From positions 150,969 to 214,968 of the forward strand of contig JAXLQT010000008.1 in the NCBI GenBank assembly GCA_046331505.1: a stretch of 64,000 bases of DNA. The letters are read 5' to 3'. The notes beneath the pieces were generated by a model. The model saw only the letters and a program-made list of their open reading frames with translations, was not told the DNA's origin and made no database searches. Source of the stretch: Acidobacteriota bacterium. Lineage in GTDB: Bacteria > Acidobacteriota > Vicinamibacteria > JAXLQT01. Shown here in pieces: positions 1 through 64,000 of the stretch (position 1 is its first letter; the number at the start of each line of letters is the position of its first letter). The position numbers were made by a program, and so were the translations under genes.

Positions 1-103
1 CGTGTACGGCGCGTACCGCAAGCTCAAGATGCTCACCGGCGGGCGCGCCCTCCTGGCGGAAGATTCGTAGTCGTCGTAGGTTGAAGGACACGAAGGAGCT
101 GTC

Positions 104-1681
104 ATGAAGCTAGCCCTCATCGAGATCACCTGCCCGGACATCAGGGCGTACGGCGTGCGTTGCCTGTCCTCGTACTTGCAATCGCGCGGTCACGACGTTC
201 GCCTGCTGTTCCTTCCGCCGGGGATGGAGATGCTGCGCCACGAGACCGGGATCGTCCCCGACTACGAACAGGACCTGCTCGACCAGGCCGCGGAGGTCCT
301 GAAGGACCGCGACATGGTCGGCGTGTCGTTCATGACCTACTACTTCTGGCGCGCGACCCAGCTCGCCGACTTCCTGAAGAAGAAGCTCAAGGTGCCCGTG
401 ATCTCGGGCGGCGTCCACTCGACGGTGCGCACGGAGGAATGCCTCGAGACCTTCGACTTCGCGGCCCAGGGCGAGTCCGAGGAGACGCTGGCCGAGCTCT
501 GCGACGCGATGGATGCCGGCAAGGATCCCACGAAGACTCTCGGCTTCTGGTTCAAGAAGCCGAACGGCGACGTCATCCGCAATCCCATGGGTCGTCTGGT
601 GCAGAACATCGAGGACCTCGGGTATCCCGACTGGCACCTCAAGGACCACTGGTCGTTCTTCCACGACACGAAGACGATCAAGCGGCTCGACGACGAGAAC
701 GTGAAGGAGTTCTTCCGCGACGGCCCGCTCCAGCCGATGGGCGACTTCTACCACTACAAGACGATGGGGAGCCGCGGCTGCCCGCACAACTGCTCCTACT
801 GCTGCGTGTCGACCTACCGCGAGGCCTACGAGAAGCAGCGCTTCCTGCGGTGGCGCCCGATGGACAACTTCATCGGCGAGCTCGAGCAGATCAAGAAGCG
901 CTTCCCCTATATCAACGCCTTCGGCTTCTTCGACGACGCCTTCTTCTCCACTTCGGTGAAGAAGATCAAGGAGTTCGCAGATCTCTACAAGGAGCGGATC
1001 GGCTTGCCGTTCGCCGTGCAGACGAGCCCGACGACGACCACCGAGGAGAAGCTCGATCTCGTCTACAACGCCGGCATGCGCTACATCGAGATGGGGATCC
1101 AGACGGGATCGACGCGCATCAAGGAGCGCTACGACCGGAACTTCCCCAACGAGCGCGTCGTCGCCGCGGCGACCTACATCAACAAGTACAAGGGCAAGAT
1201 CCTGCCGCCCGACTACCACCTGATGCTCGACAACCCGTGGGAGACGCCGGAAGACGTGAAGGACACGCTGGACCTGATGCTGAAGCTCCCGCGTCCCTTC
1301 ATGCTGAAGCCGTCCTCGCTCGTGCTCTATCCCGGCACCGGCGTCCACCAGGCCGCCGTCGAGGAGGGAATCGTCAAGGACGAGAAGGCGCAGGTCTACC
1401 GGAAGGCGTTCGGCGCGCCGCACGCCACGTGGCTCAACTACCTGATCCTGATCTCGGGCAATCCGATGGTGCCGCGGCCGATGATCCGCTTCCTCGCGAA
1501 GGACGTCTTCGTGAAGATGCTCCAGAAGGAGCAGTACACCAAGCAGATCGGGACGCTTCGCGAGAGGACCGAGCTGCTCTTCAAGGCGGGCCGCGGCTTC
1601 CAGATGCTCTTCAAGGGCGATTTCGGGCGGCTCTACCGGCGCCTCTTCGCCCAGCGCGCGATCGAGCACGCTCGCTACTAG
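104..1681 (+). CDS. B12-binding domain / radical SAM protein (class B rSAM-like, 525 aa)
   Basis: Intact 525-aa ORF. The N-terminal region looks like a cobalamin-binding Rossmann fold and is followed by the radical SAM cluster motif GCPHNCSYCC (CxxxCxxC). Confidence 0.9.
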   Translation: MKLALIEITCPDIRAYGVRCLSSYLQSRGHDVRLLFLPPGMEMLRHETGIVPDYEQDLLDQAAEVLKDRDMVGVSFMTYYFWRATQLADFLKKKLKVPVISGGVHSTVRTEECLETFDFAAQGESEETLAELCDAMDAGKDPTKTLGFWFKKPNGDVIRNPMGRLVQNIEDLGYPDWHLKDHWSFFHDTKTIKRLDDENVKEFFRDGPLQPMGDFYHYKTMGSRGCPHNCSYCCVSTYREAYEKQRFLRWRPMDNFIGELEQIKKRFPYINAFGFFDDAFFSTSVKKIKEFADLYKERIGLPFAVQTSPTTTTEEKLDLVYNAGMRYIEMGIQTGSTRIKERYDRNFPNERVVAAATYINKYKGKILPPDYHLMLDNPWETPEDVKDTLDLMLKLPRPFMLKPSSLVLYPGTGVHQAAVEEGIVKDEKAQVYRKAFGAPHATWLNYLILISGNPMVPRPMIRFLAKDVFVKMLQKEQYTKQIGTLRERTELLFKAGRGFQMLFKGDFGRLYRRLFAQRAIEHARY

Positions 1682-1739
1682 TCCCGCCAATCTCGTCATC
1701 GCCGACACCCGTCCCGCGGAGCACAGCTTCCGGGACGAG

Positions 1740-2651
1740 GTGCTCGCGGGGCTCTCGCGGGCGCGGAAGGAGATCCCGCCCCGCTTCTTCTACGACGAGG
1801 CGGGATCGAAGCTCTTCGACGAGATCTGCGAGCTCCCCGAGTACTACCCGCCGCGCGTCGAGATCGGCATCCTGACCTCGCGCCTTCACGAGCTCGCCGC
1901 GCGGGTCGTGCCCGGGGCGTCGGTGATCGGATTCGGCAGCGCGAGGGCCCGGAAGGTCCGGCTGCTGCTCGATGCCCTGCGCGAGCCCGCCGGCTACGCC
2001 GCGATCGACATCTCGCGCGAGGAGCTTCTCTCGTCGTGCCGCGCCCTGGCCCAGGACGAACCGCGCATCCGCGTCGTCGCCATGTGGGCCGACTACATGG
2101 AGCCCCTCGACGTCTCCGTGCTGGCGCCGCTTCCCGATCCGAGGATCGTCTTCTTCCCCGGATCGACGATCGGCAACCTCCATCCGGAGGAGGCGCTCGC
2201 CTTCCTAAAGCGGATCGCGCGCGTCGCAGGTCCCGGGGGGCGGCTCGTGCTCGGCGCGGACCTCGTGAAGGACCCGGCCGTCCTCCACGCCGCCTACAAC
2301 GACGCCCGTGGCGTCACCGCTGCCTTCAACCGGAACGTCCTCGCGCGCGCCAATCGCGAGCTGTCGGCGGAGTTCGATCTCGGAGAGTTCGAGCACCGCG
2401 CCTTCTACGACGCGGGCAGGGCCCGGATCGAGATGCACCTCGTGAGCCGGCGCGCGCAGAGCGTGGTGGTCGCCGGGCGGACCTTTGCGTTCGCGGAAGG
2501 CGAGACGATCCTCACCGAGTGCTCGTACAAGTACACCGTCGACGGGATGCGGGACTTCGCGCGCCTGGCGGGGTTTCTCCCCTGCGACGTCTGGGTCGAC
2601 GAGCGCCGCTGGTTCTCGGTCCACGATCTCGTCGTCGCCGCGTCGCGTTGA
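1740..2651 (+). CDS. EgtD-family SAM-dependent N-methyltransferase (histidine N-alpha-methyltransferase-like, Methyltransf_33)
   Basis: The motif PPRFFYDEAGSKLFDEICELPEYYPPRVE matches the EgtD / OvoA-C-terminal family signature. The track start is a GTG at 1740. The family N-terminus suggests the true start may be a few codons upstream, but there is no canonical start codon between 1683 and 1739. Confidence 0.8.
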   Translation: MLAGLSRARKEIPPRFFYDEAGSKLFDEICELPEYYPPRVEIGILTSRLHELAARVVPGASVIGFGSARARKVRLLLDALREPAGYAAIDISREELLSSCRALAQDEPRIRVVAMWADYMEPLDVSVLAPLPDPRIVFFPGSTIGNLHPEEALAFLKRIARVAGPGGRLVLGADLVKDPAVLHAAYNDARGVTAAFNRNVLARANRELSAEFDLGEFEHRAFYDAGRARIEMHLVSRRAQSVVVAGRTFAFAEGETILTECSYKYTVDGMRDFARLAGFLPCDVWVDERRWFSVHDLVVAASR

Positions 2652-2689
2652 GCCGGAGGCCGGGCGATCGTGCGGCTATACTTCGTTCG

Positions 2690-3085
2690 ATGGGAAAGCC
2701 GCTGCGCGACATCGTGATCGTCAGCGTCGAGGAGCTCGAAGCCAGCGTGAAGGCTCTGTTCGACACGGGATCCTTCTATTCGATCGTGAGGGATGACAGG
2801 TTGCCGCGAGGCGCGGCGATCCTCCGCTACAAGACGCCCCGTACGATGCGGGCCGCGTCGAAGGGGAGCGTGCTCACGACCGAGGGCGAGATCACGCTCG
2901 TGCTCCGGATCGGGGACAAGCAGGTGAACGATGTCGCGCTCGTCTCCTCGTCGCTCTCCCAGGAGATGATCGTCGGTGCCGGGACGATGCAGAAGTGGGA
3001 CATCAGCATCGTGAGCACCAATGGCCACACCGACGTGGTCGTGGGCCACGACATGCGGGATCCCGACATCACCGAGGTCGATTGA
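2690..3085 (+). CDS. retropepsin-like aspartic endopeptidase (clan AA, single-domain, ~131 aa)
   Basis: ATG at 2690 lies inside the larger spurious ORF 2036..3085. The catalytic motif LFDTGSFYSIV (D-T-G-S) is present, and the C-terminal GAGTMQKWDISIV resembles the retropepsin flap/dimer region. Confidence 0.6.
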   Translation: MGKPLRDIVIVSVEELEASVKALFDTGSFYSIVRDDRLPRGAAILRYKTPRTMRAASKGSVLTTEGEITLVLRIGDKQVNDVALVSSSLSQEMIVGAGTMQKWDISIVSTNGHTDVVVGHDMRDPDITEVD

Positions 3086-3150
3086 CGCCGCCGGGGGGCT
3101 CCTCTCGCGAGGTCGAGGCGGCCTCGCCAGCGGCGACCCTTCGCCCCTCG

Positions 3151-3495
3151 CTGCTCCAGTCGCTTCGCTTCGGGCTCTCACGGCGCTGTCCGCGGTGCGG
3201 GCAGGGTGAGCTCTACCGCGCAGCCATGACCCTCGCGAGCAGGTGTCCCGCGTGCGGCATGAAGTACGTGGAGAGCGAAGGCGATCCGTGGGCGTTCTTC
3301 CTCATCGTCGATCGGATCGCCTTCGTGGTGCCGGCCATCGTCGGTCTGTACCTGGGGTTCCTGTCCGAGGGCCGCGTCGATCGCGTCCTCCTGTGCGCGA
3401 GCCTGGCGCTGCTGCTGATCGTCACGACGCCGCACCGTTACGGGATGTCCGTGGCGCTCGACTACCTGGTTCGCCGCGCCACCGGCGGCATCTGA
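3151..3495 (+). CDS. DUF983-like zinc-ribbon membrane protein
   Basis: A CPRCGQG...CPACGMKY zinc ribbon is followed by two hydrophobic helices, the DUF983 pattern. The start is uncertain: there is no ATG/GTG/TTG in frame between 3088 and 3180. Either CTG 3151 is used or the gene overlaps the protease gene (in-frame ATG at 2995). Confidence 0.5.
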   Translation: MLQSLRFGLSRRCPRCGQGELYRAAMTLASRCPACGMKYVESEGDPWAFFLIVDRIAFVVPAIVGLYLGFLSEGRVDRVLLCASLALLLIVTTPHRYGMSVALDYLVRRATGGI

Positions 3496-3527
3496 TCCGC
3501 GCACGGTGCGTGCGAGAGAATAGGGGC

Positions 3528-4941
3528 ATGCGGACGACGTGGGTCGCCTGGCTCGTGCCGCTGCTGCCGGCCTTCGCTTCGGCGGGCGAAGCGGGGATCG
3601 GTCCCGGCGGTTCGGGCGCCGCGCTCGCGTCCGGTCTTCACTCGGACGGCAAGTGGATCCGCGACGATGCGGGGCGCGTCGCGCTCCTGCGCGGGATGAG
3701 CTACTCGGGCCTCGAGTTCGGCAACTTCCCGGGTGATCAGAACGGCCCCGAGGAGGCGGACTTCGCGCAGATGGAGAGCTGGGGTGTGGACGTCGTGCGC
3801 GTCCCGATCGCGTGGAGCTACCTCGAACCGGCGCCAAACGCATTCGACGAGTCCTATCTCACGGATCACGTCGATCCCGTCGTGGGCTGGGCTGCCGCGC
3901 ACGGCATCGGCGTCGTCTTCGACATGCACCAGTACCTCTGGTCCGAGTGCGTCGGCGGGCTGGGCGCGCCCGGCTGGAGCTGCGACGGCTCCCGGTACCC
4001 GCCGCCGCCGCTCGGGGCGTTCTACGCGCAGGCCGACTTCTGGAACAACGCCTTCGGCCCCGATGGGAGGCCCCTTCTTTACCATCTCCTCGACGCCTGG
4101 TCGCTCGTCGCGCGCCACTACGCGGCGGCGAGCGCGGTGATCGGCTTCGACCTCTTCAACGAGCCGTTCGGCATGCCGCAGACCGGAACGTTCGAGCACG
4201 AGCGACTCTACCCGTTCTACCGGAAGGCCATCGGGCGGATCCGCGCCGAAGGCGCGCTGCAGACGATCTTCCTCGAGCCCCCGATCACGCGGAACGCCGG
4301 CGTCCGCGCCCACCCGGAGCCGGTGGGCGATGCCGACATCGTCTACGCCCCTCACCTCTACACCGAGACCTGGGGAGATCCCAGTCGCAAGTACGACAGG
4401 GACCGCGCCGCCGTCGACTCCGACTACGCCCAGTCCGTCGACGAGGCGGCCGAGCAGGGCGCCGTCCTGTTCGCGGGGAGCTCGGGGGCAGCACCGATCC
4501 GGCCAACGGGTTCCTGGCCTCGACCGAGCTCTTCCTGCGCCACAGCGCCGAGGAGCAAGAAGAGCGGCGCGTCGGGGGCGCCTTCTGGGCCTACTTCCCC
4601 GGCGACAACGTCTTCTCGATCGTGGACGCGGACGGTCACGAGAAGGAGAGCTCGTGGACCTCTTCTCCCGTCCTTACCCCGCGCGCACCGCTGGGATTCC
4701 CCACGCCATCCTCTACGACCCGGACCTGCACGATCTCCGCTACTGGTTCCTCGAGGATCCCCAGCGCGCAATACCCGATCCCACGGTCATCTACGTGCCG
4801 ATCGCGCGCCACTACGGCGCCGTCCTCGTGGAGGTCTCGCCGGGCGACACCGCGATCGTCGATGCGGCGCGAAGCCGCGTCCTCGTCTCCCGCGACCGAT
4901 CGTCGCGGCGCCACTTCGTCCACCTGCGTCCGGCACCGTGA
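3528..4941 (+). pseudogene. glycoside hydrolase family 5 (cellulase/endoglycoceramidase-like), secreted; interrupted by two -1 frameshifts
   Basis: RBS and ATG at 3528 precede a signal peptide. The GH5 acid/base motif LFNEP is present. The nucleophile motif FAGELGG is only recovered by shifting frame at a G-run near 4473, and the C-terminal beta-sandwich is only recovered by a second shift near 4645. The product is continuous across three frames and ends at TGA 4939-4941. Confidence 0.7.
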
Positions 4942-4943
4942 TC

Positions 4944-5951
4944 GTGTGGCGCGCCGGCCAGGTCGTGGGCGTCGCCGCCCTCATCGTGCTCCTCGTCGGG
5001 CTCGTCGCGGCGCCGATGCCGACGCGGATCCTGTTCTGGAACGTCGTCGTCCCGATCCTGCCGCTGACGTTCCTCGTGAGCCCGATGATCTGGCGCAACC
5101 TCTGCCCGCTCGCCACGCTCAACGTCGTCGGCGGAGGGCGCCGCGTGCTCCGGGCGGACGCGATTCCGGCGGCGAGCGCCGCGGGGATCCTGCTCCTCCT
5201 GGTGATGGTGGCGCTCCGCCGGATCGTCTTCAACCAGAACGGTCCCCTGCTCGAGATCGTGCTCGCGCTGGTCGTGCTGTCCGCGCTGGTGTCGGGACTC
5301 TTCTTCTCGGTGAAGGCGGGGTTCTGCAACTCCGTCTGCCCCGTACTCCCGGTGGAGCGACTGTACGGGCAGCATCCGGCGATCCACCTTCCGAACCCTC
5401 GCTGCCGGCCGTGCACGCTCTGCACCGAGCGCGGCTGCATCGACCTCGAGCCGACCCTCGCCATGCCCCAGGCGCTCGGACCGGGACGTCGCACGCGGGC
5501 CTGGCTCGGGAGCGCCGACGGGATCTTCGCCGCGTCGTTCCCGGGCTTCGTCCTCGGCTACGGCTTGACGGCGGACGTGCCGTTCATGGGCCCCGGAAAC
5601 GTCCTCGCGCGCCTCCTGCTCTGGCCCGCGGTGAGCTACGCGGCCGTTGCGTTGCTGGTGGTGCTGACGCGCGCGAGCTCCCGCGCCGCGACGACGCTGT
5701 GCGGCGGAGCAGCCGTGGCGATCTACTACTGGTTCGCGGCTCCGGTGATGGCTTGGGCCGTCGGCGCGCCCCGATCGGGATTCGCATTCCGCGCGGCCTT
5801 CCTGGCCGTCGTCGCGCTGTGGCTGGCGCGCGCGATCGTGCGGCTCCCTCGTTACGGGCGCCCCTCCCTCGATGCGGAGGCGGCCGTCGTTGCTGGCATC
5901 GGCGGCGTTCGCCGGGTCCTAACCAGCTCGCAGCACGATCCAGGCCGCTGA
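4944..5951 (+). CDS. 4Fe-4S ferredoxin-type polytopic membrane protein (NapH/MauN-like)
   Basis: GTG at 4938 or 4944 follows the GH5 stop directly. Several TM helices and the Cys clusters CNSVCPVLP and CRPCTLCTERGC (CxxCxxC..C) are present. The large ORF 3243..5951 is a composite, not a single gene. Confidence 0.5.
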   Translation: MWRAGQVVGVAALIVLLVGLVAAPMPTRILFWNVVVPILPLTFLVSPMIWRNLCPLATLNVVGGGRRVLRADAIPAASAAGILLLLVMVALRRIVFNQNGPLLEIVLALVVLSALVSGLFFSVKAGFCNSVCPVLPVERLYGQHPAIHLPNPRCRPCTLCTERGCIDLEPTLAMPQALGPGRRTRAWLGSADGIFAASFPGFVLGYGLTADVPFMGPGNVLARLLLWPAVSYAAVALLVVLTRASSRAATTLCGGAAVAIYYWFAAPVMAWAVGAPRSGFAFRAAFLAVVALWLARAIVRLPRYGRPSLDAEAAVVAGIGGVRRVLTSSQHDPGR

Positions 5952-7151
5952 GCCGCCCGCCGCGAGCGACGAGACCAGAACGGTTCGCGCCGGGGGCGGC
6001 GGCGCGCCCTCCCACGGGCGCATGCCGCAGGCAGGGTCGATGATCCCGAGCCCCTGACAAGGCGCGATCGCCACGCCGCGCGCCGCCAGGGCGGCTGCCG
6101 CCAGGAACGCGCCGCCGTACTCCCCGAGGAGGGCCTTGGGCGTCAGGATCGGCGGGAGCGCATCTTCGCCGAAGACGGACCTGAGCGTCCGTGCTTCCAG
6201 GCGATCGCCTGCGATCGATCCCGACGCGCCGGATACGACGCGGTCGATCCCGCCGAGCGCGATTCCCGCGCGACCGAGCCCGCGCAGGAGCGTCCGCGCG
6301 AAGGCTTCGTGGCCGTGTCCCCAGCTCACGGGAGTCGCGGTTCCATCGAAACCCGAGATCCAGGCAGCGAGCTCGGCATGGATCGGCGCGCCGCGCGCGA
6401 TCGCGCTCGACGCGCTCTCCAGCACGAGGATCGTCGCGCCTTCCGCCATCAGGAAGCCGTCGCGGCGCGCGTCGAAGGGCCGCGCCGCCTCGATCGCTCC
6501 ATCGCGGGGGCGGGCGAGGGCCCGGAAGCGATCCGAGAGCGCGTGCAGGAGCGGCGCGCACTCCTCCACGGCTCCGGCGAGCGCCACGCTGGTCCGTCCC
6601 GCGGCGACATCCGCCGCGGCGCGGGAGAGCGCGATCAGCGCGCCGCTCTCGCGCTGCGTCACCGTGACGTTGGGGCCGCGCGCGCCGATCGCGATCGCCA
6701 CCTGGGCGGCGGGCGCATTGGCGACGGACTCCGAGAAGAGGAACGGAGAGGCCGCCTGCGGCCCATCGAGGAGGATCGCACGCATCAGCGCGGCGGCATG
6801 GGCGACGGCTCCGAACGAGGTCGACAGGTAGACGCCCAGGTCGTCGCGCGGGTGGGGTGTGGCGATGCCCGCGTCCTCGCACGCGGCTCCAGCCGCGGCC
6901 ACCGCGAACCGGGAGAGAGCGCACATCCGGCGCGCGGCCGCCGACGGGACCCAGCGGTCGGGGGTTCCCACCGGAACGAGGAGCGCGCGCTCGGCGCCGC
7001 CCTGGGGATGGTACGCGGCCGATCGATCGATCGGCGCGGTCCGCGCGTCTTCGGATGCGAGCGCGCGTGCGACCCCGTCGAGGCCCGCGCCGTGCGCGCC
7101 GATCGTCCCGATGCCCGGGACGACCACCCGCTCAGGCACGTTCGTCGTCAC
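5919..7151 (-). CDS. beta-ketoacyl synthase family protein (KS-like partner / chain-length-factor-like)
   Basis: KAS-family fold along the whole length. It overlaps the upstream KAS gene by 20 nt (translational coupling). No obvious active-site Cys-containing SACxSG motif, consistent with a KS-beta/CLF-like partner. Confidence 0.75.
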   Translation of the reverse strand: MTTNVPERVVVPGIGTIGAHGAGLDGVARALASEDARTAPIDRSAAYHPQGGAERALLVPVGTPDRWVPSAAARRMCALSRFAVAAAGAACEDAGIATPHPRDDLGVYLSTSFGAVAHAAALMRAILLDGPQAASPFLFSESVANAPAAQVAIAIGARGPNVTVTQRESGALIALSRAAADVAAGRTSVALAGAVEECAPLLHALSDRFRALARPRDGAIEAARPFDARRDGFLMAEGATILVLESASSAIARGAPIHAELAAWISGFDGTATPVSWGHGHEAFARTLLRGLGRAGIALGGIDRVVSGASGSIAGDRLEARTLRSVFGEDALPPILTPKALLGEYGGAFLAAAALAARGVAIAPCQGLGIIDPACGMRPWEGAPPPPARTVLVSSLAAGGSAAWIVLRAG

Positions 7152-8355
7152 CGATCGAAAACACGATCGCCGCGTTGGATCCTCCGAACGCGAGATTCGT
7201 GGAGAGCGCGGACCGGCAGCCCGGGACCGCGAGCGGACGGCCGGTGACCAGGCGAAGCGGCGTGGCGGGATCGACGGCGTCGGGCCCTGGGGTCGGATGG
7301 ACCTCCCGCGCGACGAGGCAGAGCACGGTCACGACGGCCTCGATGGCTCCCGCCGATCCAAGGAGATGGCCCACAGCGCCCTTCGTCGCCGTTGCGGGGA
7401 TCGTCGAGGCGCGATCGCCGAACACCGCCGCGAGCGCCCGCCACTCGGCCGCGTCGTTGTGAGGCGTCCCGGTGCCGTGGAGGTTGACGAAGGCGATCGC
7501 GGCGGGAGGAAGCCCCGCTGCGGCCAGCGCTTCGCGGATCGCGCGCGCCGCTCCGGCGCCGTCGGGCGCCGGTGCCGTCATGTGGTGGGCGTCGCAGGTG
7601 GAGCCGGTCCCGGCCACCCAGGCGAGCGGCACCTTGCCGCGCGCCCGGACGTGCTCGGCGCTCTCCAGGACCAGGGCTCCTGCGCCCTCTCCGAGAGAGA
7701 GTCCCGCCCGATCGGCGCGAAAGGGCCGGCAGCTACGGGGATCGACGGCCCGCAGCGCGTTGAATCCCGCGTAGGTGAGCTGGCACAGGGAGTCGGCGCC
7801 GCCCGCGATCGCAACGTCGACCTCGCCCGCGTCGATCGCCTGGGCTGCCGCCGCGATCGCCAGGGCGCCGGACGTGCATGCGGAGGAGAGCGTCACGACC
7901 GGTCCGCTCGCTCCGAACGCCCGCGCCACGGCGTCGCCGGGCCCGTCGTGCTGCTGCGCCGCGAGGAGCGACGGGCAGGGCCGTCCCGGGACGGCGCCGA
8001 TGAGCCGCGCGAAGTAGAGCTCCGACTCCCAGAATCCTCCCGTGCTCGAGCCGAAGAAGACGCCGGTCTGCGCGTCGAGGCGCCGCGGGTCGATGCGGGC
8101 CGCGAGCAGCGCCTCGAGAGACGCCGCGAGCGCGAAGCGATCGGCGAGCGTGACGCGACCGGGCCGTGGTCCCAGGAGATCGCGCGGCACCGCCTCGTGG
8201 ACCTGCGCCGCGATCCGGGTGCGATGGCGCGACGCATCGAACCGATCCAGGGGACCGATGCAGGTGCGGGCCCCCCAGAGCCCGTCGCGCAGCGCCTGCA
8301 CGCCGAGCCCGAAACCGGATACCGCTCCGACGCCCGTCACCGCCACGGGCTTCAT
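7132..8355 (-). CDS. 3-oxoacyl-ACP synthase II-like (FabF/KS-alpha type)
   Basis: ATG at 8355 with a GAGGAG RBS (start MKPVAVTGVG). Active-site motif SSACTSG, the His motifs HMTAP and HGTGT, and the C-terminal GHLLGSAG are present. Confidence 0.85.
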   Translation of the reverse strand: MKPVAVTGVGAVSGFGLGVQALRDGLWGARTCIGPLDRFDASRHRTRIAAQVHEAVPRDLLGPRPGRVTLADRFALAASLEALLAARIDPRRLDAQTGVFFGSSTGGFWESELYFARLIGAVPGRPCPSLLAAQQHDGPGDAVARAFGASGPVVTLSSACTSGALAIAAAAQAIDAGEVDVAIAGGADSLCQLTYAGFNALRAVDPRSCRPFRADRAGLSLGEGAGALVLESAEHVRARGKVPLAWVAGTGSTCDAHHMTAPAPDGAGAARAIREALAAAGLPPAAIAFVNLHGTGTPHNDAAEWRALAAVFGDRASTIPATATKGAVGHLLGSAGAIEAVVTVLCLVAREVHPTPGPDAVDPATPLRLVTGRPLAVPGCRSALSTNLAFGGSNAAIVFSIGDDERA

Positions 8356-8362
8356 CGTCTCC

Positions 8363-8752
8363 TCAGCAGGTCGAGTGGAACAGGCCGCCCGCGCGCTCGC
8401 CAGCAAGAACGAGGCGGTTGTAGAGCTCCACGGCCTCCCGCGTCTCGAGGACGTGGACCGGGATCCCGATCTCCCGCAGGTGCGCGAGCGTCTCGGGGCA
8501 GGTCTGGAGCACGAGCTCCATTCCGCGCGAGAGGACGATGACCTCGGCTCCCTGCTCGCAGAGCTCCCGCACGTCCGCGATCTGGATGCCCGGGACGTGG
8601 CGTGTGCCCGTCTCCCCCCAATCCCATCGACGACCTCCGCCTGGCCAGAGCTTCATGTCCTTTCCGAGAGCCAGCCCGGCGACATCCATCTTTCCCCACT
8701 CGACGTGGAGGATCTGAGGCGACCGCCCGCGCTCGTCCATCGGGACCATCAT
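8363..8752 (-). CDS. Mth938-like domain protein (DUF498 family)
   Basis: 129 aa. The C-terminal ...REAVELYNRLVLAGERAGGLFHSTC matches the Mth938-like family ending LHxTC. Confidence 0.7.
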   Translation of the reverse strand: MMVPMDERGRSPQILHVEWGKMDVAGLALGKDMKLWPGGGRRWDWGETGTRHVPGIQIADVRELCEQGAEVIVLSRGMELVLQTCPETLAHLREIGIPVHVLETREAVELYNRLVLAGERAGGLFHSTC

Positions 8753-8796
8753 AGCCTCCGGCGCTGCGGCGATACCGCGTGCTGACCGGAACCGAT

Positions 8797-8818
8797 CTGT
8801 ATACGATTTCGTATACAG
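8797..8818. promoter_or_regulatory. perfect inverted repeat CTGTATACGA-TT-TCGTATACAG; putative GntR-family operator
   Basis: A 10-2-10 perfect palindrome that is AT-rich in a >70% GC background. It sits 20 nt upstream of the GntR start and resembles the TGTATAC half-sites of GntR/YtrA-type operators. Confidence 0.55.
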
Positions 8819-8837
8819 TTGGCAGAGGCAGGATCTC

Positions 8838-9230
8838 GTGCAGGTCGTGATCGACAGAGAGTCGGAGGAGCCCGTCTACGCTCAGGTGGCGCGCCGGTTG
8901 CGGGAGCTCTGTAGCGACGGGCGGCTCGCTCCAGGAGCGGCGTTGCCCGCCGTGCGCACGCTTGCCTCGGATCTCGGCGTGAACCTCAACACGGTGGCGC
9001 GTGCCTACCGGCTGCTCGCGGACGAGGGGTTCCTGACGATCCGCGGCCGCTCCGGTGTGGAGGTCGCGGCTCCTGCGCGACGCGCGGCCAGCACGGATGC
9101 GATCGAGCCCCACCTGCGCGACCTGCGGATCGCGCTCGCGCGGCTCCGGCAGTCGGGGATCGACGAGAAGAGGATGCGGGCGATCACGGACCGGGAGATC
9201 GGCCTGCTCTTCGAGGAACGGAAGGGTTGA
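8838..9230 (+). CDS. GntR-family transcriptional regulator (short YhcF/YtrA-like, HTH only)
   Basis: GTG start. HTH segment LPAVRTLASDLGVNLNTVARAYRLL. 130 aa. Confidence 0.8.
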   Translation: MQVVIDRESEEPVYAQVARRLRELCSDGRLAPGAALPAVRTLASDLGVNLNTVARAYRLLADEGFLTIRGRSGVEVAAPARRAASTDAIEPHLRDLRIALARLRQSGIDEKRMRAITDREIGLLFEERKG

Positions 9231-9232
9231 CC

Positions 9233-10360
9233 ATGGACGATGCGACGCTCGTGACGCTCATCGCGGTGTTCGAGGTGCTCCTGGCAGGGACGCTCGTGGC
9301 GGTGCTTCCGCTCGTGTCTCGCCGGGGGCTTCTCTTCGGCGCCTACGTCGGAGAACGACACGATCGCGGCCCATCGGCGCGGGACCTCAAGCGTTCCTGG
9401 TTCCGCCAGACGACGGTCCTGATCGCGGCGTGCCTCGGGGTCTCGCTCGCGGTCGGGCTCACGGGCCATCCCATCGCCGCCGTGTTCGTGGCGCTCGGGA
9501 CCGAGATCGCCGGCCTCACCGCGATCTACGTGCGCCATCATCGCCGCGCGCTTGGGCTCGCCGTGCCGGCGTCTTCGCCTGGGCTCGCGGCGGCGTCGCT
9601 TCTGCCCGTACCGGCCGGGACGCTGGTGTTCCCGGCGCTCGCGCTTGCGATCAACCTGACGCTTGGTGTCGTCGTGACCGCGTACGCTGCGCGCCAGTAC
9701 GACCGCCTCCCGGGCGTCGTGCCGATCCACTTCAAGGGATCCGGCTTGCCCGACGGATGGGCGAAGAAGAGCTTTGCGAGCGTGATGGCCATGCCGCTCG
9801 GGACGCTTCTCATGGGTGCCATGGTTGCCGGCATCGGCCTTCTTACCGCTCAGGCCAAGCGGTCCTTGCGGGCCGACGATCAGGGGATCTCGCTCTACGC
9901 GCAGCAGCGCTACCGGAATGCCCTCGCGAGGTTCCTCTCGGGGATCTCGCTCGTGATGACGGCCATGCTGTCCGGCATGTCCTACGACGCCGTCCGGATC
10001 GGCCTCGGCGACCCGCCGACCTTCGGACCGTGGCTCCTCGCATGTGGCGGCCTCGTCGCCGCGTGGGCGATCGGCGGCTCGATCTACCTGATCGTGCGCT
10101 ACGGCCAGGGCGGCGCTCGCCTCGAGGCGGCGATCGCCGATCGACCGCTGACCAACGGCCTCGCCGACGACCGCAACTGGAGGTGGGGCGTGTTCTACGT
10201 CAACCGCGAGGACCCATCGCTCATGATCGAGAAGCGCTTCGGCGTCGGCTACACGCTCAACTTCGGCAACCCCCGGGCCATCGTGATCATGATCGGGATC
10301 GTCGTGGTGATCGGGACGGTCCTCGGCCTGGCCCTCGCGGCGGTGCCCGCTCGCCACTGA
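9233..10360 (+). CDS. DUF1648-domain polytopic membrane protein (SdpI-like partner of GntR)
   Basis: ATG 9233 with a GGAAGGG RBS, overlapping the GntR stop. Multiple TM helices. Motif PIHFKGSGLPDGWAKK (DUF1648). C-terminal ...GVGYTLNFGNP. Confidence 0.65.
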   Translation: MDDATLVTLIAVFEVLLAGTLVAVLPLVSRRGLLFGAYVGERHDRGPSARDLKRSWFRQTTVLIAACLGVSLAVGLTGHPIAAVFVALGTEIAGLTAIYVRHHRRALGLAVPASSPGLAAASLLPVPAGTLVFPALALAINLTLGVVVTAYAARQYDRLPGVVPIHFKGSGLPDGWAKKSFASVMAMPLGTLLMGAMVAGIGLLTAQAKRSLRADDQGISLYAQQRYRNALARFLSGISLVMTAMLSGMSYDAVRIGLGDPPTFGPWLLACGGLVAAWAIGGSIYLIVRYGQGGARLEAAIADRPLTNGLADDRNWRWGVFYVNREDPSLMIEKRFGVGYTLNFGNPRAIVIMIGIVVVIGTVLGLALAAVPARH

Positions 10361-10634
10361 ACCAGCGCCTACGAGTGGCGGCGCGGGCGGCTGGTTGCGC
10401 TCGCACCCGGCGCGCCGTAGCCTCGACAGCGATCGCACCCCAGGCCGCGCACAGAAGAGCACTCCCGTACGCGCCTGGGTTGTGGCGTGTGAGCTCCTTC
10501 CCGGCACGCGCGGAGATTGCACGTCTCCGCCCGCGCCTCCGGGCCTGACGAAGAGTGTCACTCCGAGTGACGCGCCGCGTCCCGGAGTTGGGAATGGGAG
10601 CCATCTCTTCGAGGGAGGTGGCCGGCACCGAGCG

Positions 10635-10650
10635 TGGCACGCGGATTGAA
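10635..10650 (+). promoter_or_regulatory. sigma-54-like -24/-12 element TGGCACGcggaTTGAA
   Basis: GG-N10-TG(A) spacing matches RpoN promoters, but the -12 is TTGA rather than TTGC. It lies 66 nt upstream of ATG 10716. Confidence 0.3.
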
Positions 10651-10715
10651 CGCATGACGAGGAGAACAAGGCAGGGATCGCGGAACGCTCAGGCCGCGGT
10701 TCCGGAGGAGACGTC

Positions 10716-11084
10716 ATGGACCCAGCGAAAAGTGGGAGGGGGTACCTCGCTCTCACGGCAACGCTCTTCGTCATCAGCTTCGCGGCATCGGCAGCCTGGA
10801 AGTTCGTGCCCGTGAAGATCGCGCACGGGGCGCTGCGCGACTGCATCGGAGAGGAGCTGAAGTTCGCGGGCCGGCCCGGCAACAGCGAGAAGAAGATCCA
10901 GGAGAGCGTCTACGACTGCGCGCGGAGCCTTGGCCTCTCGGACGTGATCGAGAAGGGACAGATCCGCGTGACGCTGGAGTCGAGCCGCGTGCGCATCGTC
11001 GTGGACTACGAGCGAAAGCTCGTCATGCCCGGCTGGACGTACGTCTGGCCATTCCACGTGGACGAGACGCGGCCCCTGTTCTGA
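10716..11084 (+). CDS. hypothetical membrane-anchored protein (122 aa)
   Basis: GGAGGAG RBS, N-terminal TM helix, plausible coding composition. No family recognised. Confidence 0.45.
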   Translation: MDPAKSGRGYLALTATLFVISFAASAAWKFVPVKIAHGALRDCIGEELKFAGRPGNSEKKIQESVYDCARSLGLSDVIEKGQIRVTLESSRVRIVVDYERKLVMPGWTYVWPFHVDETRPLF

Positions 11085-11153
11085 TGGCCGGCGCGACCGG
11101 CAGCATCCGGGCGCGAGACGTTATCCTCGGGTCATGGGTGAAGCCGCCACGCG

Positions 11154-14100
11154 ATGAGCCCGGAGGTCCACGCATGCCCTGACGCGCACGCGCTCCATGC
11201 GACGTTCGTGGCGCGGCTTCGCGAGGCGGTCTGCGGGAGGCGCCATCCGCTGGATCCGATCACCGTCGTGGCGCCGACCACGAGGCTCCTCGCGGCGCTC
11301 CAGGTCGCGACGGCGCGCGACCTCGGGGCGGTGGCGGGAGTCTCGTTTCTCCCGTACGGACGGCTCGCGGAGCGGCTGCTGGAGCGCTCCGGGGAGCCGC
11401 CGCGGGCTTTGCTTCCGCCGGTGGCGATCCAGGCGCTCATCGGATCGATCGCGCTGGAGGTCGAGGAGCTGAAGCCGCTGGGCGAGCTCCGCCGCGCGGG
11501 CAGGGCGCTCTCGCGAGCGATCCGGGCGATGCGCGAGTCGGGCGTCGGCGTCGTTCCTTCCGCGGCGAAGACCGAGCCGCTCGTGCGCGTCCATCGCGCG
11601 GTCTCGGAGGCGATGGCGCGCGGGGAGCGAACCGACGAGCCGGAGCTGATGCATCGGGCCGCGAATGTCGCGCGCGCCACGGCCGCGAGCCTCGGGCGCG
11701 TCCTTCACGTGGGAGCCTACGACGTCATCGGCGTGACGGCACGGCTCCTCTCGAGATCAGCTTGCGCGACGCGCGTCGAGCATCTCGTCCTGGGCGCCGG
11801 CGGCGGACCGGCGTTTCGCTGGGCGGCGACGGCGGCCGCCAAGTCGGGGATGGAGACCGGCAAGGACGAGCGTGCGCCGCGCGCCGGACGCCGCCGCTCG
11901 CGCCTCCTGGACGTCCTCTTCGCCGGAGACGCGACAGCGGAGCTCGCGCCTGGAAGGCTCACCGGGTTCGAGGTCGCCGGGACGATTGCCGAGCTCGAGG
12001 TAGCCGGCACGATGGCGCTTCGCTGGCACGGTTGCGGGGTCCCGCTGGAGGAGATCGCGATCGTCGCTCGATCGCTCGACGACTACGCGCCGCATCTGAC
12101 GCACGTCTTCGGACGGATGGCTCTTCCGTTCACCAGCTCCGCGTCGCTTCCTCTGCTTCGTCGTCCGGCGGCGCGCGCGGTCCTCGAGCTCTTCGAGCTA
12201 CCCGGGCGCGGCTTCTCGCGCGATGCGGTGTGCGAGTTGCTGCGATCGCCGCAGGCGTCGCGCCTGCGGATGGCGGCGCGCGTGGCCGAGCCGGACGGGG
12301 ACAGGCCGCGGCCCACCGGAGCCGGCGACGGGGATCGCCGCGGCGAAGATCCGCCCGCGATCGAGCCAGCAGGGGACGACGCGGACGCGGTGGATCGGAT
12401 GGCGCGGCGGCTCGGGCTGCGGCGGGGGCTCGACGGATGGAAGCACGCATCCCCCAGGCACCCGGCGCTGGGCTCGATCGCCACCGTTCTCGAGGATGCG
12501 TATGCGAGCCTCTCGCGGGCGCTGGAGGCCCGGAGCTGGATCGCAGCGCTCGCGGGGCGCGGGGCTCGTGTCGGCGCTCCTCGGAACTCCGGAGACCGAC
12601 GGGGAGCTCGCGTCGCCGTTGCTCGCGATCGGGACGCTCGCGCTGCTCGAGGGTGTGGCGCCTCCGCCGGATGACATTGGGTCGCTCGCGTCATGGGTGC
12701 GTCACGTGCTCTCGGAGGCGCGCGATCCCGTGTGCGGGCGGGATCGCGGAGGGGTCCGGGTGCTCGACATGATGCAGGCGCGCGGCCTCGCGTTCCGTCG
12801 CGTGGTGATCGCGGGCGTCCACGAGGGCGCCCTGCCGCGGATCCCTACGGAGGACCCGTTCGTCCGCCATGTGGCCGGCACCGTGACGCCGGCAGCGAGC
12901 ACGCCGCCAGATGGGCCGGACTCGGATGACGCGTCCGATCTCGGGGAGGAGCGGCTCCTGTTCGGCCTCGCTCTCGCCGCGGCAAGCGAGGAGGCGTGCG
13001 TCACCTGGCAGCGCGCCGACGACGCCCAGCGGCCCCGCAGCCTGTCTCCCTTCCTGCGCGAGGTGTGGCGCGCGATCGGGGATCCGGGGCCAGGGCACGA
13101 CCTCTCCGCGTTCCAGCGGTTGCCGACGCATCCCGCGCTGTTCGCGTCCCAGCTCGCCGCCGCGACGGGATTGCTCGAGCCTTCGCGCGCGCTCTCGGCG
13201 ATCGGGATGCTGGCTCCGACCGATCGATCGGCCGCGGTCGCTGGCGTCGCGCGCTCTCTCGGCGTGATGGATCGCGGCCTCGACGCGGGCCTCCGCCATG
13301 TCGCGGCGACGGATGCGTTCGAGGCGCGGCGCGGGCGGGAGCCGGAGGATCTCGCCTTCGACGGATGGGTGGGCGAGGCGCCCTCGGAGTCGACACGCGC
13401 GCCGATGGCCGTCTCGCAGCTCGATCGGCTTGGCGACTGCCCGTTGAAGCACTTCTTCGGTGGGCGTCTCGGGGTCCGCGCGCTCGAGTCGCCCGAGGAC
13501 GAGCTCATCGAGCCGCGCGCCATCGGGATGGCGGTCCACGGCTTGCTCAAGACGCTCTACGAGCGGCTGCCGCTCCCGTGGAACGACACCGCCGCGGTGC
13601 TCGCCGAGGCGCGCCGCTTGCTGCCGGCGCTCGTTCGCGAGGCCCTCGCGCCCGTCGCCCATGGCCCTCTGCTGGGCTACGACGCGCTCGCGCGGGCCGA
13701 GGAGGGGAAGTGGCGCGTCGCCGTTTCGGAGCTCCTCGGCAGGGACGTCCCGCTCCTGGCCGAGCGCCGCGTCCGCGAGATCCACGTCGAGAAGGAGGTT
13801 GCGCAGACCATCGCGATCGGGCCGCGTGAGGTGCTCATGACCGGACGCTACGACCGCGTGGCCACGTTCGCCGCGGCGGGAGAGCCCGAGGAGGTCGCCG
13901 ATTACAAGACGGGACGATCGGCGGTCACCCGCGTCGCGAGCGCGGCGGATGCCATCGGCGGACGGAACCTCCAGCTCTTCGTCTACGCGCTGATCCGGGA
14001 GGCGGAGAGCGGGCTTCTGCCGTTGATCTCGGCGCTCTCGGTGCGCCCGCTCGATCGGCGCGGACGTCCCGTGGGCGCCAAGGAGGTTGCGAGCGGCACC

Positions 14101-14343
14101 CTGCGAGCCGAGATCCGCCCTTCCGTCGTGGCGGCTCACCGCGTCGCGCTGGAGCGGACGATCGGCACGCTGCTCGATCTCCGCGCGCGCGGGCTCTTCC
14201 CCATCTCGCCCACCGACGAGAGCTGCCGCTTCTGCGACTTCCGCTCCGCGTGCCGTACGTCCCACGCACCGACACGCGCCCGCGTCGCCTCGGCCGCGCC
14301 CTTCGCGGCCTACTACGCGCTCTCCAGGAGGAGCTCGCGATGA
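11154..14343 (+). pseudogene. AddB-like PD-(D/E)XK nuclease subunit (inactive-helicase N-terminus plus RecB-type nuclease with Fe-S Cys cluster); single frameshift
   Basis: Two ORFs (11154..12674 in frame 0 and 12223..14343 in frame 1) together form one protein. The nuclease motif VADYKTGR and the Cys cluster CRFCDFRSAC are present. The join is at a G/C run near 12550. The stop TGA overlaps the next gene's ATG (ATGA). Confidence 0.65.
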
Positions 14344-17300
14344 GCCGCCCGCGGCCGCGCGATCACGCGCAGAGGGAGCGGGCCGTGCTCGCGCGCGATG
14401 CGAACGTCGTCGTCCTGGCGGGCGCGGGCTCCGGGAAGACGAGCCTCCTGTGCGAGCGCGTCCTCCATCTCGTGATCGGGCGGGGGATCGACGCCGCGCG
14501 GATCGCGGCCATCACGTTCACCGAAAACGCGGCATCCCAGATGCGCGACCGTCTCGCCGCCGCGTTCGACGGTCTTGCCTCGGGTGGATCGGACGTCCCC
14601 GTCGAGGCGGAGCGCGTGCGCGTGCGGCTCGCGTCCGCGGGGTCCTTCCCCGTCGCCGCCGCGGAGATCCGTCGCCGCGCGCGTGCCGCCCTGGCGGCGC
14701 TCGATCGCGCGAGCATCGCCACCATCCACGGCTTCTGCGCGCGCCTGCTGCGTCGCCACCCGTGCAGGCGGGCGTGGCGCCTGGCTTCGACGTGGACGCC
14801 GACTTCGAGCGCGATCGCCGTGCGCGCGACCTCTTCCTCGGGGCGCTCCGCTCCATCTGCACCGCGGCCGCGACGCGGGATCGCGCCGAGGCGATCCTCG
14901 GCACGCTGACCGTCGAGGACCTCCGGGAGCTCTTCGTGGGGCTCCTCGGAGGCACGGTGCCGCGCGGCGCGCCGGGACGCGACCTGCTCTCCGTCGATCG
15001 CACGGGCGAGCTCCTGCGCCGGCATCTGTTCCGCCTCGCGGGCGAGCTCCGTCCGTTCCTCTCGCCGCGACCGACGACGCGGTATGCGACCTTGCTCGGA
15101 ACCGTGCTCCAGCGGCTCGAGCACGCGATCGAGCACGGCCCGCGCGACATCCCGTCGCTCCCGCCGCTCGGCCTTGTCCCCAGGCCCGGCAAGGGGGACG
15201 ATCCCGAGGGCCGGGACGCGCTCGCTACGGCGGTGCGGTTCCTCGACAACCTCGCCGAGACCGACGACGCGCTGCTCGTCGAGGCCATCGACGTGCTCGC
15301 GCCCGAGGTCGAGCGGGCGCGCGCCGCCGTCGAAGGCGAGGGGCTCCTGTCCTTCGACGACCTGCTCGTGCGATCGCGCAACCTCCTGCGCGATCACCCG
15401 GCTGTCCGCCGGCGCGAGGCGGACGCGCTCCAGGCGATCCTCGTCGACGAGATCCAGGACACCGATCCTCTCCAGTACGAGATCGTCTTCATGCTCGCGG
15501 AGAGCGCGTGGGTTCGGCCCGCGCGCGACCCGTGGAGCGTGCGCCTCGCGCCGGGACGGCTCTTCGTCGTAGGGGATCCGAAGCAATCGATCTTCCGGTT
15601 CCGGGGCGCCGACGTCGCGGCCTTCGATCGTGCGCTGCGCGTGATGGAGGGACAGGGCGCCGACGTCCTGATGCTCCAGTCGAGCTTCCGGAGCCCCCGT
15701 GCGATCCTCGATCCTCTCGATCGCCTCTTCGCGCCCTGGCTCGGTCCGAAGGACGAGCTGGAGCGCGAGTGGAGCGCGGCCCCTTCGTATCATGCGATCC
15801 GCGCCGAGCGGGCCGCGCCCGATCCGGCGTTCGGATGCGGCCCGCGCATCGAGATCTGGAGCCTGCCCGCCGACCTTGCGGCGGGCGCCCGGCGCGTGGC
15901 CGAGGGTCGCGCCATCGCCACGCATATCGCCGCTGCGGTCTCGAACGGCCTTCGCTACGAGGACCACGCGATCCTGCTCGCGGCGTTCTCGGACGTCGCC
16001 GCCTACGCGCGCGCCCTCGATCGGGCAGGAATCCCGTTCACCCTCGAGGGGGGGCGCACCTTCTACGAGCGTCCGGAGGTGACCGATCTACTCGCGCTCC
16101 TGAGGGCGCTCGCCGAGCCGAACGACCGCGTGGCGCTCCTGTCGTTCCTCCGATCGCCGGTGGGCGCGGTGCCCGACGCCGAGCTCCTCCGCCACGTGGA
16201 GTCGGGCGGCGCGATCGCCGTCGACGGGGAGCCCGATCCCGCGTCGCTCCCCGCGCTCGCGCGCTCTCTCGGCCTGTACCGGAGGCTCGCCAGGCGGATC
16301 AGCGGCGTACCCGTGGACGAAGCGGTCCGCGCCGTGATCGGCGAGACCCGCCTCATGGAGATCCACGCGGCAGGGTTCGATGGGGCCCAGCGTGTGGCGA
16401 ACCTCCGCAAGATCGAGGCGCTCGCGGCGGACCTCTCCCGCGATCGGTTCCTGTCGCTCTCGGGGCTCGTGCGCGATCTCGAGGCGCGGGAGAAGAGCTC
16501 CGGCGGGGAGGGCGAGCCGGCGCTGGCGGACGAAGGGCTCGACGCGGTGCGCATCGTGACCGTCCACCGGGCCAAGGGACTCGAGTTCCCGGTCGTCTTC
16601 GTGGCCGACATGGCGCGCCACGATCGGGAAGGCGCCCAGGAGAGCCACGCCGGCTACACGGAGCGCGAGCCGGGACCCGGGCTCGCCGTGCGGCTCCTCG
16701 GCGCGCACGTGCAGAGCACCCTCGGGGCGCTCGCCCGGGGAACCGAGGAGGTCCACCGGCCCGCCGAGCACAGGCGGTTGCTCTACGTTGCCGCCACGCG
16801 GGCGCGGGAGAGGCTTGTCCTGATCGCAGGCTCCGCGCGCGGGACGCGCTCGTCGTGGGTGGAGGCGCTGCGATCGTGGGGATACGATCCTCGGACGCCC
16901 CCCCGGGACGGCGAGCGCCTGCTCGGGTCGCGCGTGCTCCACCGGAGCATCGCGGACGACGTCACCGCGCCGCCCCGGCGCGCCATCGCCGCGCCCGATC
17001 TCCATGCTCCCGCCGCCGCGTTCCTGTCCGCGGCGCGAAGCGTACGCGCGGTGAGGCGCATGGGGTCGCCGACGGCGCTCCGCGAGGAGCGCGAGGCGGC
17101 GCGATCGGAGGAGCACGCTCTCTCGAGGCCCGTCGCGTTCGCGATCGGGCTCACCGTCCACGCGGCGCTGGAGGCGATGGACTTCGCCGATCCCTCCCCG
17201 GCGCTGGCGTACGGGCGCGTCCTGGCCCTCGCGTCGCGCGCGTCGGACCAGCACGGCGTCGATCCCGCCACCGTCGCCCCCGCAGCGGCGCGGATCCTGG

Positions 17301-17623
17301 AGAGCTTCGCGTCGGGGCGATTGCGGGCGCGGCTTGCCGCGGCACGCATCGTCGGCAGGGAGGTCCCGCTCATCGCCCGCAACCCCGACGGGAGGCCCGA
17401 GGTGATGACGGGCATTGCCGACGTCGTGTTCGAGGAGCGGGGCGAGATCGTCGTCGCCGACTGGAAGACGGATCTGGTCGGTGACGACGCGCTGGTCGCG
17501 GCAGCGGTCGACCGCTATCGTCCCCAGGTGGCCTGGTACGCGGAGGCACTCTCTCGATCGCTCGATCGCCCGGTGGCGGCCGAGCTCTTCTTCCTGACCC
17601 GCGACCTCGGAGTGCGCGTGTGA
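14340..17623 (+). pseudogene. AddA-like UvrD/PcrA superfamily 1 helicase with C-terminal PD-(D/E)XK nuclease; single frameshift
   Basis: ATG 14340 with a CAGGAGGAG RBS. Walker A AGAGSGKT, then helicase motifs. A frame change at the C-run cacccg near 14758 is needed to continue (LLRRHP|VQAGVAPGFDVD...). C-terminal nuclease ...VVADWKTD. Confidence 0.7.
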
Positions 17624-19650
17624 CGGCGTCGATCGTCGCCATGGGCGTGGCGCTCGCCGGCATGGTCGCGGCGCCGCCCCCGGACGTGGTGCTCCTCACC
17701 CTCGACACGACGCGCGCGGATCGCGTCGGTGCCTACGGTAGCCCGGCCGCGCTCACGCCGCATCTCGACAGGCTCGCCCGGCGCGGCGCGACGTTCGAGG
17801 AGCCGTTCGGCTCGGTGCCGATCACGCTGCCGTCTCACACGACGATGTTGACGGGGAAGTACCCGTGCCGGACCGGGATCCGCGACAACGGTCTCGCGAA
17901 GCTCGACGGCGCGACCGACACGCTGGCGACGGTCCTGAAGGGCCGTGGATATCACTGCCGGGCCTACCTCTCCTCGGCGGTGCTCGACCGCGCCTTCGGT
18001 CTGGACAGGGGATTCGAGATCTACGACGACGAGCTACGCTCCGCCGGCCGCCGGGACGAGCGCTCCGCGTTCGACACGATCGCCCGCGTCGCACGGGACG
18101 CTCCGAGCGCTGCCCGGCCGCTCTTCCTCTGGGTCCACCTCTACGACCCGCACCTGCCCTACGCGCCGCCAGCGCCGTTCGATCGGCTCGCCCCGGGGCT
18201 CCCTGGCGCCTACGCCGGCGAGGTCGCCGTCATGGATGCGGGAGCCGGACGGCTCCTCGCCGTGCTGCGGGCGCGCAAGATCCTGGACACGGCCGTGATC
18301 CTCGCGGCGGGAGATCACGGAGAGGCGCTCGGCGATCACGGGGAGACGAGCCACGGCGTCCTGCTCTACGACCCGTGCCTCGAGGTTCCGATGATCCTGG
18401 TCGAGCCATCGCGCGGGATCGCGGGCCGGACGGTGCGTGGCCTCGCCCGCCTGGCCGATGTTGCGCCCACGCTCGCGGACTACGCGGGGGCGCCGCCCCT
18501 TGCTTCCGCCGACGGAACCTCGCTGCGCGGCTCCGTCGCGGCCGGCAAGACGGCGGTCGCGCACGTCTACCAGGAGACGTGGATGCCGCCCAACAGCTTC
18601 GGCTGGAGCCCTCTCTATGCGCTGCGCCGGCCGGACTGGCACCTGGTGCACGCGACGGCGAACGAGATGTACGAGGTCGCGGTCGATCCCGGCGAGTCGC
18701 GCGACCGCGCGAAGGACCCGGCCGCGCCGACGGCGGCGATGGAGCGAGTGCTTCAGGGCTACGTCGCGGCCCGCACCATCGCCCCGGCGGCGGAGCCTCC
18801 GCCGGATCTGAAGGCAGAGCTCGAGAGCCTCGGCTACCTGAGCCCCTCGAGCGGAAAGGCGGGGACGCTCGACCCGCGCGCGGGACTTCCGCTCCTGGAG
18901 AAGATGAGCGAGGCCAAGGAGCTGATGGCGCGGGGATCGCTCGATCAGGCGATCGCGCTCCTGCGCGACGTGCTCAAGGTCAATCCCGAGAACGTCGTGG
19001 CGAGGAACGACCTCGGCATCAGCTACCTCCGGAGCAAGCTCTTCAGGGAGGCGGCGCGCGAGTTTTCCGCGGCGCTCGGCGTTCGCGACCTTGACTACAT
19101 CAACGTCAACCTGGGGAAGTCGCTCGAGGCGCAAGGCCTTCTCGATCCGGCGCGGGCGAGCTACCGCCGCGCGCTCGCGAGGAACGGGCGCTTTGCCGAC
19201 GCCTACGAGGCCCTCGCGGACCTCGAGGTCGCTGCGGGCAAGACGGCGGATGCTGCGGCGGTGATCGGCCAGGCGGAGAAGAACGGCGTCCGCGATCCCA
19301 TGCTCATCGTCGTGCGTGGGCGCCTGGAAGCGGCCGCGGGCGACGTGCCGCGCGCTCTGAAGTCGTTCGAGGAAGCCGCCGCGATCGATCCCGCGAGCTT
19401 CGACGCGACGGTCGAGCAGGGCCACGCCCTCTACGTGCTCGGGAAGAAAGCCGACGCCGTGCGCAAGCTCGAGGATGCGCTCCGCATCCGGCCCGACGAC
19501 GTGCCTCTCCTCAAGACGCTGGCGTCGATCTACTTCGAAGAGGTGCCCAACCCCGCGCGCTCGCGCGAGTGCTTCGAGCGCGTCCTCCGCGTCGCACCGG
19601 ACGATCCCGACGCGCCACGGATCCGCCAGATCCTGGCGGCGCCGAAATAG
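17620..19650 (+). CDS. sulfatase (alkaline-phosphatase superfamily) with C-terminal TPR repeats
   Basis: GTG 17620 (or ATG 17641). Sulfatase N-terminal signature LTLDTTRADR...CRTGIRDNG (the Cys to formylglycine motif C-x-P/T-x-R). TPR-like repeats in the last ~250 aa. Confidence 0.8.
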   Translation: MTASIVAMGVALAGMVAAPPPDVVLLTLDTTRADRVGAYGSPAALTPHLDRLARRGATFEEPFGSVPITLPSHTTMLTGKYPCRTGIRDNGLAKLDGATDTLATVLKGRGYHCRAYLSSAVLDRAFGLDRGFEIYDDELRSAGRRDERSAFDTIARVARDAPSAARPLFLWVHLYDPHLPYAPPAPFDRLAPGLPGAYAGEVAVMDAGAGRLLAVLRARKILDTAVILAAGDHGEALGDHGETSHGVLLYDPCLEVPMILVEPSRGIAGRTVRGLARLADVAPTLADYAGAPPLASADGTSLRGSVAAGKTAVAHVYQETWMPPNSFGWSPLYALRRPDWHLVHATANEMYEVAVDPGESRDRAKDPAAPTAAMERVLQGYVAARTIAPAAEPPPDLKAELESLGYLSPSSGKAGTLDPRAGLPLLEKMSEAKELMARGSLDQAIALLRDVLKVNPENVVARNDLGISYLRSKLFREAAREFSAALGVRDLDYINVNLGKSLEAQGLLDPARASYRRALARNGRFADAYEALADLEVAAGKTADAAAVIGQAEKNGVRDPMLIVVRGRLEAAAGDVPRALKSFEEAAAIDPASFDATVEQGHALYVLGKKADAVRKLEDALRIRPDDVPLLKTLASIYFEEVPNPARSRECFERVLRVAPDDPDAPRIRQILAAPK

Positions 19651-20305
19651 CTTCACGCTCGGGGATTGTCTCCTCGCGATGACGGCGCCGTTCCTCGCTG
19701 TCACCGCGATTCCCACGACCAACGACACGTCGTCGACGTCGACGCCACCAACTTCCGGCCGCGCGACGTCATCGTGGCGGCGTCCGCACGATTCCTCACC
19801 CGGACGTCCCGTTCGGCCGCGCCTTCGGACCCGACCGAGATGCCCGTCAGCGGGAAGCGCAACGACCGACGCATCGATGCTTGCTTCGATTCGAGCCTGC
19901 GCGGCGAGAAGATTCCGCCTTCCGCGGCGCGACGCGGACGGAGACGCGGAGGTTCGGCCCCCTCGGTTCCAGCTCGGGATACGGCTCGCATTCTGATCTC
20001 TGTCCCCGCCGGGCGACAGCGACGGGCGAGCCGTGTCACCGCCTCGGGTCGCATTGCGATGCACGCGCCTGCTGCGGCGATCGCTGCAATGCACGTCCCG
20101 CAAGGGTTTCGGCCGCCGGGACTCGGCTGGCAGGGAGCTTGCTTCGGCGACTGGGCACGACGATCGGCTGAAGAGGGGCCATGGAGGTCCCGGGATGCTC
20201 CTGAAGGGAGGCATGGGCCGCGGTGCAGCCTCGCGCGTGCATCGTCCGACCGCGGCCACTGGGGAGGACTGTGTCGTGCCACAACGGAAAGGAAGAACAA
20301 CACTG

Positions 20306-23032
20306 ATGGTGATGGTCGCCGGCCTGGCCGCCGGCGCCGCATGGGGGAAGACGGAAGGGTCGCTCTCGGGAGTCGTGAAGGACACGTTGGGGAGGGCCGT
20401 TCCGGGCGCGACGGTGAAGGTGGCCTCGGATCAGCTCCTCGGCGGTTCGCGGGCGACGACCGCCGACGCCGCGGGGAACTACCGGTTCGCCGCACTGCCG
20501 CCGGGCCGCTACAGCGTCACGGCGGAGCTCACCGGGTTCGACGCCTACCATGTCGATGGCGTCGAGATCGGGATCAACCAGCCGGTGAGCCTCGATCCGG
20601 TGCTCAAGGCGCCCGAGATCGAGTACGTGGTCACCGTGCGCGAGGAGATCGTCGCGCCCGAGAAGGTGGGGATCTCGACGGTGCTGAACCCGGCGCTCGT
20701 GGAGAACATCCCGGTCCTCGGCCGCTCGTACCAGAACCTGCTGCTCATAGCTCCGGGAGTCCTCAATCACGACGGCCTGGGCTCGACGTTCGGAAGCGGC
20801 AATCCCAACAGCCACGGGGCGCGCGCCGACGCGAACCAGTATCTCTTCGACGGCGCGAACACCGGCGACACCGCCTACGCGACGTTCGGCCAGAACTTCA
20901 ACCAGGATGCCGTGAGCCAGATCGAGGTCATCACGGCGGGCTACAAGGCCGAGTACGGCCGGTCTGACGGCGCGATCGCCAACGTCCTCACCAAGCAGGG
21001 CGGGAACGACTTCGAGGGAAGCATCCGCGTCGACCTGCGCGACAGCTCCCTCGACAAGCACGGGTCCGGCAAGGACGCGGTCCAGAACAAGGACTTCTAC
21101 CGGCGCTACTACTCGGCGACGCTAGGCGGACCCTTCGTCAAGGACCGCTTCTGGTTCTTCGCGTCGGCCTACTACCAGGACCGGAACGACGTCCTGCTCT
21201 ACGACGGTGGGGCCTACCCGTCGCAGGACGCGCCGGCCGAGTTCCTCGACTACTTCGCGAAGCTCACCTACCAGCTCACCGACGACCAGCAGCTCCTGTT
21301 CTCCTTCCACCACGACCCGGCAACGATCCACAACGCCTACCCCGACGGCAACTACCCTCCGTCGTTCCGGAACCAGCAGGAGCAAGGTGGGTTCGTCTAC
21401 GTCCTCAAGGAGACCGCGGTCCTCTCGCCGACGGCATTCCTCGAGTCGCTCCTGAACGTCATGGACGGAAACGAGCTCCACGTGGGGCCCGACGCCGGCG
21501 CCCCGGGTACGGGTGATCCCTTCAATGGGTACGACCGGAGCACGAACACCTACTACGGCCACTCCGTGGACCGGACCGACACCAACCGGGATCGCACCGA
21601 GCTGCGCGAGGACCTCTCGGTGTACGTCGAGGGGGCGGGGGGCGCGCACGACATGAAGCTCGGCGTGAGCTACGACCTCGAGCAGACCTTCCTCGACAAG
21701 GCTCAGGACGGCGACTTCTACACGCTCGAGAACGGCGTCTTCACCTCGAAGACGTTCCCGTCGACGGATCCGAAGTTCGTCCAGGACGCGAGCACCCACA
21801 CGCGCGTCGCGAGCGCGTACGCGCAGGACACCTGGACGCCAGCGAAGGGCGTGGTGCTGAACCTGGGCCTCCGGCTCGACTGGCAGCAGATCGAGTTCAA
21901 CGGTCTGACGGGATACCCCGACATCCTCCTCGATCCCTCGCTGACCTTCGACGACGTTCACCACACCGTCGACACGGTGGCCGACTACGGGATCGCGCCG
22001 CGCCTCGGCTTCTCGTGGAGCCCGGAGAGGGACCGGCGCGGCGTGCTGCGGGGGAGCGCGTCGCGCTTCTACTCGACGATCCCCGGCTTCGCCGGGAACT
22101 GGGACCGGAACACGATCTCAGAGGGGCAGGAGTGCACCACCGACGCTCTCGGCAACTGCATCTCGACCGAGACGCCGGCTCCGTCCGCCTACCTCTTCAT
22201 GGACCGCGGCATCGAGATGCCCTACACCGACGAGCTGACGATCGGCTACGAGCGCGAGGTCGTACCCGAGCTTGCGGTCGGCATCACGGGGATCTACCGC
22301 AAGGGCCACGGCATCCTCCAGGACGTCGATCGGGGCTCCTCCTTCGTCGACGGGGACGGCGACGGGATCGCGGAGACGCGCGTCCGGCGCAATCCGAACT
22401 TCACGAAACCGGTGTTCGTCCTGGGCAACAACGACAGCTCGCGCTATCGCGGCGTCGAGCTGACCGTGCGCAAGCGCCTCCAGGACAACTGGCAGCTCCT
22501 CGGCAGCTACACCTACTCCATCGCCGAGGGCGACGGCGAGTGGGCGGGGACAGCGGAGGGCGACGACCCGCGCCAGAAGGACGCCGAGTTCTCCTACCTG
22601 TCGTACGACCAGCGCCACGTGGTGAAGGTCGACGGCACGTACTTCCTGCCACTGGACTTCATCGTGTCGGCGTCGGCGCGCTACGCAACGGGCACGCCCT
22701 ACTCGGTCACCGGCAAGGCGTTCGACGACCTGAACGGCAACGGGGTTCCCGATCCCGGCGAGGTGCCGACCGGCGCACCCGGCGTCTTCGTGGGCAAGCG
22801 CAACGGGCAGCGCAACGACAGCTACTTCGATCTGAACCTGCGTGGCGAGAAGGACTTCGTCTGGAAGGGCGTGACCGTCGGCCTGTTCGGCGACGCCTTC
22901 AACGTCCTCAACAACCAGGCCGTCGTCGACACGACGGCGCTCCAGGCGGTGGATGGCCTGGGCACCATCAACAAGACAGAGACCAAGCGCTTCGGCCGCC
23001 GCTTCCAGCTCGGCATGCGACTCAGCTTCTGA
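20306..23032 (+). CDS. TonB-dependent outer-membrane receptor with N-terminal carboxypeptidase-regulatory-like domain
   Basis: ATG 20306 with a GGAAAGGAAG RBS. Short signal peptide. Carboxypeptidase-regulatory-like domain (GVVKDTLGRAVPGATVKV...GNYRF). Plug/barrel region, TonB-box-like region and the terminal aromatic ...GMRLSF. 909 codons with no frameshift. Confidence 0.8.
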   Translation: MVMVAGLAAGAAWGKTEGSLSGVVKDTLGRAVPGATVKVASDQLLGGSRATTADAAGNYRFAALPPGRYSVTAELTGFDAYHVDGVEIGINQPVSLDPVLKAPEIEYVVTVREEIVAPEKVGISTVLNPALVENIPVLGRSYQNLLLIAPGVLNHDGLGSTFGSGNPNSHGARADANQYLFDGANTGDTAYATFGQNFNQDAVSQIEVITAGYKAEYGRSDGAIANVLTKQGGNDFEGSIRVDLRDSSLDKHGSGKDAVQNKDFYRRYYSATLGGPFVKDRFWFFASAYYQDRNDVLLYDGGAYPSQDAPAEFLDYFAKLTYQLTDDQQLLFSFHHDPATIHNAYPDGNYPPSFRNQQEQGGFVYVLKETAVLSPTAFLESLLNVMDGNELHVGPDAGAPGTGDPFNGYDRSTNTYYGHSVDRTDTNRDRTELREDLSVYVEGAGGAHDMKLGVSYDLEQTFLDKAQDGDFYTLENGVFTSKTFPSTDPKFVQDASTHTRVASAYAQDTWTPAKGVVLNLGLRLDWQQIEFNGLTGYPDILLDPSLTFDDVHHTVDTVADYGIAPRLGFSWSPERDRRGVLRGSASRFYSTIPGFAGNWDRNTISEGQECTTDALGNCISTETPAPSAYLFMDRGIEMPYTDELTIGYEREVVPELAVGITGIYRKGHGILQDVDRGSSFVDGDGDGIAETRVRRNPNFTKPVFVLGNNDSSRYRGVELTVRKRLQDNWQLLGSYTYSIAEGDGEWAGTAEGDDPRQKDAEFSYLSYDQRHVVKVDGTYFLPLDFIVSASARYATGTPYSVTGKAFDDLNGNGVPDPGEVPTGAPGVFVGKRNGQRNDSYFDLNLRGEKDFVWKGVTVGLFGDAFNVLNNQAVVDTTALQAVDGLGTINKTETKRFGRRFQLGMRLSF

Positions 23033-23170
23033 CCGCGTCCAGTGCTCTCGCTTCCCGTGCGGACGGTCGTGGACGGACGCACGGGGAGCGGGGGCCGATT
23101 CTCTCGTGCGCCTCCGGGTGGCTCGCCGGGGAGGCCGATGGCACTATGCTCGCGTGGGCATCGAGCCACG

Positions 23171-24551
23171 ATGACGTCCCGGACGCGGCGCCTCTTCCCG
23201 GTCTTCCTCGCGCTCTCGCCCCTGGCCCTGATGGCGATGCTCGAGATCGGCGCGCGCTGCGTGGTCCCGGAGTCGAGCGCGGCATCGCTGCAGCACGTTC
23301 ACGCGCTCGCGCACGAGGCCCTCTATGACGGCGGGAGCATCATGATGCGGCCGCACGCGCGCGTCGACATGCGCGCGTTCCAGGGGGGCTGTCACGGGGA
23401 GGTGACGACGAACGCGCTCGGGATGCGCGGCCCGGAGGTGGCGGCCGAGAAGCGAGGGCTGCGCGTGGCGTGCCTCGGCGACTCCGTGACGTTCGGCTGG
23501 TGCGTGGACGAGAGCGAGAGCTACCCGCGCCGTCTCGAGGCCTTGCTCTCGCGCAAGCTCGGAGGCCCGGTGGAGGCGCTCAACTTCGGCTTCCCGGGAA
23601 TGACGAGCAACAAGGGAGTCCAGGTGAGTCAGGTGCTCGCGCCCCGCTCGCGCCCGACGTGGTGGTGATCGGCTATGGCTTCAACGACTCGATGTGGTTT
23701 CGCGAGGGCAAGCGCACCGCGCCCGTCGTCGCCGGGCGAGACGGGTGCTCTCGGGAGCGCGCTCTTCCGCGGCCTCTCAGGGCTCCTCGCGCCCATGGTC
23801 GCGCGCGCCCCTCGCGCTCGCGGTGGTCGCCGCTCCCAAGCGGGGAGCTTCGCTACAACGTCTTCACCATGGTGGTGCGGACGCGCGATCGGCGCGCTCC
23901 CCGTGCTCTGCGATCTCGACCTTCCGAACTGGTACGCGAGCGACGTGCTCGAGGTCGTGGCGGCGAACCAGAGGATCCCGCTGATCCACCTGCGCGACGT
24001 CCTAGGTCCGCGGGCCGTGCATCCGCCGGTGCCGTCCGGTCTCGCCGGGGCGGGAACCCAGCCGGCGCCGGAGCGCGCGCTTCTCGTGCGCGCCCTGTCG
24101 GGGGATGGCCGTCCTCCGTCCCTGGTGGGAGAGCTCCCGGAGCTCGGAGCACTCGTCCCCGGCAAGCTGCTGCTCCATGACGACGGCGAGGACGGGGACG
24201 AGATCGCCGCCGATGGCGTCTTCAGCATCCGCGTTCCGCTTTCCGCGACGACAGCGCCCGCCACGGTCGACTTCACGCTGGTGGGGAACGGCCCGCAAGG
24301 GGTCTGGGGCGACGCGGATCTTCCCGGGTTCCCCGCGCCGCCGACGTGGTCCGTCTTCCATCGCGTGGTTGCGGGCGAAGGGCTCACGATCGCGCCCGTC
24401 GAGCAGGTCGACGCAAACCCCTTTGCATCGGTCTGTGTCCCCGGGGACGTCGTGCACCCGACCGCAGGAAGGTCTCGACATGCTGGCCCACGCCCTGGCG
24501 GAAGCGATCGCCGATGCCTTGATCTCGCCCGATTGCGGGCCCCCGCGCTAG
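23171..24551 (+). pseudogene. SGNH/GDSL-family hydrolase with C-terminal extension; at least 3 frameshifts
   Basis: Signal peptide from ATG 23171. Block I ACLGDSVTFGW. Block III DVVVIGYGFNDS is only in frame +1 (shift near 23640). The frame returns near 23730. The C-terminus ...EGLDMLAHALAEAIADALISPDCGPPR* is in a third frame (shift near 24470). Confidence 0.45.
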
Positions 24552-24589
24552 CCGGAGGCTCGTCCCCCCGCCGCGGCTATCATGGCGCC

Positions 24590-24927
24590 ATGAACTGCAT
24601 CGCCTCGCAGGCGGCGCGCATCGCGATCCACGGTCTGGTGGGCGAGCGCCTGCGCGCGGATCCGGCGCTGATCGCGATGGCGCGGCAGCGGATCGAGGAC
24701 TGGCAAGAGAAGGGATCGATCCACCCTGCCTATGCCCTGGAGTGGCTTCGCGTTCTCGCGCTTCCGATCGACCTGCTGTGCGCGTTCCTCGTGGATCCTG
24801 GCGAGCATGCTCGCGCGGTGCGGCAGTCGACGCCCTTTGCGGGCGTCATCGATCCCGGACGCGCTGGCGGGTGTGGGACGACGTTCGCCGGCGATTCGAG
24901 GCCGAGGGCGCGGAGCCGCGGGCATGA
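24590..24927 (+). pseudogene. small hypothetical protein upstream of the DUF6036-like gene; one frameshift
   Basis: ATG 24590 (MNCIASQAARIAIHG...IEDWQEKGS...). The 3' part ...RWRVWDDVRRRFEAEGAEPRA* is in another frame (shift near 24855). Its stop TGA 24925-27 overlaps the next ATG (ATGA). Confidence 0.4.
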
Positions 24928-25442
24928 ACCGCCAGCAGCTCGAGCACGTGATCCGCGCGAGCGCGAACATCGCCGAGGACGACGACATCGTCGTCGTCGG
25001 GAGCCAGTCGATCCTCGGCCAGTTCCCCGATGCCCCCGCCGAGCTTCTGGAGTCGATGGCGGCCGACGTCTATCCGAGGAACAAGCCGGAGGCCTGGGAG
25101 CTGATCGACGGTTCGATCGGCGAGCTCTCGCCGTTCCATCGCGCCTTCGGCTACTACGCTCACGGCGTCGGAGAGGAGACCTCGACCCTGCCGGCGGGCT
25201 GGAAGGAGCGGCTCGTCCCGATCAGAAACGAGAACACCCGCGGCGCGACGGGGTGGTGTCTCGAGGTCCACGACTTGCTGATTGCGAAGGCCGTTGCTGG
25301 GCGCGAGAAGGACCTGTCGTTCATCTCGGCCGCGCTGTCGCAACGCCTCGCGGATCGGGCGACCCTCGGGCGCCGCCTCGCGGAGACGTTGCTGGCGAGC
25401 GAGCTTCGCGCGATCGTCGAGGCGCGGATCGCACGCGCGTGA
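24924..25442 (+). CDS. nucleotidyltransferase-fold protein (DUF6036-like, toxin-antitoxin/defence-associated family)
   Basis: MNRQQLEHVIRASANIAEDDDIVVVGSQSILGQFPDAP... is the characteristic N-terminus of DUF6036-type predicted NTases. 172 aa, intact. Confidence 0.5.
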   Translation: MNRQQLEHVIRASANIAEDDDIVVVGSQSILGQFPDAPAELLESMAADVYPRNKPEAWELIDGSIGELSPFHRAFGYYAHGVGEETSTLPAGWKERLVPIRNENTRGATGWCLEVHDLLIAKAVAGREKDLSFISAALSQRLADRATLGRRLAETLLASELRAIVEARIARA

Positions 25443-25469
25443 TCGAGACGGGTCCTTCGCTCAAGGCGG

Positions 25470-25916
25470 TCATCCCCAGTAGATGGCGTTGCGCCACTGG
25501 AGGTTCGCGTTCTTGAGCCGCTCCGTGAGCACGAGGCAGAGGTTGCGCATCACGACGTAGCCCGTCTCGGGAGCGCTCTCGAGGTGCTCGTAGAAAGCCT
25601 TGCCCGGAATCGCGATCACCTCGACGTCCGTGGCGGCGAGGCAGGACGCCGAGCGGCGCGAGCAGTCCATGGCGGCGAATTCGCCGAACGAGTCGCCGGG
25701 CGCGTGCGTCGCCAGGCGCTGCTCGTCGCTCATGAGCTTCATCAGCACGTCGACCCGCCCCTTCGTGAGGATGTGAAGCTCCTCGCCGAGCGAGTCCTCG
25801 GAGAAGATGCGATCGCCCTTCCGGTACTTGCGCGCCGAGCCCAGGGCGAGGATGGCGTCGACCTGCGCCTGGGTGAGGCCTCGGAAGATGGATGACTTGG
25901 TGAGGTCTGTTGCCAC
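25470..25916 (-). CDS. cyclic-nucleotide-binding domain protein (single cNMP domain, 148 aa)
   Basis: GTG start. Motifs GDRIFSEDSLGEELHIL and PGDSFGEFA (the GE..A phosphate-binding cassette) and RSASCLAATD. Confidence 0.8.
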   Translation of the reverse strand: MATDLTKSSIFRGLTQAQVDAILALGSARKYRKGDRIFSEDSLGEELHILTKGRVDVLMKLMSDEQRLATHAPGDSFGEFAAMDCSRRSASCLAATDVEVIAIPGKAFYEHLESAPETGYVVMRNLCLVLTERLKNANLQWRNAIYWG

Positions 25917-26044
25917 GGGGTCCCGACGCTATCGCATCCCGACCTGGAACGCGGCAGCGGGCCGGCGGCACTTGCGTCCCGCGACGGTCAGGTTCTTCGC
26001 GACGATCCCCACGATCGCGATGATAGACGAGTCGGGCCTCGGGG

Positions 26045-27667
26045 TCAGCGGTCGTCCCGCAGTCCCTTCGCGAGCGGCCACGCGAACGCGAGCGGCTGGC
26101 CGAGCGACTGGAACGAGTGCTTGCGGAAGCGAGCGTCGTCTCTCGTGGGGAAGTCGGAGCGGTAGTGGCCCCCGCGGCTCTCCTTGCGCGCGATGGCGGC
26201 GTCGACGACCAGGCGCGCGAGATCGAGCATGTCGAGCGCCTCGACCGACGTGCGCGCGAGCGTCCGCGGGCGGAAGCGATCGCGCAGGCTCGCGATCTCG
26301 TCACGCGCCAGGCCGAGGCCCGCTGCGTCGCGCACGATGCCGGCGTGGTCCCACAGGACCTCGCGCAGCCGGCGCCGTACGGCGGGCGTCTTCAACGTGG
26401 CCCGGGGAGGCGCGTCGCCGCCGCCGAAGGGGAGCGGCGGGAGCGGCAACGCTCGCGGCGCCGGTCCCGACTCGTGCCGCGCCACCCGCCCGGCGCGGGC
26501 TCCGAAGACGAGCCCCTCGAGAAGGGAGTTGCTCGCGAGGCGGTTGGCGCCGTGGACTCCCGTGCAGGCGACCTCGCCGGCGGCGTAGAGGCCGGCGACG
26601 GACGTGCGGCCGTCGGTGTCGGTGGCGACGCCCCCCATGAAGTAGTGGGCGGCGGGGTGGACCGGGATCGGATCGCGCGTCACGTCGACGCCGAAGGCCA
26701 GGCACGTGCGGGTGATCTGCGGGAAGCGCTTCCGTACGAAGTCGGCTCCGAGGTGGCGGAGGTCGAGGTAGACGTGCTCCGTTCCGGTGCGCTCGAGCTC
26801 GGCGACGATGGCGCGGCTCACGACGTCGCGCGGCGCGAGCTCCTTCGCGGGATGGTAGCGGTGCATGAAGCGGCGCATCGAGGCGTTCAGGAGATAGCCG
26901 CCCTCGCCCCGGCAGGCCTCCGAGAGGAGGAACCGTGGCACGCCCGGGCGGAACAGCGACGTGGGATGGAACTGCACGAGCTCGAGGTCCGCCATCACCG
27001 CGCCGGCGCGCGCGGCGATCGCCATGCCGTCGCCCGTGGCGACGGGCGGGTTGGTCGTCTCGCGGTAGAGGCACCCGGCTCCGCCCGTGGCCAGGACGAT
27101 CGCGCGCGCGGCGAGCGTCGCCAGGCGGCCACGTCGCTCGTCGAGGTACACGACCCCGACGACGCGATCGCTCTGGGCGATGAGGTCGACGGTGTAGGCG
27201 AACGGGTAGAAGTGGACGCGTCCCGTCGCCCGCGCCTTCTGCAACAGCGCCCGCACGATCTCCTTGCCCGTCGAATCGCCGCCCGCGTGCAGGATGCGGC
27301 GGCGGCTGTGCGCCGCCTCGCGCGTGAACGAAAGCTGGATGCCCTCGCGATCGAACGCGGCTCCCCAGCGGATGAGCTGCCGGATGTGGAAAGGCCCCTC
27401 CGAGACCAGCGTCCGCACGGCGCGCGGATCGCACAGGCCGTCGCCCGCCTTGAGCGTGTCGTCGTAGTGGATGCGGACCTGGTCCTCCTCGGAGAGCGCG
27501 ACGGCGATCCCTCCCTGGGCGTGCTCGGTGTTGCTCATCTCCGGGCGGTCCTTGGTCAGGAGCCACACGCTTCCGGCGCGCGAGAGCGCGATGGCGGCGC
27601 GCAGGCCGGCGATGCCGCTTCCGATCACCACGAAGTCCGTGCGCGAGGGGCAGGCGACCGCCGGCAC
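26045..27667 (-). CDS. nadB: L-aspartate oxidase
   Basis: FAD motif DFVVIGSGIAGL. Conserved ...HYFMGGV... and RESRGGHYRSDFP. 540 aa, intact. Confidence 0.9.
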   Translation of the reverse strand: MPAVACPSRTDFVVIGSGIAGLRAAIALSRAGSVWLLTKDRPEMSNTEHAQGGIAVALSEEDQVRIHYDDTLKAGDGLCDPRAVRTLVSEGPFHIRQLIRWGAAFDREGIQLSFTREAAHSRRRILHAGGDSTGKEIVRALLQKARATGRVHFYPFAYTVDLIAQSDRVVGVVYLDERRGRLATLAARAIVLATGGAGCLYRETTNPPVATGDGMAIAARAGAVMADLELVQFHPTSLFRPGVPRFLLSEACRGEGGYLLNASMRRFMHRYHPAKELAPRDVVSRAIVAELERTGTEHVYLDLRHLGADFVRKRFPQITRTCLAFGVDVTRDPIPVHPAAHYFMGGVATDTDGRTSVAGLYAAGEVACTGVHGANRLASNSLLEGLVFGARAGRVARHESGPAPRALPLPPLPFGGGDAPPRATLKTPAVRRRLREVLWDHAGIVRDAAGLGLARDEIASLRDRFRPRTLARTSVEALDMLDLARLVVDAAIARKESRGGHYRSDFPTRDDARFRKHSFQSLGQPLAFAWPLAKGLRDDR

Positions 27668-27688
27668 GGCTCTGGAGCTAGACGCGCC

Positions 27689-28042
27689 TCACCGGACGGC
27701 GTGTCCCTTGAAGCTCCCCAGCGCGGCGCCCTCGTTGTCGAAGATCTCGAAGATGGGAAGGAGCTTGGCGATCTGCAGCGTGCTGTAGACCTTGTTCGAG
27801 AGGTTCTCGATCTTGAGGTGGCCGCCGAGGTTCCTGAGCGCCTTGAAGCTCTGGACGAGCTCCGAGACCCCCGAGCTGTCGATGTAGGTCACGCCCGAGA
27901 AGTTGAGGAGCACGTCGTGCCGTCCCTCAACGATGAGCTTGTCGATCGACTGCCGGAGCTCGCGATCGCCCAGACCCATCGTGATCTTACCCTCGAGATC
28001 CAGGATGACGACCGAGTCATGGCTGCGGGCCGAGATCTTCAT
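27689..28042 (-). CDS. STAS-domain anti-sigma-factor antagonist (SpoIIAA-like)
   Basis: ATG 28042. MKISARSHDSVVILDLEGKITMG...GVTYIDSSGVSELV (the conserved Ser of STAS). In the track it is fused in-frame to the upstream GT2 ORF (27689..28831), but it has its own start. Confidence 0.8.
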   Translation of the reverse strand: MKISARSHDSVVILDLEGKITMGLGDRELRQSIDKLIVEGRHDVLLNFSGVTYIDSSGVSELVQSFKALRNLGGHLKIENLSNKVYSTLQIAKLLPIFEIFDNEGAALGSFKGHAVR

Positions 28043-28059
28043 GATGGTGCGCGTCTCTC

Positions 28060-28765
28060 GACGTTCTCGGGGTCCAGGATGGCCGCGGTTCCGGCCTTTC
28101 CCGTCGCGCGGAGTCTGGCACGAATCCGGGCGCGTCCCGGACGTTGCAGGCGCTCGTACGCCAGGTCCCGTGGCGGTTCCAGCGCCTCGCCGACGTCGGA
28201 AGCGGCAAGATCGCGATCTTCCCGGCGCGGCGCGCGCCAGCACGAGATCGAGATCCTCGCAGCGGGCGATGGGCGGAAAGCCCCCCAGCCGGTCGAAGGC
28301 GGCGCGGGTCATGAAGAGCCCCTGATCGCCATACGGCAGAGAGAGGAGCCGCGCGCGGAGGGTGGCACCGCCGCCCACCAATCCGAGCGAGAGTCGCGTC
28401 CACCACGGCGCGTGGGTCGCATCGATCGCGAGCGCGAAGGCACCGAGCACCACGCGTTCCCGGGCGAGGGCGGCCGCGATCGCGTCGGAGGCGCCCGCGG
28501 GCAGCCGCGAATCGGCGTGCAGGAACAGGAGCAGCGGCGCACCCGCTTCCGCCGCGCCGGCGTTGAGCTGGACGCCGCGGCAGCGCGTGGTCACGACCAC
28601 CTTCGCGCCCAGGGATCGCGCGACGCTTGCGGTGCCGTCGGGAGAGTCGCCGTCGGCCACGATCACCTCGTCGATGCCCTCGCGGCGGAGGTCCTCGACG
28701 AGCCGCGGGAGGCTCGACCGTTCCTCGTAGGTGGGGACGATGGCAGCGATACGCGCCGCGCTCAT
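28060..28765 (-). pseudogene. family 2 glycosyltransferase (TIGR04283-like); one frameshift
   Basis: ATG 28765, in ATGA overlap with the arcC stop. IAAIVPTYEE...ADGDSPDGT (DxD-like). The C-terminal family signature ...LPTSARRWNRHGTWRTS is only in the alternate frame (ORF 28017..28406). Confidence 0.6.
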
Positions 28766-29709
28766 GCGACGATGCGCGTGCCGCGCTTCCCTTCGAGGAT
28801 CGGCTCCGCTTCCTCGCCGAGGCCGATGCATGCCATGCGCCCTCCCGTCTCGAGGAACTCCACGCCCGCGCGGATCTTGGGCGCCATCGAGCCCGCGGGG
28901 AACGTCCCCTGGGCCAGGAAGTCCTTGGCCTCGGCGACCGTGATCTCGTCGATGCCGCGCTGCCCGGGCTTTCCGAAGTCGAGGTACACCCGATCGACGG
29001 CGGTGAGCATCAGGAGGACGTCCGCGCCGATGTCGCGTGCGAGCACCATCGATGCGAGATCCTTGTCGATCACGGCGTCCACGCCCTCGAGCGTGCTGTC
29101 GGGCTCCATCATGACCGGGATGCCTCCGCCACCCGCCGCGATCACGATGCAGCCCGATGCGAGCAGGAGCCGGATCGCGTCCTTCTCGACGATCTCGAGG
29201 GGGTAGGGTGACGGGACGACGCGCCGGTAGCCCCGGCCGGAGTCCTCGACCACGGGATAGCCGCGCGCTCTCAGCTCGCCGGCCTGCTCGGCGGTGTAGA
29301 AGGGACCGACAGGCTTCTCGGGGTTACGCAGGCTCGGATCGCTGGGATCGATCACCACCTGCGTGAGGAGCGTGATCACCGGTCTCTGGATGCCTGCGCG
29401 CCGCAGCTTGTTGAGGAGCGACTGCTCTACCATGTAGCCGATGCCGCCCTCGCTGTCCGCGACCAGGACGCCGAGCGGGATGTCGGGAACGAGGCCCTTG
29501 CCGAGCTCGTTTCGGATCAGGCTGTTGCCGATCTGGGGACCGTTGCCGTGGGTCAGCACGATCTGGTAGCCGCGCTTCACCAGCTCGACCACGCCCGTGA
29601 GGATCGCGCGGGTGTTCGCGAACTGCTCGGCGATCGTGCCCTTCTGGCCGGGGCGCACGAAGGCGTTCCCTCCCAGGGCGATGACGGCGGTGACCGGGCG
29701 TGATGGCAT
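28762..29709 (-). CDS. arcC: carbamate kinase
   Basis: ATG 29709 (MPSRPVTAVIALGGNAF). THGNGPQIGN. ...IAAGGGGIPV. 315 aa. The track ORF extends spuriously to 29853. Confidence 0.85.
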   Translation of the reverse strand: MPSRPVTAVIALGGNAFVRPGQKGTIAEQFANTRAILTGVVELVKRGYQIVLTHGNGPQIGNSLIRNELGKGLVPDIPLGVLVADSEGGIGYMVEQSLLNKLRRAGIQRPVITLLTQVVIDPSDPSLRNPEKPVGPFYTAEQAGELRARGYPVVEDSGRGYRRVVPSPYPLEIVEKDAIRLLLASGCIVIAAGGGGIPVMMEPDSTLEGVDAVIDKDLASMVLARDIGADVLLMLTAVDRVYLDFGKPGQRGIDEITVAEAKDFLAQGTFPAGSMAPKIRAGVEFLETGGRMACIGLGEEAEPILEGKRGTRIVA

Positions 29710-29782
29710 GCTCTCGAACGCGAGGTGGGGTTCGCCCCGCGAGCTCCTTTGAGAGCAAGCCAAACTATCAGAAGATCCCCCC

Positions 29783-30598
29783 ATGGCTCTTGGTCTGGTC
29801 CTCGCAGCGGCGGGGGTCAACCTCCTGGTCCAGCGCGTCGATCCGCACGGCACCGGCGCCTACCAACTCGGCAAGGAGGGCGCGCCGCTGTCCCTGAAGC
29901 TCGTCGAGCAGAAGAAGATCGACAACATCGGGAACCCGCAGTTCCGCTACAAGTTCGGGCTCCCGGCGGCGCAGGACAGGCGCGTTGGTGCGCCCCACGC
30001 TCCGCGGTATCCAGACCTCGGCGAGCCGGTGTTCCTGCGCGGGGACGGGCGCGGCGTGACCGTGGTCTATGACAAGGAAAGCCAGGTCCCGGCGATCGAT
30101 CTGTACGACACGCACCACGCCTACAAGGTGATCTACCAGGTCGTGCGCTCCATCGACGGCAAGGAGCCGCCGAAGGACCGGCCCGAGTGGGTGGTCGACG
30201 TCGAGGGACTGTTTCCCGGCGTGCTGGAGATGCTCGATTTCGAGTACCAGGACGGCCGTCTCTACCTCTCCATCGGCATCAACGGCTACGCGAAGATCCT
30301 GAAGGGCGAGACGGCTTACGTCGCTTGCATCGACCCCGCCACGGCGAAGCTCGTCTGGCGGACGGGACCCCTGGTCAGCAACGGTCCGATGCTTCCGCTC
30401 GGGAAGCACATCATCACGGGGTACGGGTTCACGGCCGAGAAGGACGCCCTGTACGTGCTCGACGCGGGCAATGGCGCGACGGTACAGAAGATCGACGTCC
30501 CGAGCGCGATGTCCGACCTCGCGGAGAAGGACGGCAAGCTTCTCGTGGAAACCTACGGGCAGTTTCTTACGTACGAGATCAAAGGCCTGACGAGGTAA
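29783..30598 (+). CDS. hypothetical exported protein (271 aa)
   Basis: Divergent from arcC. Hydrophobic N-terminus MALGLVLAAAGVNLL. Good coding composition. No family recognised. Confidence 0.55.
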   Translation: MALGLVLAAAGVNLLVQRVDPHGTGAYQLGKEGAPLSLKLVEQKKIDNIGNPQFRYKFGLPAAQDRRVGAPHAPRYPDLGEPVFLRGDGRGVTVVYDKESQVPAIDLYDTHHAYKVIYQVVRSIDGKEPPKDRPEWVVDVEGLFPGVLEMLDFEYQDGRLYLSIGINGYAKILKGETAYVACIDPATAKLVWRTGPLVSNGPMLPLGKHIITGYGFTAEKDALYVLDAGNGATVQKIDVPSAMSDLAEKDGKLLVETYGQFLTYEIKGLTR

Positions 30599-30602
30599 CA
30601 GC

Positions 30603-31166
30603 ATGACGCTCTCGATGGTTTTCCTGACCTGCTTCCTGGTCGGGTTCTTTTACGCCATCGCGACGTCGTTCCTGGGACTCGGCGGGCATGGCCACGACGT
30701 CGGCCACGTTCACGACCTGGGCCACGACCAGGGGCATGGCCACGGAGAGTCGAGCGGCTTCTCCTGGCTCTCGCCAGTCGTCCTGGCGTCGTTCGTCACC
30801 GTCTTCGGCGGCGCGGGGTTCATCTCGAACAGGGGCCTCGGCTTCGGGAGCGTTGGCAGCATGCTGATGGCGAGCGGCATGGCCCTCCTGGTGAGCGGCG
30901 GCGTCTTCATGGTCATGGACAAGCTCTTCGCCTCCACCCAGGCGTCGAGCGAGGCGGAGATGGCGACCATCGTCGGAAAGGAAGCCGAGGTCATCACACC
31001 GATCCCCGCGGGTGGATTCGGCGAGATCGCCTACCTGTGCAAGGGAAGCCGCCTCACCGCGCCGGCCCGATCTCTCATCGGCGATCCCATCGATCGCCGC
31101 GAGATGGTGCGTATCGACAAGGTCTCAGGATCGACACACTACGTGACTCGAATCGCGACGTTCTAG
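30603..31166 (+). CDS. NfeD-family membrane protein (short form, OB-fold C-terminus)
   Basis: TM helices plus a His/Gly-rich linker. C-terminal ...GKEAEVITPIPAGGFGEIAYLCKGSRLTAPARS...MVRIDKVSGSTHYV. It directly precedes the flotillin gene, the usual operon arrangement. Confidence 0.75.
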   Translation: MTLSMVFLTCFLVGFFYAIATSFLGLGGHGHDVGHVHDLGHDQGHGHGESSGFSWLSPVVLASFVTVFGGAGFISNRGLGFGSVGSMLMASGMALLVSGGVFMVMDKLFASTQASSEAEMATIVGKEAEVITPIPAGGFGEIAYLCKGSRLTAPARSLIGDPIDRREMVRIDKVSGSTHYVTRIATF

Positions 31167-31171
31167 GTTCG

Positions 31172-31219
31172 GGGCGGGCGCGTGCCCGCCGCTTCCGCAG
31201 GGCGGGGCTTCTCCCCGCC
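31172..31219 (+). promoter_or_regulatory. two tandem GC-rich hairpins (GGCGGGCgcgtGCCCGCC and GGCGGGGcttctCCCCGCC) in the NfeD-flotillin intergenic region
   Basis: Two perfect 7-bp stems with 4-5 nt loops and no downstream U-tract. Possible intra-operon attenuator or RNA-processing/stability element. Confidence 0.3.
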
Positions 31220-31243
31220 GGTTACCGTGAAGGAGGCAACGAC

Positions 31244-32758
31244 ATGACCGAGGCACTGATCCCCTTCATCGCGGCGGGGTCCGTCGTGGCGGTGTTCCTG
31301 CTCACGCTCACCTCGATCGCCGCCCGCTACAAGAAGGTGGGGCCCAACGAGGTGATGATCATCTCGGGCATGAAGCACACCGTCGTCGGGCCGGACGGCA
31401 CGAAGGAGAAGGTGGGCTACCGGATCCGCAAGGGCGGCGGCGCGTTCGTCATCCCGCTCCTCGAGAAGATGGACATCCTCTCTCTCGAGCTCCTGACCCT
31501 CGACGTCGAGACGCCCGAGGTGATCACCGCGAAGGGCGTTCCGGTGATCGTCGACGGCGTGGCGCAGATCAAGGTGCGCGGCGACGACCAGAGCATCCGC
31601 ACCGCCTCGGAGCAGTTCCTGTCCAAGGGGCAGGAGGAGATCATGCGGATCGCGCTCCAGACGGTGGAGGGTCATCTCCGGGCGATCCTCGGGACGATGA
31701 CGGTCGAGAACATCTACCAGAACCGCGATCAGTTCGCGCAGAACGTGCAGGACGTGGCCGCCTCGGATCTCGCGAACATGGGCCTGCAGATCGTGAGCTT
31801 CACGCTCCGGAACATCCGCGATCAGCACGGCTACCTCGACGCGCTCGGAAAGCCGCGGACCGCCGAGGTGAAGCGCGACGCGCAGGCGCTCGCGGACCGC
31901 GACGCCATCAAGGCGGCGGAAGCGGCGCGAGGAGTCCGCCAAGATCCTGGCCAGACCCAGATCGCCGAGGCGGAAGACGTATCAGATCCAGAAGGCGGCT
32001 ACGATCTCGAGAGCCAGCAGAAGCGCGCGGAGGCCGATCTGTCGTACGACCTCAAGTACAAGACCGGGCAGCTCGTGAAGAAGGAGGAGGTGCAGGTCCA
32101 CGTCGTCGAGAAGGAGATGGAGATCCAGGTCCAGGAGAAGGAGATCCTGCGCCGCGAGCGCGAGCTGGACGCATCGGTCAAGAAGCCCGCCGAGGCGGAG
32201 AAGTACAAGATCGAGGTGACCGCGGAGGCGCAGCGTTACAAGTACGAGGCGGAGGCCAAGGGCCTCGGAGAGGCGACCAAGCTCAAGGGGTTCGCCGAGG
32301 CGGACGTCAGCAAGGCGAGGGGCACCGCGGAGGCCGAGGTGAGCCGCGTCAAGGGCCAGGCCAACGCCGACGTCATCAAGGCCACCGGCCTCTCGGAGGC
32401 GGAGATCATCCGCGCGAAGGGCGAGGCCGAGGCCGAGGCGATGAAGAAGAAGGCGGGGAGCTTCCGCGAGTACAACGAGGCGGCGGTCGTGCAGATGGTC
32501 TCGGGCATCCTCCCGGAGATCGCGAAGGCGGTCAGCGAGCCGCTGTCGAAGGTGGAGAAGATCGCGATCGTCTCGACCGACGCGCTCGGTGCGTCGAAGA
32601 TCCCGGGCGACGTCGCGCGGATCATCGCGTCGTTGCCGCCCGTGGTCGAGTCGCTCACGGGGGTCAACCTCGGAGAGCTCATGGGCAAGCTCCCGAAGCT
32701 CGGAGCGAAGGACGACAAGCCCGGAGAACCGCCGCAGGGCGAGAAGCCCTCCACCTAG
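31244..32758 (+). CDS. flotillin / SPFH (band 7) domain protein
   Basis: AAGGAGG RBS, ATG 31244. N-terminal TM. SPFH domain, then a long EA-rich coiled-coil (AEAEAMKKKA...). 504 aa, intact. Confidence 0.85.
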   Translation: MTEALIPFIAAGSVVAVFLLTLTSIAARYKKVGPNEVMIISGMKHTVVGPDGTKEKVGYRIRKGGGAFVIPLLEKMDILSLELLTLDVETPEVITAKGVPVIVDGVAQIKVRGDDQSIRTASEQFLSKGQEEIMRIALQTVEGHLRAILGTMTVENIYQNRDQFAQNVQDVAASDLANMGLQIVSFTLRNIRDQHGYLDALGKPRTAEVKRDAQALADRDAIKAAEAARGVRQDPGQTQIAEAEDVSDPEGGYDLESQQKRAEADLSYDLKYKTGQLVKKEEVQVHVVEKEMEIQVQEKEILRRERELDASVKKPAEAEKYKIEVTAEAQRYKYEAEAKGLGEATKLKGFAEADVSKARGTAEAEVSRVKGQANADVIKATGLSEAEIIRAKGEAEAEAMKKKAGSFREYNEAAVVQMVSGILPEIAKAVSEPLSKVEKIAIVSTDALGASKIPGDVARIIASLPPVVESLTGVNLGELMGKLPKLGAKDDKPGEPPQGEKPST

Positions 32759-32768
32759 ACAAGGGCGC

Positions 32769-35521
32769 GTGGACGATCGCACGATCCCGATCGATCCCTC
32801 GAACGCACCGACGGCGGACGCATCGGTCGCGCCGTTGCCCCACGCCGTGGCGCCTGGCGATGCGTTCGGCCCCTACCGCGTCGTGCGCGCGCTCGGGGCC
32901 GGAGGCTTCGGCGCCGTGTTCCTGGCGACCCACCCGATCCTCGGCGAGGTCGCGCTCAAGATCCTCCGGCGCGGATCGTCGGAGTCCCTCCAGCGCTTCG
33001 TCCGCGAAGGGACCCTGGTCCTCGACCATCCGGCCATTCCGCGGATCCTCGATCAGGGGGAGGTCGGCGGCGTGCGGTACCTGGCGCAATCCTACGTGGC
33101 GGGGCGGAGCCTGGAGCGGGTGCTCCGCGATCGCCCGATGACGGAGGCGGAGGCGATCGCGCTCGGCAGCGAGATCGCCGGCATCCTCGCCTACACCCAC
33201 GAGCGCGGCGTCATCCACTGCGACCTGAAGCCGCAGAACATCCTGCTCGACGACGCGGGGCGCGTGCACGTGCTCGACTTCGGCATCGCCCGCATCCGGA
33301 GCCTCGCCGACGGGCCGGATGCCGACGCGGGAACGCCAGGCTATTTCGCACCCGAGCAGGCCCTGGGCCAGGAGGTCGGTCCACCGACGGACCTCCACGC
33401 GCTCGGGATCGTCCTGTACGAGGCGGCGACGGGGCGTCTTCCGTACGAGGCGGAGAGCCCGGTGGGCCAGATTGCGGCGCTGATCCACGGGGTCGCGGTG
33501 CCGGCAGGCCTCCGGCGCGCCGATCTCAGCCCGGCCTTCCAGGCCCTGCTGATGCGCCTGCTCGCGAAGGACGCCGCGGAGCGGCCGCAGAGCGCGGCGG
33601 AGGTGGGCCGGACGCTCGATCTCCTCGCCTCGGGCGTTCATCCCGCGGGACGGTTCGTCGCGATCGCGAGGCTGCGGGCGGGATCGGGAGGCGTCCTCGA
33701 GATCGCCGGAGGATGCCGCGAGGATCGCGAGGAGGTGATCGCGTCCCTCGCGCTGGAGGCCGATCGCTTCGGCGTTGCCGTCGTGTCGGGAACCGGCGAG
33801 GCCGTCGCCTACGGCGCGCTCTCGCAGGCGCTCGGTCCGCTCGTCGAGCTCCCCGCCGCGCCGACGCGGCAGGACGTGCTGGCGTCGTTCCGGCGCCGGC
33901 TTCTCGGACGATGTCGGGAACGCCCGCTCGCGCTCGTCCTGCGCGCCGCGCACCAGCTCGACGATGGCACGCTCGCCCTCGTCGAGCAGATGGCGCCGTC
34001 GCTGCCCTCGATTCCTCTCCTCGTGGTTCTCGCGGGGCCGGCGACCGACGGTAGCGTTGCCGCGCTGTGCGGGAGGCTGCAGCCGACCGGCGTGCTGACT
34101 CGCATCGCCCTGCCGGGGCCGGCGGGAGCCCCGGACGAGGACGACGCGCCGGACGTGGCGCCGCGCGAGATCCGCGCTCGCGCGCGCGAGGCGCGGCGCC
34201 GGGGGGTCCTGCGGCTCGCGCTCGCCCTCTTCGAGTCCTACCTCGCCACTGGAGATGGGGAAGGAAGGCAGGAAGCGCTCACCCAGGCCGCGACGCTCCT
34301 TCGGCTGACGCGCAGGTTCTCCGAGGCGCGGGCGCGCCTCGAGGAGTTGCGGGCGGCGTTCCCCCACGATCGCGTCAGCTGGGGACGTGCGACGCTCGAT
34401 CTCGCCATCGTCGAGCACGAGAGCGGCAGCCGGGACGCCGCGCGCTCTCTCGTGCTGGACGCCATCGATGCGGCGTCGTCGGTTCCCGATCCCGTCTCGG
34501 CGCGGCTCCACGCCAGCTGCCAGCTCCTGCTCGGGACCATCGAGGCGCGCGCCGGGCGCCACGTGGAGGCGCTCGCCTGCACGGAACGCGCGCTCACCCA
34601 TGTGATGAATCCTGGTGAGAAGCACAACCGCGTCCGCGTGCTGAACAACCGCGGCGCCACTTCTCCCTCGGCCGCCTCGTCGACGCCCGGGACGGCATGG
34701 AGGCCGCGCTCACCGTGGCGACGGAGATCGGCGATCGGAGGGCGAGGTCGACGGCGGTCATGAACCTCGCGACGCTCCTTCCCGACGTGGGGGATCCCGT
34801 GACGGCTCGGACGTTCCTCGACGCCCTCGCGCTCAAGCGGCACGAAGGGGATGCGTGGGGCATCGCCGCGTCTCTCGCGAACCTCGCCAGCTTCATGGCC
34901 AGCGAGGGCGAGGTGGAGGCGGGCACCGCTCTCGTTCTGGAGGCCGAGGCGCGGTTTCATCACCCGGACGATGCCCAGGGAGTCGCGGCAGTGAGGGCCC
35001 TGCGCGCGCGCCTGCGCGCCGAGGCGGGCGACCTCGCGGGATCGGAGGCGATCTCCTCGGGCTCCTCGACGAGCATCGCGCCTCGGGCAACGCCGCCGAG
35101 GAGGCGACCACGCTGCTCTGCCTCGGAGCCGTCCGGCATGCGATGGGACGATGCGATGCGCCCAGGACAGGCTCTCCGCGCCGTCGAGATCGCGGGATCG
35201 ACGGGGCAGCGGGCGATAGAGATCAGGCGCTGGCGGGGGCTCGGGCAGTGCCGCGCCCTGGCATCGGACGCTGGCGGTATCGCGCTGTGCGAGGAGGCCG
35301 TGGCGATGGCCGCCAGCAGTGGCCAGAACGAGATTTCCAGCTCTTCCCTTGCACAGAGCTATCGGCTGCGAGCCCGGGAGTCGCGCGTGACATGCTCCGC
35401 GCGATCGTCGAGGAGGCGCGACGGCGGGGGTTCCGGAGGCTGACCCAGGACGCGATGAGGCTCTGGGAGCGCCTCGCGGCGAAGGCCCATCGGGACGCGA
35501 CGACGGCGGCGCGGCGCCTTG
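32769..35521 (+). pseudogene. Ser/Thr protein kinase with C-terminal TPR-like domain; at least 2 frameshifts in the 3' third
   Basis: GTG 32769. Kinase motifs GAGGFGAVF, VAIK-like ALKIL, HCDLKPQNILL, DFGIA, PGYFAPE. The frame changes near 34660 and again near 35390. The end is provisionally at TGA 35519. Confidence 0.65.
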
Positions 35522-35589
35522 AACGCGGATGGCGGCGGCCGTACTCTGCGCGGCTGCCCGCGGTCCCGCGGAGCGGCCAAGGAGAACGC

Positions 35590-36075
35590 ATGCTTCGCAA
35601 ATCGCTGCTTGCTCTCGTTGCTGTCGCCTTCTTCTGTTCCCCCTGCTCGCCCAGAGCCAGACCGAGCAAATCAGGCCACAGGCTTCCTGAAGGTCAAGAC
35701 CGACAAAGGCCGAAGCACACGCCGAAGATCACGGCCCCCGACAAGGTGGGCGCGGGTGAGTGGTTCGACGTCGTCGAGGTCGGAGAGGAGCGCGCCATCC
35801 GTCCCTCAACGACCACCACGTGATCTGGGTCGCGCTCCAGAAGGCGGCGTCGAGCTCGCCCGCGCCTACTTCCACCCGGTGATGGCCAGCCCCAGGTCAC
35901 CTTCACGGTGTCGCTCACCGAGTCCGGGAACCTCGAGGCGGTCGAAGTGCCGACCCACACCGCGCCGTGGATCTCCACGAAGAAGATCGAGGTCACGCCC
36001 GCCGCCGCGCCGGCCGCGGCTCCCGCGACCGACCAGGGCGCGGCTCCAGAGGAACGCAGCCCTCGAAGTAGCTAA
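35590..36075 (+). pseudogene. desulfoferrodoxin/neelaredoxin-like (superoxide-reductase-type Fe-binding domain) small exported protein; 3-4 frameshifts
   Basis: AAGGAGAA RBS, ATG 35590. Signal peptide MLRKSLLALVAVAFFCS. EAHTPKITAP..., ...HHVIWVAL... and ...AYFHP...VTFTVSL are spread over three frames and resemble the KHVP / HP..EHYI.WIEL motifs of SOR-type proteins. Confidence 0.35.
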
Positions 36076-36925
36076 CGTGCCCGCGCTCGCCCGAGGATGG
36101 CGAGCAGGATGCCTCCCAGGATCGCCGCGCCTGACCCGATCAGGCGCGGCGTCGCCATCTCCTGCAGGACCAGGACCCCGAGCGCCGCGGCGAGATCAGG
36201 ACGGCGAGCTGGAGGATCGCGGCCCGCATCGCCGTGAGACCCGGAAGCGCGGCGTACCAGAAGCTGTAGCCGACGCCGGGTGATCGAACCGGAGGCCGCC
36301 GCGAGCGCACCCGCGCGCCGAGAGGCGCTTCTCGGCGAGGAACACCGCGCTCGACGCGAGGGCGAGAGGAGCACGGTGCGCGCGAAGTTGCCAGCCGTCG
36401 CGTGGAGAGGGGCTTCGGGCTCTACGACCGAGGAGCGAGTAGATGCCCCACGAGGCTCCGGCGATCGCCCAGCGCGGCCGCGACCGCCGGCGGCGCCGCG
36501 AGTCCGGGCCGCGTCAACACGACGGAGCCGGCGAGCGCGATGACGAAGCCCGCCCACTCGATGGAGCGCGGCCGCTCGCCCCGCAGGAGGCCCCACCCGA
36601 TCATCGTGATCTGTACCGAGGCGAAGAGGATCAAGGCGCCGGTCCCGGCGGGAAGGCGCCGGTAGGCGTAAGAGAACGCGATCGCATAGGAGAAGAGCGC
36701 CGCCGCGCCCGCCCAGGTGCCATCGCGCCACGGATTGCGCCGCCCCGCGGCGGCGGCGAGGAGCCAGAGGGTCGCGGCGCCGGACACGAGGCGGACCGTC
36801 GTGAAGGTCGCGGCATCGACGGACCGCGGGCCGAGCGCCATGCGGCAGAGGATGGAGTTGAGCGAGAACGAAACCAGGGCCATCCCGGCGAAGAGCGCCG
36901 TCGGCGTCGTGCGCGAACTGGTCGG
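36072..36925 (-). pseudogene. EamA/DMT-superfamily transporter; at least 1 frameshift
   Basis: About 10 TM helices. The N-terminal 180 aa are in one frame (ORF 36422..37597 tail) and the C-terminal ...LAAALGVLVLQEMATPRLIGSGAAILGGILLAILGRARAR* is in another (ORF 36072..36731). Confidence 0.5.
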
Positions 36926-36939
36926 GGACAATCCCCGCC

Positions 36940-37626
36940 CTACCTGGGGGGCGCGGGGAGCGCCACGTCGAGGATCAGCGGCTTCTTGTTCCCCTTGATC
37001 TCGATCGGCTTCTCGACGCGGCCGAGCTTCTCGTGGACCACCGCCAGCGTGTACTTGCCGTCGGGGAGGTCGTCGATGCGGTAGAGGCCGTCGGCTCCGG
37101 TGACGTAGTAGAACGGGTTCTCCGCGACGACGATGAACGCGCTCATCCACGAGTGGACGTCGCACTCGACGCGGAACGCCTCGGGCTTGTCCCACGTGCG
37201 CTCGAGGTTCTTGACCGCCGGAGGCTGCGCGACGTTGCTTGCGGCGTTCACCTTGCAGAGCGTGTGGAAGTTGTGGAGGATGCCGTCGCTGTTGCCGACG
37301 ACGAGCTTCTTTCCCACCGGCATCACGACGATGTGCGGCACGAACTCGCACTTCTTCTGATCGAGCTTCCACTCCGTCTCCTTCCACGTTCCCTGGAGGG
37401 GCCCGAGGATCATCACCACCGCGTTGGCGACGCGTCCCTCGGGGGTCACGACGAGGGAGGGATCGGGCATCGTGCCCGTGCCGCAGGTGTCCTTGTCGAG
37501 AGTGATGGAGAGGGGCGCGGGCGGCTCGACGGGGCCGTCGACCGAGATCGCGCCGCCGACGGTCCCGGCAGACGCGCGGGTCGCGACGATCGAGCATGCA
37601 AGGATGACGGAGCTTGGGCGCTTCAT
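36940..37626 (-). CDS. exported cupredoxin-domain (type-1 blue copper) protein with C-terminal carboxypeptidase-regulatory/Ig-like domain
   Basis: Signal peptide MKRPSSVILACSIVATRASAG. Candidate T1Cu ligands HNFH ... ECDVHSWM (C-x2-H-x2-M). C-terminal ...YRIDDLPDGKYTLAVVHEKLG. 228 aa, intact. Confidence 0.55.
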   Translation of the reverse strand: MKRPSSVILACSIVATRASAGTVGGAISVDGPVEPPAPLSITLDKDTCGTGTMPDPSLVVTPEGRVANAVVMILGPLQGTWKETEWKLDQKKCEFVPHIVVMPVGKKLVVGNSDGILHNFHTLCKVNAASNVAQPPAVKNLERTWDKPEAFRVECDVHSWMSAFIVVAENPFYYVTGADGLYRIDDLPDGKYTLAVVHEKLGRVEKPIEIKGNKKPLILDVALPAPPR

Positions 37627-37849
37627 CCCGCTAGGTTATCGTCCCGGCGGACGATCGCGATGACGCTCCCACCGCCCCGGAGAGGGAACCTCATCCTGGC
37701 GGCTCTCTCCACGACGCCCTCCTTGCCGGGCCGTCGAGATCGCGCTCCAGGTCCTCGGCGTGCCGCGAGAAGGGATCGGCTCGGCCGTCGTGACGACCGA
37801 CTGCGCTGCGGGGGCGCTGGGTCCTGTTCCCGAACGCGCCGTGGATGAG

Positions 37850-38690
37850 GCAGGACCCCGACCTCTGGAGCTGCTCGCCCGGCGCGCGCCCACGACGGTT
37901 GGGAGAACGCAGTGCTGGTACACGATCAACCGTGACGGCCTGGAGCGACGAGGTGCCGGGAGCTCCCAGGGCGTCCCCTGGTTCTGTGCGCCGGCGACTC
38001 CGTGACAGCGGGGTGGCGCGTCCGCGCGACACCTATCCGCGGTGCTGGCGTGCAGATCGCCGCGCGCGCGCCTGGGCTCGCGTCCGCCTTCGTGATCAAC
38101 ACCGGCGTACGGCTACAGCTCCGAGCAGGGCCGCCTCAGCCTGGTGACCGCTCGCTGAAGCCGGACGTCGTTCTCGTGGGCTTCGGCATCGACGACGACT
38201 GGCCCACGCCCTTCCCGGACGAGCTCGTCGGGGACGCCTGTCGGCCGGACGGACCTGCGCGGCGCAAGGCGCCGGAGCCATCTCTACTGCCTGCGGGACG
38301 CGATCGTCGGCGCCAAGCGCGAGCGCATCGAGGCGCAGCGCGGCTCGCTGCGCGCGTGGCGCGCCGGACCGCTACGTCGCGAACCTGCGCGCGATGGCGG
38401 CGATCGTGCGCGAGAGCGGGGCAGATCGTCTTCGTCGCCCTGACGTCTGAAGAAGAACACGTGATGGAAGCGAAGTCACGCTCCACGCGCCGTTGCCATC
38501 TACCGCACGCTCGCGCACGCCGTCGCCTTCGAGGAGAACGCCCCCGTCTCGACGTCCCGCTCCTCCTCGGGGCGGCTTCCGAGCAGCCGCCGCTACTTCG
38601 TCGACTGGTGCCACCCGGACGTCGAAGGGTCGCTGGCGGCATCCCGGCGGGAAGCCTGGGCCGCCTGTCGAGGAGGCGCCTGCGCCTCAC
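37850..38690 (+). pseudogene. SGNH/GDSL-family hydrolase, paralogue of 23171..24551; heavily frameshifted
   Basis: Block I VLCAGDSVTAGW (about 37972). Block III PDVVLVGFGIDDDW (about 38160). Block V ...RYFVDWCHPDVEG (about 38600). These lie in three different frames. Confidence 0.35.
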
Positions 38691-38699
38691 GGGCCGTGA

Positions 38700-39545
38700 G
38701 GTCCGCGGGCCGTCTCCGCGCGCTCTTGCTCGGCGCGTCGTGCTGGCGCGCCGCCGCGGCGTGCCCCTTCGCGCGTCTGGTGGCCGTCGACGGCCTTCCT
38801 GTTCGATCCGAGCCGCACGATCGCGCACACGCCCGCGGCAAGCTAGCGCCCGTCGCCCGAGCCGCCTCGACGCCACGGGGAACACGGCGAGCGGCTGGCG
38901 GCGGATCGGGGCGCGCCCTGGACCGCCGGTCGCGCACCTGCTCATCTTCGCACGGTGCTGGCGCGAACCCGGGACCGCGCGCACTTCCTCGCGCTTCTCT
39001 CCGGCGAAGGGCTCGACGTGCTGGCGATCGATTACCGCGGCTACGGCACCTCGACGGGGAAACCGAGCGAGCGCGGCACCTACGCCGATGCCCGGGCGGC
39101 GCGCGCGGCGCTGCTCGCGCGGGACGGCGCCGATCCCGAGCTGCGTCGTGGCGCAGAGCCGCCGGCGTGCGCGATCGCCATCGAGCTCCTGGTCGAGGCG
39201 CCACCCCGCGCGCTCGTCCTGCAGTCCACGTTCACGAGCATCCGGGATTTCGCAGCCATTCACTTCCCGCACGTCCCCACGATCCTCGTGCCGGACCTCT
39301 ATCCGAGCGCGTCGCGCATCGGGCGCATCGCCGTTCCCCTGCTCTACGTTCACGGCGCCGACGATCGGTTCGTGCCGCCGTCTAACCAGGACCGCGCTCC
39401 ACGACCGCGCGGCGGGGCCGAAGGAGCTCCGATCTTCCCGGCGTGCCGGGTCACGCCGACCCCGTCAACGCATCGCCTGTTCGCGAAGCTCGCCGGCGAG
39501 TGGATCCGGGGGCGCCTCGGAGAGCCCGCTACTCGATCCTGATCT
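38700..39545 (+). pseudogene. alpha/beta-hydrolase (BEM46/ABHD-like); at least 4 frameshifts
   Basis: ...PVAHLLIF..HGAGAN... (HGxxGN-like). GLDVLAIDYRGYGTSTGKPSE. ...ALVLQSTFTSIRD...PLLYVHGADDRFVPPS. The expected nucleophile elbow GxSxG is garbled (QSRRRACAIAIEL). Confidence 0.45.
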
Positions 39546-41440
39546 CCTCCACGTCGAGCCCGAGCTTGCGCGTGTCGGTGTTGCCCGGGAAGGTGATGGC
39601 GGGGCCGGAACGCCACCTGAGGCCGAGCTCGACCCTCGCGATCCCCGCCGGCAGCCGAAGACAAGGCGCGCAGATCCGCGGTCCGCAAGACGAGCTCTTC
39701 GGCCGTCGATCGCCGCCCGCAGGTCGATCGCCTGGGGATTCGGTCGCCACGGTGCTCGCCGCGTGTCGACGACGAGGCTTCTCGCGCCATGGGGGACGTC
39801 CATCTCCATGCGCACGTCGCGACGGCGCCCATCCAGGCGCCACCATCGAGGAAGCCACGCGTTCGATCCAGGCCGTCCCGGATGCGCATCGAAGCGGCCG
39901 GCCGGTGGGCGTTGGGGTCCTTCACCGGCTCGTCGAGCGCCACCGGTGGCCCGTCGATGCGGGCGGCAATCCACGCGGGATCCAGCAGATCCACCTGGGC
40001 GTTCCGCCTCCGTATCCTCCCGCGCCGATCCCGGCTCGCAATCTTCGTCACCACCAGGTAGTCGCAGCGTGCGAGGGCGGCGGGCATGTCGGCGGTATCG
40101 ATCTCCTCGAACGGACCCAGGCGCCGCCGATCGAGCGGGTGGAGCGCGACGTGGCTCGCGATGCCGACGAGGAGGTCTCGACGCCCGTCGCGCCGCGCGA
40201 GGTCGTTGACGAGCGCCACCGCGCGGGACCGCGACTCCGGCTGCGGCAGGCGCAAGCGCCGGAGCGAGGGGATGCCCTGGGTCAGACCCACGACGCAGAA
40301 GGCGGCGAGCACGAGCATCGCGCGGAGCCTCGGCTCAGCCGGCGCGCGTGCGCCCAGCCGGCGGTGGAGGCTGCTCGCGGCGAGCCGGCTCCCGGCGCCG
40401 ACGAAGTGGCCGAGGAAGAGGACGAGGAATGGATAGAGAACGAGGAAGTTCCGGTGGAACGACGCTCGCTGCGAGCAGATGAAGGCGAGCTCGACGATCG
40501 GGAACGCGAGCATCAAAGGCCCCGCCGGGAGGCGCGCGAGGGCGAGCACGGCACCGGCGAGCGCCGGGTAGAAGAGCCAGGGGGACATCTCCGCCACGAG
40601 CTGCGGTGCCTGGAGGCGGAGGTGCGCGAAGCCCGGATACACCTCCGCGGTCTCGTGGCCGAGCACCTTGTAGTGGTGGACCTCGTAACCCGCGCCTCGC
40701 AGGAAGGAACCGAAGTCGAGAAACGCATAGGGATCGAAGGCGGCGAACACGGCGCCGGGGACGATCGCGAGCACGAGGGCCAGCCGCCACCGTGGCCTCC
40801 GCGCGAGGGCGAGGGCCGGCAAGAGAAGGACCGGGGCGCCGCTGTACTTGGTGGATACGACCATGCCCGCGAAGACGCAAGCCAGCACGTGATCGCGGCC
40901 GTGACCGCACGTGGCGTACCTGACGGAGAACAGTGCCGCGAGGATGACGAAGAGGACCATCGGCACGTCGGTGGTGACGAACCGCGAGTGGGCGACGTGC
41001 AGCGACAGGCAGGAGATCGCGAGGGCGCCGATCAGGCCGGCGACGATGCCGAACGCCGCCTCTCCGAGGAAGTAGGTTGCGGGGATCGACAGTGTTCCGA
41101 GCACGACCGTGAGGGTCCGGTTCCACGCCACGAACGAGGGATGGGAGATCGAGGCGCTGCCGGAACGTCCGAGACACTCGATGCGATCGAGGCTACCGAG
41201 GTACCCGGGCGACCAGGGGCCCACTCCCATGAGGACGACGTAGTGGGCGGCGTCGATCGCGGCGTTCGCGTAGAAGAGGAACCCCGGGTAGTTGAAGCAG
41301 TGGGGGTTCCAGTCTCCCGTCTGGATGATGTGGATCGCCGGGAACACGATGGCTGGCTCGTCCCAGTGCCGTGTAGGGCAGGCCGAAGCCGCTACCGAGC
41401 GGCGCGAAGAACCTGCAGAGGTGATGACGCCCAGAAGCAG
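39529..41440 (-). pseudogene. GT-C glycosyltransferase, PMT_2/ArnT-like (family 39/83) no. 1; several frameshifts
   Basis: ...GSGFGLPYTA..WDEPAIVFPAIHIIQTGDWNPHCFNYPGF (the PMT_2 signature) is split between frames near 41350. About 11 TM helices. The plausible C-terminus ...ITFPGNTDTRKLGLDVEEIRIE* ends at 39529 in a different frame from the 665-aa track ORF. Confidence 0.55.
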
Positions 41441-41619
41441 AAGGGCGATCTTGCGCGAGCCGCGATGGGGGCAACGCCTTCGGGTTTCTGGCGGTTCGCG
41501 GCGATGTTGAAGGCCGGCCAGCGGCGGCGGGAGGTTCGTTGTACGCTCCCGGCCCGCGCCTGGACATCGCGCGGCGAGGAGGTCCCTTCCTCACAGAAAC
41601 CAGGACCTCGGAAGGAGCC

Positions 41620-42242
41620 ATGATGAACCGAGCCCTGCTCGCGTCCCTGCTGACCCTTTTCCTGTGTGCCTGCCCGAGCGGCGCGATACGACCCAGCCGG
41701 CGCCCGGCGGCGCGGCACGACCAACTGAGGCCCAAGACCGACGCTTGACGACCCCGGCCGAGGCCCCGAAGACCGAGGCCGCCGCGCCTGCCGAGGCGCC
41801 CAAGATGAGACCGCCGAGGTCCAGAAACCCCTGGGCTACAAGCTCAAAAGCCCGGTTCGCGAAGCTCAAGGCGACGTCCACGATGGAGGTTGCCGGCAAC
41901 AAGACCACGACGACCACCGAGATGAGCAGACGCTCGTCGACATCAACGCGGGACGAAGCCACCATCGAGACGGAGACGACGATCCCCGGCATGCCCGCTC
42001 CCACCAAGGCCACGGCGAAGATCCCCTCGAGCACGGTCACCGGTCAGGTCGATCCCAACGCGCCGAAGCCCAAGGAGGGCGAGGAAGACGTGACGGTGAT
42101 GGGCAAGACTCTTCAAGTGCAAGTGGACGGAGATCGACTCCGAGGCCAACGGCGTCAAGACCCACGTGAAGGCCTGAAGCCGCCCTGGCCCCTGGCGGCG
42201 CGGTCAAGTCGGTCTCGGTCTCGAAGATGGAAGGAACCGTGA
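41620..42242 (+). pseudogene. putative lipoprotein; frame-disrupted
   Basis: GGAAGGAG RBS, ATG 41620. Textbook lipoprotein signal MMNRALLASLLTLFLCACPSG. The downstream product continues only by changing frame. The 3' boundary is ambiguous because of antisense overlap with the AlgJ-like gene. Confidence 0.3.
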
Positions 42243-43417
42243 ACGGCGAGACCACCATGGAGCTGGTCGAGTACGGTGGTAGCTTCTTCGCAGGGCGGCC
42301 TCGTCCCGCCAACGGCGTGTCGACGCCTTGAGGCGGGCTTCGTCCCCGCCATCTCAGTCGGTAGCGCGACGCTCGCCGCGAGCCGCTCGAGGCCTTCCAG
42401 CTCCAGTGCGTGTCGTCCGCGTAGAAGACATCCTTCTCGCCGCCGACATCATCGGCTGCCAGATCTTCCTTGGTGTCGGCGTACGTAGCGGATGGTCGAG
42501 CCCGGCCATCTCCTCGAAGAGCCGCGCCTTCGGGTAAGGGTTGTTCATGATCAGGGGCTCGTAGAGGTCGTACTTGTCGACCGAGAGCATGAAGACGAGC
42601 TTCTTCGCGCCCCGCCCGGCCAGCCGGTCTGCGAGCGGCTTGATCGCCTTGCTCACCGTCTGCACCGAGCCGGGCGTCGCGAGGGCAGCACTTGAGGTCC
42701 TCGTGGAAATAGGGTGTTGAGGAGCCTCCTGTTCCGCTCGGCACGGAGAACATCGGGCGATCGAGCGCTCGCGTGAGCGCAGACCTGCGAGGCGAACGCG
42801 CTGACTGGAGAGACTGCAGGAGAGGAGGTTGGCCAGGAGACCTGAGGTTCCCGCTGTTGATGAACTTCACTGGCGGAGCGGGTTGACGTAGCGCGCCTCC
42901 CTGTAAAACGCCCCTCCACGTCCTCGAGCGGAAGCCTGCGACGGATCGACGGATGGCCGTACAGGGCACGGTGACGCGCTGCCCGGTCTCGAGCCAGACG
43001 ATCCTGGGCTTCACGCGATCGAGGTAGCCGCTGTTGAGCGATCCACAGGGTGTCGAGCGGGGGCTTGTTCTTGTAGAGCTGTTCATCACGCTCGCCCTGA
43101 ACCGCATGCGAGGTAGTCCTGGTAGAAGCGGCGCCCTTCCGCTGCCCAGGATGTGCTGCTGTTGCTCACGCCGACCGTCAGATGTCGATAGCCTTCGCCG
43201 CGCCAGTCGGCGTTCGATGCGCGGAGGTCGTCCCCGTTGTGCCGCGCGGGGGCAGGTCGATCCCCAGATGTACCCGAGCCGCGTCAGGTCGCCTGCGAAG
43301 CCGTGGTGCTCGGTCAGGAGCGTTTCGGTCACGCGCGTCCAGGTCACCCAGTTGACCAGGATGAAGACGCCCAGGAAGGCGAGGAAGGCGTGGAAGAAGA
43401 TCTTGCTCGCGCGTTCC
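42155..43417 (-). pseudogene. AlgJ/AlgX-like (DHHW-family, SGNH-like) O-acetyltransferase partner of MBOAT; many frameshifts
   Basis: ATG 43417 overlaps the MBOAT stop (TGATG). N-terminal TM MERASKIFFHAFLAFLGVFILV. Motifs DRPMFSVPSGTGGSS..YFHED, LVFMLSVDKYDLYEP and VFYADDTHWSWKAS (DTHW) are found in three frames. Confidence 0.45.
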
Positions 43418-43418
43418 A

Positions 43419-44876
43419 TCAGAAGATGAAGTAGAGGAACTCGCGAACGCGGCCGATGCCGGCCAGCCCGCCGATCGCGGCGATCGCGAGAAGGAGCCAC
43501 GTGCGGACCGTGGGCTTGAAGCGCGCCGCCATCTCCATGGAGTTGTCGAGGCAGAGCACGATGACGAGGCCGAGGATCGTCATGAGGATCGTCGACCGCG
43601 TCGTGACCACGTTGCCGAACGTGACTCCGGCGCGCGCGAGCGCGCCGAGCCTGCCCTGCCAGAACTCGGGGAGCATCACCCCGTCGAGGCCGATCATCCC
43701 CCCGAGCACCTTGCGCATGTCCTTCCAGCCGTTCGAGCGGAACGGGATGTGGGAGAGGTTGAAGAAGTTGAACGCGAGAAAGACGTTCACGAGGTAGGGG
43801 ATCGGGATCTTCAGCTTCTGCCACTGGCGCAGGAGCGCGATGCAGACGCCCTGCATCAGTCCCCAGGCGACGTATCCCCAGGCCGCGCCGTGCCAGAGGC
43901 CGCACAGGACGAACGTGATGACGAGGTTGCGGAACGTCATGAGCTCGCTGCCGCGGCTGCCGCCGAGCGGGATGTAGACGTAATCGCGCAGGAAGCGTCC
44001 CAGGGTCATGTGCCAGCGGCGCCAGTAGTCCTGGATGTTGAGCGCCTTGTAGGGGCTGTTGAAGTTGGCGGGGAGCTGGATGTTCACCATCAGGGACGCG
44101 CCCAGCGCCATGTCGGTGTAGCCCGAGAAGTCGAAGTAGACGTAGAGGCAGTAGCTGAGGCTCGTCGTCCAGGCGTCGATGAAGGTCAGGAACTTCGCGA
44201 CGTTGTACCCCTGGTCGGCGTAGTCGACGAAGTAGTCGGCGAGGACGACCTTCTTGAAGAGGCCGATGAAGATGAGGAAGAGACCGACGCAGAGGTTCCG
44301 GTAGCTGCACACCTTCTCCTTGATGGTCTCGAACTGCGGGATGATCTCGCGATGGTGGAGGATGGGGCCCGCGATGATGTGGGGGAAGTAGCTCACGAAG
44401 AGGTAGTAGTCGAGCGTGCTCGCGCGCTTCGCGGTGCCGCGGTAGGCGTCGACGATGTAGGAGATCTGCGTGAAGGTGAAGAAGCTGATCCCCATCGGCA
44501 GCAGCACGTGCGGCCGCGCGATGTGCGTGCGCGCCACGGCGTTGACGTTGTCGACGATGAAGTCGAGGTACTTGAAGTAAGCGAGGAGCGCGAGGTTCAC
44601 GGCGACGCCGGCGCAGAGCAGCGCGTAGCGGCGTCGCGCCTCGGTACCCTTCGCGCCGGAAGTCCGGTGAAACGCGCGGCCGATCGCGTAGTTCAGCGTC
44701 CCGCTGCCGAGGATCACCGGTAGGTAGCGGACGTTCCAGTAGCCGTAGAACACCATCGACGCGAGGAGGAGCCACCCCTTCGCGGCCTCCGACCACCCAC
44801 GCCCGTTCAGGAGATGGAATCCCGCGACCACGATCGGCAGGAAGACGAACAGGAACTCGTAGGAGTTGAGGTGCAC
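43419..44876 (-). CDS. MBOAT-family membrane-bound O-acyltransferase (AlgI/DltB-like)
   Basis: MHLNSYEFLFVFLPIV N-terminus. Conserved His ...LWHGAAWGYV... 485 aa, intact. The track ORF 42037..45117 is a composite. Confidence 0.9.
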   Translation of the reverse strand: MHLNSYEFLFVFLPIVVAGFHLLNGRGWSEAAKGWLLLASMVFYGYWNVRYLPVILGSGTLNYAIGRAFHRTSGAKGTEARRRYALLCAGVAVNLALLAYFKYLDFIVDNVNAVARTHIARPHVLLPMGISFFTFTQISYIVDAYRGTAKRASTLDYYLFVSYFPHIIAGPILHHREIIPQFETIKEKVCSYRNLCVGLFLIFIGLFKKVVLADYFVDYADQGYNVAKFLTFIDAWTTSLSYCLYVYFDFSGYTDMALGASLMVNIQLPANFNSPYKALNIQDYWRRWHMTLGRFLRDYVYIPLGGSRGSELMTFRNLVITFVLCGLWHGAAWGYVAWGLMQGVCIALLRQWQKLKIPIPYLVNVFLAFNFFNLSHIPFRSNGWKDMRKVLGGMIGLDGVMLPEFWQGRLGALARAGVTFGNVVTTRSTILMTILGLVIVLCLDNSMEMAARFKPTVRTWLLLAIAAIGGLAGIGRVREFLYFIF

Positions 44877-45032
44877 GCGCGGCGGCCTGGGCGCGGCACG
44901 TTATGCCAAGCCGGCACGGATCGCGAAGGCTGCCGGGCACGGTCGTGTCCTCTTCCGAGGCAGCCGGTGTCACTCCCAGGCGACGTTGGCGATGCCGAGG
45001 AGGTGAGCGGTCCCGTAGCGCCGTGAGGCACA

Positions 45033-47060
45033 TTGCGTGCATGTCGCGCAAGCGATGGTCGCAGGGCCCATCAGGAGTACGTGCCGTCTTGCTATCGCGC
45101 CTTGCCGGTCCATCCAAGCGGCGGGGTTGCGGAGCTGTCGATCGTCCTCGCGCGCGGTGCCGAGCTCTCCGGGACCGTCATCGATGGCGATGGCAATCCG
45201 GTTGCCGGTGCGCGCGTATCGGACTCTCTGTCCGGTTTCTTGTGCGACCTCTGTCGCCGGTGCGCCAGGACCGGAACGGACGGCTCGTTCCACCTGGCCG
45301 GACTTCGGCCGGGCGAGGTCCACATCGAGGTCGAAGCAAGAGGCTACGAGCCGCGTGAGCGCGCGATCATCGAAAGCGAGCGCTCCGCGATCACGATCGC
45401 CCTCGCGAGGGCACTCACGGGCAACGACGACGTGAAGTCCATGAGGACCGGGCAGCTCGAAGGCGCTGTCGTCGACGATCGGACTTCTCAGCCGATCGTC
45501 GGTGCGGACGTCGACGTCTCTGGTCTGCTCGCCTCCGGTGGTCTCGACTCGGCGGTCGGCCACGCTGTTCATTGCGACAACGGCCGCTTCTCGTTCTTGC
45601 TTGTGCCGGGGCTGTACGAGCTCGCCGCCTCGGCACCCGGCTACGAGGTGCGAAGAATCACCGACCTTGTTGTCGGAGAAGGCAGCGCGATCGTTCGGGA
45701 GGTCCGGCTCGATCCGACGCGGCGTCTCCGTGGGGTCGCGCGCGATGCGGCGGGGCGCCCCGTTGCGGGCGCAAGGGTCGAGACGCGTGGCACCGCGGAG
45801 GTGATGCCGGTGGTGTTTGGGTGGCACATGACCACGGTTTCGATCTGCGGTCTGGCAGGAGTCGTCGCTTACAGCGATGGCGGTGGTCGCTTCGATCTCC
45901 CCGCCGCACGGCCGCCGTATCTCGAGGTGACGCACCCGGACTTCGCTCCGCTGCTCTTGACCGAGCCGATGGCGGGGCGTCGGCAAGATGCGTTGCTCGG
46001 GTTGACTCTGCGTGCGGGCAGTACCGTCCGAGGAGTGGTCACCGAAGATGGAGCTCCGGTCCAGGATGCGCGCGTGTCGCTTGCAGGAGAGTCCCAGCGT
46101 ACGGAAGCCGACGGTAGCTTCGAGTTCGTCCACGTGCCGGCCGGAGAGCTCCCGCTGGAGGTTCTCCACCGCCGCGACCGCGGCGGCGATTCGCCGCTCC
46201 GGGATCCTTGCTGGGCTCGTGGGAGTGGCACCTACCTGAGACGGGAGAGCGTGGCGTCGGTCGATGGCGCGATCACCGACGTCCCGGTCGAGCTGCGGGA
46301 GGGCACGCTGCTTCGAGGGCGTCTGATCTGCGACGGCGCCGGGTCACCGCACGTCGACGTGCGCATCGGCGACCTCGTTCACGTCGAGACCGACGACGAG
46401 GGACGATTCGAGGTGCCGTGGGTGCCGCCTGGGCTGCTGGAGGTTGACGACGAGACGATCCTCGTCCCTGACGAGGCGACCTTCGATGTCACGCTCGGGT
46501 GTGCGCGCGATGCCGAGCCGACGCGCGAGCGCGATGCCGCACGGGACCCGATGCCGTCCGTATCCCTGGCCGGCAGCGTCGTGACGCCGGACGGTGGTCC
46601 GGCAGAGTATGCGAGCGTACTCGCCTGGCGGCACGGTCGCATCGAGAGCTGGGCCACCACCGACGCCCACGGCCGATACTCTCTCGGCGATCTCGAGCCG
46701 GGTACCTACGATCTGTTCGCCAGGGAGGTCTCGGCGTGCGGATCGCGCAGCGGGGTCGTCGTCGACGCGAGCGGCACGCTCCCGATCATCACTCTCGAGA
46801 AATCGGCCGTGCTGGAGGTCTTCGTGCGTAGGGATCGCCCCGCGGTCGGAGCCACCGTGACGGCAGAGCCAGTCGAGCCACTCTGGCCAGGCCACGGGTG
46901 CGACGATCGTCCCCACCCGACCGACACTCAGGGCCTCGTGCGTCTCGACTACCTTCCGCCGGGCCTCGTCCGGCTCACGATCGAGCACGCAGGATCGGTG
47001 AAGCAGATCGAGCTCTCGCTTCGAGCAGGCGAACGGAGACGTCTCGAGGTCCGGATCTGA
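45033..47060 (+). CDS. carboxypeptidase-regulatory-like domain repeat protein (at least 6 repeats), probably 5'-truncated or mis-started
   Basis: Repeats such as GTVIDGDGNPVAGARVS, GVARDAAGRPVAGARVET and TDAHGRYSLGDLEPGTYDLFA. No signal peptide at the track start. The first repeat begins mid-domain. Confidence 0.55.
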   Translation: MRACRASDGRRAHQEYVPSCYRALPVHPSGGVAELSIVLARGAELSGTVIDGDGNPVAGARVSDSLSGFLCDLCRRCARTGTDGSFHLAGLRPGEVHIEVEARGYEPRERAIIESERSAITIALARALTGNDDVKSMRTGQLEGAVVDDRTSQPIVGADVDVSGLLASGGLDSAVGHAVHCDNGRFSFLLVPGLYELAASAPGYEVRRITDLVVGEGSAIVREVRLDPTRRLRGVARDAAGRPVAGARVETRGTAEVMPVVFGWHMTTVSICGLAGVVAYSDGGGRFDLPAARPPYLEVTHPDFAPLLLTEPMAGRRQDALLGLTLRAGSTVRGVVTEDGAPVQDARVSLAGESQRTEADGSFEFVHVPAGELPLEVLHRRDRGGDSPLRDPCWARGSGTYLRRESVASVDGAITDVPVELREGTLLRGRLICDGAGSPHVDVRIGDLVHVETDDEGRFEVPWVPPGLLEVDDETILVPDEATFDVTLGCARDAEPTRERDAARDPMPSVSLAGSVVTPDGGPAEYASVLAWRHGRIESWATTDAHGRYSLGDLEPGTYDLFAREVSACGSRSGVVVDASGTLPIITLEKSAVLEVFVRRDRPAVGATVTAEPVEPLWPGHGCDDRPHPTDTQGLVRLDYLPPGLVRLTIEHAGSVKQIELSLRAGERRRLEVRI

Positions 47061-47380
47061 CGTGACCCAGTGCCTGAGGCATCCGCCGCAGAGCGAACCG
47101 ACGCGCTCGAGCGACGGGATGGGATCGCTTCGCCGAGTCGAGAGGTCGAAGTAGGGGCTCGGGTGTGCGGACGGCGGCGAGGCGCACGGGATCGCCGCGG
47201 ATGTCGGCGACGAGGCGGCCGGCCGTCGCATTGCCGGCGTCGAGCTCCAGGAATCGCGCGGCTAGCGATGGTCGCGATCGTCGCGAGAACACCACGCGCG
47301 GCGGCGGCCTGAAAGGCAGGCGTCGCGGCGATCGATGCGACGCCGGCGCACATCGCGGTCGCGTACCATCGCTCTTCGTG

Positions 47381-50300
47381 GTGGACCGCAGGCGTCAGAT
47401 CGGGCCCTACCGCGTGCTGAGACCGCTGGGGCAGGGAGGGATGGGGATCGTCTACGAGGCGTTCGACGTGCGGAGCGCGGCGCGCGTGGCGCTGAAGGTG
47501 GTGCGCGTCGGAGACGGGGCGACGGTCGGATCGATCCGGCGTGAGATCGCGGCGCTCGCGACGCTTCGCCATCCGGGCATCGTGCGCATCGTCGACCAGG
47601 GGCTCGTGGATGGTCTGCCCTGGTACGCGATGGAGCTCCAGCGCGGGACGACGCTCGCCGATCACGTCGTGGGCTTGATGAGCGGGGACGTGCCCTCGCG
47701 GCCCTCGGACGGGTCGGACGCCACCGAGCAGCTGAGCGGCGCGGACGCATGGCTCGGGGGCGGGCAGGCTCCCGGCGACGTCGTCCCGGGCCCCAAGCCC
47801 GAGGCCGCGGGCGGGGCGCTCGTCGCCGTGCTGACGCTCCTCTCGAGGCTCTGCGCGCCAATCGGCTACCTGCACGGCGAGGGTCTGGTTCACAGGGATC
47901 TCAAGCCGTCGAACGTCGTCGTGAGACCGGATGGGACGCCGATCGTGATCGACTTCGGGATCGCGGGTGCCGGAGGAGGCGCGCGCGAGGTGCTCGACGT
48001 GGACGCGCCGGTCGTGGGGACGGCCGCCTACATGGCGCCCGAGCAGGTACGCGGCGACCCGCCCGACGCGCGGGCGGATCTCTACGCCTTCGGGTGCATT
48101 GCCTACGAGCTCGTCACGGGCCGGACGCCGTTCCGGGGTGAGAGCGACGCCTCCATCCTCCACCAGAAGCTCCAGGGAGCTCCGGAGGCGCCGTCGTCGC
48201 TTGCGACGGGCGTGCCGCCCGGGCTCGATGCCCTCATCCTCTCGCTTCTCGCGGGCGATCCGCGCGATCGCCCCGGCTACGCGGACGACGTCGCGCGGGA
48301 GCTCAAGGGGCTCGGCGCGGGGGACCTGACCTACCAGGCCGTGCGGGCCCGCCCCCACGTCTACCGACCCTCGCTCCACGGCCGCGCCGCGGATGGCGTT
48401 GCAGCCCGACGCCCGCATCCCGGCGCGCTGCGGGACGGTCGTGGAGCATGGTCGTCTCCGAGGGCGAGAGCGGCCTCGGCAAGACGCGTCGCGATGGAGG
48501 CGGCGCGCGCGGCCGCTCAGGGGATCCTCGTGTCGCGGGATCCTGATCGCGATGGCGCGTCGCCGCTCGGCGGGGTCTCCGAGGCGCCATCGGCTCGGTC
48601 CGTGGAGCGGTGCCGGAACAGCGACGACGCCGATCGTTTCCCGGACGGCGCGGCAAGATCCGGCGGCCGTCGATCCGGCGCTTCGCGATCTCCCCGGACA
48701 GTCCCGGCACGCATCCGCCGGAGCTGCCGGAGGCCGGGAAGCAGCGCGTCCTCGCTGCGCTCTGGGACACGTTCGTCGCGCTCGGGCAACCGGTCCTTGG
48801 TGATCGACGAGACGCCCAGGGCGGACCCGCTGACGGCCGACGCCCTCAACTACCTCGAGCGCGTCCGGGAGCACTGCTCGCCAAGGGCTCTGCTCTTCGT
48901 GTTGACGATGCGTCCAGACGGCTCCGGAACCGCTCCTCGCCTTCCCGGCGGCCGGGGTGAGGAGGCTCGCCCTCGAAAGCGCGGCCGACGACGACATCGG
49001 AGACGTCGCGGCAAGGAGATGCTGGCGCTTCCGCGCGCGTCGGGACCCAGAAGTGGGTGTCCTCCTGCTCGACGATCGGCGGGCATCTGTTCTTCGCGGC
49101 GAGTACGTGCGGGCGGCCCTGGCGCTGGCGCACCTTCACCAGATGCGGACGGTCACTGGCAGGCTGGCGCCGGGGATGATGTCGCGGCGAATTGAGGAGC
49201 ATTGCCCGAGCCCGCCGGTGCTGTGGAGATCGAGGGCCTCCTCGCCCGGAGGCTCCATGCCCTCTCGCCGTCCAGCCGCCGTCGCCGGCGCGCATCCTCC
49301 AGTCCTGCCGCGAGGTCGACCCGTCCATCGTCGCCCGCGATGGAGGCGGACGACCTTCTCCACCAGGAGGGGCGGAGCTGTGCGCTCGCGGGGTGATGGA
49401 GGAGTGCCGGGGCGGTCTCCATCGCCTGGAGGAGCGCCTCGTCGGGCTCGCGTATGCGGCGCTCGATCCAACGCTGCGGCGCGCGCATCACCGTCGCGCC
49501 GCCGAGGCGATCGTGGCATCGCGGCCTGGGACGGTGGAGCTGGGACGGCAGGAGGGGTGCGGAGAACGCGCCCGCGCCGGAGCTGCTACCTCGAGGCGGC
49601 GTAGTACGCCCGCTCGCGCTACTCGCTCGCGGAGTCGGCGCGGCTCCTTCGGCTGCGTATTCGACATTCCGCCTTCGGCGGAGGCGCGCTTCCAGCCATG
49701 CTGACGCGGCCGGCGCGCGCATCGGAGGAGCTCGGATACGGGGTCCTCTCGACGCTCAAGAGCTCGCGGAGGCCGAGGAGCAGTGCCTGCGGGCGTGCCG
49801 CCGACGCGGCCTCGATGCGCGGGGAGGCGCCGCGCGCCGAGGACTCGAGCTCGAGGGCCGTGCGCTTGGCGCGCTCGGGACCGTCGTGTCGACCACGGGA
49901 CGCTCCCGGCGAGGCGCGGGACCTCATGGAGCGTGCTCGGCGTTCTCTCGTCCACGTTCGAGCGCGACCGCGCTGCGCGTCCACGTCGACCTCGGTGTCC
50001 AGTCCTGCAGTCTCTCGATGGCGGAGCTTGCTCGCGAGAGTACGCACGCGTTGACGCTCGCCGAGCACCTGGGCGATCGCGCGACCGAGGGTCGCATCTT
50101 CGCCAACCTCGGCACGAGCAGAACCAGGGGCGCGTCGATCGCGCGGCCTTCGCCTTCGAGCGGGCATCGAGATCCACCGCGAGATGGGCAGCGGCGGCCT
50201 CGGCCTACGCGCTCGGATCTCGGTGCGCTGCACGCCAGCCAGGGCGCCTTGACGATGCACGCCGTCTCTACGAGGGACGCTGTCGGGACGTTCCGGGACG

Positions 50301-50935
50301 TCGGCGATCTCGGCGAGGGCCGTTCTCCTCAACTCGGTAACCTCTGCTGGCACCTCGGGGTGATCGGCGCTGCGACGGAGATCACGAGCGTGCCCTGCGC
50401 GATCATGCGCCGCAGGACGATCGACGGTGCGAGTGGCTGGCCGTCGGCAATCTCGCGTCTGGACGTCTGGACGAGGGGCGCGTGGACGAGGCGTGGAGAT
50501 GTTCGACGAAGCTCTCCGCCTCGCTCGCGAGATCGCGACCGCCGCTTCAAGGCATCTGGCCGCGACCTCGCGGGGTGCTGCTGCTCGCAGGTGATGTGGA
50601 GGCCGCGTCGGATCTCGCGGGCGCGGCGATGCGCGTCCTCGAGGAGATCGAGGAGCCGCTTCGTCGGTCTCACGGCCTGCGTGCGCGGCGAGATCGCGCT
50701 CGAGCGGGGCCAGGACGCGCGCGATCATGCGGGAACGGCACGGGCGATCGCCGCGCGTATCGGAGCGGACCCGGAAGCGGGCTCGGCTCCAGCATCTCCC
50801 GACTCGAGCGCGCGATCGAGGCGTGCGCGCGGCGAGAGGATCGTGCGGGGCGCGCCTGCTGTCGATCATCTGCAAAGGGCCGTGCTGGCGGCTCTCCACA
50901 CACCATCGCGGCGCCGAGGGGGCGGCGCCAAGTGA
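47381..50935 (+). pseudogene. Ser/Thr protein kinase fused to AAA-ATPase and TPR region (PknK-like architecture); many frameshifts
   Basis: GTG 47378/47381. Intact kinase domain (GQGGMGIVYEA, HRDLKPSNVVV, DFGIA, AYMAPE). Downstream, the Walker A SEGESGLGKTR and the TPR-like segments are scattered across all three frames up to TGA 50933-35. Confidence 0.5.
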
Positions 50936-53900
50936 CGGCGAGCGCATCGCCAGGGTCGGTCCGTATCGCATCCTTCGCGCGGCGGCCGCGGCGGCATGGG
51001 AGTCGTCTGGCGCGATGCATCGCGGATAGACGCGCGTCGCGCGGCGCCTGGGCGTCGCGGTAGACGACGCCGTTACGGTGCGGCGCCATCCGCGCCAGAT
51101 CGCGACGTCGTCGGCTCTCCCATCCCGATCGTCCGCGGGTCGATCAGGACTGTTCGAGGAGATGCCGTGTACGTGATGGAGCTCGCCGAAGGGACGACGC
51201 TGTCGGACTACGTCGATGCCTTCGGTTGCGAGCCGAGCCCGACGGCGAAGGGCCGACGCGACGGAGCGGCTCGCCCGACCGATGCCACGCGCGCTGATCG
51301 GCGCCGGCGGACGGCGTGGGGACGCCGCGCGCGACCTGGCGGCCGCGGGAGGAGCTCTCCGCTGCCGTGCTCACCTTGATCCGACGTCTCTGCGTTCCCT
51401 TGCGATACCTTCACGGCGAGGGGTTCGTCCACCGGGACCTGGAACCGTCCAACGTCATGGTCACGGCGGACGGTACGCTCGACCCGGGATCGACTTCGGG
51501 ATCTCGGCGCCTGCATGGAGACGCGCGGGAGATCCACGTCGGCCGTCGGTCACGGGGACGCTGGCCTACATGGCGCTGGAGCAGGCGCGCGAGACCTCGT
51601 GACGCGGGCGGACTACGCGCTCGGGTACTCGCCTACGAGCTTCATCGCCGAGGCTGCCAGTTCCTCGGCGATGCACCGATCGCGGTGCTGCACCAGCACC
51701 AGGCCGTGAGAGCCTGCGCCGCCCTCCGCGCTCGTGGACGGCGTGCCCCCGGCTCTGGACGCGCTCGTGCTGTCGCTTCTCTCGAAGGAGCCGCGCGATC
51801 GCCCCGCCTACGCCGACGACGGCGCGCGCTCTCGGGCGGCTCGACGCGGCGGACGTCGGCTACGACGCTCCGCGGCCACGGGCGTACGTCTACCGTCCGG
51901 CGCCTGCGGGTTGGACGATGCCCTGCGCAGAGCTCCGTGTGGTGCCGTCGCGCGGCTCGAAGCTCCGCGCCGGGGCAACGCCCTGCTCGCGTCGGAGATG
52001 GCATGGGCAAGACGCGCGTCGCGATGGAGCCCTGCGAGCGGCGCCGGTGATGCGAGGATCGCCGTACTCGTGGCGCGTTGCGATCGCGGCACCTCGGAGC
52101 TCCTGGCGCCGTTCCGGGCTGGTCTCGACGTACTCGCGGAGCGAATTCAGGAACGAGGTGGCGGAGTCGATCGTTTGCCCGGGAGCCGCGCGAAGGTCCT
52201 CGCAGCCTACGCACCCTCGCCGCGATCCTCCTGGGCATCGGCCGGCACGCGGATCCGGAGGAGCTTCCGGAGCGGCCGGAAGGAGCGCGCCGTGCGGATA
52301 GCTCGCGAGACGATCGCGGCGCTGGCGCGCGAAACGCTGGTGCTCTTGATCGTGGAGGACGCGCAGTGGGCGGATGCGCTCATCATGTCGGGCGATCGAG
52401 CACTCCGGCGGCTCGAGCATGGATCCGGCGCCGATCCTCGATCCTGACGTACCGCGAGGACGAGGCGCCGTCGGCTCCGCGCGCTGGCCCGGGGCGGCGG
52501 GGTGAGCGCGGTGAGGTTCGGCGCCGCTCACGGAGGACGAGGTGGTGCTTCCGTGGGGGAGATGCTCGGGCTCGCGAGGTCGCCGGCGCTTGGGGTCCTC
52601 GGCGGAAGCGTATTCGAGAACTCCGTTCTTCCTCGGCGGCATGCGCGCGGCGATCGATCGGGGCGTCCTGACGCGTGACGACGCCGGTCGCTACTGGATC
52701 GGCGCCGGCGAGGCCGTCACCGAAGCGGCCCTCGCCGCTCTACGGTGCCCCGCGCGATCGAAGATCTCGTCGCGTCGCGCCTCGATGGGCTCGGAGGATG
52801 CGTCGAACCTCTGCGGCATCGCGTCGGCCTCGGCCGCGATTGCAGATGCCGAATTCTCGCAGCCGTGGTCTCGACTGGAACGATCTCCTCGGTGCCTGGG
52901 CAGAGCTCTGCGCCCGGAGGGTCGTCGAGGAATCGGGGCGCGACGGATTCCGCCTTCGTCCACGGGCGGCTGCGAGACGTTGCGTACGAGCGGCTTGGTC
53001 CTGGCGCGGATCGATCTCGGCATCGCGGAATGCGGCAGCCATGGCCGCGGGCGGGGCGCGCCGCGTCCTGACCACGAAGGAGCTTGGCCGCCACTGGGAG
53101 GGAGCGGGCGAAGGAAGTGTCGCGCCGCGCGCCAATTTCCACGAGGCCGTGGACGGGTCTCCGTGGCGCGGTACGCGCGGGCGGGAGCGGAGGCCACTAC
53201 TGCGCGGCCATCGCTTCCGAGGACGACGCGCGCGAGCGTGCGACCATGCGCCTCGAGCTGGCCGGCGAGGCGTTGCTCCGCCGCGGCGCCCTCAGGAGGC
53301 GGAGGGCGAGGCGGCGGCGGCGCTTTCGAAGCCACGGGGCTTGGCGATCCCCTGCTCCACGCGCAAGCGCAGCCGGAGTCGCTCGGTTCCGCGGTGATGG
53401 AGCTCGGGAGGATCGACGAGGCGCGCCATCACTTCGAGGCGTCCCTGCACCTCCTTCGCTTCATCCGGCTCCCGAAGCGTCGATCGCGGGCGCGCGAGGC
53501 GCCTCGCGGACGCCCTCGACCTCCTGGGAGAGGTGGCCGCGGCGCGAGCGCACTTCGAGGCCGGCGGCCCGCGCCTGCGAGGCGACGCGGTTTCGCGCAG
53601 CGACGTGCCTGGGTCCCCGGCAGCGAGAGCAGGACGCGGCAGGTCGACACTCGACGCCAGCGCTACGAACAGGCGCTCGCCATGGACCGGTCGCGCGGCG
53701 CGCGCCGGGCCGAGGCCGCGGCTGGACCAACATTGGCAACCTCGAGACGACGCAGGGCAACCTCGGGCGCTGGGCTGCGAGCTTCTCGAGCGGGCAGCAT
53801 CGATCCCTCCGGGAAGATCGTGATCCGCGGACGGAAGGCATCGCCCAGAACCTCGGTGCACGCCAATGCGGAGCGGGGCGATGTGGCCGCCGAGCGCGAT

Positions 53901-54386
53901 CACGATCGCGCCGCGGCCATCGCGCGCCGGGTCGGAGATCGCCGGCTCGAGGGCATCGTTCTCGGAAACAAGGCGATTCTGCAGGAGGACGCCGCGCAAC
54001 TCGTGGAGGCGAGTGCGGCGCGCCTTGCGGCGCTCGCGATCGCTCGCGAGCTAGGCGACCGCCTGTTCGAGGGGATATGGCTGCGCGACCTCGGCGGGCA
54101 GCGCTGCCGGGAGGGCGCATACGGCGAGGCCGGCGATCTCCTCGACCAGGCGGAACGCATCTTCGTCGACCTCGATCAGAAGCTCCATCTCGGCTTCACG
54201 ATCTGCGAGCAGGGGCGTCTTGCGCAGGCCCGCGGAGGCTCCGCGCGCGACCACGTCGCGCGCTCGAGGGAGATCGCGCGGACGCTCGGCGCCGGACCGG
54301 ACAGCGCGCTGGGTGGCAAGATCGCCGATCTCGCCAGCGGGGAGGATCAGTATCCCAGGGCGGCCGAGGACACGTTGACGCCGTAG
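50932..54386 (+). pseudogene. second Ser/Thr kinase-AAA-TPR gene; extremely frameshifted
   Basis: Fragments GPYRILR, GMGVVWRDA, VYVMELAEGTTLSDYV, YLHGEGFVHRDLEPSNVMV, the DFG-region and a TPR-like C-terminus ending ...GEDQYPRAAEDTLTP* (54386) occur in successive frames, every 50-150 nt. Confidence 0.4.
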
Positions 54387-54420
54387 CCGCCCGGGAAACG
54401 GAGTGACGCTGGCGCCGGGG
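54347..54420. repeat. direct repeat copy A (about 85% identical to 54962..55030)
   Basis: tatcccagggcggccgaggacacgttgacgccgtagccgcccgggaaacggagtgacgctggcgccgg versus tacccgagcgcagccgaggacgcgttcacgccgtagccgcccgggaacggagtgaagctggcgccgg. Read on the minus strand it encodes ...FPGGYGVNVSSAALGY*. Confidence 0.7.
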
Positions 54421-54519
54421 CCATGCGGGAGCCCGGATCTCGTGTATCCAGCGGAGAGCACGTTGAGCTCACCACGGGAACACGACCGGCAGTCGAGCGT
54501 TCGACGTCGAGCGTGATCG

Positions 54520-54926
54520 CGTACGTGAAGCTTCCTTGCAAGCCGGTGCACGGAGATCCAGAGGGCTTCGAACAGGGCGGCGATCCCACGATGGGTGCCC
54601 GTGGTTCCCGTCCGGATGACGGAAGCATGGCTTCTGATTGACGAGAGGGCGATCCGCCTCGCGGCAGGAACCCCGACGGCCGCGTTGCCCTGGGGATTCC
54701 ACGGCCTGCGGCACTCGAGGGGCTCCCGGATCCGAAGACGTCGCTCCGCCGAGCGCTCGAGACTGCGGGGCAGAAGCGAGGGCGGCATCTGAAGCGATTC
54801 AAGCGGGACATCGATGAGCGGATCGAGCGCGTGGCGGAGCTGATCGAGAGTTTCGAGCGACTTCGCCAGCTATCTGCCTTCGCGGCATTCGAAACCGCAA
54901 CGCACGACATTGTGGCGAACATGTGA
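54520..54926 (+). pseudogene. remnant ORF in a lower-GC insert, possibly the DUF4276-like C-terminal half
   Basis: ...RMTEAWLLIDERAIRLAAG... and ...LRRALETAGQKRGRHLKRFKRDIDERIERVAELIESFERLRQLSAFAAFETATHDIVANM* in two frames. No start or N-terminus. GC is visibly lower than in the flanks. Confidence 0.25.
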
Positions 54927-54961
54927 TCCCGTGCTCACGATCCCGAGCGCAGAGCCGCCGA

Positions 54962-55030
54962 TCAATACCCGAGCGCAGCCGAGGACGCGTTCACGCCGTA
55001 GCCGCCCGGGAACGGAGTGAAGCTGGCGCC
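54962..55030. repeat. direct repeat copy B (3' end of the Kelch/FG-GAP gene)
   Basis: See copy A. Here it is the genuine 3' end (...FPGGYGVNASSAALGY*) of the gene 54962..57170. Confidence 0.7.
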
Positions 55031-57170
55031 GGCGGGTACGAGCGCGGATCCCGAGTAGGCGAAGGAGAGCACCGTCGAGGTCGCCACGGGATCACGACCC
55101 GCGCCGGTCAGAAGCTCGACGTCCGAGTTGCCGTCGACGTCACCGCTCCCGACGCGCCCGCCGTAGTACGTCGCAAACGGCGTGACGGCGAAGCCCGGCA
55201 TCGCCGTCACGGTGGCGCCGGCCACGTCGAAACCGACGAACTGCGAGGTGAGTGCGGGCCCGGGGCCGGGCGTGGCTGCGAGCTCCGCGAGGCCGTCGCG
55301 ATCGAAGTCGCCCGCGGCGACGTTGACGCCGAACTGCGGCGGCAAGAACGCCTGGAACGATGCTCCGACGGCGATGGCGTCGTCGTCGTAATCCCAGGTG
55401 CGCACCTGCGGCGCGAAGACCGGGGACGGTCCCGCGCCGGTGACGATCTCCGCGTAGGCGTCGCCGTCGATGTCGCCGCCGCTCGCGTTGACGCCGTAGC
55501 GCGGCGTCGCGTAGGCGAAGAAGCTGACGCCGGGGATCGGCGCGACGGCGACCCCGTCGTACGTGAACGCGCGGACATGGGGTCCGAAGACGGGCCCCGG
55601 TCCCGCACCCGTGACGACCTCCGCGAAGGGGTCGGTGTCGATCGACGCGGCGGCGGCGTTGACGCCGTAACGCAGCGTGCCGTAGGCGAAGAAGGTGACC
55701 TTGGAGATCGGCGATCCGTCGAATCGGAAGCCGCGCACGTGGGGTCCGAGCGTGGCGCCGGGTCCAGGCCCGGTCACGATCTCGTCGTGAGCGTCGGGAT
55801 CCACGTTGCCGCCCGAGACGTTGACGCCCCAGCTCCCCGCCGAGTAGGCGCGGAAGTCGACGGGGGTCGGCGCCCCGGTCTCGTCGTAGGCGGCGACGCG
55901 GTTCTCGTTTCCGGGTCCGAGCCCCTCGCCCGTCACGTAGTCGGGAACGGGCGTCACCTCGAGCACGTAGCGTCGCGAGCCCGCGTTCCCGCCCCCGTCG
56001 CTCGCCCGTACGAGGAAGGTCGCGGTCGATGCGATCGCAGGCGTTCCCGAGAGGACGCCGCCGGCAGACAACGTGAGCCCGGCAGGAAGGGATCCCGCCG
56101 TGAGCGCGAAGGCGCGAGGGGCAGATCCGCCAGTTGCCGCGAGCGTGATGGCGTAGGGCCGGCCGATCACGGCGCGCGGCAGCACCGGAGGATCGATCGC
56201 GATCGTCTGGTAGAGCCACGTGTCGGCCTTCGACTCCGCGCCGTCGTAGCCGCCGAACAGGATGAGACCGCCCGCCTCGGGGAAGGCCGCCATTGCGAAG
56301 CTCTCCCGCGCGTCGAGCGCCGGACCCGCCGTGGCGCCCGGGGCCCAGGCGGTGCCGTCGTATTCCCAGGCGTCGTTGACGTACCCGGTCGCGGTCTTGC
56401 CGCCGAAGGTGACGGAGAGCGCCCGCGCGGCGTCGTAGGCGATCGAGGGCCAGAACCGCGGCACCATGCCCGCCGGTGGAGGAGCGCCGGGCGACCAGGC
56501 GATGCCGTCGTACTCCCAGGTGTCGTCGAGCGGGGTCGTGCCGTCGTTACCTCCGAAGATCACGATCCTCGATCGTGCGGCGTCGTAGGACATGCAGATT
56601 GCGTCGCGCGCCGTCAGCCCCGGAGGCGCGGCGGGTCCGGGGAGCCACGCGACGCCGTCCATCTCCCACGTGTCGTTCCTGGGTCCCGACGAGTCCTTCC
56701 CGCCGAAGATCACTGTCCGCGAGCGCGGGGAGTCGAAGGCGGCGGCGAGACTGTGGCGCGGCGAGCCCGGGTGGCGCCGCTGGACCCGGCGTCCAACCCG
56801 CGGCGTCGTATTCCCACGTATCGTTGTACTCGACGATCGAGTCGTCCCCGCCGAAGAGGATCACCTTGGCGCGGGCCGCGTCGAAGGCCATCACCGGACA
56901 GTCTCGCGGCGTGAGGCCTGGCGGGCCCGGCGCCTGGAGCGTCCACGAGATGCCGTCGTGCTCCCAGGTGTCGTTCATGTAGCTCGCCCCGAATCCGCCG
57001 AAGAGGACGACACGCTTCCTCGCGCTGTCGTACGTCATCGCATGGCCCGCGCGTGCGAGCAGGGCCGCGGGCGCGGCACCGTCGCTCCGCCAGAAGGGAG
57101 AGGACGACGCTCCCCGCGCGATCGCGAGGATCCCAAGGAACGCCGCCGGGCGGAACGCCGAGGCTGCCAT
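54962..57170 (-). pseudogene. exported Kelch-repeat (galactose-oxidase-like beta-propeller) plus FG-GAP/VCBS-repeat protein; 1-2 frameshifts near 56560-56760
   Basis: ATG 57170 with signal peptide MAASAFRPAAFLGILAIARGASS. Repeated ...FGG.DG...NDTWEYDG..W... (Kelch) units. C-terminal repeats GVNV..GD.DGD..AEIVTGAGPGP (FG-GAP). The N-terminal 200 aa are in a different frame from the 583-aa ORF. Confidence 0.55.
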
Positions 57171-57189
57171 CGCCGATCTCGAACCTAGT

Positions 57190-58926
57190 CTACCGGCGCG
57201 GGGCCTCGTAGATCGTCACACGTCCGACGGTCGACTCGAAGCGCGCCGCCGGGCGGAGGCCAAGGCGATGCACGACCGAGCTCTGCATGTCCGGGAACAT
57301 CGCGTCCTCGGAGGCGTAGAGGAGGTCGAAGTCGGAGAGCTTCACCGTCGCGGCGACCGGCGCGAGGTAGACCACGGGCAGCGGGCGCGGGACGTAGCCG
57401 AGGTAGGGGTAGCGGGCCGCGAAGACGCCGGGCCAGTTGGCCAGGACGCGCGCGCCGGGCCGCTGCTCCCCGATCCAGCGCATCGCTTCCCCGTGGAGGC
57501 GCACGACGGCGAGGTAGTCGAGGGTGTTCTCGTGGCTGTCGTTCTGGGCGGCGACCGGCTCGGGGACCGGCACTCCCGCATCGCGAGAGTCGGTCGCTAT
57601 CACGCAGAGACCCAGCGGTGGGGAGCGCTGGAGGCGAGACAGGTTTCCTTCGAAGACGGGCCACGTGTAGTCCTCACCGGCCACTTCCGCCCCCACGCTC
57701 TCCGTCACCACGACCGGCGCTCCGATCTCCGCGCGCGGCTCGCGGGCGACTGGAATCTGCGCTTCGCCGCCGCCGCCCCCGGCGCGGGTGAGGAGCTCCG
57801 TACCGAGAGGGAGCTCGCCGAGGTCGTCGTCACCGATCCGCACGCGGAGCCGCGCGTTCCAGTACGCGCCGCGGTCCTTGTACTTCGAGACACGCACGAG
57901 CCCCGCGGCCTCCGCGATCCGAAGGAGCGGATCCGTGCCCCACCAGGCGCACACCTCGAACGTGATGGCCGGCAGGATCGCGATCGCGATCGCTCGCGCC
58001 GAAGTGACACCGAGCGCGCGCAGGCCGCCGACGCCGAGGAGGATGACGAGCGGAAGCGTCACCAGGAAGTAGCGAGCCCCGTTGTTCCGCAGCGGCGTCT
58101 GCACGGCAAGCACGGTGACGACGGGAAGCACGAGCAAGAGCGCGATCTCCGCCGCCCCCGATCCTCTCAGACGACGCTGCCACGCGAGGACCGCCAGCGC
58201 CAGCAGCGCGGCTCCGGCGAAGAGGAACGTGCCTCGCTGCACGAGCCCGAAGTAGATGCTGCGGGCTGCGCCGTGGGCGAGCGCGCCGAGGCTCCGCAGC
58301 GGCTGTGTGTTGTAGGCGTTGTGCGTCACGAGCGTCCCCGTGTCGAGCACGAACCACGCCTTCCAGACGAGCCACGCGAGGACCGGCGCATGCCACACCG
58401 CGATCTCTCGCGCCGCGATCGCGCGCGTCGCCGCGCGCCTCCTCGCGCGCAAGACGACGTACGCGGTGATCGCGGGCTGGAGCAGGACGGCCTGCGCCTT
58501 GACGAGCATCATCGCGGTGGCGGCCACGAGGAACGGCCCGAGGCGATCCGAGCGATCGCGGCGGGCTCGCCACCGCGAGCCCCGGCGAGCGGGAGGTCGA
58601 GGTGCGCGGTGCCGCTCTGGGCGAAGAAGAGCGGGTTGGCGGCGAGGGCCAGCGCGGCGGCGACGCCGGCGATGCGTCGAGGAGGCGCGCGCCGAGCGCG
58701 GAGGTGCTCGCGATCGCGACGAGGGCGAGGGCGAGCGCGAGGAGCCGGGGCACCACGGCACCGGACCGGTGAAGGCGCCAGAGCGCCGCGACCGCGAGGT
58801 AGAAGAGCGGCGGGTGGCCGGGTCGACGGAGAGCCGCCTCAGGAGGTCGTCGTGCGTCTCGAGGTGCGCGATCGGGTAGAGCCCGGTCTCGTAGTAGTAG
58901 TAACTGATCGTCGCGACGTAGCCCAT
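57190..58926 (-). pseudogene. GT-C glycosyltransferase, PMT_2/ArnT-like no. 2; about 3 frameshifts in the 5' third
   Basis: ...HPPLFYLAVAALWRL... and ...NPLFFAQSGTAHLDLPLA... (PMT_2-type loop) are in alternate frames at 58830-58600. The rest is intact, with about 10 TM helices plus a periplasmic C-terminal domain. Confidence 0.5.
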
Positions 58927-59343
58927 CTCGTCCCAGTGGTAGGGGACGCTGGCCAGCGGGAGCTTGACACGGCGAACGCCGCAAGGATGACGAACAACAG
59001 GATCCTCGGCCGGCGATCGGACGATGTCATCGAGCTGACTGTAGCGGTCAGGAGACGGAATGAACGCCGGGTTGTAGACGGAGATGGCAAGGCAACGCCT
59101 GTCCTTGCTTGCGGGGTCGATGCTCGCGGGCGACGCGCAGGCGTCGGTCGTGGCGATCTCGCAGGCGCCTCCGGACGGGGACCTCGAGATCGAGCGGATC
59201 TCGAGCCCCCCGGGGGGACCATCGTCTCGCGAGGCGCCGCGCCCGGCGCCGCGATCTGCACCCGGCGGGATCGTGGAAGCTCTTGATCACGAACGTGAGC
59301 GATCCGCAGCCCGGACGTGCGAGCGTCAAGCCGCTGCCGGCGC

Positions 59344-60982
59344 TCAGTCCACGCGTGGATGCCTCGCTGTCCACCTCCAGCGTGCCGAACCTGTCGCCGA
59401 ACAAGACGCCGGGAATCGTGAACGGATCGCCGGGCGGGGCGTGCCCACCGCGACGAGGAGGCGGTCCGGGATCTCGATGCCGGCGCGCAGCCGCTGGCCG
59501 CGCACGGGCGCCGCGGCGACACGGATCTCCTTGCCGAGGGCGAGGAGGTCCCGCACGAGCCGGTGGGCCTGCTTTCCCTGGGCGACGGCGAGCAGCCGTG
59601 GCTCGTCGATCGCGAGCCCCAGGACCGTTGCCGTGGTCGGGGCGTACACGACCTTGCCCCCGGCGCGCGCGAGGTAGTAGCGCTCGTCGGGAAGCACCAT
59701 CTGAGGTGGGCAGAGCACCGCGATCGTCCGCTCCGGCTCGCGCAGCGTGCGGATCCAGCGTGCGGCTTGCTGGAAGGGCACGGGGGGGTTGTTGCTGCTC
59801 GATCGAAACGCCTGGGTCACGAGGATCGACGCCAGGATGACGAAGAGGATGGAGCCGGCGGCCGCGAAGGTCCGCCGTCCCCGGCCCATCGCGCCCGCGA
59901 CGCTCCATACCTCCGGCGGGAAGAAGAGGCGCGCCAGGAGCAGCGCCCAAGCCGGGTAGGCGGGGTACTGGTACCACGGATGCTTGACCCTCGCGAGCGC
60001 CCACGGGACGGTGAGCGCGAGGGACCAGAGGACGAGCCAGAGATCGAAGGGACGGCTCATCGCTCCAGCGGCCGCCGCGGCGAGCGCGAGAAGCAGGAAC
60101 CAGCCCATCACGCCGAATCCCTCGCGAAGCCAGATCGCGTACTGCCACGGCGAGTGCTGCTCCTGCCACTCGCCCACCCGGGCGACGAGGTTGAACCGCA
60201 CTTCGCCTGCCAGGTTGGCCTGCGAGAGGTAGTAGGCGAGCCAGGGGAGGATCGAGATCGCCACGGCGGCAAGCCACGCCGCGACGCTCGCGGATCGCGA
60301 CACCGCCTCCCTGGCGCGGGCCCCCGCTGCCCGCCGGTGCAGGAGCCATCCCGACACCACGAACGCCGCCATCGGCGCGTAGGCCAGGAAGGCGACGACG
60401 GATTTCGTCATCGCCCCCGCGCCGATGCACGCCCCGATGGCGATCGTCCAAGCCGCCCGGTGGCGCCCGGCCGCTTCCCTAGACTCGAGGAAGCACGCGA
60501 CGGCGGCGGTCATCAGGAGCGTGAGCATCGCCTCCGTCATGCCCTGGCGGTAGCCATGGACCGAGAGCGGGTAGGGGGCGGTCGCGAAGACGATCGGCGC
60601 GGCGATCGTCGCCGGCCCTCCGGTGTGGCGCCGCGCGAGCCGCCACACGAGCAGCGTCGCGAGCGTCGCGCAGACCGCGTCCGGGAGCCGGACGATCCAC
60701 TCGGACTCCCCGAGGAGCGCGAAGAGGGCCGCTCCGGTCCACATGCGGAGTGGCGGCTTGCCCGGGTAGCGATCGTCGAAGTACCAGGGGTCGAGCCAGT
60801 CGTGGCGCTCGAGCATGTTCCGGGAGACGTCGAGGTAGACCCGTTCGTCGACCTCCTGGATGGGCAGGTCGCCGAGGCGGTGCCAGAGCGCCGCCCAGAC
60901 GACCGGCGCCAGGCCACGCGGAACGGGCGAAGCGGCTGTCGCCGAGGCCCGTGACGCTCCCAACGCTCGCGAGGGCGACCAT
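59344..60982 (-). pseudogene. GT-C glycosyltransferase, PMT_2/ArnT-like no. 3; frameshift near the start, 3' end uncertain
   Basis: ...LPIQEVDERVYLDVSRNMLERHDWLDPWYFDDRYPGKPPLRMW (PMT_2 signature). The N-terminal MVALASVGSVTG is in another frame (about 60930). The C-terminal about 60 aa of the track ORF look non-genuine. Confidence 0.5.
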
Positions 60983-62064
60983 GCGTGCGATCCTACGGGC
61001 GATGGAATCGGTTCGCCGGGCGATCGTCTTCGGCGGGTACGGCACTCGGCTCGATCGTCAGCCGCGAGCTCGCGCGCCGGGGACGTCGTCGTGACGGTCG
61101 CCGGCCGCGACGAAGCCGCTCGGAGGCATTCGCGCGCGAGCTCGGTGCCGGGCACCAGGGCATGCGCTCCGATCTCTCGGATGCGGCTGCTGTCCTCTCC
61201 GCCCTCGACGGTCAGGGCGTCGCCGTGAGCTGCGGCGGGCCGTTCAGCCGGATCGATCTCACCCTTCCCGAGGCGTGCCTCCGGGCGAGATGTGCCTACG
61301 TCGACATCGCCGACGATCGACGCTACGTCGCGCGGCTGCGGGAGCGGTCCGCGGCGTTTGCGGAGCAGGGCGTCGCGGCGGTCTTCGGCTGCTCGAGCCT
61401 CCCGGGGATCTCGGGGGCTCTCGCCGCGGTGGCGAAGGACGGAGTCGCCGCCGCGATCGCCCGGGCCCGCGTGACCCTCTTCATCGGCAACCAGAACCCC
61501 AAGGGTCTCGGCGCGATCTCGTCCCTGGTCGAGAGCCTCGGCCGCCCGATCGAGACCGCCGAGCGCGGGAGGTACGTCTTCGGAAGCCCCGAGCGCGTGC
61601 CCCTGCCGGAGCCGCTCGGCCCGCGGTGGGTCTACGACGTCGAGAGCCCGGATCTCGACCTCTTCCCCGAGGTTCTCGGCACGAAGGCCGTCTCCGTGAA
61701 GGTCGGGTTCGAGCTCGGAATCGCCTCCCGCACCTTCGCGCTCCTGGCACGGCTCGGTCCTCGCTGGGGGCGGCGGACGGCCGCGTGCTTCGAGGTCGTC
61801 GGGCGCATCGGAGCCGGCGGAGGCACGCCGGTGGGGGCCGTCATGTCCGAGCTCTTCTTCTGGGACGGCACGGCGCGGCGCGCCGCGCTGACGGCGGAGC
61901 TCGGGCAGCGGATGGCGGCGCTACCCGCGGTCGTCGCGGCCATGGCTCTCTTCGACGGCGCAACGGCGCGGGGCGTGCTCACCGCCTACGAGCTCTGTGG
62001 CGCGCGGCCGCTGCTCGACGCGCTCGTTGCCGAGGGCTCTCGCCTGACGGTGTCCCCACTGTGA
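60981..62064 (+). pseudogene. saccharopine-dehydrogenase-like NAD(P)-binding protein; about 3 frameshifts in the first 200 nt
   Basis: MRAILRAMESVRRAIVFGGYGT (Rossmann GGYG), ...GDVVVTVAGRDEAARR... and ...FARELGAG...SDAAAVLSALDGQGVAVSCGGPF are in three frames. The remainder (61150-62064) is intact. The stop overlaps the next ATG (TGATG). Confidence 0.5.
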
Positions 62065-63695
62065 TGCCGCGCCTCGCGGGGCCAAGCCGCCTGGCGCCCT
62101 TCACGCTCGTGATCGTGCTCGCGGCGTGCGGGCGCGACGTGGTGACCTTCCCGCTGCATGGCGATGGCGGCAGCGCGCTCTCGATCGTCACGGGGGGGTA
62201 CGAGGCACGATGGGTCTCCGGGGGGCTGCAGATCGATCGCGGCCGTGGCGGGCGGGACGTGTCGCTCGCGCTCGCGGGCGGACCGTTCGATCTCCGCGCG
62301 ACGCCTATCCTGCTCGTCCGGATGCGCCGGCTCGACGGCAGGATGGAGCCGATCACCGGCTCCGTGAGAGGGAAGAGGCAGGCGTCGGGACCCCGGGGCG
62401 AGCCTCCCGCGCCCGATCACGCCATCGCGCTCTATCCCTTCGACACCGGCATCGTGGCGGCGGGAGCGCCGTACGACCTCTGGCTCGATCTCGGCGCCGT
62501 CCCGGGAGCGCCGGTCCCCGATGCGTTTCACTGCGTCGTCGACGGCCTCGCGATCGACGTGACGGCCGCGCCCGGGAGCTTCTCGATCGACGAGGTCTCG
62601 CTCCACCGTCGCGGGATAGCAAGCTCGCTCGACGTTGCGTCGTGCCGGGTCCGCGTGCCCGGCACGTTCGCGCATGGCGCGCTGCCTCTCGCGTTGATGG
62701 CCCTCGGGGCGGCCGTCGCGGAGACGCTGCGCGGAGCTGCGGCGCGATCGCCTGCGGGCGCGCTCGCGGCGTTCCGGCGCGATGCGTTCGTGCTCTCGAT
62801 CCTGGGCGCGTGCGCCATGGCCGCGGCGGAGGCGGCGCGGCTCCTCGATGCCGATCCCGGGGCGTCTCCCGGCGTCGCCCTCGCCGCCATCATCGCCGCG
62901 ACCGCCCTTCCCGGCGCGGCGATCGCGGGACGTGCCGATCCGCTTCGCCGGGCGAGACGAGACATCGCGGAGCGCGGCGTGGTCGCCTACCTCGCGGCGC
63001 TCCTGGTTCTCCTGGCGCGCGCTGGCGGCGGGCCGATGTCGGAGTGGCTCTGGCCATTCGCGGGAGTCGCCGGCACGGTCGTGCTGACGGTGGTCGCGCT
63101 CGGACGCTCCGCCGTGGGCCGCCGCGCTGCGCTCGTGGCGGCTGCCCTCTTCGCGAGCTCTCCCGCCGCGGGCCGATCCGCGGCGACGGCGACAGCGGCG
63201 ACGCCCGTCGCCCTGCTCGCCGTCACCGTGACGGCGCTCCTCGTGCGCTCGTCGCCGCACGGGAAGAGGCGGGGGATCGTGGGCCTCGCGCTGGGATCGT
63301 CCGCCCTGTTCGGTCTCTTCGGCTTCTGGCGGCTCTCCCTGCTGTTCCAGCCGGCGAACGCGGTCACGACGTCGCTCGTCGCCTCTTGCGTCCCGGAAGC
63401 GATCGTGCGTTCGATCTCCTACCTGGGACGCGAGCTCGCGCTCGGGTGGACACCGCTCGTGATCGCCTTTGCCGCCGTCGCCGCCACCGCCCGCGGCGGG
63501 ATCGTGCGATCGCACGCATGGGTTCCCCTTGCGATGGCCTTCGTGCTCGGGGTGTCCGAATCGATCGGCTCGCTCCTCGTCCGGGCGCCCCACGAGGAGC
63601 TCCTGGCCACCGGCGCCAGGGAGATGGCGTTCCAGCTCGCGCCGCTGCTCGCGATGTCGGGAGCGCTCGCGTTCGAGCGCGAGGCCGGAGGGTGA
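62064..63695 (+). CDS. hypothetical lipoprotein / polytopic membrane protein (543 aa)
   Basis: ATG 62064. Lipobox-like [11 protein letters not shown]. Soluble N-terminal ~200 aa, then multiple TM helices. Intact. Confidence 0.55.
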
Positions 63696-64000
63696 GTCCG
63701 ACGCCGGCGACGGCGCCGCAACGGGCATGGCGCCGCGCGGCGCTCGCCGCGGTGGCGCTCGCGTTCCTTGCCGTCGCGTTCTTCCGCAAGGGCGAGGTGA
63801 TGGTCGACGATGCGTTCATCACCTTCCGCTATGCGGAGAACCTCGCGGCGGGCAAGGGGCTCTGCTTCAACGAAGGGGAGCGCGTCGAGGGCTACTCGAA
63901 CCTCTCCTACACGCTCCTCCTCGCGGTGGCGCCGGTCCTCGGCGTCTCGACGCTCCTGGCGGCCCAGGCCATCGGCGGCGCCGCCGCGGTGGCGGGCCTC
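63692..64000 (+). CDS. GT-C family glycosyltransferase (arabinosyl/mannosyl-transferase-like), 5' part only (runs off the window)
   Basis: GTG 63692 in GTGA overlap. N-terminal TM, then ...[37 protein letters not shown]..., a motif typical of bacterial GT-C enzymes. Confidence 0.45.

Follow-up and report, generated by a model that had tools for sequence, protein, structure and literature searches.

The reading-frame interruptions in the 64,000-nt stretch of DNA analysed here (the window), which lies within a contig of 237,754 nt from an Acidobacteriota MAG in GenBank (proteins MFN79726xx, locus tags U0166_), are best explained as uncorrected sequence or assembly errors and not as biology, in a contig of uneven consensus quality (probability about 0.93). 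A preliminary description of this DNA had already preferred sequence or assembly error to ancient pseudogenes and had called the affected gene calls unreliable; independent contigs of the same strain bear this out, since they match the window outside the error patches and restore the frames within them. The errors fall into two classes, dense patches and solitary 1-nt deletions within runs of G or C (Table 1).

Comparison with independent contigs of the same strain

The comparison set consisted of five Logan contigs (L085-L089) from run SRR26348421, whose alignments cover 25,335 nt (~40%) of the window, and a literature search on this run found no publication. Outside the clusters, 14 differences per ~21.7 kb separated these contigs from the window, as against 231 difference events per ~3.0 kb in the four large clusters; divergence reached 9-12% of positions within patches vs 0% in the adjacent kilobases. 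The patch edges are abrupt, as seen at 43253, from which dense differences extend downward next to a difference-free segment, and 5 of the 10 Logan contig ends fall in, or at most 80 nt from, an error site. None of the lesions within the coverage of L085-L089 was reproduced in those contigs. In the clean control at 36470..37715, the 228-aa protein of 36943-37626 has the same sequence in the Logan assembly. Elsewhere, five isolated mismatches (1566, 1888, 4204-5 and 4398) occur in otherwise matching sequence.

The comparison with orthologous loci that had been proposed earlier thus found the frames restored and full-length proteins encoded in L085-L089: the AlgX-like (354 aa), GDSL (355 aa) and hydrolase (283 aa) genes are intact, the GH5 gene is open through both of its sites, and the Logan versions have full-length homologues. 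All three covered isolated sites (4475, 4645 and 24857) are corrected; the 1-nt changes originally reported at 4473, 4645 and 24855 are 1-nt deletions in runs of G5, G3 and C4, respectively. At the GH5 sites, a true G5 is read as G4 (4475) and a true AAGGGAG as AAGGAG (4645), and the Pfam Cellulase and GH5_C domains lie in separate frames in the window. L088 carries the extra G at both sites, with the GH5 ORF open to the contig end, and both corrected junctions align gap-free with eight homologues.

Comparison with L086 revealed ~234 differing bases in the patch at 37716..40116 (76 mismatched, 117 deleted and 41 inserted), including an in-frame 24-nt deletion near 39.9 kb, while both the GDSL and the hydrolase gene are whole in that contig; at 36469, the last position of the neighbouring patch, the window has a 2-nt deletion. 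The compared part of 41400..43253 (42337-43253) shows 45 mismatches, along with 34 bases deleted and 32 inserted, and the Logan AlgX/AlgJ-like protein (P0121, PF16822) is whole. In GDSL lipase gene 1, the comparison with L087 covers 23779 onward and finds differences at 23779-23888. The scattered errors at 24466..24857 break a 113-aa gene located upstream of a DUF6036 gene; in L087 the 113-aa gene is whole and has an ATGA overlap with the start of the following gene. Moreover, the GT2 (244 aa) and STAS (117 aa) genes, separate in L087, are fused in the window as a 380-aa ORF (27689..28831).

Frame analysis alone under-detects such errors, as in-frame net deletions in the flotillin and AddB-like genes are invisible to it. 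It can also give a wrong picture of the errors, which go beyond homopolymer slips. The flotillin gene had been regarded as perfect; its ORF stays open because the net loss of 24 nt, the sum of eight deletion events, is in frame. In the AddB-like gene, a -1/+1 pair (11752/11759), GGG read as GG (11886) and CCCC read as CC (11903) give a net change of -3.

Exact protein look-ups gave no match for the MBOAT protein, the radical-SAM protein, the 89-aa gene at 3226-3492, P0001 or P0315 (see below); the radical-SAM miss is probably due to the single mismatch at 1566. A scan of genome contigs with the MBOAT protein returned no close relative (best match 41% identity), and a scan of metagenome contigs with the PMT_2-like protein returned relatives at 31-35% only.

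Table 1. Error sites, patches and clean controls in the window (positions are those of the window)
Position	Strand	Feature	Basis
3528..4940	+	GH5 (endoglycosylceramidase-like) gene in three frames through two isolated 1-nt deletions	Pfam, L088, homologues
11752..11903	+	AddB-like gene, hidden compensated indels	L089 alignment; missed by frame analysis
12548..12563	+	Putative 1-nt G-run insertion, GCGGGGCGCGGGGCTC	Codon-usage frame switch at 12555, both frames read
14750..14765	+	Putative 1-nt deletion, CACCCGTG, in AddA/UvrD-like helicase gene (14340-17623)	Frames read
23600..23888	+	Error mini-patch, GDSL lipase gene 1	GDSL_2 domain across 5 junctions
24466..24857	+	Scattered errors, including C7 to C6 at 24570 and C4 to C3 at 24857	L087
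28100..28239	-	Mini-patch fusing the GT2 and STAS genes: five mismatches, T4 to T3, deletions of 6 and 1 nt	L087
31879..32054	+	Flotillin/Band_7 mini-patch: net loss of 24 nt over eight deletion events, frame kept	L087 alignment
34655..36469	both	Patch over three genes: tail of kinase-AAA-TPR gene 32769-35511 (+), desulfoferrodoxin-family gene ~35.63-36.04 kb (+), C-terminal part of EamA transporter gene (-)	Codon-HMM junctions 10-12/kb
36470..37715	.	Clean control	0 differences from L086
37716..40116		Dense patch: GDSL lipase 2 (+), alpha/beta hydrolase (+), C-terminus of PMT_2-type glycosyltransferase (-)	L086
41400..43253		Dense patch: predicted small secreted-protein gene (+), AlgX/AlgJ-like gene (-)	L085, P0121
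43254..44126	-	Clean control: AlgX-like gene start and part of MBOAT	0 differences in 873 nt vs L085
48365..53860	+	Largest patch: kinase gene 1 in its AAA_16/TPR part, kinase gene 2 almost entirely	Codon HMM, 14.4 junctions/kb
56780..56792	-	Isolated frame shift, Kelch/FG-GAP repeat protein gene 54965-57170	Kelch register, PF24681
58543..59424	-	Putative patch: N-terminus of one PMT_2-like glycosyltransferase and C-terminus of the next	Codon HMM, 6.7 junctions/kb

Distribution and spectrum of the errors

A codon-usage Viterbi analysis placed 0.8 frame junctions/kb across 36.9 kb of clean genes and 12.5/kb across 12.8 kb of patches, which confirms the repeated frame changes within genes and the clustering noted before, and the number of affected genes (about 20-21) agrees with the earlier estimate of at least 20. 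The dense patches are narrower and denser than described before; four segments inside the former extents are clean by codon statistics (39.8(40.1)-41.4, 47.4-48.36, 57.2-58.5 and 59.4-60.9 kb). Patch position is independent of gene boundary and strand: patches begin and end within genes, and each of the three at 34.66-36.47, 37.72-40.12 and 41.4-43.25 kb affects 2-3 genes, with both strands involved. In frame-stitched translations, complete Pfam domains extend over the junctions (Cellulase and GH5_C of the GH5 gene, UvrD helicase, two GDSL_2, Desulfoferrodoxin, EamA and Kelch); the Desulfoferrodoxin domain crosses 4 junctions, and EamA matches in two stretches. When random indels were simulated in clean genes, the observed junction density was reached at 20-35 indels/kb, in agreement with the measured rate of ~33/kb. 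Several frame switches correspond to ordinary gene boundaries: the one at 62052 was rejected as a lesion, and the ORF list together with the Viterbi segments assigned those at 1678, 2686, 9224, 17619, 26048, 28767, 30593, 31144 and 32755 likewise.

The error spectrum departs from the initial picture of single-base slips, usually in G/C runs, without accumulated substitutions. Two patches contain 111 indel events (72 deletions and 39 insertions) of 1-24 nt. Just 58 are single-base events, while 31 span 2 nt, 12 span 3 nt and the others reach up to 24 nt; 98 of the 111 change the frame, and of the 39 one-nt deletions only 11 are located in genuine runs (3 or longer). Mismatches are about as frequent as indels (121 over ~3.4 kb of patch) and, on the window + strand in both patches, comprise 61 C<->T vs 14 A<->G changes (p = 4e-8), an asymmetry expected from a single-strand read artefact and not from natural mutation. 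The isolated class consists of run-length errors: G5 to G4 (4475), G3 to G2 (4645), C4 to C3 (24857), C7 to C6 and T4 to T3. Extreme GC, suggested previously as a cause, was rejected, as patches have a GC of 0.709 and clean sequence one of 0.704, with the same homopolymer length spectra. Repeat collapse was rejected as well; self-BLAST did not reveal any long repeat, and between the two kinase genes identity reaches only 70%, over a stretch of 579 nt.

The kinase patch, other sites and the deposited proteins

Three patches (48.4-53.9, 35.1-36.4 and 58.5-59.4 kb) and four isolated sites (12555, 14759, 34658 and 56786) lie outside the coverage of L085-L089. By analogy with the covered patches, and by homology, these three patches probably share the artefact cause, and the same reasoning suggests this cause for the four isolated sites. 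In the AddB-like gene, L089 stops at 12542, short of the site at 12548..12563; judging from the two frames, the ORFs 11154..12674 and 12223..14343 would form one AddB-like gene joined across this site. Pfam UvrD-helicase and AAA_19 matches cross the junction in the helicase gene, and in the Kelch protein gene the repeat register is unbroken over the shift, with a PF24681 match crossing the junction. The flanks of the glycosyltransferase patch (57157-58542 and 59425-60914) are clean, and the Pfam PMT_2 match lies in the clean part.

In the largest patch, which affects kinase gene 1 (47165-~50930) and kinase gene 2 (~50930-54386), the reading frame is nowhere sustained. Since an hmmsearch of whole frames with homologue profiles was too coarse, it was replaced by a frameshift-aware profile-plus-codon alignment, which regained all kinase and AAA_16 motifs of kinase gene 2 (50.9-54.4 kb) with 49 shifts; this patch was compared with the homologue profile only. 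The frame-corrected patch part resembles the clean paralogues in GC1/2/3 (0.76/0.56/0.86), with 0 stops in 954 codons, a check with some circularity, as codon scores entered into the choice of path. When the representative library was searched with the clean end of kinase gene 2, the MAG's own fragment was the sole match and no independent contig emerged.

Two deposited proteins are products of this patch. MFN7972693.1 (P0001, 'MAG: protein kinase [Acidobacteriota bacterium]') corresponds exactly to 47414..49195, including an out-of-frame tail that makes up its last ~270 residues, and MFN7972695.1 (P0315, U0166_10160), a 176-aa 'hypothetical protein' that matches 53856..54386 exactly, is in fact the end of a kinase about 1,150 aa long. 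A paralogue encoded elsewhere in this MAG, on a different contig (P0003), has an out-of-frame ending too, which suggests that such errors extend through the genome. Artefacts of a public annotated contig are now in protein databases as if they were genuine, and MAG-based pseudogene counts, pangenome presence/absence, domain architectures (such as the false GT2-STAS fusion) and selection analyses would be wrong in the patches. The value of these observations is practical, as a warning on deposited proteins, without new biology.

Origin of the errors

Under the preferred reading, most of the contig would be accurate, but segments of 0.1-5.4 kb would carry an error load about equal to that of one long read without correction, and one-base errors in run length would persist here and there in short runs of G or C. 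The contig may derive from a long-read or hybrid assembly in which accurate reads corrected most positions, and the stretches left uncorrected would be those with only one or two noisy reads, or those where short reads could not align. Nanopore, the presumptive platform, would best account for the excess of deletions and for mismatches that are strand-specific and of transition type, and low coverage would be the presumable cause. L085 and L086 span two patches fully, so accurate reads existed there; that the depositor's pipeline did not use them counts against this explanation.

Strain mixing occurs in metagenome assemblies, and the five isolated mismatches could be strain SNPs; we nevertheless consider it very improbable that the contig is a chimeric consensus of two co-existing strains, with patches representing real sequence of a divergent relative. 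A functional allele predicts mostly synonymous substitutions and indels of 3n, whereas nearly all indel events shift the frame and no ORF survives in the patches, and protein searches returned no second, divergent intact copy. Recent true pseudogenisation, in which the strain itself carries the frameshifts after a mutator or slippage burst, appears less probable still. Replication slippage is possible at several isolated sites in short G/C runs, and four isolated sites and three patches lie outside the independent contigs, but every checkable lesion is absent from same-strain contigs with kilobases of matching flank, high divergence directly beside identical sequence is no mutational pattern, the mismatches are strand-asymmetric, and the patches cross genes and strands. 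Pseudogenisation is therefore already refuted for 40% of the window; the mutator alternative, left standing in the preliminary description, is effectively excluded there. That lesions in the non-covered parts (above all the tandem kinase-AAA-TPR patch at 48.4-53.9 kb and the shifts at 12555, 14759, 34658 and 56786) are genuine is very unlikely. If they were, the tandem kinase paralogues could, for instance, be decaying or the short G/C runs could be slippage polymorphisms, and the artefacts proven elsewhere would mask some real gene inactivation.

The chance that the window is correct and the Logan contigs are in error is negligible: these contigs are automatic and unpolished, but their long ORFs (P0121, GDSL and hydrolase) align end to end with 100+ homologues, and the Logan GH5 is collinear with homologues of 450-470 aa, while the window versions fail such alignment. 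Practically no weight attaches to programmed recoding, by which ribosomal frameshifting, transcriptional slippage or RNA editing would restore the frames in vivo. It was considered only for the conserved protein motifs flanking the shifts and nothing specific favours it; the shifts run in both directions with variable lengths, share no slippery or editing motif, and are absent from the same strain's independent DNA.

True pseudogene-rich genomes, such as those of Mycobacterium leprae and recent host-restricted bacteria, have reproducible, gene-wise lesions with stops and roughly strand-symmetric substitutions. The window resembles them in having many adjacent genes interrupted by frameshifts, but its lesions are neither reproducible, nor confined to gene units, nor accompanied by stops, nor strand-symmetric. 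Closer to the artefact reading, Watson and Warr reportedly described indel and frameshift artefacts of long-read assemblies in 2019. The IDEEL test has been used to measure such artefacts in long-read, especially nanopore, assemblies and in MAGs (Sereika et al., 2022; PMC9262707), and the nanoMDBG paper covers them too (PMC13087279); they depend on coverage and short-read polishing, and affected MAGs can pass quality tiers and be deposited (PMC9262707; PMC13087279). As in these cases, consensus indels in the window lead to truncated or fragmented gene calls, and homopolymer errors are left over (G5 to G4, C4 to C3 and C7 to C6). Unlike the mostly diffuse, homopolymer-centred error of the literature, the error here lies mostly in discrete kilobase patches at ~10%, close to the level of raw reads, with multi-base indels and many substitutions within otherwise essentially perfect sequence. 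Long-read bridges and gap fills occur in hybrid assemblies of the hybridSPAdes, Unicycler, OPERA-MS and PBJelly type. The window shares with them the alternation of accurate blocks and low-quality stretches, with abrupt edges unrelated to gene structure, but its isolated homopolymer deletions in 'clean' blocks favour an incompletely polished long-read-first assembly.

Frame disruption and independent contigs of the same strain

G+C content is ~70% throughout the window. When the sequence was decoded by a Viterbi model with a codon-usage log-odds table, trained on seven long ORFs whose third codon positions are strongly GC-rich, long single-frame genes alternated with stretches without any sustained frame. 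Junctions reached 12.5 per kb in 12.8 kb of these patches, compared with 0.8 per kb in 36.9 kb of clean genes; according to random indels planted in clean genes, 12-14 detected junctions per kb correspond to ~20-35 true indels per kb. Once the translations were frame-stitched, Pfam domains were whole again across junctions, namely a GH5 Cellulase with its GH5_C spread over three frames, UvrD-helicase/AAA_19, two GDSL_2 domains (many junctions), Desulfoferrodoxin (four junctions), EamA and Kelch. The preliminary description is thus real in outline, since the shifts are clustered and affect ~20-21 genes (at least 20 had been claimed), but several of its details are wrong: among the neighbours regarded as perfect, nadB, the TonB-dependent receptor, the ketosynthase pair and MBOAT are single ORFs, while flotillin is damaged (table).

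A stitched AlgX-like query matched an intact 354-aa protein (P0121) from the Logan assembly of SRA run SRR26348421, and from this protein, and by searching for exact copies of small undamaged genes of the window, we reached five Logan contigs, jointly covering 25,335 nt (40% of the window). Outside difference clusters, only 14 differences were found in ~21.7 kb, hence both sequences represent the same strain; stretches with no difference include 24858-28099, 28240-31878, 32055-34167, 36470-37715 and 43254-44126. Inside patches, 9-12% of positions differ. In the Logan version the genes are intact and have full-length homologues: AlgX-like (354 aa), GDSL (355 aa), alpha/beta hydrolase (283 aa), a 113-aa gene upstream of DUF6036, and GT2 (244 aa) and STAS (117 aa) as separate genes. 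It also bears out three isolated one-base losses, at 4475 (GGGGG read as GGGG; previously placed near 4473), 4645 (AAGGGAG read as AAGGAG) and 24857 (CCCC read as CCC; previously near 24855), and both corrected GH5 junctions are crossed without gaps by 8 GH5 homologues. Lone mismatches in otherwise identical sequence (1566, 1888, 4204-4205, 4398, 7977) may reflect either SNPs between strains or substitution errors that were never corrected.

Features of the window and of the contigs compared with it
Feature	Position	Observation
Logan contig L088	1-4719	end 4719 near error
B12-binding radical SAM gene	104-1681	adjoins the next gene
Histidine-specific SAM methyltransferase gene	1740-2651	PF10017, EgtD-like
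Ketosynthase pair	5922-8406	single ORFs
Logan contig L089	7944-12542	end 12542 near error
AddB-like gene, part	11752-11903	hidden compensated indels (vs Logan)
TonB-dependent/OMP barrel gene	20033-23032	single ORF
Logan contig L087	23762-34167	start 23762 near error
nadB (L-aspartate oxidase)	26048-27667	single ORF, minus strand
GT2-STAS	28100-28239	false fusion (vs Logan)
Flotillin, part	31879-32054	eight deletions, net -24 nt
Kinase-AAA_16-TPR gene	32769-35511	
Logan contig L086	40249-36436	end 36436 near error
Patch	37716-40116	76 mismatches, 117 deleted, 41 inserted bases (vs Logan)
Logan contig L085	44126-42330	end 42330 near error
Patch segment	42337-43253	45 mismatches, 34 deleted, 32 inserted bases (vs Logan)
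MBOAT gene	43422-44876	single ORF
Kinase-AAA_16-TPR gene, tandem	47165-50930	
MFN7972693.1	47414..49195	593 aa
Kinase-AAA_16-TPR gene, tandem	50930-54386	
MFN7972695.1	53856..54386	176 aa
147-nt direct repeat	54345-54490, 54960-55102	79% identity

The MBOAT (AlgI-like) gene, whose nearest relatives share only ~41% identity and belong to unrelated phyla, is followed by the AlgX/AlgJ-like gene (PF16822) within 39532-44876. With at least two, probably three, PMT_2-type membrane glycosyltransferase genes nearby (the third without a Pfam match), this segment and 57157-61045 resemble a neighbourhood for the O-acetylation and glycosylation of polysaccharides.

Kinase genes and deposited protein fragments

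Three kinase-AAA_16-TPR (STAND-like) genes lie in the window, two of them in tandem. Aligning a profile of 60 full-length homologues to 50.9-54.4 kb with a custom frameshift-aware alignment required 49 shifts (30 deletion-like, 19 insertion-like), after which GPYRILR, GRGGMGVV, HRDLxPSN, DFG, the Walker A GMGKTR and the downstream AAA_16 motifs appeared in order. Instead of HRDLKPeN and APEQ, the consensus of the profile, the second tandem copy shows HRDLEPSN and ALEQ; as it lies inside an error patch, this does not count as evidence of a pseudokinase. The second kinase gene and the Kelch/FG-GAP gene are separated by an intergenic region that lacks coding signal, and the direct repeat flanks this region.

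The damage extends to deposited proteins. MFN7972693.1 ("MAG: protein kinase [Acidobacteriota bacterium]", deposited on a 237,754-nt contig) was found with the first broken kinase gene and is identical to its window stretch (table) right through its last ~270 residues, an arginine/serine/proline-rich, wrong-frame read-through; MFN7972695.1 is likewise identical to its stretch, and the window therefore belongs to a publicly annotated MAG. This second entry (U0166_10160, "hypothetical protein") represents the C-terminal end of a kinase-AAA-TPR protein about 1,150 aa long; between the two accession numbers there is space for just one further protein, over 4.7 kb. Moreover, the paralogous MFN7973519.1, which lies on another contig of this MAG (184,665 nt), ends in ~330 R/S/P-rich, out-of-frame residues, therefore frameshift errors occur elsewhere in the genome. 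Biological interest is low; in practice, these results warn of poor quality in this MAG and in those of its proteins that have already been deposited.

Technical versus biological cause of the frame breaks

The frame breaks are technical, not biological. The preliminary description favoured error over pseudogenes, and the comparison supports it: independent contigs of the same strain carry the genes intact, divergence steps from 0% to ~10% at sharp borders regardless of genes and strands, and 98 of the 111 indel events in the two large patches destroy the frame. Mismatches are strand-asymmetric in both patches (C<->T 61 vs A<->G 14 on the window plus strand, p = 4e-8), which single-strand read errors predict and mutation does not. 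The frame-corrected kinase patch resembles clean paralogues in codon-position GC and has 0 stops in 954 codons, a partly circular argument, as codon scores helped to pick the path. Given the identical signature and homology, the same cause would apply outside the Logan cover, to the patches at 48.4-53.9 (the largest), 34.7-36.4 and 58.5-59.4 kb, the small gene at 41.7-42.3 kb and the isolated shifts at 12555, 14759, 34658 and 56786.

The error spectrum is broader than initially described. All interruptions that could be resolved had been described as 1 nt long, yet this applies to only 58 of the 111 events (72 deletions, 39 insertions), 31 being 2 nt, 12 being 3 nt and the rest up to 24 nt; nor are they usually in G/C runs, as a true run of at least 3 underlies only 11 of 39 single-base deletions. 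Substitutions, said not to have accumulated, amount to 121 mismatches and are therefore as common as indels. Since 13 events are in-frame and several others mutually compensating, frame reading overlooks damage; hidden from it were the flotillin deletions, the AddB-like indels and the false GT2-STAS fusion (table), as well as a 24-nt deletion near 39.9 kb. Extreme GC, proposed as a cause, is not one, because patches match clean sequence in GC (0.709 vs 0.704) and homopolymer spectrum. We found no long repeats that explain the patches. A rough extrapolation of the measured density, as opposed to a count, gives an estimate of 350-400 indel events for the window as a whole.

Probable origin of the errors

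The contig probably stems from a long-read-first or hybrid assembly, in which accurate reads would have corrected most positions, stretches for which there were just one or two noisy reads would have kept almost the quality of raw reads, and some short G/C runs may have retained run-length errors after polishing. Of the ten ends of the Logan contigs, five lie inside an error site or patch or no more than ~80 nt away from one (table), a hint that few accurate reads cover the very places at which the MAG consensus is poor. Because L085 and L086 run right through two patches, there were evidently accurate reads over the full length of both; that the depositor's pipeline left these reads unused is not accounted for by the proposed mechanism. 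We take nanopore data to be the best match for these patches, given their surplus of deletions and their strand-specific mismatches of the transition type. Artefacts of this class have been described, as has the way they depend on coverage and polishing (PMC9262707; PMC13087279).

What the first reader, a model, noticed from the sequence alone, without database searches (positions are those of the whole stretch)
54347..55030. Duplicated gene 3' end brackets a lower-GC ~0.5 kb insert carrying a start-less ORF remnant, and overlaps the kinase stop in antisense
The last ~70 nt of the Kelch/FG-GAP gene (54962..) recur with about 85% identity at 54347-54420. In that second copy the same sequence, read on the plus strand, supplies the final 12 codons of the STK-AAA-TPR gene (...GEDQYPRAAEDTLTP*). 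Between the copies lies a lower-GC segment encoding fragments of a protein (EAWLLIDERAIRLAAG...; ...KRFKRDIDERIERVAELIESFERL...) with no start codon. A direct repeat flanking foreign-looking DNA is the footprint expected from an insertion/deletion or recombination event, for example the remnant of an integrated or excised element. It also creates an unusual sense/antisense sharing of coding sequence.
Basis: seen in the sequence. Interest (0 to 1): 0.55.

Follow-up and report, generated by a model that had tools for sequence, protein, structure and literature searches.

The report
Scar of two dead gene fragments
The 0.6 kb between a kinase gene and a secreted-protein gene is a rearrangement scar, made of a decayed copy of the neighbour's last ~55-60 codons joined to the broken back two-thirds of an anti-phage-type gene, so it is ordinary genome debris and not a working element.

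Summary
Window 54345-54490 (weakly to ~54534) repeats 54960-55102, the 3' end of the minus-strand Kelch/He_PIG/FG-GAP gene. Identity is 116/147 aligned columns with 5 gap columns; the alignment scores 63 against a null maximum of 16.5.

Copy A is a dead stub. It has frame-breaking indels and no upstream gene body. Among 120 family members it is closest to the adjacent gene.

The DNA between the copies (54535-54927, + strand) is residues ~81-215 of a ~210-aa DUF4276/HEC-01B TOPRIM-like protein (PADLOC E 3e-21; 71% identical to an intact homologue). It has one frameshift and no start codon. Its first ~80 residues are missing, and its ABC-ATPase partner is absent from the whole window.

The kinase-AAA-TPR ORF does end 13 codons inside copy A. 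That is not dual coding, because the minus-strand reading is dead.

An independent assembly of SRR26348421 reproduces A, the insert and B exactly. It removes the frameshifts the window shows in 53563-53995, so the kinase gene's "pseudogene" look there is probably consensus error.

Origin is unresolved. Either a lost tandem paralogue was cut down by a deletion (my preference), or an element integrated as e14 does in E. coli icd and later decayed. No close relative is available to decide. Interest is low.

The parts
54960..55102 (-). Copy B: the last ~47 codons, stop codon (54962-54964) and 2 nt beyond, of the intact Kelch/He_PIG/FG-GAP gene. Weak homology to copy A continues to ~55150.
   Evidence: Pfam Kelch, He_PIG and FG-GAP hits on the gene product. 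100% match to NCBI MAG protein P0001.
54962..57170 (-). Kelch / He_PIG / FG-GAP-like secreted-protein gene. In the window it reads in two frames (57170-~56745 and 56713-54962). NCBI annotates it as two CDS of 207 aa and 533 aa.
54345..54534 (-). Copy A: decayed stub of the last ~55-62 codons plus stop codon of an FG-GAP family gene. It is solid to 54490 and weak to 54534. Relative to B it has a +1 indel at ~54397, a 3-nt indel at ~54418-54420 and a -1 indel at ~54460. It has no upstream gene body.
   Evidence: blastx/tblastn: best match among 120 family members is P0001 (60% over 55 aa, E 3e-9), all others <=27 bits. Identical in the independent contig L006.
54535..54927 (+). Relic of a DUF4276 / HEC-01B (TOPRIM-like) gene. 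Homologue residues ~81-128 are in one frame (54535-54678) and ~126-215 in another (54669-54927), with the native stop at 54925-54927. A 1-nt deletion lies near 54672 (GGAA(A)CCCC). There is no start codon and the N-terminal ~80 residues are absent.
   Evidence: PADLOC HEC-01B E 3.2e-21, profile 110-210/217. Each frame hits separately. Pfam DUF4276 E 4.7e-4, below the gathering score. Exhaustive phmmer: 1263 hits. P0391 is 71% identical. tblastn frames.
54928..54961 (.). 34-nt spacer between the convergent stop codons of the DUF4276 relic and the FG-GAP gene.
   Evidence: No terminator-like or promoter-like site in 53800-55400.
50975..54386 (+). Second of two tandem Ser/Thr-kinase-AAA_16-TPR genes (STK2). 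Its ORF ends at TAG 54384-54386, 13 codons inside copy A. Family homology stops at ...GGKIADL (~54332).
   Evidence: In the Logan version the last 290 codons form one clean frame.
53563..53995 (.). Patch where the window differs from the independent contig L006 by 32 difference blocks, most of them indels. The L006 version is in frame.
   Evidence: GC1/2/3 of the L006 ORF are 0.80/0.51/0.87.
54347..54922 (-). 191-aa ATG ORF running through copy A and antisense to the DUF4276 relic. I judge it a shadow ORF, not a gene.
   Evidence: No Pfam or PADLOC hit. Its first codon position has the lowest GC, which fits + strand coding instead. It was called only on the Logan contig, not in the NCBI record.

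Best explanation
The locus is a non-functional rearrangement scar.

Shown:
- Copy A is a frame-broken, body-less stub of the 3' end of an FG-GAP-family gene. Its nearest relative is the adjacent gene.
- The DNA between A and B is the 5'-truncated, frameshifted back two-thirds of a DUF4276/HEC-01B gene, and its ABC-ATPase partner is gone.
- A and the relic abut within a few nucleotides (54534/54535).
- The kinase-AAA-TPR ORF runs 13 codons into the antisense of A before it meets a stop.

Inferred history:
1. The Kelch/FG-GAP gene once had a tandem paralogue just downstream, on the same strand, whose 3' end met or overlapped the kinase gene's 3' end.
2. A two-gene ABC-ATPase + DUF4276 cassette sat between the two paralogues on the opposite strand.
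3. One deletion of roughly 3.5-4 kb ran from about codon -62 of the downstream paralogue to codon ~81 of the DUF4276 gene. It removed the paralogue's body, the ATPase and the DUF4276 N-terminus.
4. The surviving stub decayed, except perhaps the 40 nt that now encode the kinase protein's tail.

Nothing here is expected to act. The TOPRIM-type N-terminal motifs and the ATPase are missing, so the defence gene cannot work, and the direct repeat is only residual homology.
For: - Repeat significance and extent.
- A is closest to the neighbouring gene and not to any of 119 other family members.
- Indels break A's frame relative to B.
- The family is greatly expanded in this MAG lineage, with several members per contig. 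True head-to-tail tandem pairs exist: L007, 946 aa and 945 aa genes 20 nt apart.
- In the last 17 codons, 6 of 7 A/B substitutions fall on third codon positions, while further in they are spread over all positions. This fits two coding copies diverging under selection in the conserved terminal motif (F.PF.G..YGVN...LGY).
- Relic identity, truncation point and frameshift.
- No ATPase trace in the 64 kb: tblastn with the L001 ATPase.
- The last 55 codons of the intact gene are not compositionally odd (GC3 0.84 vs 0.89, sd 0.047; 13th percentile). So there is no sign that copy B arrived with foreign DNA.
- An independent assembly reproduces everything from 53996 to 55702.
Against: - No related genome with the ancestral arrangement could be found, so the lost paralogue and the cassette's position are inferred, not seen.
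- Homology starting exactly at the stop codon and spanning only the last ~55-62 codons is also what integration with 3'-end replacement gives (E. coli icd/icdC).
- The third-position pattern rests on 7 substitutions. It could also reflect selection on the kinase tail, because third positions coincide in the two overlapping frames (and my reading of the frames).
- This history needs one more event than the integration model.
Confidence: 0.45

Rival explanations
1. Integration with 3'-end replacement, as in E. coli icd / e14 / icdC. An integrative element carrying the ATPase + DUF4276 cassette recombined inside the last ~55-62 codons of the FG-GAP gene. It brought its own copy of those codons (now B), so the gene stayed intact. 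The original end (A) was displaced and stayed attached to the kinase gene. A later deletion removed nearly all of the element, from A's inner edge to mid-DUF4276.
For: - The repeat runs from ~55-62 codons before the stop through the stop codon plus 2 nt. The checked precedent has the same geometry: icd's last 165 nt versus icdC, 92.7% identical, 11 of 12 differences at third positions.
- The bracketed DNA is a defence-type cassette relic at ~65% GC, as is the intact pair in L001 against a 70% contig.
- The L001 context is not syntenic, which suggests the cassette moves.
- A 20-nt identical block in the family-wide conserved motif could have served as a core.
- It explains without an extra event why the kinase ORF ends inside A.
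Against: - No integrase, excisionase or any other element gene is present, and only 427 nt remain between the copies.
- Identity is 79% with indels, against 93% and no indels in the precedent.
- Copy B's codon composition is ordinary for the gene.
- The intact cassette in L001 has no flanking direct repeat and no integrase within 10 kb.
- No extra 3'-end stubs lie next to family genes in L001 or L007.
- P0391 homologues are rare on plasmids: 2 records.
Confidence: 0.3
2. Some other illegitimate event, such as a short patch of the nearby gene end copied into a break during repair, or a fragment acquired together with the DUF4276 piece. In that case copy A was never part of a working gene.
For: - Over the whole alignment, substitutions are 12 / 9 / 5 at codon positions 3 / 2 / 1. 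That is about what one neutral copy plus one constrained copy would give.
- A is flanked on both sides by breakpoints: kinase family homology ends at ~54332, and the DUF4276 relic starts at codon ~81.
Against: - The left boundary falls exactly at the stop codon.
- Third-position changes are concentrated in the terminal 17 codons: 6 of 7 there against 6 of 19 further in, one-sided hypergeometric p ~0.02 by hand.
- The +1 and -1 indels compensate each other, so the terminal motif stays in frame with the start of the stub.
Confidence: 0.15
3. Assembly artefact: the A-insert-B arrangement, or its indels, is a chimeric join or consensus error in the MAG contig.
For: The same contig does carry an error-like patch only 350 nt away (53563-53995). 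Several family members from this MAG have out-of-frame C-termini.
Against: An independent contig from run SRR26348421 is identical across 53996-55702, including both copies, the relic and every indel. Copies only 79% identical would not be collapsed or joined by an assembler.
Confidence: 0.04
4. A working feature. Either a diversity-generating retroelement template/variable repeat pair at the gene's 3' end, or a real 191-aa gene or true dual-coding overlap.
For: Direct repeats of ~150 nt at and just downstream of a surface-protein gene's 3' end resemble a VR/TR layout. The 191-aa ORF is open.
Against: - Mismatches show no adenine bias: on the coding strand A is the base in 6 of 26 (copy A) and 2 of 26 (copy B).
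- The copies differ by indels.
- No reverse-transcriptase gene lies between or next to them.
- The ORF has no family hit and the wrong codon-position GC pattern.
Confidence: 0.02

Closest known systems
E. coli K-12 icd / cryptic prophage e14 / icdC pseudogene
   Same: A direct repeat made of a gene's last ~55 codons through its stop codon brackets inserted DNA. One copy completes the live gene and the other is a detached stub. I checked this here: 165 nt, 92.7% identity, 11 of 12 differences at third codon positions.
   Different: - In E. coli a 15-kb prophage with intE/xisE lies between the copies. Here there are 427 nt with no recombinase.
- Identity here is 79% with three indels.
- Third-position bias is seen only in the last 17 codons.
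- Whether integration made this repeat at all is unproven.
HEC-01 candidate defence system: HEC-01A ABC ATPase + HEC-01B TOPRIM-like protein (Pfam DUF4276). PADLOC; bioRxiv 10.1101/2024.01.29.577857
   Same: The insert's two reading frames together match HEC-01B models (E 3.2e-21). They also match ~210-aa DUF4276-type proteins over their residues ~81-215. The closest homologue, P0391, sits directly after a 472-aa AAA_15/AAA_21/AAA_23 ATPase.
   Different: Only the C-terminal two-thirds is present. It is frameshifted and start-less, lacks the N-terminal part, and no ATPase gene is in the window. The paper itself reports no protection by HEC-01 against the phages tested, so even the intact system is only a candidate.
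Pseudogene stubs left by decay of tandem paralogues in expanded gene families
   Same: The stub is closest to the adjacent family member. The family has many copies per genome, and tandem pairs exist.
   Different: The full-length ancestor of the stub has not been observed in any genome.

Membership tests
DUF4276 (PF14103) / PADLOC HEC-01B | Significant match to the family profile | tested here: met
   PADLOC PDLC04210 E 3.2e-21, 74 bits. Each frame alone gives E 1.6e-8 and 2.7e-9. Pfam PF14103 reaches only 20.9 bits against a gathering score of 30.2, because just profile positions 84-159 are present. phmmer found 1263 hits; the best aligned to residues ~94-209 of ~215-aa proteins.
DUF4276 (PF14103) / PADLOC HEC-01B | Complete ~190-220 aa ORF including the N-terminal half, where the TOPRIM-type metal-binding residues are expected | tested here: not met
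   tblastn with six full-length homologues covers only their residues ~81-215. Nothing matches residues 1-80 anywhere in the window. There is one frameshift and no start codon.
HEC-01 two-gene system | Adjacent ABC ATPase gene (HEC-01A) | tested here: not met
   The L001 ATPase (472 aa) has no tblastn hit in the window at E<1e-4. Copy A and the kinase gene lie immediately upstream of the relic.
Kelch / He_PIG / FG-GAP-like secreted-protein family (copy A as a member) | Homology to the family's C-terminal module, in one frame and attached to a gene body | tested here: not met
   Homology to the last 55 residues of P0001 is present (60%, E 3e-9). However, a +1/-1 indel pair shifts ~20 codons out of frame, and the sequence upstream is antisense DUF4276, not FG-GAP.
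Integrative element with 3'-end gene replacement (icd/e14 type) | Direct repeat that equals the target gene's terminal codons through the stop codon | tested here: met
   Homology runs from 2 nt past the stop codon to ~47-62 codons upstream. Same geometry as icd/icdC.
Integrative element with 3'-end gene replacement (icd/e14 type) | Integrase/excisionase and element-sized DNA between the repeats | tested here: not met
   Only 427 nt lie between the copies, and all of it is accounted for by the DUF4276 relic plus a 34-nt spacer. No tRNA genes in the window.
Integrative element with 3'-end gene replacement (icd/e14 type) | Differences between the two copies mostly synonymous, without indels | tested here: inconclusive
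   6 of 7 differences are at third positions in the last 17 codons. Further in they split 6/8/5 over positions 3/2/1, and there are three indels.
Integrative element with 3'-end gene replacement (icd/e14 type) | Empty site in related genomes | not testable with these tools
   The best non-self homologue of the target protein is 46% identical. Scans of genome contigs and metagenome contigs returned nothing.
Transposon insertion with target-site duplication | Short (2-15 bp) exact duplication and terminal inverted repeats at the insert ends | tested here: not met
   The repeat is ~150-190 nt at 79% identity. No inverted-repeat arms lie at 54510-54540 / 54930-54960.
Diversity-generating retroelement (TR/VR pair) | Mismatches confined to adenines of one copy, no indels, reverse transcriptase nearby | tested here: not met
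   Coding-strand A accounts for 6 of 26 mismatches in copy A and 2 of 26 in copy B. The alignment has five gap columns. No RT gene is adjacent.

The most novel reading that the evidence does not exclude
The FG-GAP family's conserved 3'-terminal motif is an attachment site for an integrative defence island in these Acidobacteriota, working like e14 in icd. The element would supply a replacement gene end, and the displaced original end would survive because it now encodes the last 13 codons and the stop of the neighbouring, probably intact, kinase-AAA-TPR gene. That would be a small case of a protein tail recruited from the antisense of a dead gene stub.
Probability: 0.25. Interest if true: 0.3.

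Novelty: already known. Interest (0 to 1): 0.14.

Why it matters
It matters little biologically. It is one more example of how defence cassettes and members of expanded gene families are gained, cut down and left as fragments.

It has two practical uses:
- It shows that a "duplicated gene end bracketing foreign DNA" signature can arise with nothing functional left, and that the same signature fits two different histories.
- It exposes a data-quality problem in this contig. The frameshift-ridden look of the kinase genes beside the finding is, at least in 53563-53995, contradicted by an independent assembly. Pseudogene calls in this window need read-level confirmation.

Tried and rejected
- **Orthologous-locus comparison.** The search for related loci with the FG-GAP protein in genome contigs gave 130 pattern hits but no relative. 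A degenerate DNA pattern for the shared C-terminus found nothing in genome contigs or metagenome contigs. An exact 33-mer from the relic found nothing in metagenome contigs. Exact-protein look-ups of P0001 and of the neighbouring 578-aa gene were not on record. No close relative exists in the protein database: the best is 46% identical.
- **"Kinase gene is an old pseudogene."** I first read the many frame changes and the weak GC3 that way. I withdrew it for the 3' 880 nt after the Logan contig gave one clean frame. The rest of STK1 and STK2 remains unverified.
- **The 191-aa minus ORF as a gene.** No Pfam or PADLOC hit and the wrong codon-position GC.
- **DGR template/variable repeat.** No adenine bias, and indels are present.
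- **Transposon TSD/TIR.** Not seen.
- **RNA features.** No tRNA, no Rfam family at gathering score, no promoter- or terminator-like site.
- **Compositional foreignness of copy B.** Not an outlier.
- **Extra 3'-end stubs or flanking repeats around homologous loci L001 and L007.** None.
- **Plasmid carriage of the DUF4276 homologue.** Only 2 large plasmids, which is uninformative.
- **NCBIfam.** No hits for the relic or the FG-GAP protein.

Full report
**Observation**

The window around the finding was read directly and scanned for repeats. The 3' end of the minus-strand gene at 54962-56713 recurs about 615 nt to the left.

- A gapped local alignment pairs 54345-54490 with 54960-55102: 116 matches in 147 columns, 5 gap columns, score 63.
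- The same scoring of copy B against 1500 real segments of this GC-rich window gave mean 11.2, sd 1.4, maximum 16.5.
- blastn within the window gave E 1e-28, and there is no third copy in the 64 kb.
- The first 53 nt are 87% identical. Weak similarity continues to about 54534/55150.
- Homology begins 2 nt beyond the stop codon of the minus-strand gene.

**What the repeated gene is**

The gene product has Kelch repeats, a He_PIG Ig-like domain and FG-GAP-like repeats.

- It is 100% identical to a protein of an NCBI Acidobacteriota MAG on a 237,754-bp contig.
- In the window the gene changes frame once, near 56745. NCBI annotates it as two CDS of 207 and 533 aa.
- Its C-terminal He_PIG + FG-GAP module belongs to a very large family in this lineage. 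The module is attached to many different N-terminal domains, and the family ends in a conserved motif, F.PF.G..YGVN...LGY.

**Copy A is a dead stub**

- Translated on the minus strand, copy A ends ...FPGGYGVNVSSAALGY*, against ...FPGGYGVNASSAALGY* in the live gene.
- Relative to B it carries a +1 indel (~54397), a 3-nt indel and a -1 indel (~54460). About 20 codons are therefore out of frame.
- Upstream of ~54534 there is no FG-GAP sequence at all.
- Against 120 family members, A matches the adjacent gene best (60% over 55 residues, E 3e-9). Every other member scores 27 bits or less. No other family fragment is in the window.
- In the last 17 codons, 6 of 7 substitutions fall on third codon positions. 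Further in they are spread over all three positions.

**The insert is a broken defence-type gene**

- Joined, they hit PADLOC HEC-01B models at E 3.2e-21, profile positions 110-210 of 217. Each frame also hits alone.
- Pfam DUF4276 is matched at E 4.7e-4, below its gathering score, because only part of the domain is present.
- An exhaustive phmmer search found 1263 relatives. The best aligned over residues ~94-209 of ~215-aa proteins.
- tblastn with full-length homologues places their residues ~81-128 at 54535-54678 and ~126-215 at 54669-54938, in different frames. Nothing in the window matches residues 1-80.
- The frame change fits a 1-nt loss in GGAA(A)CCCC near 54672.
- The closest homologue, P0391 (71% identity), lies in an Acidobacteriota UBA4820 MAG directly after a 472-aa AAA_15/AAA_21/AAA_23 ATPase. 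Its neighbourhood shares nothing else with this window.
- That ATPase has no trace in the window.
- HEC-01 is described as an ABC ATPase plus a TOPRIM-like protein. It is a candidate defence system that gave no protection in the phage assays reported. DUF4276 is also listed among partners of AAA15/21 ATPases in the PARIS paper.
- The relic's GC is 65.6%, only the 10th percentile for this window. The intact pair in L001 has the same ~65% against a 70% contig.

The stub A and the relic abut within a few nucleotides (54534/54535). The relic's native stop lies 34 nt from the FG-GAP stop.

**The kinase gene and the "antisense sharing"**

- Two Ser/Thr-kinase-AAA_16-TPR genes lie in tandem: ~47165-50935 and ~50975-54386. 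They are ~70% identical in the kinase domain.
- In the window both are spread over several frames. At first I read them as old pseudogenes.
- The 191-aa minus ORF over copy A turned out to be on record from an independent Logan contig of run SRR26348421.
- That contig equals window 53511-55702. It is identical from 53996 to 55702 but differs in 53563-53995 by 32 blocks, mostly indels.
- The Logan version reads as a single frame with 264-278 residues of in-frame homology to family C-termini (E 4e-38) and normal codon-position GC.
- So the window's frameshifts in that patch are most likely consensus errors or a minority allele, and the kinase gene may be intact.
- Its family homology stops at ...GGKIADL (~54332). 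Homologues carry 5-45 more residues after that point.
- Here the ORF continues ASGEDQYPRAAEDTLTP*, and the last 13 codons and the stop (54384-54386) lie in copy A.

That overlap is real, but it is a live ORF running into a dead stub, not two functional readings. The 191-aa minus ORF has no family hit and its codon-position GC fits + strand coding instead.

**How it arose**

Two histories fit.

(i) *Lost tandem paralogue.*
- The FG-GAP gene had a tandem paralogue downstream. Tandem pairs of this family exist, for example in L007.
- An ATPase + DUF4276 cassette lay between the two paralogues on the other strand.
- One deletion from inside the paralogue to codon ~81 of DUF4276 left what is seen.

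(ii) *Integration with 3'-end replacement.*
- An element integrated inside the gene's last ~55-62 codons and supplied a replacement end, as e14 does in E. coli icd.
- I checked that precedent here: 165 nt, 92.7% identity, 11 of 12 differences at third positions, with a 15-kb prophage carrying intE/xisE between the copies.
- A later deletion then removed almost all of the element.

I lean to (i), for these reasons:
- Nothing of an element other than the cassette relic remains.
- The copies are only 79% identical, with indels.
- Copy B is compositionally ordinary for its gene.
- The intact cassette in L001 shows no integrase or flanking repeat.

The geometry of the repeat is exactly that of (ii), however, and (ii) needs one event fewer. 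Without a close relative the two cannot be separated, and none was found.

**Other readings**

- A diversity-generating retroelement is excluded by the lack of adenine-specific mismatches and by the indels.
- A transposon target duplication is excluded by the repeat's length and the absence of terminal inverted repeats.
- An assembly artefact is unlikely, because an independent contig reproduces the arrangement.
- No tRNA, Rfam family, promoter-like or terminator-like site is present.

**Verdict**

The finding is real but ordinary. It is a scar made of a decayed copy of the neighbour's gene end and a truncated, frameshifted DUF4276/HEC-01B gene, with a kinase ORF that happens to terminate in the stub. 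The "integrated element" reading is possible but unproven, and the "dual coding" reading is not supported. Novelty: a known kind of thing. Interest is low.

Noticed in passing
window 53563-53995 (compare L006): The window differs from an independent contig of run SRR26348421 by 32 blocks, mostly 1-7 nt indels, while the next 1.7 kb are identical. The other version restores a single TPR reading frame. The MAG contig therefore seems to have error-dense patches in paralogous or repetitive genes, and apparent pseudogenes here need read-level checking.
   Followed up: yes
window 47165-50935 and 50975-54386: Two tandem Ser/Thr-kinase-AAA_16-TPR genes, ~70% identical in the kinase domain. In the window both are broken over several frames. 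NCBI calls only a 593-aa 'protein kinase' for the first. Whether these breaks are real is unknown outside 53511-54386.
   Followed up: partly
window ~56745 (minus strand): The Kelch/He_PIG/FG-GAP gene changes frame once inside a Kelch repeat (PPGLAAP.../...PRHSLAAAFDS). It is annotated by NCBI as two CDS (207 aa, MFN7972697.1, and 533 aa). The break is not at an obvious homopolymer and could not be checked against another assembly.
   Followed up: partly
window 54962-56200; proteins P0001-P0120: The C-terminal He_PIG + ~5 FG-GAP-like repeats module, ending in the near-invariant F.PF.G..YGVN...LGY*, is fused to many different N-terminal domains (Kelch, M14 and M23 peptidases, LamG, choice-of-anchor B, S8). 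It occurs in many copies per genome in these Acidobacteriota. It looks like a shared surface-anchoring or export module, but no Pfam or NCBIfam model names it as such.
   Followed up: partly
L001:8586-10627: An intact ABC ATPase (472 aa; AAA_15/AAA_21/AAA_23) overlaps by 4 nt a 208-aa DUF4276-type gene in an Acidobacteriota UBA4820 MAG. Both are ~64-65% GC in a 70% GC contig. No integrase or flanking repeat lies within 10 kb.
   Followed up: partly
L007:8594-14291: Two full-length Kelch/FG-GAP paralogues (946 and 945 aa) lie head to tail, 20 nt apart, in the UBA4820 MAG. Their C-termini are already very different.
   Followed up: partly
window 54397-54460: Copy A's +1 and -1 indels compensate each other. 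The start of the stub (DVERSTAGRVPVVSST) and its terminal motif are therefore in the same frame, and a 191-aa ORF stays open through the stub and the antisense of the DUF4276 relic.
   Followed up: yes
proteins P0035, P0037, P0095, P0115 (same or sister MAG contigs): Several family members from NCBI Acidobacteriota MAG contigs end in out-of-frame-looking, Pro/Arg/Ser-rich C-termini instead of the conserved motif. This again suggests indel errors, or real frameshifts, near the 3' ends of these repetitive genes.
   Followed up: no
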